From positions 4,769,709-4,833,708 of the forward strand of contig CAJINV010000002.1 in the NCBI GenBank assembly GCA_905178155.1: a stretch of 64,000 nt of DNA, written 5' to 3'. Positions 1-64,000 of the stretch are shown in pieces. The translations under genes were made by a program, and so were the position numbers. How positions within the stretch are numbered: the first letter of the stretch is position 1; every line of letters begins with the position of its first letter. This DNA is from Amoebophrya sp. A120. Lineage: Eukaryota > Protista > Dinoflagellata. A model generated the notes under the pieces. That model was not told the DNA's origin and did no database searches. It saw only the letters and a list, made by a program, of their open reading frames with translations.

Positions 1-1465
1 ACCGCGGCTGAAGGAAAATAAAGAAAACGTCAGCGCGAGGCAGGAGAGGATCAGGGCGGAGGTAGAAGATCCGTGCTGGCGGAGTTCGAACCCGGAGACA
101 TGACCCTTGTCGTGCTCTTCTCGATACAACAAGCGACCCCGCCTCCGAGCCCGAGAGGGGCCGCGGAGTGGGAATGTCATCCAGCTATTATCATCCGACT
201 ACTGGCGCGGGCGCCGGCGGCGGGATTTTTATATTTATATCCTCCGCAGAAGTTGGAGGCTGGAAAATGATCCAAAAAAGGAGGACGCGTGTTGGTCCGA
301 TCTCGTTTTTGAAATCACAATTGCCCACGCGTGATGTAAAGTACTTGCCCTTCCTGAAAGCAGGTAACGAGCACCAAGGAGCGTTTCTCTTCAAGATCGT
401 CTTCGTCACGACACGAAATGAAAAACACGACAACTAGCTCTCGCTGGTGGAGCCAAACGATCGTCATGCTGGGAGCCCATAGGAAAAAAAAGGAGCAAGG
501 GTAACTTTGTATCAAGGGGGATCTGCTCGACGTCGAGTGAGGATCATGCTCATGCGAATAGGAATAATCATGATCAACTATACATCAGGCGATCTTCACC
601 TTCACGATCTTTCTCAAAGCTTGTTCACCTGAAATTTTTTGAAATCATGTCTACCTTCGAACAAAACCAGAGTAGGGGCTTGCTCGGTGCGAACGCCACA
701 AACTTTATCTGTGAGGCAACGCGGACCCACAAACTAAAACTTCAGCACGAATAAACAAAAGGAGCTTAGTTGCTGTACAACATGCGCGTCAAGATGGAAG
801 ATATTATTTTGTCAACTTATGTTGAATCAATAGAGAAGATATTATTTTGTCAATCAATGTCGTCTTTATTTGTTTTCTTTTTGTTTCTGTCTTTTTCTCG
901 ACCGAGAAAGTCGAAGCAGCTTCAGTCAGAGACCAGGTTTCTTTTTCAATCCGCCAGTGAAAAAAAGTCGACTGCCTGGACACAATTCGATGCTATTCGA
1001 GGAAAATGAACGAGCTTGTCCTTCTACTTGTCGTCGTGGTAAGAAATCGTCCTCTGGAAGCGAAATGATGGCAAAAAGCCGCAGCGGTAGCCTTGTGTGG
1101 GAGAAGATCAAGTCGACACCAATCGCCAGGCGCCGGCGCGGAATATCATGGAGAAAAATCGTCTCAGGAGGTGTCTTCCGCAAGATGAACACATCTTCTT
1201 CGTCAGGTCTTCCGCATACATACTGCATCACGAATCACCGCTTTGGTGTGAAAATCATTCGCCCATGATCACACATTGACATTTCTTCGCCAGGTTACAA
1301 AAGCATAGTTGTTGTATGCAAGTAAGCAATTCAGCGCAAACACACATATGGAATATTATCAACTGAAGTAGATGACACAGCCGATACATTCTACGTTTTC
1401 ATACCAGAGAGCACTGTGGCCGCCCCCGCCCCCGCGGCTGTTGTATTCTTCATCTGCCCGGCGTT

Positions 1466-3454
1466 TTATCGAATGCAAATATGTCTGGGTCTGGAAGAAT
1501 GCGAGACTTGTCATGCTTGTCTGGCATGACCAAAAAGTTTGTGATGCGTGTCCAAGAAGAGACCCTTTTGCTTGTCATGCAAAACCGCAGTCTGTCATGC
1601 GAAAAACGTAGCACAAAGAAGCGCAGATATTTCTCATGCTTGCCTGTGCATTACAGAGCACTCATTATTCCCCCAGCGCAGCATTACAAGTTTCCAGACC
1701 CAGACATTTTTGCAACCCATACGTTTCTTTCTAAAACCAAAGGCTTCCACCCTTCCGTGTCGGCCATGAGCTTTTCGTTGTAATCCATATGGCGTTCTCA
1801 ATTGTTACATTCTCAACTGTTACATGATTTGTCATGCAGAATCGCCTTGACTATGAACGCCACCAAGCTGCTTCGCATGGCAAATTCTCAGACGGCCAAA
1901 CAGGCTGAGAATCTGTGCCAAATCTATCATGCACGACGCGCAAGGTCCTTCCTTTCACTTTTGCTACTCTTGCATTACAAATCTGTGTAACAGTTGAGGA
2001 TGTAACAGTTGAGAACGCCATAATCCATGACTTCTACTTTGACCACGTCTACCAGAATGTCGCACCGCGCTTGGTCCAAGGGTACAATCACCGCGACGCC
2101 CTTCGCGACGATCCACCCGCCTTTCCCCTTTTGGTCCTCCCACGTGACCGAAACCTTGTTGCTGTTGTTGGTGATTTCCTGCACCTTGCGCGTGTTGGTC
2201 CGCGTGTTCAGCTTTATGCTGGTGAAATCGTTGGAGATCCCCCGCGGGACGACGAGTCTTCAGTAATGGAGGGAAAAAAAAAATCTAGCGAGTGTGAAGT
2301 AGAGCGGGAGGAGACGATGAAATGTTGTTTCTCTTTCGTTTCTATCTGCACGACTTTATTCTGGAGGACATACGGCGTCCCTACAACAAGTTCTACTCAT
2401 ACACGTCAACAGTGATCCTACTGCGAGAACAACCATTCTCTCCGGGTAGCAAGGGTAATATCACGTGCTCCTGCAACTGGGACTGTTCCTGTTTTCACTG
2501 ATACTTGTTCAAGGAAGAAGTAGTACAAATCCAAGCACATCTTCTTCTGCAAGAACGCATTCAATACAAAGACGAAAGAGTATTTGTGTTCCTCACACTC
2601 ACAACCGTACGACGCAAGAAGATCTTGCAGTTTGGATACGAGCTCGGGAAGGCGTTTTCGTCCAAGGTGATCAGCGAGACCGGGTGAATGCCGTTTTTTC
2701 CGTTGTCATCGTGATAAGGTATTCGGTCGATCACCTTGAACATGCGCCGGATGATCTCGTCGATGTTGGTAATCATGTCGCTATCTTGCACTTGAATATC
2801 GTGTTTTTCCTTGTTTTTACCTAATTGAAGAACAATCTCGTGGTCGTGGTCCTTTTCATCCGAGGTATATGACGATGGGAAAAAATCAGGTGCAGCAGCC
2901 GGACCGACGACGTCCACCTGAATTTCTACTTCGGCAGAAGAGGGAACCGGAACGTCCAGAGTCGTCGCAGGAACTGCTTGGGCTTGTGCAGCTGCTTCTT
3001 CCCCTTTCAAGAGAAACAGTTCTTCTGCCTCTTCAAGGGCGCCAGATGCCTCGACGCCCGTTATTTGCTGGCTAAACGAAAAACGCAGCTGCGAAAGCAG
3101 ATTCAGATTCAAGAGAATAAAGAGCGTTAGTAGTGCTGGTTGTTTCCTGCTCCCGCTTGCCAACGTCTTGACTACAGCAAACCAACGCGGGTTATAATGT
3201 TGCGCGACAGAGCAAAACGCCGCCGTGGTACAGGCACAGCAGGCGTTGCTGGACGAGGTGTTGATAGCCAGGGTCTTTTCCTGTACTTGCGGCATCGACA
3301 GACAAGAGCTAAAAATCACTAGAGTTGTTTTTCCTGGACACCATCTGCAGCCACAGTGTGAAAGCAAATCATCGCAGCTGCAAGCGTTGAAACAGGGTGG
3401 TGATAGAATTGGGTATTTACTTCTGGCTCTCAATCGGAATCCATGTAGTGGCAT
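1466..3454 (-). CDS. Pyridoxamine 5'-phosphate oxidase-like / general stress protein 26-like FMN-binding split-barrel protein, multi-exon
   Basis: ORF 2561-3454 joins via a GT-AG intron (2258-2639) and the introner at 1788-2022 to give VSLITLDENAFPSS-LVVPRG-NDFTSIKLNTRTNTRKVQEI-KVSVTWED-GWIVAKGVAVIV-VEVMDYNEKLMADTEGWKPLVLER. This fits the PNPOx-like pattern (LxTxdxxGxP, TxxxTRKVxEI, VsvxW). Start codon uncertain; the last exon depends on the 1475-1713 intron boundary (stop at 1466 or 1450). Confidence 0.65.
1475..1713. mobile_element. Introner/MITE family A, copy 1
   Basis: TIR gcaaatatgtctgggtctggaa / ttccagacccagacatttttgc; flanks aat/aac (alternative DR tgcaa); internal TGTNATGC motifs. 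Confidence 0.9.
1788..2022. mobile_element. Introner family B, copy 1 (235 bp)
   Basis: TIR of about 37 bp, tatggcgttctcaa...ttgagaacgccata; perfect TSD atcca; removing 240 nt joins VEVMDY to NEKLM in frame. Confidence 0.93.
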
Positions 3455-4284
3455 TTACCAAAAACAAAACTTCAAAAAACGTTTTACCAGCGAGGGGAAG
3501 GGTTCTACAAATTGGGATCGATCGCGGTTGACTGCAAAAAGAAAAATTGCAGCGAGACCAGGTAGGAGACGTCAATGGAAAACGCGATTCCAAGAACATG
3601 AGCATGACCAACATCTGAGGATCTAGATCTGTTGTTGTGAAAAAGGTACTCTCACTCTTGCCTGTTTCTCGTGATGGGAAATAGGACCGATCTTGCTCTC
3701 GAGGAGATCATATTGCGCGGTGCTGTTCCTTTAGGATCATCCACACAGAATGGATACTTGCCAGTACAACCTCTTCGCATGCAAACTGGTGTCTACAACA
3801 GTTGAAACTGCAGCTCGTAGAACTTGAAGTAAAAACCGATCTGTTGGTGGCCGAAACCAAACAATGTTCTTGAAAAGGACCCCTAGCTCCAGAGGAGTAC
3901 TACCTTAGGAACGGAGCACTAGACTCAGACTCCGATACCAGGAAATCTGAATCATACCCGCGGTAAGAATCTTCTTTCGCTCTTATACATCAAAAACCTC
4001 GTTGCGCGGGCAGCCTTGCCCCTGTGGGAAGAATAAAGGCGTAATCTTTGCAAAAAAATGTTGTAGTCAATCTTGTTGACGACACACATCGAGCTTTGTT
4101 CACAGTGTATATTGAGGCTACTTCTACTTCGGAGAAGTACTACTGTACTGACTCTACTTTGCGTGAAAAATGACTTTCGGATAGCTTCTTGCATTCAGGA
4201 TTTTTGATTTCCATTTCCTATGATTCCAAGTCCTACTGGAGGAACCCTTACCTGTCAAACTGACTAGAATTTCAAGCAATCGCA

Positions 4285-7214
4285 TCATGATTTAGATGGG
4301 TTGGCTCTTTGCATAGTGTACGATCTTTCACTCTTTTTCTTTGTTCTCCTTGCATGCAAAGAGGATCTCTTTACAGTATCTTTTCTCATAGTCCACGTCC
4401 ACCTACAGGAGCATGATTTGAAGTTACAGTTTCGCACGGTACTATCATTGAAGCACGACGCCGGTCCTTGCTGCTTCACTTCGCCCGCGTCGCGGAGCTG
4501 GCCCGTCGTCGCAGGTTATTATTCCCCTTGTTTTTTCCTGCACCGCTGCCGCCCTTCGCCGGATGTATCGTCTGCTTGACTTCCGCCAGGGTTACCAGCT
4601 GCTCGCGGATTTTGTTCTCCAACTTTTTCGCGAACTGGTATGCCTCGTGGATCTCGATACGATATGCAACAGAGTGAATCAGACGCAACAGATATCTAGT
4701 CTATCTCGGTGATACAGATTTTTCTCGTTTTGCAGTAAAACGTAGAAAAACAACATACTAATACGATACGTTCAAGAAGGCTCCATGAGGATCATCCACG
4801 ACAAGAGCGCGTTTCTACTACAAGACCGGCTGCCACCAAAAGGAAAAAAGACTAGAGCCATCCTCAACATCGACTGGTTCTTGCGTCTGCTCTTTTATTT
4901 GCAACCCATGCCATATCTTACGCGCCCGCTCCGTTTCTACCGGCAGCCAACACGGGTTTTCTTTCTTCGGCTTGTCGCCCGGGGCAGCGGAAAACCTGTC
5001 GATTGATTGTGTGTTCCTTTGCAGTCTTGTTTAGACAGCCGATTCATAAATTCCTAGAAACGGACAAAACTGCAAACGCAAGGTCAATCTCAATGCGTGT
5101 GGACGACGACGAGTTGTACAAACTACAGAAGTATATTAAAAATACCGTCGCTTCTTGGCTTTCCTGGCCTTCAGCTTTTCCGCGGGACTGTTCGGATCCG
5201 GTTTGGCAAACGGGTCGCGCTGCTCCTCGTACCGGGACTTGAGGGCCTTATACCGTTTGTCCAGAATTGTCAGGGTAATGTGCTCCATTTCGGTCTCGTT
5301 GGCCAACTTCACGCAGTAGACCGCGAGCCGGTTCCGCTCAACCTGCTCCGAGCTAAACTGCACACGGTAGCTGATGCCCAGCTTCAGTTCGCGCGCCCAC
5401 TGGTTCATCTCGGAAAGCTGTAGTTTTTTGCGACCGTAATCTGTATTCTCTTGAGCCAGATATTAATTGATCTGTAGCTGTGCAAAAAATTGTCCATACT
5501 CTATTGCTCCTGGCAAGAACTCGCTCAGGAAAGTAACAGGGACACACGTTGCTGGTGAGTGAGGGCGAATCGAAATGAGACAAGACAACCAGAAGAAGTA
5601 GTTGTGACCACATCCACAACTTCTACAGCTCCGTCCGTTCGTCCTTGTGGTTGCGCATTGGTGTTGACGCAACATTTTAAAGATCGGTTGGAAAAATTCG
5701 CCGGACATCTATCAACAGCTTCTTCGTAATCGTACCTTGATCAGGATGTGGTACTCCAACTCTTTCACTTTCAACTGCATCAGTTTGTTCTCCTCTTTTT
5801 CCTTCTCCTCGCGCGTTTTCCGCTGCTCAATCAGGTGCTGCCGTGCGGATTTGGGCCGCCCCTCTGCACTACGTGGCCGCTTGCTCCCGGCCTCTTTCGC
5901 TTCGGCCTGATGGAAAGAAGATCAAAAATAGTATCATATCAATTCTATTCTACCTGCAACACAGAAACACATAGTTCATGTTGCACATGAAGGCCATGCA
6001 GAGCGATGTAAAAGTAAACTGATGCATGCCCGATTGAAACCCAGGTCCTTTCTTTTTGATGTTTTTTAGCAATCGATCCTACCAAAAAAAGACTAAAAAG
6101 AGTCCATGAAGATCAAGCACCGCCAACATCAAGCAAGTCAAAGTCATGCAAGGCACACCACATATGAGAATCGAAATCTGTACCATCCGCTCGGCCCGCG
6201 CCTTGACTTCCTCGAAGCCCGTTTCTCCCAAGGAGTGCCCGGCGGCCGTCTTTGGTCGCAGCGATTTGTTGCTCCTGTCTCCAGCACCTCCGCCTCCACC
6301 ACCCAACCCGCTGCTACTCGCGGAGTGCTTGAAGAGCTGGCCAAACAGCAGTATGGCGTTCTCAACTGTTACATTCTCAACTGTTACATGGACTTGTGAT
6401 GCAAGAATGGGAAAAGTGAAAGGGGGGGCATTACGCGTCTTGCATGACAGATTTGGCAGAGATTATCATCCTGTTTGGCCCTTCCAGGATTTGTCATGCA
6501 GAGCAGCTTGATCGTGTAGATGATCATGGTGCTTTTGCATGACAAATCATGTAACAGTTGAGAATGTAACATTTGAGAACGCCATAAGCAGCGGCGCCGC
6601 GTTCGAACTGGCCCGGGAGTCCGCGGTCCCAAGCTCGCTCTGCATGGAGAGCCGGTTTTTGTGCTGCGACGACGTTTTTGATGAACTTTGCCCCCGTGGT
6701 CTGCTGCTCGTGGTCGTGTATGCAAGAGAAGGGCAAATACTTGTTCATAGCTGGGTCGATGCATTCGCCAAACTGGATGGGGAGAAACCACTTGGAGGAC
6801 CACCAGTCCCAGTGGGATCGTGTGCCCACGCATGAAAAGTGGTGGGAATGACCGAATGTATTATATACTCATCGAATTCGTCCCTTTGGTCGTCCTCTAC
6901 CTGTATACCGTAAACACATTTTTCGTGAAGCAGCAACACAAAGCGTCTTCAGTAAGCTTGACCGCCTCTACTGATCCCTCCAGACAATGACAATGTTGTA
7001 TTTGCACTCGATACTCTGGTCCTCGGGCTGCCCGACGCGCCCGCGTTTTCTCCGAAGTAATCATCATCGTCCTCGCTTGCACTATGGATCGCAAAAGTCG
7101 TTGTGTGCGTGTTTCCGTTTCGCATTCGGATTCGCACGTACAACTTGCATGACAAATTATTGAAAATGCAATTCGCCAGGTTGAAGTGCTTCTACTAAAT
7201 TTACTTAAGATCAT
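4285..7214 (-). CDS. Multi-exon hypothetical coiled-coil protein (boundaries approximate)
   Basis: In-frame joins across the introners at 6719-6907 and 6352-6586 and a GT-AG intron near 5907-6183 (RAERM/AEAKEAG). Further exons at ORFs 5136-5408 and 4476-4688; some junctions unresolved. Confidence 0.5.
6352..6586. mobile_element. Introner family B, copy 2 (235 bp), inverted relative to copy 1
   Basis: TIR tatggcg(ttctcaactgttaca)x2; perfect TSD agcag; interior is the reverse complement of 1788-2022; removal gives NAAPLLFGQLF. Confidence 0.93.
6719..6907. mobile_element. Degenerate TAT...ATA introner
   Basis: Ends tatgcaagag / cctgtata; flanks tcgtg/ccgta; removing 194 nt restores frame (NVFT-ATSSRP) and removes an in-frame TGA. 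Confidence 0.55.
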
Positions 7215-7785
7215 TCAATGTTCCGGTACTGCGGCATCTTGTGCGGACAGACACGGCACGAGTTTCGCACAGGATACGCACTTGCAGAAGAAGCCATTGC
7301 GTTTCCGCCTTCGGCTATGGACAAGGAAGAAAGTTGTTTCACTGTATCGAAAGTTAGCCACTTCGTGCCACGTATTTGCAAGGAGGATTTCAGTTTTCTT
7401 TACAAAGAAACCACTCCAGCACTCCGTGGATGAAATTGCAGAACTTCTGACTTATTCTCTTTGTTTGTCGTCCAAAAGAATTGAACCTCTCCTACCAAAT
7501 GCGGAAAGCTCGTCGTCACAGTGAAAAGACTTCTTCCCTCTTCTTGTGCGATATCCGTGTAGTATTTGAAGTGGTTGTTTCCCATCTTGAAGTACTTCTT
7601 TATTGCGGGAAAAAACTTTAAGTGCGTCAGTGAATAAAAAATTGCGGTGCGATGCAACCAAAAGATCAACTCTCTCTAGCTTGTCATTTACCGGAACTGC
7701 AGACCACGTAGTCAAAAACTGAGTACTGCTACTGCACCACAAGTTCTGCCATGCAAATTTCCACGACTAACGCACGTGTAAATAT

Positions 7786-10700
7786 TTATTTTTCCCAGTG
7801 CATACTGTTCTGGTCGTAGGCACTGTTTTCCGGGAGCAGCGAGAAGGCGCTGCGGCCAAAGGCGGAAGACGTGGAGACCAAAGACTGCTGGTGCTGCGCG
7901 GCGGGATTCAATTTAATACCACTGTTCCTCGCGCCGCTCGGAAATATTTCAGCGGCTCCCTGCGGTCCCTTGTTAGTCGGATCGACCTCCGCTGATGTGT
8001 CCCTCTCGTTGAGACCCGTAGCTGCCGATGAAGTTCTTGCACTACCAGGTCCTCCTGCCGAGGAGGACCCGAAGCCTCCGAAGGTCGCACTGAGCGGCGG
8101 CCGGGTCCGCGGGCGGGCGGAGGCGGCAGCGGTTGACGGCAGGTGGCTGTTGTTCATGCTGAAGGTCAGGGCGTGCGAGTTCTTCTGGAAAAACAGGCTT
8201 GTCTTGTGGCTGCTGCCCGAGGACGAGGAGGACGAGAGTCGCTGGTTGATGGAGGTGTCCGGTTTTTGATTCGTCCCTTTGCTGCATGCATTGCAAAAAC
8301 AACACCGTCTACGTGCAGTAGTACGCAGAGGACGCAACAGCTGCTTCTACACCTAGCTACGAGCTACTGTAGAAATGTGTACTACGCAAAAGAATCAAAC
8401 AAACGCTTTGTGATGAAGAATGGTCGCGCGTCCGAAAGTGGTAGGTGTCGTGCCAGGGCGGGGAGGTACGGGAATCGGAATCGCCTTCGCCATCGTCGTT
8501 TGTTACTGTCAGATAAGTACAAACAGGAAACAGTCACTACGCAGGTCATGCTGTTCCTCTCTACTAGTATCGCTTCGTTCTACTTACACGTACACGGCGC
8601 ATGGACAAGGAGATCACATTTTCTTCCCAGGATAACATGTTGACACTCGTAGCTCCACCACTTGCTCCCTTTCGGGGTGTGTTCGTCGTCGATCCGGGCT
8701 TAGAGGAGCTCGCGCTACCTCCCCGGCTCCCCGTACTAGTCGGGCGCCCGCCGCCGAACAAGGCCCGCAGTTCGGGCCGAATAGCGTCAGTTCCGGATTT
8801 GTACTCCGGTGGGGTGGGACCTGCTTCTCCTGCAGTTGTTCTTGTTTTTGCATCTGTCTCCATCACTGGCGCACCCGTTCTTGTCGTTTCAGTGCTGTCC
8901 TTGACGCCGCTACTTAAAAATTCCGCCCGACCCCCCGAGGCCCGCGAAGATCCACCGCTGCCGGGACGGCTGCCCGGCCGACTGTTGCTCCGCGCGGAGG
9001 AAGTAGCGTTCTTCCCCTGCTGCTGCTTCGAAGTGCCGCTCGCTCCGCTTCTGGCTGAAAAAGGCTGAGAGGGTTTCCCTTCCGTGATCAGTTCCTGGTT
9101 GAAGATTAAAGTCGACAGGCCACTGCGTGCTCCTCCTCCGCCACCGCTGCCCGAGGCAGCAGTTCCGGCGACATCCTCTGGTGCTCCACCTCGAGAGCCA
9201 GCCGCTGTAACTGGTGGGTCTACGACTTGCGACGACCCGGAAAGTAGATGAGCGTCCCCTTTCAAGAAATCCGCAGCTTTCGTCAGAGACGGTTTGCGAG
9301 AATTTATCGTAAAGAAAAATCCCCCCTCCCCATATTGAAAACGCATCCGTCTGAAAATTTGTGATGCGCATTTGTGACCTCAAATCTTGTCTGTCTTGCA
9401 AGAAGGGAAGTCCAGAGAGCCCCCTGCATTTTGCAGGCGGTTTGTGATGCTGTTGGGCTTAGAGCATACACGTTTGTCATGCTAGGCGCCTACGTCAAAA
9501 CCTCTCGGCCGAGGCTTGACATATGCCCGCAGTCCTCTACTGCAAGACAAATCTGATTCGTGTACGGAAATCCAGCATCAGAAACTTCGTTTCGATATGG
9601 GGAGGGGGAATTTTTCCTCTTGATAGAATTCGCCCGGGAACCAGTTGCACTGGATGAGGTAGACGTAGCACCGCTGGTCGCGCCTAACAGATCGCGGATC
9701 ACATTGTTTCTATTTGTTGAAACACTGATGTCCGAGGTGGCGGGTTCCTTTTGATGCTGCGACAACACGGGTCTTTGTTGTTCCGGCTCCGCTTCAGCTT
9801 CATGATCAACTGCAGCAGGTGGCCGTGACGTTGCAGCAGCTGGAGCGGTCTTTCCGGTTTCATGATCTTGCAGAAGCGGAGATTTACCTTCATCTTCCGC
9901 AAGTCTGTTCGGTCCGCTGTTCGCACCTGAGGAGGATGTGCATGCACCAGCGGGAACTCCTTGTTCTACCTGGTTTTCTTCTCTCATCTCTCCCTTCTGC
10001 AACTCGCGCATGAGCCGCTCGGGCTCGAACGGAACGGGCTTGCTCGGATCGCGGGGTGACCGATTCGCTGTCGCAGTGACGGCCGCGACATGAAGATCTT
10101 CTTTTGTGGATCTTCCAATCCCCCGCCGTGTTTGCTCCCCTGCACTAGCGTTCGAAACTTCTAGAGGTTGTTGTGGATTGAAAATTTCCTCTTCGATCTC
10201 ATCCAACTGCTGCTCCGGCTGGAGCGTGTTGCAGCTTCTCCCCCCGCTCGGCGTAGCATTTGCTCCGCCCGGAAATTGGTGCGACGCGAGCTGGCCTTTA
10301 CCGCCCGTGGCAACGCCGGTATTCGGGGTACTCGAGCCCGAAGAGAGTGCGGAACCAGGTGCGCCGCCACCGCTCGCTCCAAAGGCCGTGACACGGTGCG
10401 CCATCTTCCCCGCCAGTTCGGTGATTGTCGTGCCGGCTTGGCTTATGAAAGCGCGCAACTCCCTGTCATTTGTGATGCAAGCTGCCGAATATTCCAGACC
10501 ATGACTTGCACTTGCCTTGAAGCACTTTACTTTGCATGCCAGTTTGTGGAATCCCAAGCATTACTGCAATCCGTCGTGGACTAACTTGTCATGCGGAACA
10601 AGCTACATGTGTGGCATAGCTTCTGCTGGTGCTCATGCCCTTCAAGTGACTGTGTGGGAGAGCTCGAGTTGTGCAAGCTCATATGGCTGCTACCGACCGT

Positions 10701-10935
10701 CGAGAGCATTTCCACCGCGTTCGCTTCATTCTGGTTTGTCGATGAAGAGAGCTCCGAGGTGAGATCAGAGGTTTGTTGCGGATAGCCCCCGGCTCCGTTT
10801 GGTAGAATCGCGCCAGGATTGCCTGGGGTAGTTGCTGCGGTCGTGGTGGTTCCCGCTACTTCGCTATGAGAGTGGAAAAAGCTCTTGCCGGAAAATGCGT
10901 TTCGATTTCGATTTTTTGCGCCAGTACGTAACTCT
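7786..10935 (-). CDS. Multi-exon Ser/Gly/Thr-rich low-complexity protein (5' end uncertain)
   Basis: ORFs 9490-10557, 8564-9346 and 7786-8337 linked by introners at 10444-10683 (GSSQ/AGTT) and 9305-9625 (RANS/RKPS); intron near 8290-8634 not exactly resolved. Confidence 0.7.
9305..9625. mobile_element. Introner family C, copy 1 (321 bp)
   Basis: TIR tatcgtaaagaaaaatcccccctccccatat / atatggggagggggaatttttcctcttgata; perfect TSD gaatt; removing 326 nt corrects the frameshift between the two long ORFs. Confidence 0.92.
10444..10683. mobile_element. TAT...ATA introner (240 bp)
   Basis: Imperfect TIR tatgaaagcgcgcaactc / gagttgtgcaagctcata; perfect TSD tggct; removing 245 nt is in frame. Confidence 0.85.
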
Positions 10936-12253
10936 TAATCTGGTCCTGGTGTCCTGCGCGTAATTATATGGACAATTGAAACAAACACACAAGGACTCGG
11001 GGCTGTTGAGTATGACCACTTGGCTTCACGAATATATTTATGAACATGATACAAACACAATTCTGATACTAGTAAGTAAGCTTTTCCCCTCTGTTACGCC
11101 CGGTTGGTGGCCAGCCCCGCTGCGCGGTCTGCGGCGTTCCGCAGAGCTTGGGAAACATTGGACGTGATGAGACAGAAAAAAGCTAGCATGTGACGTTTCA
11201 TCTTCGCATGCACGAACTGATCGAGTGAATGTGTGTGCTCTTGCGCAGGGCTGGTATTTTTGCCTCAAAAAAGCAAGAGCTACACAAGGGGCGGGCGGAG
11301 TACCAACCTGTTCCCGTCGAAATCAAGATTTTTGATTCTGTGTCTCTCTTGAAATATGGCATGCTAGACAATTTTCTTGTGCGATAGAGGTGGATCTAAG
11401 CTCGGTTGTAGAACTACTTGAAACCGCACTGCTCGCTGCTGCGTAGGGTATCTGTAGTGACAGATCAGGAGTTCAACTCGTGTGCTGCTGCGCTTGCGTT
11501 ACAGAATCGAATTTGCGTCGCGGCACGCTACTTCATTACACATTCACATGTACATGTGCAACCATTATCACCCAAAATAAACGAAAGCAAGCCCCTACTG
11601 TCAATCCTTCTATACCCGGCCCTCGAGCTGATTGCTCTCCGGCCTGCCACGATGAGACTCCGGCCTCCCCCGGTGCGACTCTGGTCGGCCGCGGTGCGAT
11701 TCCGGCCGCCCCCGTGGATTTGAAGAGTCCGGGCGGGTGTCAAGTGCAAATCATATCATGTCTGGAAACTTGCAGGCATCAGTCACCGGTTACCCACCAC
11801 TTTGTTTGATGTTGATCACGATCTGTCATGCATATAAACCGCCTACGACGTGAAGCATTTGCTTTGCCAGGGGACGCTTCATTCATTAAGGTTGAAGCTC
11901 ACTTTTGCCGTCAATAGAAGTACGTCTCCATTGAATCAGTCTCCTGAAAAAAGGTAGCAGGAGAGCCAGCCCCATCCTAACTGCAATTCGTATTTTTCGG
12001 AGTTTCTCGTTTTCCAGATCTCCCAGACATCTAATTTGCACTGCGTAGCGAGTACTGTGGTGCGACTCCGGGCGGCTGAGGGCGGAAATCGGCCGCTGAG
12101 ACATTTCCTGTTGGTGCTTCTCATACCTGACAGAATGTTAAAAATTAAGTATCGTTTTGTCATGCGGGACAGGCACGGTGAAGCCATGCTTCTATCTCTA
12201 TGCGAAATACAGCATGAGGAATAACCATAATTACGCTTCGCTGATTTTCCCTT

Positions 12254-12810
12254 CGAATTCTTCGGAGTCGTCCCCGTCATCGGACATAATGTAGCTGTCG
12301 TCCGACATCTTGTCCCGCGAAGAGGAGCTCTCCGGACCGACAAAGTATTGATCTCCTTAGTAGCGGGTGCCCTAGATGACACGAAACGGGCGCATGGTCA
12401 TGTTGCTCAAGAGATAACGATAATTGTGATGGCACACCCACAAGCACAACTACTGTCTTAAATGGTGCCACAAAAACAAAGAAATCACGCCATAAAGGAA
12501 GAGATAAAACAATTCGCTCTTCGTTTTTGCGGAAAAAAACACCACGACCGCGTTTACGCGCCCTCTTTGAATCCGTTTCGTCACGCGTGAATTAGGTGCC
12601 GCCGTAAGCAACTTATAGGTCCATGCTCCTCCATCAATACCTCGTGCGAGATGCGTCCACTGGAGTGACAACGATCAGAGGGGAGTGTTGAACTACAAGA
12701 GTGTTCTGCGGCTCTCGCTCTTGTCCGCGATCTACTTCATCTTTCTGATTCTCTGGCTGCCGGACACGTGTAAATGTAACTCACCACTTCCTCGTCGTCC
12801 ACACAAAGAC
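12254..12810. repeat. Mosaic dispersed duplication
   Basis: About 12254-12548 matches 20211-20488 (gagtcgtccccgtc..ggacataatgtagctgtcgtccgacatc...); about 12670-12810 matches 27747-27888 inside the HAD gene. Confidence 0.8.
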
Positions 12811-13619
12811 GGCAGCAGTACGTAGGGCAAGAACCGCAACCAAGAAGTATAAATGTGTTTTTTTCCGGACATGCACATGTTTGATGCACACTGGAACAAA
12901 AGAAAAGCCCTTCGCAGACACACCCGCAGATCTGCGCAGTTCCTCTGCGACGCCTCAGCGGAAGCATTAGCGCGAGCTCGTTTACTTTCTTTGTTTCTGT
13001 TCTTCCTCTTCGCGTTGTCGCTGGCCCGCTGACATAAGGTAAGGCGAAACAAACTGTGGTAGTCATTCAATGAATCGCTCGCGGTTAAGAGTGAAGACAG
13101 TTCGAGAAGGTTCTGCGTTTTCGGCCACAGTTTTGTCTGCACAAGCAGAGAGGACAGGGGACTTCAGACTTCTATGTAAAATAATTGTGGTGAAGTGTCA
13201 AGGAAAAAGGAAACAAAACAAAAAAGGGCATAGAGATTAGTAGTAATGTTGAAGCGAAAGGCATTGCCACAATCCTTCCACTTGTACAAGAACAGGAAGT
13301 AAGTTTACTATAATTGACTACCATGATCATCTTGTTACTTAGAAACATTTTAAACGATTTGGAAAACTTCCATTTTTCGCGAAGACGAAAAGAGGGGAGA
13401 GAGTAGTTGATTTTATGCTGTTTATTGTGTCAAACTATGCATAGATAGGTATGCGCTTCGCTTTGACCACTTGCTCAAAAAATTATTGTTCTATCTTTCA
13501 AAACTTTCCCCACCTCCCTTCTTGGGTACACTTCTTGCTGATTGCCGATCTGGTCCGAGGACGACGCACAATTTCATCTTCTTCAGCCTGAAGCGACTCT
13601 CTTAGTTACTTACTTCTTG

Positions 13620-14252
13620 TTAGCGTCGTAGCCACTGGTAAAAAAGCTGCTGATTCGAATTCTTAATATCTGGATGTTGTGAAACTAATTTTGTAAATAA
13701 TTCCTTTTTCTGGCCGTTCGCTAGTGGAGGCGAAATGTTCCAAAGATAGTCGAGATCTTGCCTCCCTTCTTTGGAAATGAGATCAAGAGATACCTGCCGT
13801 TGCCGTGCCGTCGCTTCGCATGCTCTGCGAACGGTATCCGTTGCCTCGCCGAGTGCCTGGAGCGCTTGCAGTTTTATCTCTCCACTTGGGAAACACAATG
13901 CGGAATCAGCCCCCTCGTTCCGTTGCGCACGAAATGTCACGAAGGGTAAACCAGGGTCGTCACAGAGCTTATCAGACTCGTGCGTGTCGTAGGCAAAGTT
14001 CACTACGGCGGTGCCATCATCGCGACCCGTCCCTGGCCGACGTGACGGCAACCAAACGAAAATTTCTGCTATAGCTAGTGCAAGCGTCGTAATTGCTGGA
14101 TTCTGATTCACCGGACCACTTCTAGCGGAGTACTGTGCAAATAGGTCGAGGGGGACAAATTGCAAAAGCCAGAAGCTGACGCGCTTTACCGAAGTCGGAT
14201 GCAACTCATTTCTCTCGTCATAGAAAGGTTTGGGCTGCGAAATTTTCAACAA
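13620..14252 (-). CDS. Hypothetical protein (probably a terminal exon)
   Basis: 210-aa ORF with globular composition on the same strand as its neighbours; no motif recognised. Confidence 0.45.
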   Translation of the reverse strand: MLKISQPKPFYDERNELHPTSVKRVSFWLLQFVPLDLFAQYSARSGPVNQNPAITTLALAIAEIFVWLPSRRPGTGRDDGTAVVNFAYDTHESDKLCDDPGLPFVTFRAQRNEGADSALCFPSGEIKLQALQALGEATDTVRRACEATARQRQVSLDLISKEGRQDLDYLWNISPPLANGQKKELFTKLVSQHPDIKNSNQQLFYQWLRR

Positions 14253-14897
14253 TTTGCAAACACGAGCCTGCCTGGGTTCTCAGGTGGATTAGCCCCAGTA
14301 GTTGCAACCCACTACTTACTTTCTTTAGAAGACCCTATCGATCTGTACTATTTGATTTTTTCAGCGCTTCATTCTCATAGCAAAGCGTGCACCCTAACCC
14401 TTGTTGAGCTGATATCTTACCACTAGGAGCCGCCTAAGCGAAGGTAATGATGCCGCGGCGGCTCTTGTTTGGAGGTATTAGCGCTCTCGGGCATTCCAGC
14501 GAAGCGAAGTCGTCAGAACAATCTATTCACTCTGTCTGGAATACCTGCCGGGCACAAAAATAATTGCATCGACGAGGGGGATTCAATTCTACGAACGCCA
14601 GCAATTTTTGTAGCCAGCCAAGATGCCGCTTGGGGTCACGCCAATCCGCGCCTTTGATTGGCAGCTGGGGCTTGGTACGGCTGCCTCCCAATCAAGATCG
14701 CAGCTAGTAAAGCTCGCCAACTGTCTGAATCCAAATTGGAACCCTCCCCCACATGCTATAGCCGCGCCTGGGGGGCATTGCCAGGGACACCCGCTTGGGC
14801 GCGTAAATTAATTCGGGTCAATAGCCTGCAGGCTGGGTGGTGTTTCGATACACACGAGTGCATTCTCTTTTTTGCTGGATTATGTTAGCAAACCCGC

Positions 14898-16868
14898 CTA
14901 GCGGATTTTGCAATCTGTCCTTTCATAAACGTAATTCTCGATACTGGTTTGGCGAGTAGCTGCAGCTCGATGTTGATTTTGCAGATTTCTCGAAGCCGTT
15001 GTTCCTCCTGATGACGAGTCGCTCGGTGAGACGTCGTAGCTCCGACAATGAGGACTGATCAGCGTTCGTCTATGTCTCTCGCATATGTCAGGCGTGCTTT
15101 GAACCCAGGTGACCGCTTGTGCCAGCGTAAAGCCTTTCAGGTGAACCGACGAGCTTCGACCATGTATTGAGGGGAGCACACCACTCGGACCGCAAGCAAT
15201 TTTCACTGGCTGTACCGCATCGGAACTTTTATTGCGCTTCCACCTGTAAACGCACAACTTTCCTTCGTTCTTGGCTATAGCGAGGTGTTCGTCTGGTTTT
15301 TCTCCTTCTGTGGCAACATGCCAAAACCAGGGGCTCCCAGGTGCATGAGCATGTAAACGCTCGTTGATGAAGGCATAAAGCGCTGGGCGAACCTGTCGAT
15401 GGTACTGCTCGTTCCTGGTTGTGATATCATTTACAAACTGGTCACTGTCCCCGAAGTGCGTGTTTAGGGAACGAGCTATCCTCTGGGCATAGGAGTCCGC
15501 GCCGGCGAAGCTGTCGTCACCGTTGGAATTGTTCCAGTCTCGAGTCAAGCCACCAACAACCGTGGAAGCCACTTGAGTAATATGCGCCTCTGCAGCATTT
15601 CGGAACACATGCCCGGGAAGACTTGCGAGCACGAGATTGAAGTCTGTGCCGCCCCGCCGCGACGACGGCACTGTGAATACATTACTATCGCTTAGCGGAA
15701 TCGCTCCGTGGACATCGAAAAAGTACGCACCACAAAGCGGGTGCGTCGGGTCAAGCTCCACTAACTCCTGTGCTTGTTTCTCGAATAACACATTTTCAAA
15801 CCACACTTCGTGGGAATTCTTCGGCAGAAACTGCTCTAAGCACCCCCCTTCCGGGCAATTAGTCAAGCCGCCCATCAAACCTTCTCCACCCTGCTGTGCA
15901 CCAAGCTGAAACATGGAGGATTCTGCAGCAACGCTCGTGATCCCCATACCACCTGTTTGCCTGCCAGTCACATCTGTCCCTATCTTCGCACCATTGGCTA
16001 GTATCAGCGAGCCCCCTGCTTGAGCAGTGTCTTTCACTGTTCGTGACAAAGGATCCAGCTCAAGCGAGGCAGCGGAGAACTGCACACTTGTGCGCTCTTG
16101 TGACGTCGTCCAGGCAGCAATCTGGTTTAGGAGTAAGTTAGCATTCAAGGAATACAATGTCTGTGAAGATTGTTGCAATTGCATGATTATGTTTTACGAT
16201 ACTTGTTACTGGCACTTCATTGATGGCGCAAGATCAAGAAAGGAACAACCAAAAAGAAGCATCGCGGTCCAAACCTGAGGCCAGCCGGCAGTGCATCTCC
16301 AGACCAAAAAGCTGACGCTCCCCGTGGCGACCACCAGCACCCCGGACAGTACTAGAATCCGCTTTGGCGTTGCAGAACGCGTTCCCTCCGGTTCGGCGCG
16401 CTTCGACGCCGATCTCGACGGGGTCGCAGGTTCATTGGAGGGGAAAATGCCATTGGATTGGCTCGCCTCATTCCCGGAGTCCTCGCCCGGCCGCGATGTC
16501 GAGACCAAAGTGGTTTTGCTGGTGCTGCTGTTGTCCTCTTTGTCGGGCAAACAACTAGTGGTCGAATTATTTTCTTGCGGAACAAGGAGAGCGGACCTGA
16601 TCTGTTCAAAGTCGCCGTTCTTGTCTTCTCCCGCAGAAAGGACGCACTTGCTTGACGTTGAGGAAGACAAAGATTTGCTGTTGCTCTCGCTCTCCTCTTC
16701 TTTTTGCATCGCATGAGTTTGCGTGGTCGGTGCCTTGTCTACTGAAGATGTTTGCCAGAAAAGTCGGCTCCAGAGAGAGCTCCTCCCACACACTTGCTCT
16801 TGGTGTTCGCGCTCCGGACGATTTTGCGAAAGCGAATGGTGCTGCGACAATTGCTTTTCCGTCATCAA
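14898..16868 (-). CDS. Hypothetical single-pass membrane protein
   Basis: ORF 16206-16868 ends in a hydrophobic segment (ILVLSGVLVVATGSVSFLVW). A 114-nt GT-AG intron (16161-16274) joins it in frame to the 428-aa ORF (WPQ/TLYSLN). Confidence 0.65.
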
Positions 16869-17140
16869 GCCTCGCCATTTGGCAGCGAGGAGGATTGTGT
16901 TCTCATCTTCCTCGTCTTTCGTCTAGAGCAGAAAATTGCAGCGCTAGTATTGGTACACACACTATGCATAGAAGCGTCTAGTAAAGTATATATTTTGAAC
17001 TCCATTGTCATCTTCTGTTCCCACATGCATTCTGCCTACTTAGTCCGGTGACTACTTTTGTTCTTTTTCTTTGCAGCCATCGAAAAACCCCAGTGGGCTC
17101 TCTAGTACGCAATGGATTGATGCCAAGACATTCCTGACTC

Positions 17141-18044
17141 TCAATCTGAAAGCGCATCCGCATCCATCTTCGAGAAGAATGGCACTTTTTCCTTCGTATC
17201 CAATGGCACTTTTTCCTTCGCATCCAGCTTCGAGAAGAATGGCACTTTTTCCTTCGACGCATTATGCGTCGAGAAAATGCAACGAAAAATAAATCTGCAT
17301 GGCGAGTACGGAACTTGTCAAGACGTATCAACATGGGCACCCACTAACGCCAAGTTTTGTCATTTTTTGATACTCCGTGTCGGTAATTTTGTTCGCATGC
17401 TCGTCAGAGTCTTCGTCAGGAACCGGAGCGGGCAGAGCGGGCGTGTTCCGCATCGAACGAGAGCCGGACTGTGTTTCACTGGCGTTGGTCTTCTTCTTGC
17501 AGCCAGAATTTTTATTTTTGCCCTCTTTTGGTTCTGCTGCAGGAATGCTTTTGGGATGCTTCAAAACAGGACTAGTGGCGCAGGATGCGATGGTAGTTTG
17601 ATTCTTCTCTGGCCCGCGCTCCTTCGTTGCCGCTTTTGCGCGTGCGGCAATTCTGATGTTTTTTTTACGCGCCGAGCTTGTCGATAGTCCGGATGGATTC
17701 GCCTTGGCTTTACTCACGCTAGAACTGCTCGCAGAACTGAGCAGCGTGCTCTTAACGCTCATGCTGTTCATACAGGCAACAGCGGTGTCTGCGAAGTCTT
17801 TCGTAGGCTTCCCGCCAATATCTTGAACCCGCATGCTAGCTTTTCCTGCTCCTGGTCGTGGTGGACCATTTTGCGCGGCCATGTTCCGAATTTTCGGTGG
17901 AACACCTACTCGTCCGGCTTGGATTTTCATCTTTTCGACCTCATTTCCAGCCTGCTCCGTACGCCTTACTTGCGGTTGCGGTGCTGGCTGGAGAGTGTCA
18001 AGCGTGTCTTTCTTCTTCCGCGGGGCTTGCGTTGCAGGTGGCAT
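17141..18044 (-). CDS. Lys/Ala/Ser-rich hypothetical protein
   Basis: 238-aa ORF 17328-18044; probable last exon reads KEKVPFFSKLDAKEKVPLDTKEKVPFFSKMD. Confidence 0.5.
17160..17257. repeat. Short tandem repeat with core aatggcactttttccttcg x3
   Basis: Three copies directly visible, with 24-nt and 36-nt units. Confidence 0.9.
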
Positions 18045-18604
18045 CTTCGTGGTGCGGCGGGTGGTGGCACTTAGGCTGGAGAAGATGATGAAGTCTGGAA
18101 TCCTTTCCTGATCTTCTCAGAGACCTACGTACAGTTGGTTGCTACCTGGTGCAGAGATAAAAAGTTATACTTGTAGCTGTGACGAAGTAAACGTAACAAA
18201 TCAAATTTTGTTCGGGGTTGTACCGTGGAGCGACAAGCCTTCGGTGCGAACGGGGAGGCGCAACGCACTAAGGGGTTTTTGCTTTTGGTACTGCGTTACC
18301 ATTTCTTGATAATGATAAATTCCTGAAAGAGATTGCAAGAAAAGTTGGTAGCCACGCCGCGAAGAAGCCCAACACTTCCTTGAATTCAAGACCGAGCTGT
18401 CTCACCACGACGAAGTAGTAGTAAAGGTAAACCCAAAACAAAGACATTTCTTCCCGCTAAAGACGGAGCAGATCACTAGCAGGGGCCGAAAGCTAGGAAG
18501 ATGAGGATGACCGGTACGAACGCAAACCGAAAGAGCAAAATAAGTAACTTGACCACTTCGCTAGTACGGAACGCCATGACAAGTTCAAAGTCAAGGAGAA
18601 GCGA

Positions 18605-20220
18605 ACGACTCTACACATGACCTGCAATCAGTACGAGAAATTTGGACGAACCGACACACTCACTGCTGTCATTCTTATCTTTTACCGGCACGATGACGAA
18701 GATGATTCGCTTGCAAAAGCAAATGGGCCCTCTCTACATACAATCATGACGCTCCATTGCCGAAAGCCAAAGCAGGTGGATATGCAAACCGAGACACGAA
18801 AGGCTGGAAAAACCGATATCTATCGAAGAGCTGAAGGCTGTATCAACGAAAAGAAAGACAGTGCAACAGCGGCTTTCTTGACGACAAGAAAAATAGCGCT
18901 AAGTTGGAACTGCAGTGGGGGCTAAAGCTGGGTTAAGAACACACACCACACGAGGACTGGCTTCGGTCTTGTGGTCGACCCGTTCCTAATCTAGGCTGCA
19001 GTTCCGCGACGATAGTTTAGACTTTAGAATTTCACCAGTTCCAAGGAATAAAAACGCTCCATCTCCTGGTCCTGCTACTCCTTTTCTGTAATGTCAAAAA
19101 AGACTACATGATAACGCCAACTTCCACAGCGAGCTGTAGCTAATGCTTCCACTTGATGCGCTTGCTCGCACCAGTCGAAGTCGAACTGCGGGAGTAGAAG
19201 TGCAAGAACATCACAAAGTTTCCGTTCGAAAATCCGCAGCTTGCATCGACCTCGTCCTGATCGGAACCCATCCATCATGACCTCGTAGCTGACGGCAAGA
19301 GGAAAGTCTCCTGCTCCGTTCGAGACCAGACAGGAACGGTTTCGACCAAAAGTAAAATTTTACACGTAGGATCATTCCAGCGCAGGCCGTGCTTCTTATT
19401 CTTAACCTTCAGATGTATACTTTCGCTTTGTTTATATTTCTCTCTCCAGGTCGAAGAAAGAAGGCAAACGGCAAAGCAGTCCATAGCCATTCCGGCCCCG
19501 AACAGGGCAAAAATCAACAGCGACTTCCCACACCACAAATCAAGCGTCGAGCGTAATTACTTCGCTTTCACAAAGTCATATCCCAGCGCAGAAGCGGATC
19601 AGTCTGCTTTCCTTCTTGTCCTTATCGCTATCGATCCTTCGCGTTCTTCTTCTTGTTGACACTGGCACCAGCTAAGTACTTTTGGTACTTACGTACTGAT
19701 ACTTTACCTTCGCAATATGTAGTCCACGTGGTTTTTATCCCTCTCCGGCACAGCAGGCTCTGCACCTTCTCCATAATAATCTCCGTCTTCCCTTCCTTTC
19801 AGCGGAACCCAAACCAGCTTGATGCGCTCTCGTTCCTGGGGTGACAATTGCCGGCTGCATTGCCGTAAAACGCGCAGGTTGTCATCAAGAAGAAAGATTC
19901 TATTTCCACAGGGCCGTGAAGGTGAGATTGAGGCTGAAAGTCCGGTGGAGTCTGCGCTTCTTGTCAACGACGCAATCCCGGTGTTCTTTCCCTCACCGCA
20001 GGTACCGGTCTCCTGCCTCCTTGAACGTCGAGATCGCGAACGCTTCCGAGCTTGTGGTCGTCCACAGTTTGTAGTTCCAGTTTCAGGAACAGCGACAGGC
20101 ACCGCCGGGGCAACCGAGTCGGAGTCACGAATCTTGGGGTTCATTACCTTCTTGCAACTAGAAAGTCTTGGTCGTCGAGAAGTCCCGTCCAAGAACTGGC
20201 GTAGAACCTCGAATTCCGAG
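18605..20220 (-). pseudogene. Partial duplicate of the HAD gene 3' half and downstream region, fused to unrelated sequence
   Basis: Near-identical C-terminus (GNRIFLLDDNLRVL...DYILRR) to ORF 27060-28064, but the DxD motif I is absent. Patchy homology continues to about 18605 versus 26325. Confidence 0.7.
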
Positions 20221-21033
20221 TCGTCCCCGTCGTCGGACATAATGTAGCTGTCGTCCGACATCTTGGCCAGCAAAGAGGAGCTGCTCTCCAGACGAGGTAT
20301 GGCTTGCTCTAGTAGCAGTTGCCCTAGATGACACGAAACGGGCGCATGGTCATGTTGCTCCAGAGATAACGACAATTGTGATAGCACAACTGCTGTCTTA
20401 GGTGGTGCCACAAAAACATAGAAATCACACCGTGACGGAAGAGATAAAACAATTCGCCCTTCGTTTTTGCGGAAAAAACACCTCGACCGCTTTGCTGTGC
20501 GAAATCCTCTCTCGGTTTTGCGCGGATTGTGAGGGGGAAAAACGTTTTGCATTTGCGCCGTAAATGTTGTTGAAATTCTTGTTCTCGTCTCTGGTGATCT
20601 CTCCTGATAGATTCTGTGGAAAAATATGAACTTCCACTCCCGATCGTGATCTCTCGGACACAGCAGCAGAGCTGATGTCCGTACAGGTTCATCACTGTGC
20701 CTGCGCCGCGGACAGAACGGATCTGAACGCGGATCCTCCTGACATGTTCCGTAGGACACCCCTCTGCGCTCGTTCGTACTACCCAACAATCGTGGCTGGG
20801 AGAGAGTATGCAACACGGACCCCCCCTTACCACATCCGTTCTGCCGCACTGCGGGTGAAACTGAAACTACAGGCCGATGCACTCAAATTGAATCTCTCAT
20901 ATGAATGGCGCTTACCCGCTGCCTTTTTCTTAGTTGCACTAATTACATGTCGTTCCCTGCACTATGCTAGGATTGAGACTGAAGATGGAGACTTCATGAA
21001 GGCTTCGCCACTTCTTCTTCCTAGAAGTGTCAA

Positions 21034-21077
21034 TCTCTCTCTTTCTCTCTCTCTCTCTCTCTCGCTCTCTCTCTCTC
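21034..21077. repeat. (TC)n microsatellite
   Basis: Imperfect tctctc run of about 44 nt. Confidence 0.95.
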
Positions 21078-22599
21078 CCTTCCCGGTCACAGATTCCTAA
21101 CGACCGAGATAAAAAAACTGGCCATTTAGCTGCCTCCTCAGATCTGCACAACTACATTCAATAAATTGCAAAAGCAGACAGTTGCCTATCCCCAATTCGA
21201 CTATTGAATCAGGAACACACCGGGTCTAAATGTAAATCCGTGAGCTCAAAGAGCCAACGAGGCGCGTCTTCCACACCTGCGCAGCGGATGATGAGAATCG
21301 GTAATGAAATACAGTTCGTAGTGGAAAATATCCATGTCGATGTTTTGAAAAATTCAAGAAAGAGAACAAGAAAGGCGAGGGCCGGAGTAAGTGAGACTAG
21401 TGATGGGAGTGGTGCGAGAAAAGTCCTCATTGATTTATCGATATTGCGAGCTTCTTTAAGTCCTACAAAAACAAAAAGTCAACATGATATGAAAAATGAA
21501 AATAAAAAAGGAAAGCAATTTGATACGTGCACGCCTCTACTTTAGGTGAGCGAAATGCTGTGAACATGTGAAAAGCCGAAAGGCGGAGCACCCGCGGAGC
21601 TTACTTCAATCTCCGACCAGATGCCTAATCCCTACTTCGTCTCCGGCGTTGCAAAATCATGTTGAACAGAAGAACAATACTGAGCCTGACCACAGGCTGC
21701 TAGTGGCTTAATAAAAATATTGATATTATACAAACGCCACCAAGCGCCGTGATCAAATCGATTGCTTCACTCCCGCCTTGCTTTGTCACCTAAATCTTCT
21801 GAAGGTGCAAGTTAGAATTAAGTTTACAGCCGCAAGAAATACATATAGATACTCTGACTCTGTTCTGCTCCTGCACTAAATTACAGCATCGAACACTATT
21901 GGGGGTGCCAAAGTGTTGCACTGTAAGAACCACCTCGCAAGAGAAAAAAAAATAATATGAAGCGAAAAAAGGAGAAAAGTCAAATACGTGATTGATAAAG
22001 CAAAATGTAAAGGAGTTTGTTAAAGAGCAAAAAACGTTTGAACGAAGTGCGCAAGAAAGACAAAGATATCGAGATAGATTGGGCGCATTATCGGTTTCGG
22101 TGCTAGAAAGAGATGAAGAATCCTTTGTCGTCATTACTATTACGCGGCTCTTTAAGTATAAGTGGTAAAAAAAAAAAAATTGCCTAGTGAAGTTTCTCCG
22201 GTGAGTCTTGTAGCACTTTGTTTAAGTATATAATAGTATGTGAAAACGACCGGAACGGGAGGGAGGACAAAAAAAAAAAAAATGCATTTAGAAAACAATA
22301 AGTACGGAGCAACTCACAGATGAAGCGCGCGCCGTTGAGGACCATCTTCGCCGCGGCTCATTCATTTCATCTCGAAAAACTAACCTACGCCAGCCTTCTC
22401 AAAATGTAGCAGATGTCGGCACACAGCAAATGCGTGTCGGGACAATCAACAAGACAGCAGGTTGCATGCGCTCAGACATACACCACAGGGTGTCTGCTTG
22501 CGGTCGACGGTGTCGCAGAGAAGATCGACTCTTGAAACAGACTGAGAAAGCTGCGGCCGCCGGCTTCCTGCGGCAAAGTCATTGCCGAAAACACGTGGA

Positions 22600-23317
22600 C
22601 AGCGCCGGGCGGCGGCGGCGGGCCACCCCCCTGTAAATGCTGGCGGGCATAGGCAGGATCATCCCCCAGAGGGTGGCCCCCCTCAAGATGCAGGGGGAAG
22701 GGGGGGAGGGGTTATGGATGGACCGGGGGGGCAGGCAGGGGGTAGCAAGCGAGCGAGGCCGGGGGCAGGCAGTCAGGCTGGGGCAAGGCAGCCAGGCCCG
22801 GGGCCGGCGGAAGGGAGCCGGGGGGCACACCGGGGACAGGGCGGGGCAGGCCGCGCCGCCTTGCTTTCTCGGTGCCCCGAGGCACGCAGGGCGCGGCGGG
22901 GCGCTGTTGGTATTTGCTGCGAGGCCTCCCAATGGGTTTCCTGGCCGTCTGAAGATCTGTCGGGGCCGGGCAGCTACCCAAAAAAGTTCGGAAGCGCCGG
23001 GCGCCCCGAGCCAACACAGGCGGCGCAGTGTGGCTCACGCACCCTCCCACCCCGGGCGAGGTCACGGCAAACGGCCCAGGGGGGAACCCGGCCGGGCGGG
23101 AGGGGGGCGGGGAGGTCCAGGGGCGGGTGCACGCGCGCAGAGAGGACGAGGTCGCCGGGGCAAAACCCCCCAAAGAGCAAGGAGGCGCAAACAGGAGCCG
23201 TCTGGGGCGGCTGTCGCGCCGGCGCCGTCGCGGCGGCTGGCCTAGACGACACCACCGAAGCCCTAAATCTTGAGGGGGGTGATCTTGGAATCTCGAGGGG
23301 GTGATCTTCATTTGATA
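22600..23317. mobile_element. GC-rich insertion with subterminal inverted repeats (candidate long introner)
   Basis: Abrupt shift to very high GC with G-runs. cccccctcaagat (22677) is inverted to atcttgagggggg (23267), and gatcatcccc is similar to the inverse of gggggtgatc x2. Right end tttgata at 23317; left end and TSD not resolved. Confidence 0.5.
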
Positions 23318-24505
23318 CGTCGGCGCCTCCGTCCGTTTTGGGTAGTCCAGGAAATAAAGAGAGCGGACCTCCGGGCGCGTGCCTCCGCGCGAGGGCCGAA
23401 ATAAAGACCATGATGATTGACCATTTTCATATTCGTCTTCGCCATACGCAATATAAGGTGGATCCCGATTCGAAGGAAAGATGGCCACATGTTCCGTTGC
23501 TGGGTTTTGCTCCACCGCTGTCGCCACGTAGAACTCTTTGTGGTGGCTGATGCTGCCATCGGAGCGTCTCTTAGTTGTCAGTATTGTGTTCGGTTCCACC
23601 CGCTTGTTGATGAACAGCGCCTTTGGATAGTTTCTGGGGACGGCGTCGTGAGAAACAGCGAAACGCAAACTCTCTCGAAACGGTTGAGGAGCTTCCGACT
23701 TGCAGCAGACATTGTCGTCAAAAGGTTCCTCGATTTTGTACAGAGCTTCCTCGTCGAGGGTGAAAACTTTAAAGTACACATCGGCAGCATTGTCCTGCTC
23801 GACAAAGTTCTCGGGCGGTACGCCGTTTGAGTTTGATGTCGTCGTAAAGTACAGTATGTCGTGCTGAGCAGCGTGGTGTCCGGCTGGGATCTGCAGAAAC
23901 ATCGAGATGTCGTTGTCGCAGTGCAAAACTCGATAGAGCCGGTACACCTGCACTGTAGTAGACGCGTGCGGCTTCGTTGGAGTTTGCCGATCAGAGCCCT
24001 TTCGACCATACACGTCGAAGTTGTTTTGCACGTCCGTTTTTGTGGCGGTTTTGTCGTCTCCCGTGTCGAAGATCTTCTTTGGCGGGATGGCCGCCTGCAT
24101 CCGCTCGTGCTGGCGTTGCTTTTCAACAAAGGCCGCAGACGCCCCAGCGGACGAAGCAAGCAGGCCGGGCCGTTCCCGTTGCACTTCATCACCCGCCTGC
24201 ATCACGCCAGCAGTAGCTTTGCGATGCTCAGAGAGATTGACGGACTCGGCTTCGAGAATGCAGAAACAGCCAACCGACGCGGATAGAAAATACTTGGCGC
24301 CACGACCTGCCATTCTCCTTTGCAGGTTCTGGTGAATGTGGCTAATGAAGGCCTTTATTTTCGTCTCTTTGCAAGTTTGAAAACCGGATGCCGTGCCGAG
24401 TTTGCGACACTGAACTTCTTGTTCCAACAACTTGCGAGAAACTAGAGCAGATGGCTGCAAGCCCGAATGTTCCTCGTCCGGCTCGTTCGGGTTGTCCTTG
24501 TACAA
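23318..24505 (-). CDS. Hypothetical protein (internal exon; upstream exons probably 24590-25960)
   Basis: About 395 codons of globular-looking sequence within ORF 22712-24505; the remainder is read-through into the GC-rich element. Confidence 0.6.
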
Positions 24506-27059
24506 CAGTCTCGATTTTTACGTCAGAGCACGCGTAAGTAGGGTACCAAGCACAATGCGAACTCCCTTCCGCTTGTGGTGTTGCAATATATTTTACTGAC
24601 GAGTTGTCGCAGCTGCTTCTCGTTCCTCTTCTTCTTCCGTTGCTTTTAATTCTTAAAAAAAAGCCGCTGACTTCCGCTCAGTGGTTGCCAAGCAGGAGTC
24701 CGCTTTTTCGGTTTGAAGACTTTGTGTCGTCGCTGCCTCGAGTACGGAGTTGTAGTCGTAAAGGCGGTCTTGTTCTTCGAAAAGAAACCGGAAGCGGTAC
24801 TGCTTCTTGAGATGGTGTGTGTCCCTGTCCCAGCAGACGACGAGAGCGAGTCTGCTTGTAAATCCAGATCCAGTTCGTCGCGCGTTACAATGATTTTCCT
24901 CTGGTCCTGTGATGGTGCCTGAAGTGAGATTGATGCGCCGGCTTTGAACTGGTTTCCGCCAGTCTCGCTTATCAGTATTTCTACTAAATTCTAAGGTCTA
25001 AATTCTTATTCATGACCCATAAACCCTTTGTCGCATTTTTGGTACGGCCCGGTCTCAGACGCGGATCTCAATCTACTAGGTCTGTACAACAGGACCAGTA
25101 CAAGCGCGATGCTCATCGTTGAAGTCCTACGGACCAGCCCACTCCTGGAAATGCTCGCAGCGACGCGATTGGAGGCAACGCTATTCTGCTAGTGGGAGCA
25201 GGCACTACGACGAACAGCCTGGCGGACTGTAGGTCTTCTAGACTGTTCTTTTACAACGCTGCTGAGCATCCTGCTCTGCTGCAGCGAGCAGCCACGAAGA
25301 GTCCCCACGGATTTTGATGTGCGTGTGCGAGCACGAAGTGAACGAGCTGGCACCACAATCGGTTTGCCCCCACACACTACCTAAACTACCCTAGAGCGCT
25401 TTAGTGTACACGAGAACGAAAAGCCAAGCTCAACAGAGGTACGATCGGGTATGAAGTGGCATGGGGCAGGCAAGGGCAACGCTCTCGAAATAATGGCAGG
25501 CAAACATCGACTTTGGAATGGAAACGGTCCCACACTGCGCACGCGGAGGCACAGGGGTAAGCGGTGCCCACGCCGACAATAGAGGTCAAACGTGATGCGT
25601 CTCGCTCAATAAGGGCCTACATGCATGTCGAGATGAGAGGTAAGACGGAAGCGACGTCAAATGCAAAAGAAAGATGCCCGCACCGCTCAAATCAGCAAAG
25701 ATTCAGCAAGAGACCGCCTCTGCCAGCGGCGTGCAACACCTCCGTCAATCTTGATGATCAATGTAATTCATGATATTAAAGCACCTTTGCCGTCGCGTCT
25801 CTGTTGGCAAGATGGCTCTTCTTGATGTTGGTGCACCTAGTTTGCCCTTTCGTCTCGAAGATTATGTTGCGCTTTTTTTCCTTTCCTTCTGGAGTTTCGT
25901 CGCGATTCTGTTCTTTGATGAGTTTTGGTTCAGGCCGAAAGTCTCCTCGTCCTTAGTTTCAAGATGAAGATGGTATAGGTTAGAGAGTTAACAACTCTTC
26001 TTTTGGATATCGTTTTGTTCTTCTCGTATCTTGTGGTACTTTTGAAAGCAAGTTTTTTAAGTGGTGTTTTCAGAGTGAGTAAGTAGTTGTTGAGAGGCAA
26101 CCAAAAGCTTTGGTCAAAACCTTGGTGAGCTCCTGTAAGTTTTTGGCGTGCAGTTGAGGATTCACTCTTGAGGTTTACGAGGCAGGCCGTCAGGCAAGTC
26201 AAGTGAGTTCATCTCTTCGTAATGTTGAAGCGCAAGAAGGCCATCTACCACTACTAAATCTAGTAGTAAACGTACCGACAGTACGAGAAAGCCCTTCGCA
26301 GGGGCACGAACGAAATGCGTATGCGCACGACTCTACGGATGAGCAATCTTCAGGTGTACGAGGAATTTGGACGAACCGAGACGGCTTTATTTCCTTCTTT
26401 ACCTTATTTGCCTTTCGTTCAATGTTATGAACGCGCAGACGAACGAGACCGAGTCCGTAGATGGGTACTCACGTGACGTTGGAGTCGTAGTACCGATAGC
26501 AGAACCCGATGTCTCTATAGGCTAACCGAGACGCAAAACGCTGGAATAAAAGCCGATACCTCAAAGAAAGTTCACGAAGAGAAAAACCGAAACAGGCCTC
26601 TCGAAAAAAAAAACAGACTTTTTCAAAAGCCGACTTTTTCATATTGATGAAAAGACATAGACAAATAGCACTAAACTCGGACTAAAGTTGCAGCAAGAGC
26701 TGGGAATATAGGCGTCCGCGTAATAAAATTGAACAGGATCTTCATGCCTGCGCAAAAAACGTGCCTAAACGACGAGCCTCCAATGTCTATTGTTTTCGTC
26801 TGTCCATGTCGAACAGGGAAAGCGAGAGGAAAGCTGTCCATGATCTGCACTCCAACAGCAAATCGAAGTTCAACAGCGCTTTCCCAGCGACCGCACCACG
26901 GCAATCAAGGTTCGAGAGACATCAATTTGCTTTGACAAAGGTATTGCCAGCGTAGAAGCGGACGAGTCCGCTCTTCATCCTTTTGCTCTCATCCGTATCG
27001 ATCCTTCTCGTTGTTCTCCTTGTTGGCAGCTGAGAAATATCAATACCTACTTACTTACT

Positions 27060-28064
27060 TCACCGTCGCAATATGTAGTCCACGTGATTTTTATCCCTCT
27101 CCGGCACAGCAGGCTCTGCACCTTCTCCATAATAATCTCCGTCTTCCCTTCCTTTCAGCGGAACCCAAACCAGCTTGATGCGCTCTCGTTCCTGGGGTGA
27201 CAATTGCCGGCTGCATTGCCGTAAAACGCGCAGGTTGTCATCGAGAAGAAAGATTCTATTTCCGCAGGGGCGTGAAGGTGAGGTTGAAACTGAAAGTCTG
27301 GTGGACTCTGCGCTTCTCGTCAACGACGCAATCCCGGTGCTCTTGCCCTCACCACAGGCACCGGTCCCCTGCCTTCTTGAAAGTCGAGAGCGCGAACGGT
27401 TCTGAGCTTGTGGCCGTCCACAGTTTGTAGCTCCAGTTTCAGGGGGAAAAGCGACAGGCACAGGGGCGACCGAGTCACGAATCTTGGGGTTCGTCACCTG
27501 CTTCGTGCAACTAGAAAATCTCGTCCCGTCCGGCAGGACCACAGGTTGTCGAGAACTCTCCGGCAGGACCACAGGTTGTCGAGAACTTCCGTCCAAGAAC
27601 TGGCGTAGAACCTCGAACTTCCGGGTTTTCAAGCCGCGATGTCCGCTCCCGGAGCTGCAACAGCCAGCTCGGATGATTTCAAATGAATCAGAATCAAACC
27701 GGTGTGCTAGAAAAGCCCTGACATTTTCCTCTTTATTCGCGGTGATGACGATCAGAGAGGAGTGTTGAACAAGAGCGTTCTCCGGCTCTTGTCCGCGACC
27801 TGCTTCAACTTTGTGGTTCTTCATCTGACCACCAGACGCTTTTAAATGTATTAAATCAACACTCTCTCGTCGTCGTCCACACAAAATACTCTTCGCAAAA
27901 CTGATCACCTTTTCGCACGCGACCTGCTTGCCCTGCCTCTGTTCCTTTCCGGGGAGCGCAGCCTGGCCCTTGCTGTTGACACTTGAATGGAGGACGCCAT
28001 CAAAGTCAAAGCAAACAAGATCGCGCGGATCAAAAATCAGTGGCGGCTCGAAACGCAGGCTCAT
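27060..28064 (-). CDS. HAD-superfamily phosphatase-like protein
   Basis: Motif I CFDFDGVL, motif II IVITA, motif III Lys (TRKFEVL) and motif IV IFLLDD occur in the correct order; ATG start. Confidence 0.8.
   Translation of the reverse strand: MSLRFEPPLIFDPRDLVCFDFDGVLHSSVNSKGQAALPGKEQRQGKQVACEKVISFAKSILCGRRRESVDLIHLKASGGQMKNHKVEAGRGQEPENALVQHSSLIVITANKEENVRAFLAHRFDSDSFEIIRAGCCSSGSGHRGLKTRKFEVLRQFLDGSSRQPVVLPESSRQPVVLPDGTRFSSCTKQVTNPKIRDSVAPVPVAFPPETGATNCGRPQAQNRSRSRLSRRQGTGACGEGKSTGIASLTRSAESTRLSVSTSPSRPCGNRIFLLDDNLRVLRQCSRQLSPQERERIKLVWVPLKGREDGDYYGEGAEPAVPERDKNHVDYILRR
27530..27589. repeat. 30-nt in-frame tandem duplication (SSRQPVVLP x2)
   Basis: ccggcaggaccacaggttgtcgagaact repeated twice; absent from the duplicate near 20170. 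Confidence 0.9.
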
Positions 28065-29183
28065 GTTGTTTTGGGTGGAGGGGTATTGGAGCTGTAATGG
28101 AATGCTCTTGTTTTACTTAGCAGCAGGCGGAACGAAAAAGTAAAAGCTACTGCTATTCATTGCCGTGCGTCTACAATAAAAATCAATCTATGCTTATCCG
28201 CACTGGAGGTTGCTGCTCAAACAAAAAAAAAATTAATTCAAACTTATCTCACTATTCCACAAGCGTAGTTGTCGCACTGCTTCCTACGACAGCACCCGCG
28301 AGGACGCTGCGACCTGCTATTAACGAGATAACAGCGAACATCATACGCGAGAGGACACAGAAGCTACAGAAAAACTGATATTTGTCAGACAGTAGAGCGA
28401 ATGAAAAAAGCGACTGAGTAGTCGTTTCTTGATTCCACAGTGCTGATTTGAATTACAAGAAAAAACTAAAGTGGCACGACAAGTCGAGATCTTGATGTTC
28501 ATCAATCAGGAAATATCGGGGAAGCATACGACTCCGATTGAGGACCGCCAGCTGAAAAAGACACTTCCTGTAGCTCCGCCCCTTTTTGTTAGGTAAAGGT
28601 GCAGGGTCGGCATTGCATGTTGTCCTTCCGGTTCCGATATTGTCACGTCAGGACATAAAAGCGTTTTATACATATGGTTCTTCATCTTTTCGCTGCGTTC
28701 CTTTTTCTGTCTGCCGCTGCGATTATTATATACCATCTCGTTGACTTTTTCTTTCAGGAGAGGAAACGAAGGCCAAAAGAGATAAGGGTGAAGGTGATAC
28801 TAAGTAGCAATAGGTTTAGGAGGAAGCGAATACGATAACCATTACGAAGATAATTGTACTATCCCGTGACGCGCACGCGTAAGCCGCGATGGCGGTGACA
28901 CTTCTAGGTAGTACGTCAACACCGATCTTCAGGGAGATGCACATTTATTGAGCATTCATTGGCTGCAGCAGTAGGAATGCCTGCAACTGCCTGTCAAACA
29001 TTTACACTGTGACTGTTAGATGTTTTTTTACATTTGTTTATATCCATATTTATAGCAGCTTAGTCGATCGAACCAACATGACTACAACAGCTCTGTGACA
29101 AACTACCACGAGAATCATAAAGTACCATGGCAACAGTTTATACTTGTTTTTAAGTACTACACTCCTAGTTCCACGACGAAGTA

Positions 29184-31719
29184 CTACACTCCGACCTCCT
29201 CCCGGGGGAAGGGTTCCTGGCGCAGGCCGCCGAACTTCTCGGCCTCCTCGCTTGAAAAGCACTGGAAAAGTGTCCTGTGTAAAAACGCGTGCAACTACCC
29301 AGACTTGTTTTTTTGTCATGCAGATTTACATTTGCAGGAAGACGAACGCTTGTGATAGATCATCCAGCTCCCAAAAATAACAGGCATATTTTGTAACATC
29401 CTGTGAACAACTTGTCATGCGTGACTCTTAAAACTTCAACTTCTGGATGTGTGTTGCAGAAATTGCATGTCCATGTTGACTCTGGCCGGGGGGTAGGCAC
29501 GACGTTTTCACACGGCATAAAAGGCACTGGCTGCTTCAGCTGAAGATCGACGGCAAAATTGTGGTACGCCGTGTCGGGGAGGTCGTAGCCCTTGATACTC
29601 CTCGTATTCGTCAGTCGATAATTGTATGCTGTGTTAACTCGTAGGTATACCCACCACCGTTGGGTTCTTTGTCATGGAGATTGATTTGCATGCCCAAAAT
29701 GTCATTCATACAGCAAAATCCACATCGAAGGCAATTATTTTCATCTGGTCGTTGTGTTGGGCGGCAGTTCGAGTTTGTATGTACTTAAGCAAGTGGTTTA
29801 GAAGTACTAACGCCGCGGCTACCCGCGCATATCGTGACTGAGACGAGGACCAGGGTGTGTACTTAGTCAACAACATGTGAATGTGTAAACAATCTCTACA
29901 AGAACAACTTCTTGATTTATCCAACGCAGACTTTGTTCATCCAACCTTGACTATGGGGTCGTGCTCGTGGGTAAGTACTACGTTTTCACACCGGATAAAT
30001 TCTGCATCTGGATGAGCAAGGGCTTAGTACACCTTGCCAGGTTGATCATCACGCGGTCCATCTTTGCCTTGATTTTCCCGTTGTTTTGTCGACACCTAGT
30101 TGCGTTTTTGGATCAAACCATGTAAGTAAACGCGGCCCTCGATCTATTTACTTTGCGAATGTTTGCTTACTGTGGGCAGAGTATGCAACAAAACCAAAAC
30201 TCTAATGAACTTCGGTCAACGCACAGTGGAAAACAAATGAGTGAGCAACGACAAGCGCCGCAGACTCCCGAAAAACTGGTAACCGTGCTTTTGTAAAGTA
30301 AAAATTTTCATGCATGACTCAGATCGTGTTCTTTATTTACCTGACAAATTGGTGCTGGTCCCCAAAAACGTGGAAGGTTTGCTCGAAGCAGGACAAAAAG
30401 ACGCACAGCTCGAGTTTTTTGGTGTGCCAGATACCGTTGCGGCCCCACCTCCTGCGGAACTCTTCGTCGAGAGCATAGATCTGGTGTAACAAGAAAGCAC
30501 GTTTCACTTTTTCGACGCGTATCAATTTTGTAATGAAGTTTCCGCAGGAAAACTGTGATTGTGTTGTATTCAACTGTAGAGATGACGACCATCAAGAAAA
30601 TCCTCAAGATCTTCTGTTTATGCTCCAACAAATAATACGTTCCAGCTTGTGCTTTTTCCCCGGCTGGGTCGGTCCTGAAGAATGCGCAGCAGGTCCTCGG
30701 CGTCGAGCTGTGCCACCTGGCGGTCGCGAAACGAGAAGATCAAATGCATCCCGAGGAAAATCAACGCACCAGTACCCCCAGTGATTCATAGTCAACACGA
30801 TGGGAAATGATTTCTTTGATACATCACGACAACCGGGAAATAATTTGAATTTGATACACGATTTAGAAGCTCCTTCGCATGAGAAACGTTCTGAGAATGG
30901 CAATGGAAACTCGCGACATGGAGTGTTATTACTTTGGGTTGCGGGTACGTTAAGTTCACTCAAGATAACCTGCCCGCTGCTGCTGATGTGGGTACCGACG
31001 GTGGTGGGTTTAGACTCGTCTTTGGACTCCACCACAGTCAGTGATTGGTCCTGTACCGCACACTATCACACAGAAAACTGTCACCTTTGTCATGCAATAA
31101 ATCGCACGTAGACCGGTGGATTCCTCTATTTCGATCGTCATCGTCCCTCGCCTCTGTAGTACAGCTTTTGCCTGGACGATGTTTCCAAAACTTTTTTCAT
31201 GTTGACACAAAACCACCTAATATTTTGACATGCTGTCAGTATTTTTCTGTGTCATAGATACCCGTCGTTTAGGTGGTACCGGTGGTAGGTGTGTTTCCAA
31301 TCCTGTCGCTCTGGCACCAAAGTCTTGATTGTAGCCAAGTTGTCGGACTGTAGTTTGTAGTTCGAGGAACGATTTATTGTTGTTGCTAGCTAGTGGTCAC
31401 TCACCCGCACATTGCAGTGCACCCAAATCAATATCAAAGACAAATAATCGCGAATCCATATAGGCGTAGTAAAGTATCGTACCTGTATGCTCTGGTTTAT
31501 TATTGGATTGCTGGTGGATCGCTGCAACCGGTGCACTTTGCTCCTAAACGGTAAGGCGTGGTAGTACGGCTCTGGGGGTGCGTCAAAGTTGTAGAAGCGT
31601 GTGTCAGCCCCGTCTTCCAGTTGCAACTTGTACCGGAGGTCTGGCCGGACGCGGGTCGCCGGAAAGGGCGGCGGCGGAACATTCGCTATGTCAGGCGGAA
31701 CGTACACGCGACCCGTCAT
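29184..31719 (-). CDS. Multi-exon hypothetical protein
   Basis: An open frame is rebuilt through GT-AG introns 31390-31482 and 30096-30340, introners 29625-29997 and 29271-29519, and two less certain introns. It reads MTGRVYVPP...HLNDG/YWCVDFP...LER/VEKVK...FVR/CRQNNGK...QMQN/YRLTN...PVPF/QCFSSEE...EVGV*. Confidence 0.65.
29271..29519. mobile_element. Introner family D (249 bp)
   Basis: TIR tgtcctgtgtaaaaacgcgtgc / gcacgacgttttcacacggcata; flanks aaaag/aaagg; removing 254 nt is in frame. Confidence 0.75.
29625..29997. mobile_element. Introner family D-like (373 bp)
   Basis: Ends tatgctgtgttaactcgtag / ctacgttttcacaccggata; flanks aattg/aattc; removing 378 nt gives QMQNYRL. Confidence 0.75.
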
Positions 31720-32615
31720 GGCTTTGGTGTGTTTTTCTTTTAACAAGATTGGCGGAAGGAAATACTCGGTCTCCGGTCTAGTGTTTTTTCCGTCTTGCTC
31801 TGCTCAGTTAGGACTGCATGAGCTGCTCGTGCTCTTTCGTATTGGCAGAAAAGACATTGGACGATGGATCACGGAATACATTCTGATCAATACCTGCTGT
31901 AGCAGAAATGGTTTCTCTACTCCTCTCTTTGCTGACAACCGATCGCAGCGGCGACGTCGATGGGATAAGACGAATTGAAGCTAGTTCCAACACACGACGA
32001 TGATGTAGACGTAGTTCATTGTCCTCCAACCAGATTTACTCTCAACTTACGTCGCGATGACAATGTGCGAAGTAGACAAGAAGTGGTTGCAGCCTCGACA
32101 ACAACCTTCACTCACTCGCGAACGACAACACTCGCGGAAGACAGAAGGACTTCTTTCAACTACATTGCAATGTAAAATCAAAATGAAGTTTGAGTAGATC
32201 ACTGTAGCCGGTGCGAACTGCAAGGTTTAGAATGCTTGACCTGTCGTGTTGGGTTGAAGAGAAGAAAGCGAAGAGGAATTCTAAATTGACCCTAGCTAGG
32301 ATGGGCGCGGCGCGTGTGTGGATACTTCTTTCAACTATAGACAACCAACGTTCTTGCCGAAATGGTGCGATCGAGCAGAAACACCAGCGTTGCCTTCCTT
32401 CAAAGCCGTAGGTGGTTCCTTGAGGACAGGTGCTTCCGTGTTGGTGCCTTCCGGCGCTTTTCCTCATTCTAAAATCACGCTTTGGTCTTGCTGTTTCCTT
32501 TCAATCACAATCATTGTCAAAAACAAACAACATCTACTTTCGTCAAAAAACCTCCAAAATCGGGCAAGAGAATCAGACCTCATCAAAAAAGACCACCTTC
32601 TAACTATGTCATTCA

Positions 32616-35600
32616 TCAGCTCGTCGAAGCCGCAGGTACGCCTGCGACCGCCGTCGGTTCCGCCCCGCTGGCGCTTGCGCCCGGCGGCGCTGCAGGCAGC
32701 TCGGGTGGCTTTTCTTGTAGCTGCAGCTGCTCCACTCCCTCTGCGTTCGCGGCAGCGACAGGAACGGCGCTGGTAGTCGCACCAATACTATTGTCCTTCT
32801 CGACGGCAAGACCACCCCCTGTAGTTGCGGGGGCTGTAGCTTCCCCGGCGGCCGGAGCGGTCGTGGATGAGGCTGCTGCGGCAGATGCTCTTGTGCCCAG
32901 CTCGTCCTCATTCGGCTTCACCTGCACGAGTTCGACTTCCCCCGCGGCAGCATCGGTAGTCGTCGGAGGACTTGCTTGAGACTCCGCAGGGCCGACTGCA
33001 CCTGCTGCACTCGCACTACTTGCGTCCGGAGCATTACTAGCTACAGTTGTGCTCATCTTTAACCCCTCCTGTTGTGGTGCCGCCGGCAGGTCTTGCTCAA
33101 CCCCTCCTGTTGTGGTGCCGCCGGCAACGTCGGTTTCTGCCGCAGTATTTCCTTCCTCCACTTCTACCACCGGAGCTGCTTCATCGCCCTCCGCAGCCTC
33201 GCCCTCCGGCTTCGCGAGAGCACCTCCAGCGCCCTGGTTCGCTTTCATCGCAGAGGACGTGTTAGTAGTGCCGGTTTTGAGGACGTCAATTTCTTGCTGT
33301 GCGTGGCCCAGAGCTTCCTCCAGATGGTCGATTTCGTCCTCCAAATCTTCTAACTCCGGTATCAAGAGGGAAAAAAAACACTTACGCTGGGACAGGATCA
33401 TTTTCCGTATTGCCTTATGCAAGTGCAGTGCGAAAGGCAAAGGAAATCTGAACGCTCGCCAAACCCAGCAGCCGTGGCCAGCACTCCTAGAAGAAGTTGC
33501 ACGTGTCCTACTGCCTTGTGTTCCTTTTGAACTGCAGCTAGCATGGATCTTGTGGCGGCCGACAAGATACATAGATTGAAGATGCTGATGCTACTTGTAT
33601 TTCCGTGTCATGCACATTCGATTCCGGCGATTACATGCACGAGGACAAAAATTTCGGTTCAATTATGTTCTACGTATAAATTCTTCCCTGTTTGATACCG
33701 GCGTCCGCGTCCTCGAGAGCGTGCTCGAGAAACTTGATTTTCTCCTTCAGTTTCTTCAATTCGAGTGTGTCCGTGGTTCGCGGCGTCGCTAATTCGTCGA
33801 TTTCTTTCAACTGGGCGGAAAAATTTTGCACTTTCGCGTGCATGTGGTGGTGCTGGTGTGGGTGTGTAGCCTTGGTTTTACTCTGGGCCGCGGGAGGCGC
33901 TGGTAGAGTTGTGTGGGATTTTCAACATCATGTGACACAAATTTCAGATGGGATCTCAAACAACAGACGAACTGGAAACGCGGCCGGCGCGAGATCCTCT
34001 TCTTATCGCGTAAAATGCAAGACGGGTTCCTCATGATCAGTGAAATTCAAAACGCATACAAGGGCGAGCCTTGCTCGAACAAAGATAAAATAGATACGTT
34101 TCCTTTCCCCTGCCGCAGCACTCTTCGCAGCCGCTTTTTCTCCTGATGCGGCTTCGTCTTTTGCGGTTTTGAGCTCTTTTTTCAAATCCTCAATCTGCTT
34201 CTCACGGAGAACCAATTCCTTCTGTTGCACCTCGTCCTCCTGTGCCTTCTTTTGTTTCAGGTCCAGCAGCTCATTAAACCGGCCTCGCTCCGCGTCTAGC
34301 AAGTCCGTCAGACGAGCGGCCTCGCGACCTAGGTAGAAATGGTGATAGTATAGCGATCAACTGGGCAGCGAGCCAAGTGCAACGAGGGATTCCGGTACTT
34401 AACGAGGGGAGGGTAAAGGCGAAGTTTAGAAGTTCCTCTCGAGTGAAATCTAGATAATTCGAATTCCCATGCACATGCGAACGCAAGGATAAAAACGCAG
34501 CAGCACGACACGCAGCAGCACGACACGCGGCACAAGCACGACCGAGGTCTGCTTCAGCACAAGAGTGATAAATCTTCTAGTAGATGAATTATACTCATGT
34601 CCTCCTTATCCTTCTCCAAAACTTTCACTTTCTCCTCCAGAGCGGCCTTCTCCTGCATCATGTTGTCACTTTCAATCTCCATCAACTTGCATCTCGCTTC
34701 CATCTCCTCCTTCTTTCGCCGTGTTTCGCTGAATTTCGCCACCTCCGCCATCAGCTTCTTCTGCTTCTCTTCTTCGGATATCCGGGGGAAAAAAAACGTC
34801 GCCTGGTTCTCCAAGGAAGACAACAACTAATGTTGCGCGTACAGCTAACTTTGCGCCGCGTGTAGCAGCAGGGGTGCAGATGAACATCTTTCCATTTTCT
34901 CCTAGCTGTTCACTCACCTGCACGAGGACACGAAGACGAAGCGGAAGCTTCGTTCTACTTCTATTTTCAAAATTGTTTTTCTGCTAAAATGCGATCTAGT
35001 GAAGTATTTGGAACAAGGAGGCTTGTACGACTTTCCACCAAGGATATCCGAGTGCAGTTGCTCGAGTTCTTCGACCCGCAGCTTGCTTGCTTCGCACTCC
35101 GTGGCGAGGAGCTGAATGGTGGTTTCGTATTCCTTCTTCAGCTTCAGCTCGATATCCCAGAGAAAAAAGCTGGCAGGGCATATTGATATTTGTAATGCAA
35201 AAATAAATACACAGAAAAACTTGTCATGGGCGGCCTCATAGCATGCTATTTAGGATACGCAATACAGATTTTTTTGTGTATTTATTTTTGCATTACAAAT
35301 GTGACCTGCCAGTTTTTTTCTGTGTGATACTCGAGTTCCACCTTCTCGCTGTGCATCTGCTCCTTCCGAATCACCACGTCCTGCATGTCCTCGACGGCGG
35401 CCGACATCTGCTGCTCCAGCATATGCATTGCAAAAGTATCGTACTAGAATAAATCGCATGACAAATTTTATCAGGAACAAAATTGGCATTTGTAATGCAG
35501 ATTTGGGTAGAAAGCCAGATTTGTCATGCATACCTGCAATAGCAATTCATACGAGTACGATACTTTTGCAGTGGATACAGCATCTGGGACACGTATTTCT

Positions 35601-37417
35601 CCTTTTTCAGCTGCTGCTGCAGCAATTCCAACTGCTTCTCCAGCTGGATGCGGTCGTGCTTCTCCCTGTTCAGCTCGTTCTTGAACCGTTCCGACTCGAA
35701 CTGCAGCTCCGTCCTTGACAAAATTTTGACCCGCGCCGGCGCCCGCGCTTTCTGGTCGTTCTCCTTCAGCACCGCGTCGAGCAACTTCTTCTGCTCGCCG
35801 TTCGTACTGTAGTCCCCCGCAATTTTCTTCAACAGCCCCCCGATAATCGCGTCCTGCTTCCCCAGCTCCTCCTGCAACTGCTTGATCACGTTTGTCCGCT
35901 TGTGCTCTTGCGAGGACTTCTTCAGCTCCAGATTCTCCTTCTTCAACTTGTCCACACTCGTCATCAGTGCCCGCACCTTGCTGTTCGCCAGTTTCTGCAC
36001 CGCGGCGACCTGCTCGGGTATCGGCTTGCCAGCGTTCCCATCCACCTGGTTTTGGAAGAGCAAGCCGCATCAAGCGGAAACATCCCCCCTCCCCATACTG
36101 AAAGGGCACGGCTCTAAAAATTTGTGATGCTGATTCGTGGGCACAAATCCTGTCTCTCTTGCAAGAGGGCAAATTCAGAGACTCCGCCACGATATGCAGG
36201 CAATTTGTAATGCTGCAAGGCCTATAGGGCTGACGTCTGCCATGCTAGGTCCCTACACCAAGAGGCCCCCCCTCTGGCGTACGATCTGCGTGCAGTCCTT
36301 TACTGCAAGACAAATGTGATTTGTGTACTCAAATACAGCAACACACATGTGGTTTTCGATATGGGGAGGGGGGATTTTTCCTTTTGATAAGCCGCGCTTC
36401 TTGTTCTCGACGGTGGGGGAGTTGGTGGTCGACTCGATGTGAAGAAAGGGGAGTTGATCCACGATTATCGAGGGAAAAAATAACTGTATATGTATCTATA
36501 AGTGTAAGTTTCTTGGAGGAACAGCACACAAGTTTCTGCATGACACAGAAAACTTGTCATGCATAGCTAGTATGTGAAAACACGCACGAAAAAGAAAATT
36601 GCCTCTGAGTCTGATGCATGTCCAGCATGACAAGTGAAACAGTTTTGCAGTTTCTGCAACACAAATTTACACTTACACAGTTTTTTTCTTGGATAACGGT
36701 GGACTTACGGTTAGTGTTGACGTTTTGCGGCAGGATCGTCGGGCGGATTTGGGATTGCTGCTCTGAAGGTGGGGGAGGAAAAAGTACTCCTGGGGCTCCT
36801 ACTTGCTGCTGCGGACCGGAGGGCAATCCCATGATCCCCTGTCCGGGTGCTGGTGCGGCCGGCGCGGATGACATTGTTGTGTATGCAGGTGGGCCAGGAA
36901 CCGAAGAACTCGGACCTGTTGATGTAATCGGCGCTAGATTCACGGGTGGTACCTGGGCGGCCGCGCCCGCGCCGCCGAGTTGTGTGTCTCTACTACTGGC
37001 ACCATTTTGTTGGCCTGCAGGTCCCTGCGCTGCAGCCGCAGTGCTGCTACCTCCGCCCATGACAGGGCGTGGGGTCGTCGTGCGTGGCGCATCCGGGGGT
37101 CGCGGGGTCGCACCAGAAGATACCGCGCCGGGTTGTTGCACGGACGGATAGGACGAGAATTGGCTTGATGATGTTCCAAGAACTCCTGCTTGCGGAGTAT
37201 TATACGCAGGTCCACCTCCCGTGGCTTTCGCGGACGCCGGGGCAGGCGACGTGGCTGCCGCAGAATACGGGTTGGTCGCCGTCGTGCTGGCCGCCGGAGC
37301 AGAGGGATAATTAGAAACTACACCTTGCTGCGAGGCACTAGAGGCTGCTGTAGCCGCCACGGGATTGATTCCCAAAAGCTGGTCAAGCAAGTTCGGTCCC
37401 TCTTCAGAAGGCGCCAT
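32616..37417 (-). CDS. Large coiled-coil protein with Pro/Ala-rich termini, about 9 exons
   Basis: In-frame junctions STV/DQL, KRGL/LFQ, SQML/EQQ, ELE/LKL, LHS/EEE, DMS/REA (GT-AG 34329-34594) and DA/ELED; one intron near 33920-34097 unresolved. Confidence 0.8.
33360..33697. mobile_element. TATC...GATA introner (338 bp)
   Basis: TIR tatcaagagggaa / ttccctgtttgata; flanking DR ccgg; frame requires removal of 343 nt (element plus 5). Confidence 0.75.
34779..35046. mobile_element. TATC...GATA introner (268 bp), degenerate
   Basis: Ends tatccggggg / ccaaggata; flanks tcgga/tccga; removing 273 nt is in frame. Confidence 0.75.
35153..35329. mobile_element. Foldback introner (177 bp)
   Basis: IR of about 65 nt (agaaaaaagctggcagg...atttgtaatgcaaaaataaatacaca and its reverse complement); perfect TSD ctcga; in-frame join. 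Confidence 0.92.
35422..35577. mobile_element. Introner family E (156 bp)
   Basis: TIR tatgcattgcaaaagtatcgtact / agtacgatacttttgcagtggata; perfect TSD cagca; in-frame join. Confidence 0.92.
36068..36389. mobile_element. Introner family C, copy 2 (322 bp)
   Basis: Collinear homolog of 9305-9625; TSD agccg; removing 327 nt is in frame. Confidence 0.92.
36466..36695. mobile_element. TATC...GATA introner (230 bp)
   Basis: TIR tatcgagggaaaaaataactgt / acagttttttttcttggata; flanks acgat/acggt; removing 235 nt fixes the frame. Confidence 0.85.
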
Positions 37418-38198
37418 AATGTCAATGTCTTAGAGTCCGCACGGTTGCGAATAAAGTAAAACCAAAACAAGAACCGAATAAGAACAGCATCAAAACGCCT
37501 ACTAAAGACAGACTTGTAAGCGTCGTATGGGCACGTACAAATCTTAGGTCAATGCTTAAAAATAACGTTGGCAACTTGCAACAACAAAAGAAACAAATCT
37601 CCAATATGATCTCTCGAAGTTCACAGCGACTTTTCTGCAGTTTTGAGCATGCCCATGCTGTTTGCTTTCTCTCTTTCGTCACTCTTCTTCCGTTTGCAGC
37701 GAAATTTGGGTTGCTGCACAACAGCAACTCGTCGGGGATTTCATTTTTCGAGCTGCTGCACCTCGGTCCCAAGAGCGATCGCAGCAGTAGATGAAGTATA
37801 ACAGCAGGACCAGGTCAAGGGAGCGAGGGTCCATATCTCTCTGTCCATGTACCCGATTTCATTTCGTCCCTTGTTTGCTGTTCGGGCGGATCCTCGATCT
37901 GAGGCTTTGCTTGTTAAGAAATGAATCTTCCGAAAGTAGTCACAGTCCTTTCTCGTTGTCACTTTACTCAAGATGCATAGCTCTACTTTTTCTTTCTCTT
38001 TTTCTCCATTTACTGGAGTTTGTGTTTGTTGTTTCCCGAAAATCCAAAATAAGAAATCGATCAGGTACTTCATAGAGAGCGTCAGCGTATCAGTTTTTCC
38101 AAGCGCAAGAAATCAAAGTATTCCAACCGTGGCGGGAACGCAAGGTGAGGAAGTCACAGCTTTACTCAACACCATGAACCCCCCCAACACATCACGCT

Positions 38199-40729
38199 TT
38201 ACACACTTCTCGCATCCCCCTCCTCGTCGTCCTCCGCATCGCCGTTCTTTGCGCTAATCGACAGGTCACTCTCCTTGCTTCGTTTTCTTTTATCAAATGT
38301 AAAAATGTCTGGGTCTGGAAGAATCCGAAATTTGTATATGCTGTTTTATTTGCATGACACAGAATGTCGGTCATAGAAGCCCTAGCATCACAGATTTTTA
38401 GAGGCCTACCTTCCTGATGCCTATTCCGCATGACGAATGCCCTCCACGCGTAGCACAAACCGGACTCCTCTTGCTGGTCATGCAATACAGATTTTTTAGA
38501 GTCCAAAGTTAGCAGCACAAGTTCCAACCCTCCAGACCCAGACACTTTTGCAATCCATATCTGTCCAGCAAGAGCATTTTCTGTTTCGAAAACGACCGGT
38601 TGTTGACGAGGTTATTAAGTTGACTGCTGTTCAACGTAGGAGACGTACTACCTTGCTGCAATCCTGTTGCAAGACTATTCAGATTTGGTGTAGTTCCGGT
38701 GATAGCACTTTTAGCTGCCCCGTGCTGGTTTTGCAAAAGGAGATTCGTCCCAGCGGCCACTCCCACCGCGTTGCTGGTGCTGCTGCTGTTGGTTTCCTCC
38801 AGACAATCGGGAGAGGCGAGCAACGGCTCCTTGCCGACCTCTTTCTTCAAGGCGTCGAGCACCGAGGTTGGTGGTGATGCTGGGGAAGATTTGGTTGGGC
38901 CAGCAATGGTTCCAGTAGAAGTTTTTTCCTGCAGAACTTCAAGTTCCGCGGACTTTTTCACCACCCACTCCTCCAATTTCAAGCGGTACTGAATCAGCCA
39001 GGTAAGCGCCTTGTCCTGCTCGCTCGTAATCTCCGCCATGGCTGACATCTCCTTCATTACATCGGCTAGCCGCCTCTGAAGCGATTGCGTCAACTCTTCG
39101 CCATCCACACTATGCAGTGCAAAAACATGCTGTACAGCACGTACTGGTACTGAAATGGTATTGCATGTCGAACAAGAGGACAAATTCTTTTTTCATGTTG
39201 AAGCAGATTCAGTTCGTAGTAAAAGAGCAGATCCCCCATGCGCATCATGCCAAAATAGACTGCACTTCTACTTCATGTACGAGTACAATGAACTTTTGTA
39301 CACATTGGATACAAACCCTGATGCAGTAAATCGTCACGTTCCTGCTGGATTTTTTCGAGCTTCTCGCTCATGTGTTTGAATTCCACATCAAACTGGTGCT
39401 GAATCTTCTGCTTGAAAACGTGCAACTTCGCCACCTCTTGGTTGTAGTAGTGAATCTGTTTGTCCAGCTGTTTATTCTGCTGTTCCTGAAACAATAGCTG
39501 CTGTTGATGTTGCGACGGATTTGCCAGGCTGGCCGACGAGCCAGGAACTACACCTGGCGCAGCAGCAGTCGTTGACCCGCCACCTTGGAGGTGCAGCTGG
39601 GCGGTCGTTGCAGTAGTTGTACCACTCTGGTGGTGATGCAACGAAGAGGAGGTTTCCCGCTGTAAGAAATTTGTGCTATCCCCCGGTGCTGGTCCCGGCG
39701 CGGTAGTGCTGTTTGTTTCGTCGATGGAGGTCTTTGCAGTCGTCGTGCCGCTTTTCGACGTGGTGGTGTGAATGCTGGGCTTGTGCGAAGAGCCGTTCGA
39801 GGAGGTCGTGTGGACAAGGCCCCCGTGGTCAACAACTAGTACACGGTCACCACAACCACCGGTTGCTGTTGCAGCACCCCCACTAGAAGTAGAAACCAGG
39901 CCAGCATTTGCTCCGGATGACCAGGACGAGGTTAGCAAATTTGGGAGCTTTGCTCCTGATGCGGAGGTGGAATTATTCACGGAGCTGGTGGTCGTGTACA
40001 CGTGGGACGGCGCGCCGCGGGAGGGACTGGTAGTAGAGGCTGGGGTGGGTTGGATAATTCCAGTCGAAGTGCTACGAAATGCAAAAATGTCTGGGTCTGG
40101 AAGATTCCAACTTGTCATGCTAAATCTCAATCATGCAAAAATCTGTGTTGCATAATTCCCAAAAGCTCTCCACTTTCGACCAAGTTGGGAGGAAGTTTCT
40201 CATGCAGGATACGCATGGCAGAGACCTCACAGAGTCTGTCACGCGAAGTCCCGCATTTCGGACCTCATGGGTCATGGAAAACCTGCATGACAAGTTTACA
40301 CCCTTCCAGACCCAGACATTTTTACAGTTGATAAGTGCAACTCGAAGACGAAATCGACGTTTTCGGGGACGCTGCTGCCGCGAGCACCGCAGATTGGGAA
40401 GCGGAAGTGGCCGGCCCAGCAGCAGGGTGGGCAGCTGAATAAAAGTTGAGGTTCCCTCCTCCCGATGATGCGGGTAAAACTGATACAACTCCAGCTCCTG
40501 CTTGCTGCTGCAAGGACGCGGAGACAACAACGCCAGATGATCCAACAGAAGGTCCTACCGCCGTGCCGGTTGATGTGGGAGTGGTGATAGAAGTAGAACA
40601 AATGCCACTCACTTTATTGGAAGCTGCGCCACTCGCACCAGCCGCAGCGGGCGACGTGGGAAGGAGGCTGTTCACTGCAGCGCTGCGCAGACTGGCCGAG
40701 GCAGAGACATGATGCGGAGAATGCTCCAT
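38199..40729 (-). CDS. Ser/Thr-rich protein with central coiled coil, 4 exons
   Basis: ORFs 40322-40729, 39273-40130 and 38509-39183 plus last exon (FDKRKRSKE...ARSV*) are joined in frame by three introners. Confidence 0.8.
38299..38551. mobile_element. Introner family A, copy 2
   Basis: TIR gtaaaaatgtctgggtctgga / tccagacccagacacttttgc; TSD aat; removing 256 nt gives RYG/FDKRK. Confidence 0.92.
39111..39311. mobile_element. Introner family E-like (201 bp)
   Basis: Ends tatgcagtgcaaaa / ttttgtacacattggata; flanks cacac/caaac; removing 206 nt fixes the frame (QGL/DGEE). Confidence 0.8.
40081..40325. mobile_element. Introner family A, copy 3
   Basis: TIR gcaaaaatgtctgggtctggaag / cttccagacccagacatttttac; flanks aat/agt; removing 248 nt fixes the frame (TYQL/RSTST). 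Confidence 0.92.
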
Positions 40730-41968
40730 GATGTAGTTCTTATTCTTCGTACAATGCAGGAAAGTAGCTAGAACTTCCGGCTCTCGTAGTTCGTTGCAAA
40801 TTTTTGAGGATCTAAACTTGCACGCTCTGTCCCTTGATATGGACTAGTACTTGCGGTGGCGCATCTTCACGCATAATGAGGCAGTGACTCAACTCGTGTG
40901 GAGGTCAAGGTCAACTGGATGCTCTCGACGTACGCTCGTCTCCTAAGTCACGAAATAGAAACTCAACTCTGTATTCCTTCTTCGCAAATCACTCTATGCT
41001 TGACCTGCTAACTGAGGTTTCACGAAAAGCTAGAGAAGATGAAGAAGAAGAACGTGAACTGCAGGATCAGGAACAATAAAAACTACCCGCCTTAGAATTC
41101 ATTAAACTCGCTGATTTTCATCCTTCATCTGCGCGGGTCAGTATATGTTGTGGCCTTCTGCTCACAAAAAAACATTAACATTTAGCATTCGGCGGTTTCT
41201 ATCAAACTTGATATCAACTTGGAAAACGTGCTCCATGAAAAGTCTTGATGTCGCACCCGCCTGCGTGTGACCTTGATGGGTGGTGCGAAGCAAAAACAAA
41301 AAGATCAATCAATACCAGCGTCGAATGCCAAAGCAGTATGGAAAGTGTTTGGCATCAAATTGAAAACGAGAAGTATCTGACTCAGACTCTGACTCTATTT
41401 TAAATTTTACAAAAGAACAGATACAGAGTATTTATGACAAACATGCATATGGACATCCCCAGTTTCTTCAATCGGAAAATACATCATACATTGAGGGGCG
41501 GGGGAAATCAATGGTATAGATAGAAAAAAAGTGACACGCAAGCTCCAGAAGTCGCACACATAATTGATCGCAAGCTATTTGTTTGAGAAGTGACAACAAG
41601 AAACAAACCATCTGTGCCTCCACATATTGAATTTCAAGAAAGACATTTGCGTTGGAGTATCGGCATTTTACAATGAAAATGAATGAAAAAAGTTTATCAA
41701 TATAGCAATTTCAATTTTCTTTAGTTGACAAAAAAATGCAAGCCGAGCGCCGTCCAATACATCACCGCCATGCCCGCGGACTCCGCTGCAACACACGGGT
41801 CGGGTGGAAGACGCCGGGATTCTTATCCTGAATGGGTCGCGTTGTGTTCACCGGGCGTGCCTCTTTCTTCAGCAGGTAGTACCTCGCGTCCACGTGTTCT
41901 CGGGTGCGCGTTTCGCGACCTTGTTTGTGGATCATTAATATGATAAAAGATTTTTGGTCCTCAGAAAC

Positions 41969-43905
41969 TCAAACTGCACAAATAGTAACGCCTTTTAAAT
42001 CCAAACCGCACATCAAACAAGTTGTACCCGCTGCCTCCATTTTGGGTTGATTTTTCTGCAGCGTGAAACTGATGCACTCGCTCGCTCGGCGTTTTCCCGC
42101 GGAGGGCGCGAGCGTGGTCTGGTCATAGATGTAGAGGTCCTTGTTGGACGGTGGCGCTTTGTAACTCCCGAGGTTGGTAGCCGTGGCCTCACTGCTCGTG
42201 GTCATCATGTGCGCTGACTTTCGGCTAAACCAGTGCTCGGTCGCAGCTTCGTGCCTAATGCATTTACGTCGTGATGGTTGTCAATTGAGTGTTTTATTCT
42301 TATATTGGCTTTTTGATTTTGTTCAACACGCGACCCCACCATCACAACTAGTACCTCATGAGGATAAGCAAGTACTTCATTTCCAAGTATCGCCTTTCTA
42401 TAAAAAGCGTAAGCGAGCTACTGTCTGTCAGTTGGTTATAGGAAAAAAAAACTTCCTAGCCAGTACGCGTTGTCCCTTTTCACCAGCCTTTCCTCGTGTG
42501 CGACGGAGGTTCGCGGATTTTTTCGCGGGACTTTTACGGAACTTCGGGCAGCCGACATCTCCTTCACCATGTTCGAGACCTCCTTCAACTTTGGCACCTC
42601 CTCCTCCACAAAAAGGCACTTCTTCCCACCGAACTCCTCCTGGGTGCCAATGTAGTCGTGATTCAATTTCTCTTGTTTCGCCGGAGAGGATACCTGATTT
42701 TCATTTTCGATCTTCTTGTTGGTGTCTACGCAACACAAATTTTAGCTCTTTGATTGTTCCGGCGGCGCAGTGAAGAACCCAAAGTTGCGTCTTACTTTGT
42801 TTCCAGACCAACAAGACCACGAATCAATATTTGCAAAAAGGAAAATCAAAATGCATAGTGTAAAAAATAGAAATACGATTTTGATCCCCTCTCTTGGGTT
42901 GAAGAACTCCTTGCCCTGCGGCACCGCTCTGCCACTGTGGTGATCTTTGCCCGTGTCCAGATCTGGGTTCGCCCGGTGTCGGGGGCTCAGCTTCGGAGCA
43001 GCCACCAGATCGGCACGAACCGCCCGGTGCTGCTGTCTCGGACTGGAGTAGGCCATCCAGTTTGCGGACCCGCGAAACGTAGGGGAGGAGCGGGCGGAGG
43101 TGTTGAATTTCCCCGATTGATGTTTCAAAGACCGTGTTGTAGTTCCTGTGGTAGAGGTGATGTCCCCATTTCTGCCGGTTGTTGCGTTCGTCGCAGTCGT
43201 GGAGTCGCCTTGCTGTTCCGGAAAATATGCATTGCAAAATCATCGATTTTTCAGTCGGAATTGCAACGTTCCTTCTTTCAGAAGGATAAACAGAATTCAT
43301 GCGTGTGCCATGCTGATTAAGGGTAGAAAAATATAAATAACCAGATTTGTTATGGTGCAGATCAGCTGGAGCTGCAATTCCAATTAGCACGACCACGATA
43401 ATGTTTTTACTGTTGCCCCGGATAGAAGAAATACCGCACAGTCGCTGCCCAAGTGGTCCTGATACACCGAGGACCCGGTGGGGACGCCGGCGGCGGGAGT
43501 GGCTTGATTTTCTTCTTGCCGAGAACCTAGGCTAGATGACGGGAGGAGCTGGGGCGGGTTGTTCGAGAGAACAACAGTCTGCGGTTTTTGGGGTACACCA
43601 GCGGCAGCACTCACACTCTGCGTTGCGGATCCTAGGTCTACAAAGTGGTCCTGCTGCTCCTTCATCTTCGCCGCCGTGGTTCTGTGGCTTGTGTGCGATT
43701 TCTCCTCGATGCTTCGTCGTGCAAATCGGTTGTTGGGCCGCGGCGACTGTGCGAGGAAGTTCGCAGATAACAATTCCGGGGTGGATCGGAGTACGCTTGC
43801 AGCCCCCGTTGTGTAAGAGGTAGACGACCCCGTTATGTCTACTTGTCGTGACTGTAACCGCGGTGACTGGTAGGAGGCACTGTAGGAGGTCACCCGGGGC
43901 TTCAT
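41969..43905 (-). CDS. Multi-exon hypothetical protein (3' exons approximate)
   Basis: ORF 43384-43905 is joined in frame via introner 43226-43424 (VFL/PEQQG) to the frame of ORF 42742-43128; further ORFs 42436-42738 and 41969-42208. Confidence 0.55.
43226..43424. mobile_element. Introner family E-like (199 bp)
   Basis: Left end tatgcattgcaaaa is identical to the 35422 element; right end ccggata; flanks gaaaa/gaaga; removing 204 nt is in frame. Confidence 0.75.
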
Positions 43906-44150
43906 GGGGGAGGAGGTTGGAACGCCGGCGGCTGATAGGTGGAGTCAAGTGCTTTTTGATTCTTGATTCAGTCGTGTGGTCTAAGCTGAGAGAATCCATG
44001 CTTCTTGGATCGCATCAAAAACGAAAACTTTTTTCACTCGGGTGAGTGAAAGAAGGGCCGCTCAGCGGCTCTACTACCCATGATGCACCTCCTGATTTAC
44101 TAGTATACTCTCACTCCGTTCGTGTAGATAAAATCAAAATTCAATCATTA

Positions 44151-45093
44151 TCATAGATAGTACCTGCCATCCCCTCGTTTCCCCCCGACATGCTTCCCGT
44201 CACCACCGCGTTGACCCTGCCCGCCGGTTCGAATTTCATTTTCCTCTCCTCGTACCGGACCGGGTTGGCCGCGGGCGCGGGGCTGTTTCCCGCACAGCTT
44301 CGCCAAAACTTGGCGCTGAACCTTTCGAACCGTGTATCCTGTGTAAAAGCATCCCCACCACAGAGTTGTCATGCAGATCTGCAAGCGCAAGAGCATTTGT
44401 AATGCGCATCCCCATGATAGGCATTTCCGATCGTGTTTTGGAACTTGTAATGCTGTAAACAGGATAGGCAGATGGATTTGTAATGCGACTTCCCTTTCTA
44501 AACTGCACTACACTACAGCTAGGAATTTGTCATGCGTGGCTCCCAAATAAACTTCAAGGTTTGTGTTGCAAAATCCCCATCTTGACTCTGGGGTGGGGAC
44601 GTTTTTCATTAGGATACCGTGCGTGATCCGCGTCATTCTTCGCGACGTGGCTCCTGTCGTGCGTGTGCCCGCCGCGGAGGTGCACCGGTTGGTCGTGCTC
44701 CACAGGACCACGCGGGGAGGCTGCAGAGGATGAACCCGCAGCGTTGCTAAACCCTCCGCGACTGCCCCGGGCAGCGGCAATTTTTGCCAAGTTGTGGTCG
44801 TGTTTGAACCAACTGCTCGCGGAGCCTGCTAACTGCTGCTGCCCCGAGGAGCGCTTCACCTTCGCAGTGACGGTGGAGTTTAAGTTGTACAGCCCCCCGG
44901 ATCCGATCGCCTGGGTGGAATGGTGGTGCTCGTTGGCCGCGTTGCGCACGCCCGTAGAGTGCAGCTTGCAGGTGTCCTTGGAAGACACGTGGGTGCCGCG
45001 CTGGTTGCTGGTGTGCATGTTCACATCGGTGGCCACGCGAAGCCCCTGGTTGTGAATGTCACCTAGGTGACTGCCGCGGGATATCTTGTCCAT
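44151..45093 (-). CDS. Hypothetical protein, at least 2 exons
   Basis: ATG at 45093; removing introner 44335-44616 gives ADHAR/FERFSAKFW...GNEGMAG; 3' end uncertain. Confidence 0.65.
44335..44616. mobile_element. Introner family D (282 bp)
   Basis: TIR tatcctgtgtaaaagcatccccaccacagagt / actctggggtggggacgtttttcattaggata; perfect TSD ccgtg; six co-oriented TTGTNATGC-like motifs. Confidence 0.92.
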
Positions 45094-46292
45094 TCTGGAC
45101 TATTTGTTTTTTGGCTTTATGTACTATATCTATTGGACGAGGGGGCTACAGTGGTGTGGCGTTTTTCACTTGTGTTCATTTTTTGTGCTGTTGTACTGAT
45201 CATACAGCCGGTGTTAAGCACCGTGTGGCTGGTAAAGAAACGTGGGTACTAGTGGTCACTCGTCTGCATACTTATTTTTGATGCGACTGATGAAATTGAA
45301 TTTTTTCCAGCTACAAATGGCCAGATCAGGAGAAGGGTCGTCCCCTTTAGGCTCCTCGGCTTTATTTGCGAAAAAGCACTGACATAGCATACCAAAACTG
45401 AAACTTTCTGAAGATGATAAGTCGCTCAAAAAAAATACTGCCCTTTGTGAAACGCAAACGACAAGAGAGTCTGTGATCATTTTCGTTTTGATATAAGAAT
45501 TGGAGCCCCCACCCGGACCCGGGAAAGCAACTGCAGGAGGAAATCGAAATTGTGTTTTACCGACAAAAAGACGCATTAATTTCGCCACTTTTGAAAACAG
45601 GGTACAAAGAACAGAACTTTTACTTTTACACATCCGTACGGGCGTCGCCCGCGAAAATGTACCAGATCACCACAATCAATGTTTCAGTTTTTTGAAGTTT
45701 GAATACTACCACAGCTACGTCCTTAAATTTTCATGCAACAAAACAACAAAAAACCATCCACGTCTGCGCGTCGAAACAAGGCAGTAAGCCCAAGCATTTG
45801 TTATTCTTATTCTGTACCATTAGCATACGAGCAAAGTATCGTAGTACAGTAGTTTTGATGCTTTTATGTTCTCATTCGCATTCTGTACGAAAAAAAAAGA
45901 TGGGTCATTATTTGTGTCGAAAAAAAGTTCAAAAAAAAGCACCTCTATCTTTTAGAAGTTAGCATTTTTTAGATAAGCAGAACTAGAACGAAGTGATAAA
46001 CGTGAAGCAAAAAAAAATATCAAGGTCATGGCATTGCTCATCTTTCTCATCTTGGGCACAAAAAAAGTTGTCGCTATATGTTGTATCTCCAAGTGATTTG
46101 TTGCACTGCGTCTAGGTCCACATCGGAAGCCAGACGACTTCGACAAAAAAAAATAAAAAAATGAATTCGAACCCAAAATTAATGCAAAAAGAAAAGTATA
46201 AATCAAATAAGTTATTTGTTAGTTACTATTCATAGACCGAATTTACGTTACAAAAGCAATCAAGAAACAAAGAAATGGAGAGAGGAAAAAGG

Positions 46293-46460
46293 ACAACACT
46301 TCTGCCCCTACCGTCCAAAGCATGACGACCACGCTGCTTGGGAAAGCAGCCCTAGGTGGAAGTGGTGCGATGGTGCTCGCTTAAAACTATGATCCCAGTG
46401 CACAAGGCGGGTAGGGGCGCCGGCTCCACCATCCAAGTGCTCATAGTTTTAACGTGTTGT
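46293..46460 (+). other. Candidate structured element with interleaved complementary segments and a GNRA hairpin
   Basis: Perfect complementary pairs of 12, 9, 7 and 7 nt, plus the hairpin gctgctt-ggga-aagcagc. Confidence 0.35.
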
Positions 46461-48747
46461 TAGAGATATGGAGAGAGAAGAAGAAGACGGAACAACACCA
46501 CACAAACAAACCAGGGAAGAAGGGATCTAGGGTGCAGACAAGGGACCGATGTGTACCGAGAAAGCGCTTTAGAGAGGTCAGGAAGGACATAACGATCGAG
46601 AAAACGATTATACGATTTATACGATGGTCCCATAATCGATCGAGAAGACGACATAAGCGATAAGTCTATACGATTAAGGAACGAATAGGGAGAGATAAAC
46701 GTTTTACGACCCGAGCGAAAACTTGCACTTGTTACGAGACGATTATTTAGCTGGTAGACGAGAGTTTTGCACGATGTATATATGTAACGATGTCGATATC
46801 TAAATCTAATTTAAATCCGAGATTACGACGTTAAAGAGAATCGACAATAAAGTTCGTTGACGGGCATAACCGATAGCGCTCTAGATCGAGAGGATTTAGA
46901 TCGCGATACGAACATACACAAAACAAGAAACTAGAACAGACGCAGGTCGAGTGCCTTATATTTTTGTTTTTCAAATTGCATCGAATAAAAACAGAAAGAG
47001 TGGATACCTATGTGCCATGACAGCAGATCACCCATGATATTGCATAGAAAATCATTCATTAATTGCTTTTTCAAATTGTCATTCTTATTTGGAATCATTT
47101 GAGAAAAGAAAATTTTACATAATGTCATTCATCCATGGAATCAATTGAGATAGGAAAATTTATTTATTTGTTATACTTCCCCGGGGTTGGCGGCGCTCAT
47201 TTTTGATTGTCTTGTTTTTTGTTTTATATGAAAGAACTGTACAAACAACGAGAGAACAACACAAGCAATTGAAAGATTCCGATTAGAAGATTCAGACCGA
47301 AATGTAGTCACAAGAACACTGGTCCGAGGGATAAAAAAGTGATCATACCGATGGGTTTGTTTGGTATAAAACGACCGATTGATATACGAGGCAACCGAAG
47401 ATACGAGATTAGACCGGAATATCAACTTTGAGAAGCAACACGGATTTTACGCAACAACAACTCGAGTTTCTTTTATTCTTATTATATCCGCGAACTAGTT
47501 CTGTCTATCGTGTATGTTTTTATTTTTTTTTTATAAATAATCTTTTGTGCTATTCTACAAAATGTCGAGTCTTTGTCTTCGACCCTCTTCTTCGGATGCT
47601 GGCTGCTGTGTTGCGGCTGCCAATCTGGTCAATCTGAGTATCCATGATCTTGTTCTCCGTAGCAGCGTGTAACGAGTCCTGTACTGCTGTTTGAAGTGCA
47701 TCACGCGGTGTACATTTTGTACTGCATCATGCGGTGTACAGTTTGTTCATGCAGCTGCAAATGATGGCCATAAAATCAACTTCGTCATCATCGGCAGCTT
47801 CTTGGTGTCAAAATCTGCTGCGGCAACGTCGGCTGCAGCTTGGCAACGGCATCAGCGACAACAACGGCAGCATGGTAGCGGCAACGGCGTGGCAGCGGCG
47901 TGGGAGCGGACCCGTCAATTGTTGGGGGGGTGGGGGGGCCAACAAAAGACAGAGAAGATGTTCACGAGCTTAAAGCTTGACTTACTTTTGCTCGTAGAAG
48001 ACGCGCTGTACAGGTGTTGTTGGGCCTTGTGCAAGAGAAAGTATAAATCAAATAAGTATAATGCGCTAGCGCTACAACACAAGTTTAGGATGCATTCACA
48101 ACTGTTTCTAGTACTCTCCCACAACATTCATTATCGTTTCAGAAACCAAAGCAGGGCCCAAAATGAGCGGCCACTTTTTGTTCGTCTGTACAGCTAATCG
48201 CCTCGATGGCACTAGGTGGGCGAGCCGCCTTTCGCTCGCCAAAAACTCCAACACTCGAACCTGCGACAACAGGATCGCGAATGTTAGGACTTTCTTCTCT
48301 TTTGTACTTGACTTGGAAAACTTTGAGATTCGGAATCGGATTCGAAACCAGAAACAGGAAAAAAAAAATAAAAAAGCTAAGCGCCACTCTTTATTTGCTT
48401 CGTACTTCATTAATTTTCACTGACTAAGCTATCTTTTTTCGTTTTGTTCCCACACGACCCAAAAAAGTTGCGAACAATTGTGCAAGTTGTTGTATCGGCC
48501 TTCTAGCACATAAGGAGGGACCAGGAAAACGACAGCGACATACATTTTATTTCGAATGAGTCGGCGCAGTTGATATTCATATTAGCGGCGCTCGATGCAT
48601 TTTGTCTATTGTAAAAGAAGGGAAAAATGATAGTAGCTCACTATAAGCTCGGTGCTATACGTAACGGTAAACTCAATGAAAGAACAGTCACTCCCGGCGT
48701 TCAATTATGTGTATCATGCATGACGACAAGACATTCATGAAGGTAAA

Positions 48748-51700
48748 CTAGCAACGCAACAGCGCCATCTCCGTCGAACTATCGGGGTGGCAGCTGCCCC
48801 TCACTCCCTCTTCGCTTTGAATCAAACTCTGGGACAACAAGTGAAGGCGGAACCCCCAGGACGGCGTGACAAGCTGATCATGCTGTGCAATTTCCACCTC
48901 TGATCCGTCGTCGTCGCAGAAAGGATTGTCTTCAGCTGCCTGAAATCCATCATCGACTACTTCTGGATAAAAATTCCGCCCGTAGTCTCTCTTACAGCTT
49001 TTGACAAATTCCACACGGCTTTTTTCTTCCTTTGCCAATTGCGTCCAGAAACGCCATCTCGGGTTGTTTAACGTCATTTCTCGGTTGAGTCTCAACACTC
49101 CTCCATGCGGCAAAGCAGGTGGGTTCAGAATGGCTTTGAGTTTCGCCTCAAACCCTTCCGCGATTTCTCGTGCTTCGATTGCTTCTGCTGTTTCTGCTGC
49201 GTGGTCCACCCCTTCGGTGAGATCGAGTTCTTCGTCGTTTTCACTGTATAATTCCTCGTCGCCAGGACGATTGGAAGTCAATACAGAACCGGTAGCATCT
49301 CGTTGTTGCACTCCTTCTGCACTATCATGAGGAACAGGGGCTCCATAAGCTGCGGGTGCAGGTAAAGCTTGATGCTGTCCTCCAGTTTGCTGCTCGTTCA
49401 ACTCCATCTTCTTCAAGTCCTCTCTTAGCAACAAAACGGGATTCACGTGAATCCCTTTTCCGTATTCCGACCACTTTTTCAGCAACTTCCCGCCCAGTCG
49501 TTCGTTTAGACCCTGGAATTCTTTGAAGTCTGACAGCTCCGCAACGTCCTCTTTGTGCAAGTAAGGCGGCGAGAGTTCCAACGCCAGCTCGATAGAGTGG
49601 TAGAAGGCTTGTTGTTGGTTCTCAAGAATCTGTGACGCTGTCAAGTCGCCCTGAGAAGGTTGTGGGGGCACAGCAGCTTCATCAGCCACGACGTCGACGC
49701 GGCCGGACTGTGTGGCGAAGAATTCTAGGATGTTCCCCCGGGTTGTCATCGCGTGCAAATACATCTGTCTGAATTTAGCAAAATCGAATTTCGCCCGGAC
49801 CAGATTCCGTCCACGTTGCTGCTGCAGGTAGTGCAGAGACGCAGAGGAGGCACTGCCTGCTGTTCCGGCGAGGAAGTGATCTTGGTCATCTACTTCCTTT
49901 TCTTTTACAAACTTTTCCAACGCAGTTCTCGCGACCCAGCCAACCACCCCGTACAGCTGGTCATTGAGCATCTTTGGCTGAGGTGCGAGTAATTCCGCTT
50001 CTTGCTGTGGATGCTGGTAAATCGCTTGGCCTGGCTGAAATTCCGCGGCGGCAGGGTTCAAGGCATGATGGGTCGTCGTCGTTGTTGCTTGCTCGTGCGC
50101 AGCAGTCGCTGCCGGCCAGGCCGCCCACCCGGCAGGCGCAGCTGCATTTTCAAAAGTGGTCCCGCCCTGATAAAAAGCACCATGAGCACTACCGTCGTCT
50201 ATTGTAGCAGTGCCCATTACACCAGTACCAGCTTCGTCGGGCACCACTGCCTCGACCACCCGCACCTTGACAGCATCGGGAAACGGCAGAATATCCGTGT
50301 GTAGCTCCTCTCCGCGCGTCAGGCTGAACACTTGCAGCACCGACCCGAGGCCCAGCATGCCCGCGACAGAAGTCGTCGAGATTCCATCCCCTGGGTGAAT
50401 ATGATCCATTGTGAGAGAAGTGTGATGATCCTGCATACTGCTGCTTGTGACCACGACAAACAGCGGCAGCCCGGTGGATTGATGTCCTACTCCTACGTTG
50501 TTTGCTTCGCCGCTTATAGGAATGCCCTGCTTCACTTGGAATAGTCGAGACGTCGTCAATTCCTCGATGTCATGGTCCTGCATCCTCGTCGTTGGGGGAG
50601 CAGGAGGCGCTCCAGCGGTTCCACTTGTTCCAGTCGTTCTTGCACTACTGCTAGTATACGCGACCTGGACTTTCTGCACGTAATCCGTTTCCGCGACGTA
50701 GGGTGGGTGTTGGTTCCCGACGGTCGTAATCTTCGCCACCGTGCCGATTTCCGCGGTCGCGGTGTTGTAAAATTGATCGGAAAGTTGCAGCGTGTGCTGG
50801 TGGTCTTCCGGCTTGTTGATGGAATCCGGATCGATCAGGAAGAACGGCGCTTGGTTGGCGTCGCGATTTTGCAACGCTGGGTTCTTCTGGATCTTCTCCA
50901 CTTGTTTCACGTCGAAGGTGTAGGGAAGTTGATGCTTGGTAAAAGTACCTTCCGCCGCCGCCTCCCCAAAATTTCCTGCCTCTGGGCCGTCAGATGTTCT
51001 TGTTGTACCACTTCTAAACACCTTGAGTCTCAATTTCAGCCTCATGCCCTCGATGGTGAACAGCTCAAACTGCTTTGCTAACACGCCCAGGAACTCGTAG
51101 AATAGCACGCCGATAACAAACCCGGAATCGACTTTGGGAATTTTTACCGGCGAGAACTCTACTCCCGCCGCAGCGGCCGCTTTTGGCTGTTCTGGCAAAA
51201 CGAGCCTGTGGTCGATTTTCCCGGCTTCCCACAATTTCTCCAGTGTGTACAGGACCAAAAACGCGATAGAAATCGAATTCAGTCCGGTCGTGCTGTCCCC
51301 CAGCACCGCAATGCGCTCCTTGTACCACCTCTTTGCCAAGATGATCGTCTGCTGGACGTTCGGGCGGAGCTTTTTCAGCAATCCCTTCAGTAACACGTCC
51401 CGGTCCGCGACTTTCCGATGTCCTTCGACCGCCTGCTGCAACGGGTTCAATATTTGGGTGGTGCCATCGCCCGGCTTTTGCATCGCGAGCGCGAGTTGCG
51501 GGTACAAGGGGAAGTAAGCTTCTGGCGCTATCAAGGGTGTAGCTGTTGTAGGAGTAGAAGAAGTGCCACTTATTTTACATTTACTGCGCATTCCTATTTT
51601 ATCATGATCGTTACTACTGCTGTTCTCCAAGACCAGCTCGTGTACCGACACGAGGGACATGTCGATCGTGAAGCTCGACGGCGACTGGGATTCGTGCAGG

Positions 51701-54700
51701 AAGCGGAAGGACGTCACGGACTGAAAGGCCTCCTCAAATCTTTCGGATTTTGTCACATCCAAAACGACCCGGTCCCAGTGCTTCATCGCGGTGTAAATTT
51801 TTCGCCAAATGTGCACCAGTGCGCCCCGGTTATCGTTCAGATAGAGGGTGAGATCCAAGTCAAAATGCTTCGCGACCACGGTTTCCTGCGCGACGCTGCC
51901 TTTCGGCAAGAGCAGAAAGTGCTTCTGGTAGGAGGAATACAGCTCCTTGGTGAGTTTTAACTCCTGCCGCTGCACTAGGAGCAGAAATTCCTCGATGTAC
52001 AGAATGTTCAAACTTTTCAGCCACAGGAACAACTCCGCCCACTTCTGGTGGTGTGCGTTTGGATTGTACGGGTTGTGCTGCTGTTGGTCCATCATCCCGT
52101 AGTGCCCCTGCGCCACGCGAATCAGCAGCATGTGTAGGTATTTCATCTTTTCCGGCGGCAAATGATCGAGGACTTTTTTGCTTAATTCCAGACTCGAGGT
52201 GCATTTCTCGGTGCGAATCTTGTTCACGGGAATCATCTCTCCTGATTGGTCTGCAAAATCGTGTGCTTGCGAAGCTAAGTTTATCGTGTCAACACTGAGC
52301 TGCTGCTGCTGTTGCTGCCCAGTGGCGGTGGCTTTGCTCTTTCCCTTTCTTCTCTTACCACCGGTCGGTGTTGTAGTTCCAGAGGCTGCCTCTGCTTGTT
52401 GCATCTGTTGTTGCTTCAACCGCAGATCCGTCGCGGCCGCCAAGTAGTCAATGGGCTGCAAATCCTCGAAAAGCGCAAACGGGGCTGTTGCACTGCTACT
52501 GGGTTGTAACATGCCTTGATGTGGTCCTGGAGAAGTAGATTGCGCGCCAACGGGAAGTAGAACAGACCCCGCGGCCCTCTGGTTTATTTCACTCGGACTT
52601 TGTTGATTCGGCTTTGCATTATTTGCTCCACCTGCTCGAGCCGCACCTCCAAGAACAAACGGGTTGCTGTTCGTTACAGACGACTGCAGGTTCATTTCCT
52701 TCTCGCTTTCTAACAACTGCAGCTGATACTCCATCTGCTTCCTGTACTCCATCGTGTTCCGGAAGTGCAGGCGCGTGTGAGAAAGCTTTACGCGGTCCTC
52801 CTCGGTTTGTAGAAACACCGAGCTGTCCTCGCCAAACATCTCATCGAAAGTGACGAAAAGGAACTGCTCCATCTGCTTTACCACAGTCTTGATTTCCTGG
52901 TGTTGCTTTTCCGACAGGTGATTCTCGTTTAGAAGAGTTGCCAAAAATCGCTCCGGCAGAAGGGTTTTGGACTTGGTTTTCGGCAGTGGATGGGGAGTAG
53001 TTAATATCGGCCTGACTACAGCCGGGGGCTTTGGAGAATGTGCTGGCACTGATGATGAAACAATAGGAACATGATCAGACATCGTCGCCAGAACTACTTG
53101 AGGCTCTCCTGCAAGTTGCTGTTCTGGCCCTGCTTCGTCGGCTCTAACAGAAGACGCACTTTTATCGGGAATGATCGTTTCGATTTTTCCCGTTGTTTTG
53201 TCCGCTGCAGGATCTGAAAGGGAGAGCTGGGCAAGACGTCCTGCTAGAATAGTCTCGGGCGGCTGCTCCGGGAGGACTTCTACTGTTGCATTCGTCTGCG
53301 AGCCAGTAACAGCTTCGTCTGTAGCTTTACTCTTTTTTTTCTTCTGCTTTTTCTTTTTCTCAGTCACCCCCGCTGGAAGGTTCAATTCCACAGGCTGCCT
53401 CTCTTCATTCCCTTCCGGATCAGCCGGCGAACTTTCCGAGCTTTTAGCCGTGCTCTTCCGGCGACCGAAAATTGTTCCGGCCGGCTGTGCTACAGAAGCC
53501 GTGACCGCAGCACCTAGCTCAGGGTACTCCTTCATTTCCGGAATGTAGGGTTCTGCTACAGGAGCTGGCTCATGATAAAAAGCCCCTGCTAAGGTTGCTG
53601 TATCGTTCCGCGGAGCCAAAAATGCAGTGTTTTGTTTTGTCTTTCCCTTCGTCTTTGGCTGCGCAGAAGGAGCAGGATGCTGCGACGTCATCACAGATGA
53701 TTCTTGCAACGAAGCGGCTTGTTGCGCCGGTCGTTGCTGTTTGTCCTTTTTCTTCGATTGCTGAGCCTGTTGAGCAGCTTGTTGGGCTGATTGTTCCTGG
53801 ACATCAGCAGCTTCCCTCGTTGTAATATTAGTCCCAGGCAGCTCGACTGAAATGTTCAAGCTTTTCAATTTGGAGCCCAACTCCTCCACTTTGCCCTGCA
53901 CGCCCCTTTCCAAATCCTTCAGCGGTAGCTTTAGCTCCTGGTGCGCCTTCTCCGCCAACCCCCGTAGCTTCTCCGTGATCCCCTCCTTGCTCTTCACGAT
54001 CTCGCCGAAAAAGTCGTCTAGAATCAGGAACTGCTGCTTCAACTTGCGCAACCGAGTCTGCGCTTCATCCACGATCTGCAGTGTCTTTTTCAAGCGGTCC
54101 AGTGTAATCACTGGAATCTGCTGCAGCAACTGCTGTGTGAGGGCAGCACCTGTTTGCAGCTGCTGAGACGTTGACGCAGGAGTGGCACCAGCACCACCGC
54201 CTGGCTTTTTCTTTTTGCCACTCGTAGTACCTCCCTGTCCACCTGCTGCTGCCGCGGAGTCAACAATAGTACCACCTCCATTTCCATTGCTATTGCCTGC
54301 AGAACAAGAACTTCCGGTCGCTTTATTTCCCGGCTCGCACGACACCAGCTGATCTCCGCCGGCCGCGAAGGACATCTGTCCGAACTGCATGGTCATCATT
54401 TCCACGGAATCCACCGTGGAACACGTGTCGGAACTGTGGTCAAAATCCGATCCACTCCAGCTGCTGTCGTTGTCTCTACTTGAGAGTAATTCCTTGATTT
54501 CGAGCACAATGTTCCGGTCTTTCAGCACGAAGTCGATGTTGTTTTCCATCTCCTCCACCCACTTTTTCGCCAGCTGAACTTTGGTGCGCCAAATGAAGAA
54601 AAACCTGTTGCCCACACTCCCCTCCCCCTCCTGCGTCTTCTTCTCCATGCCCGCGAATATTTGCTCGTGGAGGTCCGCGAGCGGGTCCAGTTGTTGGTCG

Positions 54701-57700
54701 AAGAATTCCAACTTGGCCTTTTCGTGCAGCTGTTTCGTTTCAGCTAGTAGTTTGCTCCTCCCCTCAAACTCCTCCTGCAAGAACTCAAGTTTTATTTTTT
54801 CCGGTGCCGCTTTTGATGTGGTAGTTCGCTTCTTCTGTAATAAATCGAGAAACAGCCGGTCGTGTTTTACGAGTTTTTGCGTTTCTTCCTTGAGATTCTT
54901 CAATAGCTCGAAGTCCTCGATGCGGTCTAAATGCTTGGAGATGATCTTCAGGACAATCTTTTCCAGCAAACGGGACAAATCCCGCCAGGCTTTGCGGTCC
55001 GTCTCCTCCTTCTCCCTTAGCTCAATCGCTTTGCGCTCCTGCGGGGAGAGCTTCGGCTTCTTTTTCTGCTGCGGTTTGATCATGTTCTCCGCCTGTTGGG
55101 CTCCTGCAGCTGCTTCGCCCGCAAGAACGGGGTCGGTACTAGCCGCAGCTGCTGCAGACGACAGCGGCGTCGGAGGTAGAAGTTCCTGCTGGTGGATCAA
55201 ATGCTCTTGTGGGCTGCTCAACGCGGCCAACGTCGTGTAAGACGGTGTACTACTAGTACCGCCTTGCAGCAGCTCCCAAGTGGGGTTTTCGGCCTTCAAA
55301 AGCGGAACATGGTCCTGCAAGACGGTCCAGATGGATGGTGGACCACCCCCACCAGCTTTGGCTTTTGCTTTCGCTTTTCCTCCATTTTCCGCTTTTGCTT
55401 TTGCCTTCGCTTTAGATGCGCCAGCTGCTGCTGTTGTTAACGCATCGACGAAGGTTTTCATCTCTTTCTCCCCCTTCACCTCCCCCGGAATCACCAACTT
55501 CTTCCCCAGTTCGGCGAGCAAGGTCTTCGCGTGCGCGGTGGTGGCTTCGATGTCTTGGAAGGTGGTCTTCCCGCCAGCCTGTTTGTTGTTGCCAGTACGA
55601 AGTAAAGCCTGCAACGCTGCTTCCACGTCGACAATCTTCTTTCGCACATCCTGCCCCGCATCTAAAATTTCGTCGGAAAGGGTCCGCCGCTTGGATTGCT
55701 GCGACTGCTGGTGTCCAACTGAGGGTATGTGCTTTGGTTTCTGCTTCTGGCTTTTACTTCCAGCGCCTGCGGAAGGGTTACTATTTCCGTTGTCTTGCTT
55801 GTCTTGCTTCGAAGCCGCGGCTCCTCCCCCACCCGCGCCGGCTAGTAGCCCCATTTCCGCAAACATCCCCGTTCCGCTCTCGGCAGCAAGCTGGTGCACG
55901 TCTTTCGCGGCTTCGTCGATACGGCGCATGCGGGCGCGGAGCAGCACCAGCCGCTCGACCATTGACTTTCGCACGTACTGAACTTGTGTCAGCAGCGCCG
56001 TCATGGCTCTTTTCGTTTTCTCGTCCTCGATGTCCTCAAGGGATGGGGCGGAGGGCGTGGAAAATGCAGAAGTGCGGGATGGCTGTTTGATATCGGAAAT
56101 GGCAGCCGCGTCTTGTGGTGGAGGAACTACGTCCGCACCAGACGCTCGGCCGGCAGGCGTAACACTGTCAACTTCCATGGCTTGCGGGGGCTCTACTTGC
56201 TGCACAGCCGTTATCTCAGCTGTTCGTACAGTCGCGGTGTGTTGTTCCTGCGCATGATCTACTTCTTTCGACGCAGGAACTACTCCTTCCTCTTCACTGG
56301 TGCTGATTCCCTCTTTTGACCCCACGCGAGAATCGGGAACGTCGGTACTCGAAACCCCACCAGCCGGCACTTCCTCCGAAATACCCACTGGGGCTGCGGC
56401 TGCGGCAGCCACGCATGGTTTTGGCACATTGAACGCTTCCAAATCCAATCCCTGCAAAGCTTTCGCCGCTTCCCCCTCTTCCCCGGAAGAAACGTAATGG
56501 GATCTACTGGACGCAGAATGCAGTTGGGACATCGCGGGACTGATTTCCCCACCACAAGTTTCTCCTGTTGCGTTCATTTTCGGTACGGCCGGAACCACGA
56601 CTGGAGGCACAGTTGGTAGAACTGAAGGTGCGGACGAGGGCGTGGCTCCAGTCTCAATGGGACCAGGTGGAGCAACCGAATTACCAAAGCGGTAGAAATG
56701 ATCCTTTGCTGCCGTTGGAAAAAGATACAGGTCCTTGTCCTGGTGGATAATCGGGCGCACATCTGCCGGAATCCAGTCAGCAACGGAGCTACCAGAAGGA
56801 ATGGACAGATCGTCAAGAGTCGCGAATGTTTGGTGTTGTTGTGCATCTGGATCTACGGCCGCCCCTGACGCAGCGAGCATCGGTGACGTGTCGGGACCAC
56901 TATGATCGGTGGTGGTATTCATCGACAGTAGGGAAGTCGAGGTCGGAATGGTGGTGGACTCCAGACTGGAAGCCGTCATAGCGCGGTCGCGGCTGTCCGG
57001 TCGAAGATGTTCCACTTGCATGGCAGAACCAGAAGCAGAGGCTCCCGCGTGGTCCTCGAGGACATCCATTTTCATTATTGGAGCTGCTGACGCAGTCGAT
57101 GCAGATCCCAAGACACGACCGTCCCCAGTCTGAATCGCGTCCTGCACGTCTTGCACCAATGTGTCACTCATGACGCGAGCGGCCCCCGCGGCATTGGGAT
57201 GTTTAGTGCTCAGTCGCTGTTGAATGCCGATCTTTTCCGCCAAGGATTTCGCCTCGTCGATTTTCGTAATCAAGAAGACGTGGTAGGTTTCCAACCTGCC
57301 AATGTCCACCTGCAGGTCCTCCATCTCCTGGCTGTGTGTTTTGATCACGTTTCGGTACACCGACTGCACCTCCAGTTGCAGTTGCTCCAAGACCGGGACG
57401 ACGGAAAAGCCCATGACGTTGACAAAATCCAGGAGGAACGTGAAGTTTTTCTTCTTGTCCCGCTTCAGAATCAACCGGTTTTCCTCGAAAAAATTTTTCT
57501 GCTGATCGGTGGAAGCTGAAAGCAGGTTGAACTCCTGGAGTAGCTCCTGCTCCTCCTCCTCTGCCTGCTCTTCCTCGGTCTTCTCCGGCTGCACAGCCGC
57601 TTGGTCCTGCTCTAGTACTACCATCTCCGCGTCGCCGTCATCTTCGGCTGCCTCAACCTCTGGCGCGGATGCCCCCTTCGCGGGGGACTTCGTCCCACCG

Positions 57701-60700
57701 GCCACTTGCTGGGCCGCTACGTGCGCCGCAGCTGCAAGTTGTTGTGCAGCGGCTCTTTGTTTCTCCTTTTTCGTCATCCGTTTTTCCCGCAATTCTTCGG
57801 CTTCTTTGATGAGCAAATGGACCTGCTGAGGAACTTGGGACAGGAAAATGTTCAGAGCAAAGGTGTGAATCTTCTCCACATACGCTTTCATTTTCTCAAA
57901 CGGGAATTTCGATTTGAGAATTTCGTAAATTTCCTTCGCCTCACTGTTCGTTGTGTAGTCGCAGAGCGTTTTCTTCAGGTTTTCTGGGCGGAGATTTTGG
58001 AACGGTCTCTTTTGCTGTTCCATCTCCTTATCGACGAGCATGAACAGGCAATAAATCTTCGACTTCCGGAACTTCTTGAAGACAGACTCAACGACCGCGT
58101 CCGTGTTCGGGTCCAGGATGAACTTCTTGAAATTCGCCCGCTCCGTGAAAGAAAAGAACGGCTTTTTCGAGGCGTGGCTCGTTATTTGCTCTGGAGCGAC
58201 CAGGGAACTGGACCAGATCTCGCGCATGTCAGGGAGCTGCTGTTGCTGCTGTTGGCCGCCGTTTTGTTGTTGCTTTGGTGCGCCAGAGGGTGCATGGACA
58301 GCGCCAGCATTGAAAGTGGCTCCGGAAGCGGCTGCCGCCTGTGTGTCCTGATCTAACACTCCCCCCGCACTACCTTGTTGTCCTTTTTTCTTTTTCCCTT
58401 TCCCCTTTGCCTTCGGAACAGATGCAGTACCTACCGGCGCCGCTTGTGGTTCAGCCTCAGCTTGCTGTGCGGCTGTTCCAGCGCCGCTACTCGTTACTTC
58501 CGCCTTCGAAAGAGGCTTGCTGTTCTGTCTCCTTCGGTTCATAAGCATCTGTTTTTCCGAATTACTCCACTTCTCCACTTCCGAATCGAAAAACGCCTTC
58601 GCAACTACCGAAATCTCGTGCTTCGTCAACACAAACTCCTGCTGGGCGACCGATAATTGCATCGCGCGGAACTTCCCCCGCAGCGCGAACCAGGTGTCTT
58701 CCTTTTTCAGCACTCTGGAGTGCTGGAGCAAATACCCGTTGGTCTCCTCCGATTCGTAGTAGGTCAGCAAGTGCTTCTTTAACAATTTTAGCTGCAGGAT
58801 CAAGTGCAACTGCATGCCGAACTTGGTTTGCTCGTTCTGCACCTGCTGCTGCACTTGGAAAACCTCGCGCATCGAACTCCGCAAGCCCTCCGCGGTGGTG
58901 GCTAACAGTGGCAAAAGCTCCTCCATCCAGTAGTGCTGCTGCCGGTCGATCAGCAACGCGTGCTTTTTCAGCCGTTTTCGCAGCTTCTTGGTGGTCGCGA
59001 TCTTTCGCTGGTCCAGCATATCGGCTCTTTGCATAAAGCTCTCAACTTTTTGCCTATAAGCACCGTTCGTGGCGTCATCATCTTTTCCAGCAGCTTGATG
59101 TCCTGTATCGTAAATCGCTTCATCAAAATCATCATCGTCTTCAGTTTCTCCATCACTCTCGCGTCCCCCATCAGGACCACCACCTCCGTGTTTCGCCTTC
59201 CAATGATTGTACTGGGCTTGGTCGTGCATGTACGTGTCAAACGATCCCGCTTGCTTGATGATCTGCATCGTTCTGGCCTTCTGTTTCTCCAGCACTTCTT
59301 TCGCTTTTTCAGAGAGTGTCTCCGTTTCCACGACCGATTTGACCGCTTTCTCCATGTCACTATCCGCCCGTTCCAAAACCCGCAACTGCTGCAGCGTGTG
59401 CGACGCCTGTCGGTCCCACAAGGCGAAAAAGGACTGGACGCGGGCCTTGAAAAATTGCAGGTAATCCACCCCAACCGCTTCCTCCGCAATCATCGGCAAA
59501 ACGTCCCAGAGCTCCGCGGAGAGTTCCTTGAATCTCAGCAAAGCATCCAATTCCGAAGTGAATGTCCTCCGGATCGGCGAGGTGACAATGATCAACTTCG
59601 TCTTCAGCGCGAAGTTCTGCTGCGCTTCCGTCTGTTCTTTCGCGATATTGTAGGCCAGCCGCGCTTTCTGCATCAACCTCCGCGCCGATTGGAGTTGCTC
59701 GTGCTCTTCGTGGGACAGGTTGTCGATATCGTATGCGATAACGTCCTTCCCGTCGTCGCTGACTTTCTCGGTGGACTTGTCCTTTTGCTGGAAGGACAAG
59801 AGGAAGTTCTTCTCAAACGGATCCACGATCACGTTGGGCAGATTTCTATTCTCCAAGACGAAGACCCCCTCCTCCTGGAATGCCTTTTGGTCGTTGTATT
59901 TTTTGTAGGAGCCGAAGACTTCTTTCTTGTTGGTTTCATCTCCACCTCCGGGTGAAGTAGGTGTTGAACTAGGAAGTAACGTCGCTCCTGCACGACCTTC
60001 GGCGAATTCATCTACTGTGTCTTCTTCTTCCACGACCTCATCAACTTTCGCCAGCACGATTGGCGGCTGGCCGGACTCCCCGGGGGTGTGGTATTTTTGA
60101 ACCAGAAACCGCTTGTGCACATCGTAGTCTCCGGCGGTGACGATGGCCTCGACGTCGTGGGGATCCATGCCGTAGTTCAATAGAGCCGCCCGTTGCTCCG
60201 TGCGACTGTATCTGATGTCGCCGGAAATTTTTGTCGACCTCGTTGAAGATAACATCTCCTGCTCAATGATATCGGCGTATTTATGCTCAGTGGAATACTG
60301 CATTTGCTGCTCCGTCACTGGTATCCAAGAGAAAAACTACTGCGTTGGCGTATAGTATTGGCGTATAGTATTTCTTGGACTGCCACCATCACAAGCACAA
60401 CTGTGCTGCTCGTCCGCAGAAGCTGCATGCAAAAACCTATCAAGGTGGTTCAACATAACACGTGCATGGTGTTTTATTGCCAGGCGTCACTTCTCAACAG
60501 GCTGGCACCAACATAATTTTTTCTTGGATACCCGGCGCCGCCCACTTGTGCAAATTCCCCTTTTCCCAAACTCGGTTGCCGTGCTCATCTATCTGTACCA
60601 CGCTTCCGTTCCGGTCTTCCTCGGGCTTTAGCCAGTGCGCGTCCACCTTCTTGGAACCTGGTGCCCCTGGTTTTCCGCCATCAAGGTCTTCTTTATCACC

Positions 60701-63700
60701 GAACCTATACGGGCGCGCCTTGAGGCTGAGCCCCGATAGGTTCCTGCAGTGCGTCACCATGGTCAATCTGTGCGTGACGCGGGTCGCGGTCGAAGCGCCA
60801 AGCTTCGTGAAAATGGTGCTATCCGCAGGTCCGTAGAAGGTCTCGATGGAATAGTCGGTCGTGGCGTCCACGTTCGCAATTTGCCGCTCCAGCCTCTCTT
60901 CGTGGGACAGCAGCGTGTGTCCACCGTGGTCTTCTTCCCCCGACGTATAATCGAGTAAATTCCGGGGGAGCGGCCAGTCGGAAACTGCGTATGCGTTGAA
61001 AGCAACGTCTTTCCTTTCCTCCAGCTCCGCGGCGGAGAGGGCGGAAAACTCCTCGAAAACTTCTTTTTTCAGCTCATTTTTGCGGAACAGCGCGAACCAA
61101 TCCCGGATCGCCCCGAAGTGCTCCGAGTACACCTCGGCGAGCATCTGGATCGCCTTCATCAGCCCGTTCGTGCGCAAGGCGTCGCGGTCCACCAGATAGC
61201 CCCCGGACGCCAGCGCCAGCAAAACCGGATCCTTCATCGCCATACGTTCCATGTTGGTGTGCAGTTTGAGTGCGACTTCTTTCCGGTGCTGTCTCTGCAT
61301 GCGGTCTTTCCGTGCTTCCTCATCCTCGTCGTACAAATGTTCTCCGGGCTCGACTTTTCTGACGTCCTGGGAGTACTTTGTTCTGTGGTGCGATTGTTTC
61401 GGAGCAGTTTCTTTTCCCGCGCGGCAAGTAGGAGGGTCAGCATTGTCATCATAAACATCCCGCCAACCTCTTGAAGCCTCTTTCTCTACTCCCGCTGGCG
61501 AAGGATGTTCCTCACCTCCACGTTCCAGTGAATCAAGTAACTCCTTGCGCCTCGCGCACAGCGCCTTTTCGCTTTCGAGCAATTCCTTTGGCTTCGCGCT
61601 GCACGACAGGTCGTTTTTGCTGCCGTCCTTCCTATGCTCAATGTAACGAAGGGTCTCGCCATCGGAGCTCACGTCGACCGTAAACTCTTTTCCAAATCTG
61701 CTCTGAGCCACAGCTTTCAAGGCCTCTTTAACGTCCACTTTCGGCGTAGTGCCAGCGGTGCCGTGTTGCAGCACCTCGGACAGAGGGCACTGAAATTCCA
61801 TTCCGCACGGTGTCCAGCCAGTCTCTCCGGTGGCGGCCGCGAGCTCCTTTCTGTCCTGAGCGATGACATCGCGGTCCACCTTATTCGTCATGACAGGCGG
61901 GGCGGGAGCACCATCGGAAGAACAAACTTTGGCGTCCCAGGTGGCTTTTAGGTTTTTTAGCAAGTTTTCCCTTTCCTGATTCACATGCTCTTCGTGGTTT
62001 TTCTTTCCACCCGGTAGGAGCTGGTCCACCGCACAGGCCCCTTCCATGATCTTCTTCATGAATTCTTCCTCTGTGTACTCAACGAAAGGACCACCCGCAT
62101 CTTGTTCCAGCGGACCATCTTGCGCAGTCCCGCTCGCAGTCGTGCCTTTCTGACTGCTCCGGGAGCTGCACGTAGCCTTCGCCTTCGCGGCTCCACCTCT
62201 ACAAGAACTTGATCTCTTCTTCCGCGCGCTACAAGAAGCAGAACTAGTACTGCCACGACCTGCTCTTTGTAACACCGCTGGTAAATCTCCTTCGCTGCGG
62301 TGAATCTGTTTTTCCCACTCTTTGTCCTTCCGCTGCATCTCCACAGACTTGCCCTCGTTCGTGGGGGGCAGTTGCTTTTTCACAAACTCCGTCTTCATCC
62401 GGTCAGCTTCGGCTGCAGCGCACTGAGCCATCGCCGCCAGGCCCTCCAGTGTGTCTTCTTCGCTCGAAGATGAAGAAGAACTGCCACTTTCGTCTTCGTC
62501 CTCCGAGGATGAACAGGAGTCAACCGAACGAAAAACAGAATGCTTGTCACCAAATTTCGCAGCATCGTGAGAAGGAGAACCACCACAAGATATTGAATTC
62601 TCCTTCTCCTTAGACCCACTGACTATCTTCGACACGGCGGACGATAACACCTCCCTGGACGCGACATTTAAGCCCTCTGTAATCCCGTTCGCCAGCTCAA
62701 TCTCCGCGTCTGCTTGATCCACGTCCATGCTCGTATCCTGGTCTTGCAGTCCTGCCACTGGTGTAAGTGCGGTGCTAGTTCTTGTGCCACGACGGCCACA
62801 CAAAGTTTGAAAGTTTTCTGTGCTTATGATCGTTGTATCGACTCCACCTGGAAGAACAGAAGTTGTGTTGAGCGGCATGGTCGGGGAAATCTGAACCATT
62901 CCGAATGACCCAGGTTTTTGATTTTGCTCCGCGTCGCTTGGACTACATTTTTGTCCTGTCGAAGATGCTGGCACAAGAACATCCGCAGAGGCAGACGCAG
63001 AAGAACAGTCCCTGTCTCTTACATTATCTGCATCAGCATCGACGATAGTACTGCTCCCTCCCGCTAATGTTCCTTTCAAGCGCGCTGGCGGGGACGGCGG
63101 CGCATAGTCGGGCGGAGGGGGTACTACATCAAGGGTGCTTTTTTCTCTCGACGCTGGTTCAGCAGGAGGAGTAGGCTCACCTCCGAGACAGTCCAAATCC
63201 GCGGGTTTCAGGTCTTCCTTCCCTTTGATCACAATCTTGCAAGATGAGTCGGAAGTAGGAATAACGGGAACAACCTGCTGCTCCTTTTCCTTATCATCAC
63301 ACGGCTTTGATGTCGCAGTATTGCTCATCTCAACGTCATGACCTTGATCGACGTCTTGCACCTCTTCATCCCCAGTCGTAGCACAATATTTTTCTGCCGC
63401 ACTCAGCATCGCTGTAATGTGTTCCTTTTCTTCCTCGGTCATTTTATCCTTGCTAAGAACGAAGTTGCTAGCCGCGAGAAAGTCGAAATTTCGGACCATA
63501 AACTGCCGCTGGGCGTAGGACAGGTATTCCACCCGCTTCTTCGCGCTGAGAAGAAACCACCTCGTCTCTTCATCCTTGTTTTCCCACGTTTTGTCGTCGA
63601 AAAGAAGCCCCCCAACTTCGCCAGGAGCCCGGCACCACATCTCGAGCAGCTGCGCTCGCGGGTCCTCGCCGGACGAGCAAGAACCGCCATTTTCATATGG

Positions 63701-64000
63701 ATTGCAAAAATGTCTGGGTCTGGAAACATGTCATGCGAAAAGTGAATAGGAGACGCACTGCAATTGCAATACGCAGCTATGCATGACAAATTTTTTGGCT
63801 CCCATGTTCTACGTATTCCGCATGCCATGGCAAACTGCGTTGTTGCATGACAGGTAAGCGGGCCTCTTCGTGCCTATGCAACACAGATTCTCGAATCATG
63901 CCAGACAAGCATGACAAACTTGCAGTCTTCCAGACCCAGACATTTTTGGATTTGATATTTCAACCGCACCGACAATCCTGTCCATCCGCTTTTTGTCCTC
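48748..64000 (-). CDS. Giant protein (about 4,930 codons in window, 5'-truncated) with a Pol-beta-type non-canonical poly(A)/poly(U) polymerase domain, PAP-associated domain and PAM2 motif
   Basis: The 3856-aa and 1048-aa ORFs and the window-edge exon join in frame via introners 60322-60530 and 63704-63949. Motifs: PKGS-x11-DLDL, FTIDMS, IILAKRWYKER-TGLNSISIAFLVLYTL, IGVLFYEFL, FFLIDPD (about 50820-51915) and LNPAAAEFQP (about 50031-50066). Confidence 0.85.
60322..60530. mobile_element. TATC...GATA introner (209 bp)
   Basis: TIR tatccaagagaaaaa / ttttttcttggata; flanks actgg/cccgg; removing 214 nt fuses the two giant ORFs in frame. Confidence 0.85.
63704..63949. mobile_element. Introner family A, copy 4, inverted relative to copy 1
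   Basis: TIR gcaaaaatgtctgggtctggaa / cttccagacccagacatttttgg; TSD att (DR extends to tggatt); contains an in-frame TGA; removing 249 nt gives EISNP/YENGG. Confidence 0.92.

Follow-up and report, generated by a model that had tools for sequence, protein, structure and literature searches.

A tip-phased pair of 9-mers shared by families of short inverted-repeat elements, likely introners, in Amoebophrya sp. A120

In the present study, short elements with terminal inverted repeats (TIRs) in a 64,000-nt stretch of Amoebophrya sp. A120 DNA (hereafter the window) and in loci of a second assembly were found to share a 9-mer that recurs in co-oriented pairs 31-33 bp apart and is phased to the element tip. 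The elements probably represent one clade of non-autonomous TIR transposons, likely introners of the A120 type, with a common phased putative binding site for the mobilising machinery, and the paired 9-mer is the likely candidate for a double-stranded DNA binding site of that machinery. The analysis covered 318 elements (10 from the window and 308 from the second assembly), which were detected by a TAT[CG] tip with at most one mismatch; 13 families, each represented by its own consensus, accounted for 306 of them, and the loci L146 and L147, which matched viral collections, were excluded from every count. The elements and non-canonical introns of the window are listed in Table 1.

Table 1. Elements and non-canonical introns in the window and their 9-mer sites (F, forward; R, reverse; a slash joins two paired sites)
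Element	Position	Strand	TSD	Sites	Remarks
Family A	1467..1721		CGTTT	F1508, 1539, 1572, 1592, 1631; R1648, 1681	Pairs at 31, 33, 33
Family B	1788..2022		ATCCA	F1829, 1924; R1875, 1972	No 31-33 pair; convergent sites 46-48 apart; first sites 42/43 from tips
Family B	6352..6586		AGCAG	F6394, 6491; R6442, 6537	First sites 43/42 from tips
Diverged element	7083..7276		4/5	R7147 (single site)	Boundaries predicted
Family C	9305..9625		GAATT	9359/9391, 9442/9474, 9542/9575	First sites 55/43 from tips
Diverged family 6 member	10444..10683		TGGCT	F10470, 10586	
Diverged family G	29271..29519		4/5	F29313, 29412, 29449	RNA contig piece stops at 29265
Spliced non-canonical TAT...ATA intron	33356..33698	-		None at matrix score >=11 (best 9)	Joint 33355-33699, 4/4 RNA-type runs, one sample
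Spliced non-canonical TAT...ATA intron	34774..35046	-		None at score >=7	
Family E	35153..35329	-	CTCGA	35190/35221, 35259/35290	Spliced with one TSD copy; joint 35147-35330, 182 nt = 177 + 5
Family D	35422..35577	-	CAGCA	35490/35521; R35456	End-proximal sites outward-facing; spliced, joint 35416-35578
Family C	36068..36389	-	AGCCG	36122/36154; F36205 (weak partner 36237); R36305	Spliced, joint 36061-36389
Family 3	36466..36695	-	4/5	R36625/36656; R36538 and F36554, 16 apart	Spliced, joint 36460-36696
Family A	38291..38559	-	4/5	38352/38385, 38482/38512	Spliced, joint 38285-38560
Family A	40073..40333		AGTGC	40112/40143; F40197, 40236; R40285	RNA contig pieces stop at 40066; joint absent among the 15 of 17 listed
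Spliced non-canonical TAT...ATA intron	43221..43424	-		None at score >=11 (best 10)	Remnant family D-like end
Family G	44335..44616	-	CCGTG	44366/44397, 44445/44478, 44527/44561	Six sites, single orientation; spliced, joint 44328-44616
Family A	63696..63957		TTTCA	R63781, 63845, 63878, 63909 (33, 31); F63728	First sites 33/41 from tips

The window holds 37 exact copies of TTGTNATGC (27 forward and 10 reverse), against approximately 2-3 expected (2.1-3.2 under Markov models of order 1, 3, and 4, with a maximum of 8 in 40 simulations each), and none lies in the 11.6-kb open reading frame (ORF) at 48748-60336 or in 60494-63690. The rarity of the motif in exons such as the long ORF, which an earlier reading of the window (hereafter the sequence-only reading) had judged by eye, was borne out for that ORF. 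Every one of the 23 positions given there holds a site; 14 are exact TTGTNATGC or GCATNACAA, while nine are variants, with matrix scores of 8-20. Site density was 11.2/kb within elements vs 0.10/kb outside them in the window and 8.6/kb vs 0.25/kb in the second assembly, an enrichment of 35- to 110-fold. The motif may resemble a Sox-Oct composite site and the apicomplexan TGCATGCA. Literature searches with the motif string returned only primer-type noise among the matches listed. It was absent from the available supplement of Farhat et al. (one file) and from files 1-12 of the 14 of Gozashti et al. (2025); figures, or introner FASTA files kept elsewhere, may show it.

Co-oriented pairs at exactly 31-33 bp occur in 12 of the 13 family consensuses, with 21 pairs in total, and these make up 21 of the 35 co-oriented consensus distances up to 70 bp (21/74 up to 130 bp). 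Permutation of pair spacing gave a mean of 2.5 and a maximum of 9, none of 5000 permutations reached 21, and the look-elsewhere maximum in 3000 permutations was 12; in 15 window elements, 17/35 co-oriented distances up to 70 bp were 31-33. The 31-34-nt spacing claimed earlier is recovered as a peak at 31-33 among these distances. This spacing is a single fixed distance rather than a general helical ladder; a 10.5-bp ladder was rejected, the consensuses having no co-oriented pairs at 20-22, 41-42, 52-53, or 62-64 bp. In individual family A copies, 328 of 810 distances are 31-33, and further peaks stand at 20, at 53-54, and, off-phase, at 39. A full 31-33 pair is missing from family B. Suggestive half-sites lie 30-33 bp behind strong sites that have no partner (6 of 25 hits; 20 sites). 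The pair unit opens with a strong site, A[T]TTGTVATGC, and a looser YTGTVWTGC lies 31-33 bp further on, the spacer between them being free; the leading site scored higher in 19 of the 21 pairs. Pairs often interlock head-to-head at offsets of approximately 16 and 48 bp.

It is highly improbable that this spacing merely survives, without function, from one ancestral 32-bp tandem repeat. The families do share tips and target site duplications (TSDs), and 8 of the 78 consensus pairs are similar outside the motifs and TIRs (the strongest being C with family 7, z 7.3), which is compatible with such a relic. However, neighbouring 32-bp units are unlike outside the motif (identity 0.28-0.33; 0.33 for spacers between pairs), the sites occur in pairs and not in runs, and the first site differs systematically from the second. 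Within families, conservation is 0.93 in the motif core, 0.70 at its free position, and 0.755 in the rest of the sequence, and 194 of 7394 core sites differed from nearest neighbours vs 3376 of 38747 other sites. Spacer length is also held, with length changes of at least 2 bp in 14 of 212 pair spacers vs 18 of 115 other intervals of 20-45 bp (p 0.011), whereas other intervals and total element length (109-350 bp) vary. A fixed spacing combined with a free spacer sequence thus argues that the pairing is no tandem-repeat relic, and the objection of simple inheritance from one repeat, which the sequence-only reading had itself raised, is largely refuted.

The phasing of the first site to the element tip is new beyond that reading. 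Measured from the tip, the first inward site is at 32-33, 40-44, or 52-55 bp, the steps being approximately one helical turn. Where an end has an inward site at 20-62 bp (433 ends), it falls within these three bands in 394 cases, although the bands are loose (40-44). Family A ends have the first site at 33 (47 copies) or 42 (78 copies), and family C ends at 44 (7 copies) or 55 (17 copies). The modes of 24 family ends gave R 0.61 at a period of about 10 (p 0.0002-0.0016 against uniform and exponential null models), values that overstate independence because the families share ancestry. The first site faces outward at 5 of 26 consensus ends (families D, 3, G, and 8) and at both ends of family 9. 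A relationship of element length to whole turns was also considered and gave no signal (R 0.14-0.30).

When the ends were set by the TIR alone, an exact 5-bp duplication was found in 230 of 306 elements and 44 more matched at 4/5 positions; exact direct repeats of a length other than 5 bp were present in nine of the 306 and exact 6-bp repeats in none. The different TSD lengths described previously are, therefore, not supported. The description of the TIRs as unrelated applies to positions 15-30, with a mean identity of 0.34 among families and 0.88 within them, but not to the tips, as all 13 consensuses start with TAT at both ends, a tip that detection itself required, and nine carry AAAA at positions 11-14 of one or both ends. 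In addition, the sites at 35190-35290 and 35490-35521, which had been grouped as one family E, belong to two elements of two families. The inner TIRs of the 13 consensuses hold no copy of the motif, a weak look-alike (score 8) being present at the tip in families A and D only. Since tips, TSD length, and partly internal sequence are common, the families are not independent origins, and a common ancestor plus selection would explain the sharing of the motif. The proposal that one protein occupies paired sites in all families fits the fixed spacing with a free spacer, the lack of strand bias, and the tip phase. Being short, non-coding, bounded by TIRs and a fixed TSD, and high in copy number, with contig depth up to thousands-fold above background (run X1), the elements have the features of MITEs, and the shared site, fixed spacing, and tip phase would collapse many "families" into one clade.

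Another explanation, which we regard as rather unlikely, is that a host DNA-binding or chromatin protein reads the pairs and is used by the elements as an architectural cofactor of transposition or for tolerance in genes, with family-specific enzymes reading the inner TIRs. The inner TIRs vary from family to family but are conserved inside each one, and family-specific transposases plus a separate shared factor could account for this. The motif is not part of the TIR, and no transposase or integrase domain was found in 106 ORFs (87 of 187 long locus ORFs and 19 window ORFs, well under 1% of the genome). Moreover, sites are still enriched 6.7-fold outside recognised elements, where 18 of 45 co-oriented distances are 31-34 and 81 of 148 site clusters are not attributed to elements, some with intact pairs and some without recognisable ends. 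On the other hand, 58 of the 148 clusters are diverged elements or adjoin one, long ORFs contain no sites, the tip phasing ties the site to cleavage geometry, and the common tips and TSD point to one enzyme type.

Six TIR elements in 33300-44800 are joined across in 4/4 RNA-type contig sets from one sample, each losing the element and 5 nt; the RNA-type status of the runs was guessed, and the joins are absent from DNA-type contigs among those listed. The raw RNA runs X9 and X10 (2026), which gave only partial matches in 3 and 2 of 30 bins, are uninformative on this region. All six spliced elements with intact TIRs carry the motif, which is conserved and confined to introns, and this would suit a mark for non-canonical splicing that is read on RNA or co-transcriptionally. 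An earlier count of sites at 24 loci leaned 236:186 toward one strand (p 0.017, the sites being non-independent), and families 3, G, 5, 6, 8, and 9 each lean to one orientation, none significantly alone. This explanation is nevertheless improbable. Of the nine RNA-spliced non-canonical introns, three lack a site, and the contigs that join across their neighbours join across these three as well. Helical phasing is not expected of single-stranded RNA. Across 70 loci, the strand bias relative to transcription for which the sequence-only reading had proposed a test did not appear (elements 110:93, p 0.26; family A 49:50), the strand calls being correct at 8/8 Pfam-anchored loci. Among its three candidates, a shared transposase, a host chromatin factor, and a splicing mark, the data favour a protein of transposition common to the families and speak against the splicing mark.

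Forward and reverse copies may alternatively pair with each other, folding RNA or single-stranded DNA and bringing the ends together, an idea that we find scarcely credible. At least two sites pair with another site in 10/13 consensus folds, and opposite-orientation sites 15-18 bp apart are in excess (13 vs 4.8), but families G (six sites) and 8 (two sites) cannot pair internally because their sites are in one orientation only, yet G is spliced, and folding explains neither the fixed sequence across families nor the co-oriented 31-33 spacing.

According to the passages available from the papers compared here, the introners of Amoebophrya A120 (Farhat et al., 2021; PMC7789003) are likewise non-canonical introns with inverted ends, direct repeats, and co-oriented genes, and their ends read TAT, seven variable nucleotides, and at least three A, with a mean length of about 240 nt. 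The consensuses described above, for which detection presupposed the TAT, follow this pattern, and removal from RNA without GT-AG borders and dispersed repeated families with boundary direct repeats are also common to both. Family lengths (109, 150, 209, 255-262, 280, 307, and 321) match A120 rows of Gozashti et al. (2025; PMC12130899). Judged from the end motif, these lengths, and coding windows that are co-oriented 123:0, the window elements are likely A120-type introners. The available text of Farhat et al. deals with the ends only, without an internal shared motif, spacing, or phasing, and gives variable direct repeats of 3-5 nt and 1954 families, whereas the TSD is 5 bp here once the tip is TAT. 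The Ginger-like A120 introner fam38 (Gozashti et al., 2025; PMC12130899) is also an intron-making TIR element with a "5-bp TSD, TA/TA termini", but is about 810 bp long and has ORFs similar to a Copia/Gypsy integrase-like protein. IS3EU and GingerRoot (PMC10045372, PMC6839031) have TA...TA termini as well; they have an integrase-related DDE transposase, none being seen here among the 106 ORFs, and differ in a 6-bp TSD as a rule and, for GingerRoot, in TIRs of 100-150 bp vs about 30 here.

Subterminal binding repeats are already known as a kind. In the available texts, the binding of transposases to subterminal MITE motifs depends on how these are arranged (Emigrant/Lemi1, PMC1636448), and in piggyBat/piggyBac (PMC11707139) and Tn7-type TnsB (PMC9371665), the latter of which also makes a 5-bp target site, repeated short sites likewise lie inside the ends in both orientations and their arrangement matters. 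The elements here similarly contain a multi-copy short motif inside the ends that is conserved above its surroundings. In those systems the repeats are family-specific, and in Emigrant and Sleeping Beauty they duplicate a portion of the TIR, unlike the present motif; here, one putative binding word is common to 13 families, fills the element, and keeps one fixed pair distance and a tip phase. No such fixed geometry across families appeared in the literature searched.

In the transposon clade that we favour, the elements would be non-autonomous, cut-and-paste-type DNA elements with TAT tips, inverted ends of about 30 bp, and a 5-bp target duplication. The pairs would be loaded by two cooperating subunits, or by one protein whose two DNA-binding units are three turns apart, and the bound protein would share its helical face with the site of cleavage. 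Because of this position, copies that keep sequence, spacing, and phase would continue to spread, whereas their spacers and inner TIRs could drift. The enzyme itself may, more tentatively, be an integrase-like DDE transposase. After insertion, the host splices out the element and one TSD copy via the ends, which separates two jobs of the element: the ends for splicing and the internal pairs likely for moving. No autonomous copy was found in about 650 kb, and searches for long TIRs yielded one 1104-bp element (L016:505-1608), which had no Pfam hit, the remaining results being adjacent copies in pairs. The available text of Farhat et al. (2021; PMC7789003) likewise reports no transposase in A120, argues against general mobilisation by transposase, and gives about 30,000 repeated introns, or 17% of the assembled sequence. 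The pair offers a bait of roughly 45 bp for the pull-down of the mobilising protein and a signature for an autonomous parent in the full genome. A bolder version, possible but doubtful, is that thousands of seemingly unrelated families answer to one internal code instead of to their inverted repeats. One factor would read the strong-plus-weak pair, its two sites separated by three turns and the pairs interlocked in two-fold sets, and would measure the distance to the TAT tip in whole turns; it would mobilise any sequence that bears this code, the inner TIRs being free if both ends match. If true, transposition would owe its specificity to a phased internal module and no longer to the TIR, and the invasion of introns without a found transposase would be explained.

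The sites likely decay after insertion. Among 161 family A copies, site number showed no relation to TSD mismatches (p 0.77) and fell weakly with TIR decay (rho -0.14, p 0.08). A longer 3' U-run in old introns, suggested by three window introns, was not supported in the comparison of 17 diverged with 110 intact predicted elements (p 0.28 and 0.25). Predicted introns carried 1.9 sites when diverged (n=17) vs 4.1 when intact (n=110), "diverged" being partly defined by the loss of motif-bearing homology.

The word TTGTNATGC, a 9-mer inside the introner-type elements, occurs in the window as 27 exact forward and 10 exact reversed copies, against expected means of 2.1-3.2 under Markov models of order 1, 3 and 4. 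All 23 positions reported by the sequence-only reading hold a site (14 exact, 9 variant), and the motif, which it had judged rare in the 11.5-kb ORF, is absent from both long ORFs of the window. A search with a 20-bp family A end yielded 145 loci in one other assembly, amounting to 590,550 bases once redundancy was removed; families are common to these loci and the window, with longest matches of 67-85% identity, and a comparison of the two revealed no unique sequence in common. Elements were detected by TAT[CG], an inverted end of about 30 bp (TIR) and a 5-bp target duplication (TSD), which yielded 318 elements (308 in the loci, 10 in the window); applied to 200 kb of simulated sequence, the search gave no false positives. 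These formed 13 families of 2-146 members and 12 singletons, and consensuses were derived from all members, except in family A (60 of 146). The exact word has a density of 8.6-11.2/kb within elements versus 0.10-0.25/kb outside (window and second assembly), which bears out the proposed enrichment. A matrix built from 71 consensus sites reads roughly AW-[T]YTGTVWTGCW, and within families the motif core is conserved at 0.93, other internal positions at 0.755 and the free fifth base at 0.70.

Regarding spacing, 17 of the 35 co-oriented distances of 70 bp or less in 15 window elements lie at 31-33 bp. The consensuses contain 21 co-oriented pairs at 31, 32 or 33 bp, spread over 12 of the 13 families, whereas permutation gave a mean of 2.5 and a maximum of 9 (5000 permutations), and the best 3-bp spacing window anywhere in 3000 permutations reached 12; the peak claimed earlier is thus upheld. 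Since no co-oriented consensus pairs were found at 20-22, 41-42, 52-53 or 62-64 bp, the spacing represents a single fixed distance. Inheritance from an ancestral tandem repeat is made unlikely by spacers that are only 0.33 similar across pairs, by neighbouring 32-bp units that are 0.28-0.33 similar, and by the stronger site being the upstream one in 19 of 21 pairs. Spacer length has changed by at least 2 bp in 14 of 212 copies, and the length of other intervals of 20-45 bp in 18 of 115. Opposite-facing sites are overrepresented at 15-18 bp (13 vs 4.8) and 45-50 bp (14 vs 4.2), as would be expected of two pairs interlocking head-to-head with two-fold symmetry; family B has the 46-48-bp convergent form only. 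We conclude that the shared paired motif is real and statistically strong, and it appears functional.

Splicing of the elements is seen in RNA-type contigs (one sample, four runs), presumed to represent RNA. Among the joints listed (15 of 17) in window 33300-44800, six are GT-AG introns and nine are non-canonical, the latter on the minus strand. All nine start with TAT and end with ATA, allowing for one-letter variants of each; a 5-bp duplication comes next, and splicing removes the element with exactly one TSD copy, restoring the pre-insertion exon. The real ends therefore lie approximately 14 bp outside the TIR cores compared in the sequence-only reading, in agreement with Amoebophrya A120 introner ends as given in the passages of PMC7789003 (TAT, seven variable bases, A-run). 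The 5-bp repeat at element borders leaves the apparent splice dinucleotides open to more than one reading, and splice sites and direct-repeat lengths may for this reason look more varied in the literature than they are.

When only the TIR is used to define the ends, the TSD is an exact 5 bp in 230 of 306 elements, matches at 4/5 in 44 more and is an exact repeat of another length in just 9, which contradicts the suggestion of differing TSD lengths. The claim of unrelated TIRs stood for positions 15-30 (0.34) and failed for the tips, TAT starting 13 of 13 consensuses (detection itself used TAT[CG]); family differences are thus limited to the inner TIR. Changes in the inner TIR are mirrored between the two ends in four families (A, D, 3 and G; p <=0.012), and symmetry may outweigh sequence in importance there. 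At positions 5-10, mismatch between ends is mostly tolerated across all elements. Families C and 7 share an internal body and differ in inner TIRs (z 7.3, motifs masked), a pattern that points to exchange of ends or to rapid, concerted change in the inner TIRs. By eye, families B, 6 and 12 are also internally similar, but they did not pass the masked test.

Beyond the original observation, the sites are phased to the tip, the outer TAT end. Of 433 ends that carry an inward-facing site at 20-62 bp, 394 have the first such site 32-34, 40-44 or 52-55 bp from the tip, a count dominated by family A. Counting each of 24 family-end modes once gave an R of 0.61 with a periodicity of about 10 (p = 0.0002 against a uniform null and 0.0016 against an exponential one); given the loose bands and the relatedness of the families, both p-values are optimistic. 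At one end, the first site is at 33 (47 copies) or 42 (78) in family A and at 44 (7) or 55 (17) in family C; at several ends in families D, 3, G, 8 and 9, the first site faces outward.

Of the nine non-canonical introns that are spliced, three lack a site scoring at least 11 (best 10, 9 and <7), and the contigs that show their removal also show that of neighbouring introns; splicing thus takes place without the motif. The strand bias relative to transcription that had been considered was not observed: with transcription strand assigned at 70 of 78 loci (correctly at all 8 that were anchored by Pfam), motif sense on the transcript was 110:93 with 50 equal at the element level and 49:50 in family A. 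An earlier site-level count in 24 loci leaned 236:186, and several small families lean to one orientation, none significantly. Families G and 8 have one orientation only, so pairing between copies is not required.

We lean towards a reading in which the pair acts in cis as the DNA site of the machinery that mobilises one transposon clade, with loading in phase with the site of cleavage: a putative protein would bind both sites, and this binding would act in element mobility. The enzyme may be integrase-like because, in the passages of PMC12130899, an A120 introner family is listed with a 5-bp TSD, TA/TA termini and integrase-like ORFs. Counting against this reading, no transposase was found in 106 scanned ORFs or is reported for A120 in the passages of PMC7789003. 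The main rival, which we consider unlikely, is that a host DNA-binding factor reads the pairs and family-specific enzymes read the inner TIRs. Intact pairs whose ends are decayed or unrecognisable (see the table) either stem from old introns or hint at conservation at the level of the host. Outside recognised elements, matrix enrichment is still 6.7-fold, and 148 site clusters there comprise 25 diverged elements, 33 adjoining family homology, 9 at locus edges and 81 unassigned. Diverged predicted introns carry 1.9 sites versus 4.1 in intact ones, a partly circular comparison; in family A, site number falls weakly with TIR decay (p 0.08) and does not fall with TSD mismatches.

If the pair serves mobilisation, it may work much as subterminal binding repeats do at Emigrant/Lemi1, piggyBac-type and Tn7-type ends, but the repeat here is no piece of the TIR and is common to families with different inner TIRs. 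IS3EU/GingerRoot elements, described with a 6-bp TSD, differ from those here in this respect. Introners as such have been described before; no mention of the internal word, of its pairing at 31-33 bp or of the tip phase was found in the text passages searched (PMC7789003, PMC12130899, PMC9860276, PMC11282704, PMC11453091) or in the portions of supplements searched. The paired motif makes the question of how these introns move directly testable.

Features in the window and in loci (L) of the second assembly
Location	Strand	Feature	Remark
Window 42690-42872		GT-AG intron with a single strong site (42730)	Possibly an old introner with canonical ends gained later
Window 48748-60336	minus	3862-aa open frame without introns	11.6 kb, no introner insertion; no Pfam hits; surroundings otherwise intron-dense
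Window 60494-63730	minus	1078-aa open frame without introns	No Pfam hits; surroundings otherwise intron-dense
L016:505-1608		1104-bp TAT...ATA element, 5-bp TSD, first site at 42	Interior repetitive and without Pfam hits; longer family with the architecture of the short elements
L005:2230, L045:4651, L047:485, L055:2397, L021:3383, L005:427		Intact 32-34-bp pairs	Ends decayed or unrecognisable
L013:2625-6080		C-5 cytosine DNA methylase domain	Divided between two adjacent ORFs

The whole window forms one co-oriented gene block: the minus strand carries every one of the 123 segments of 150 bp that are confidently coding.
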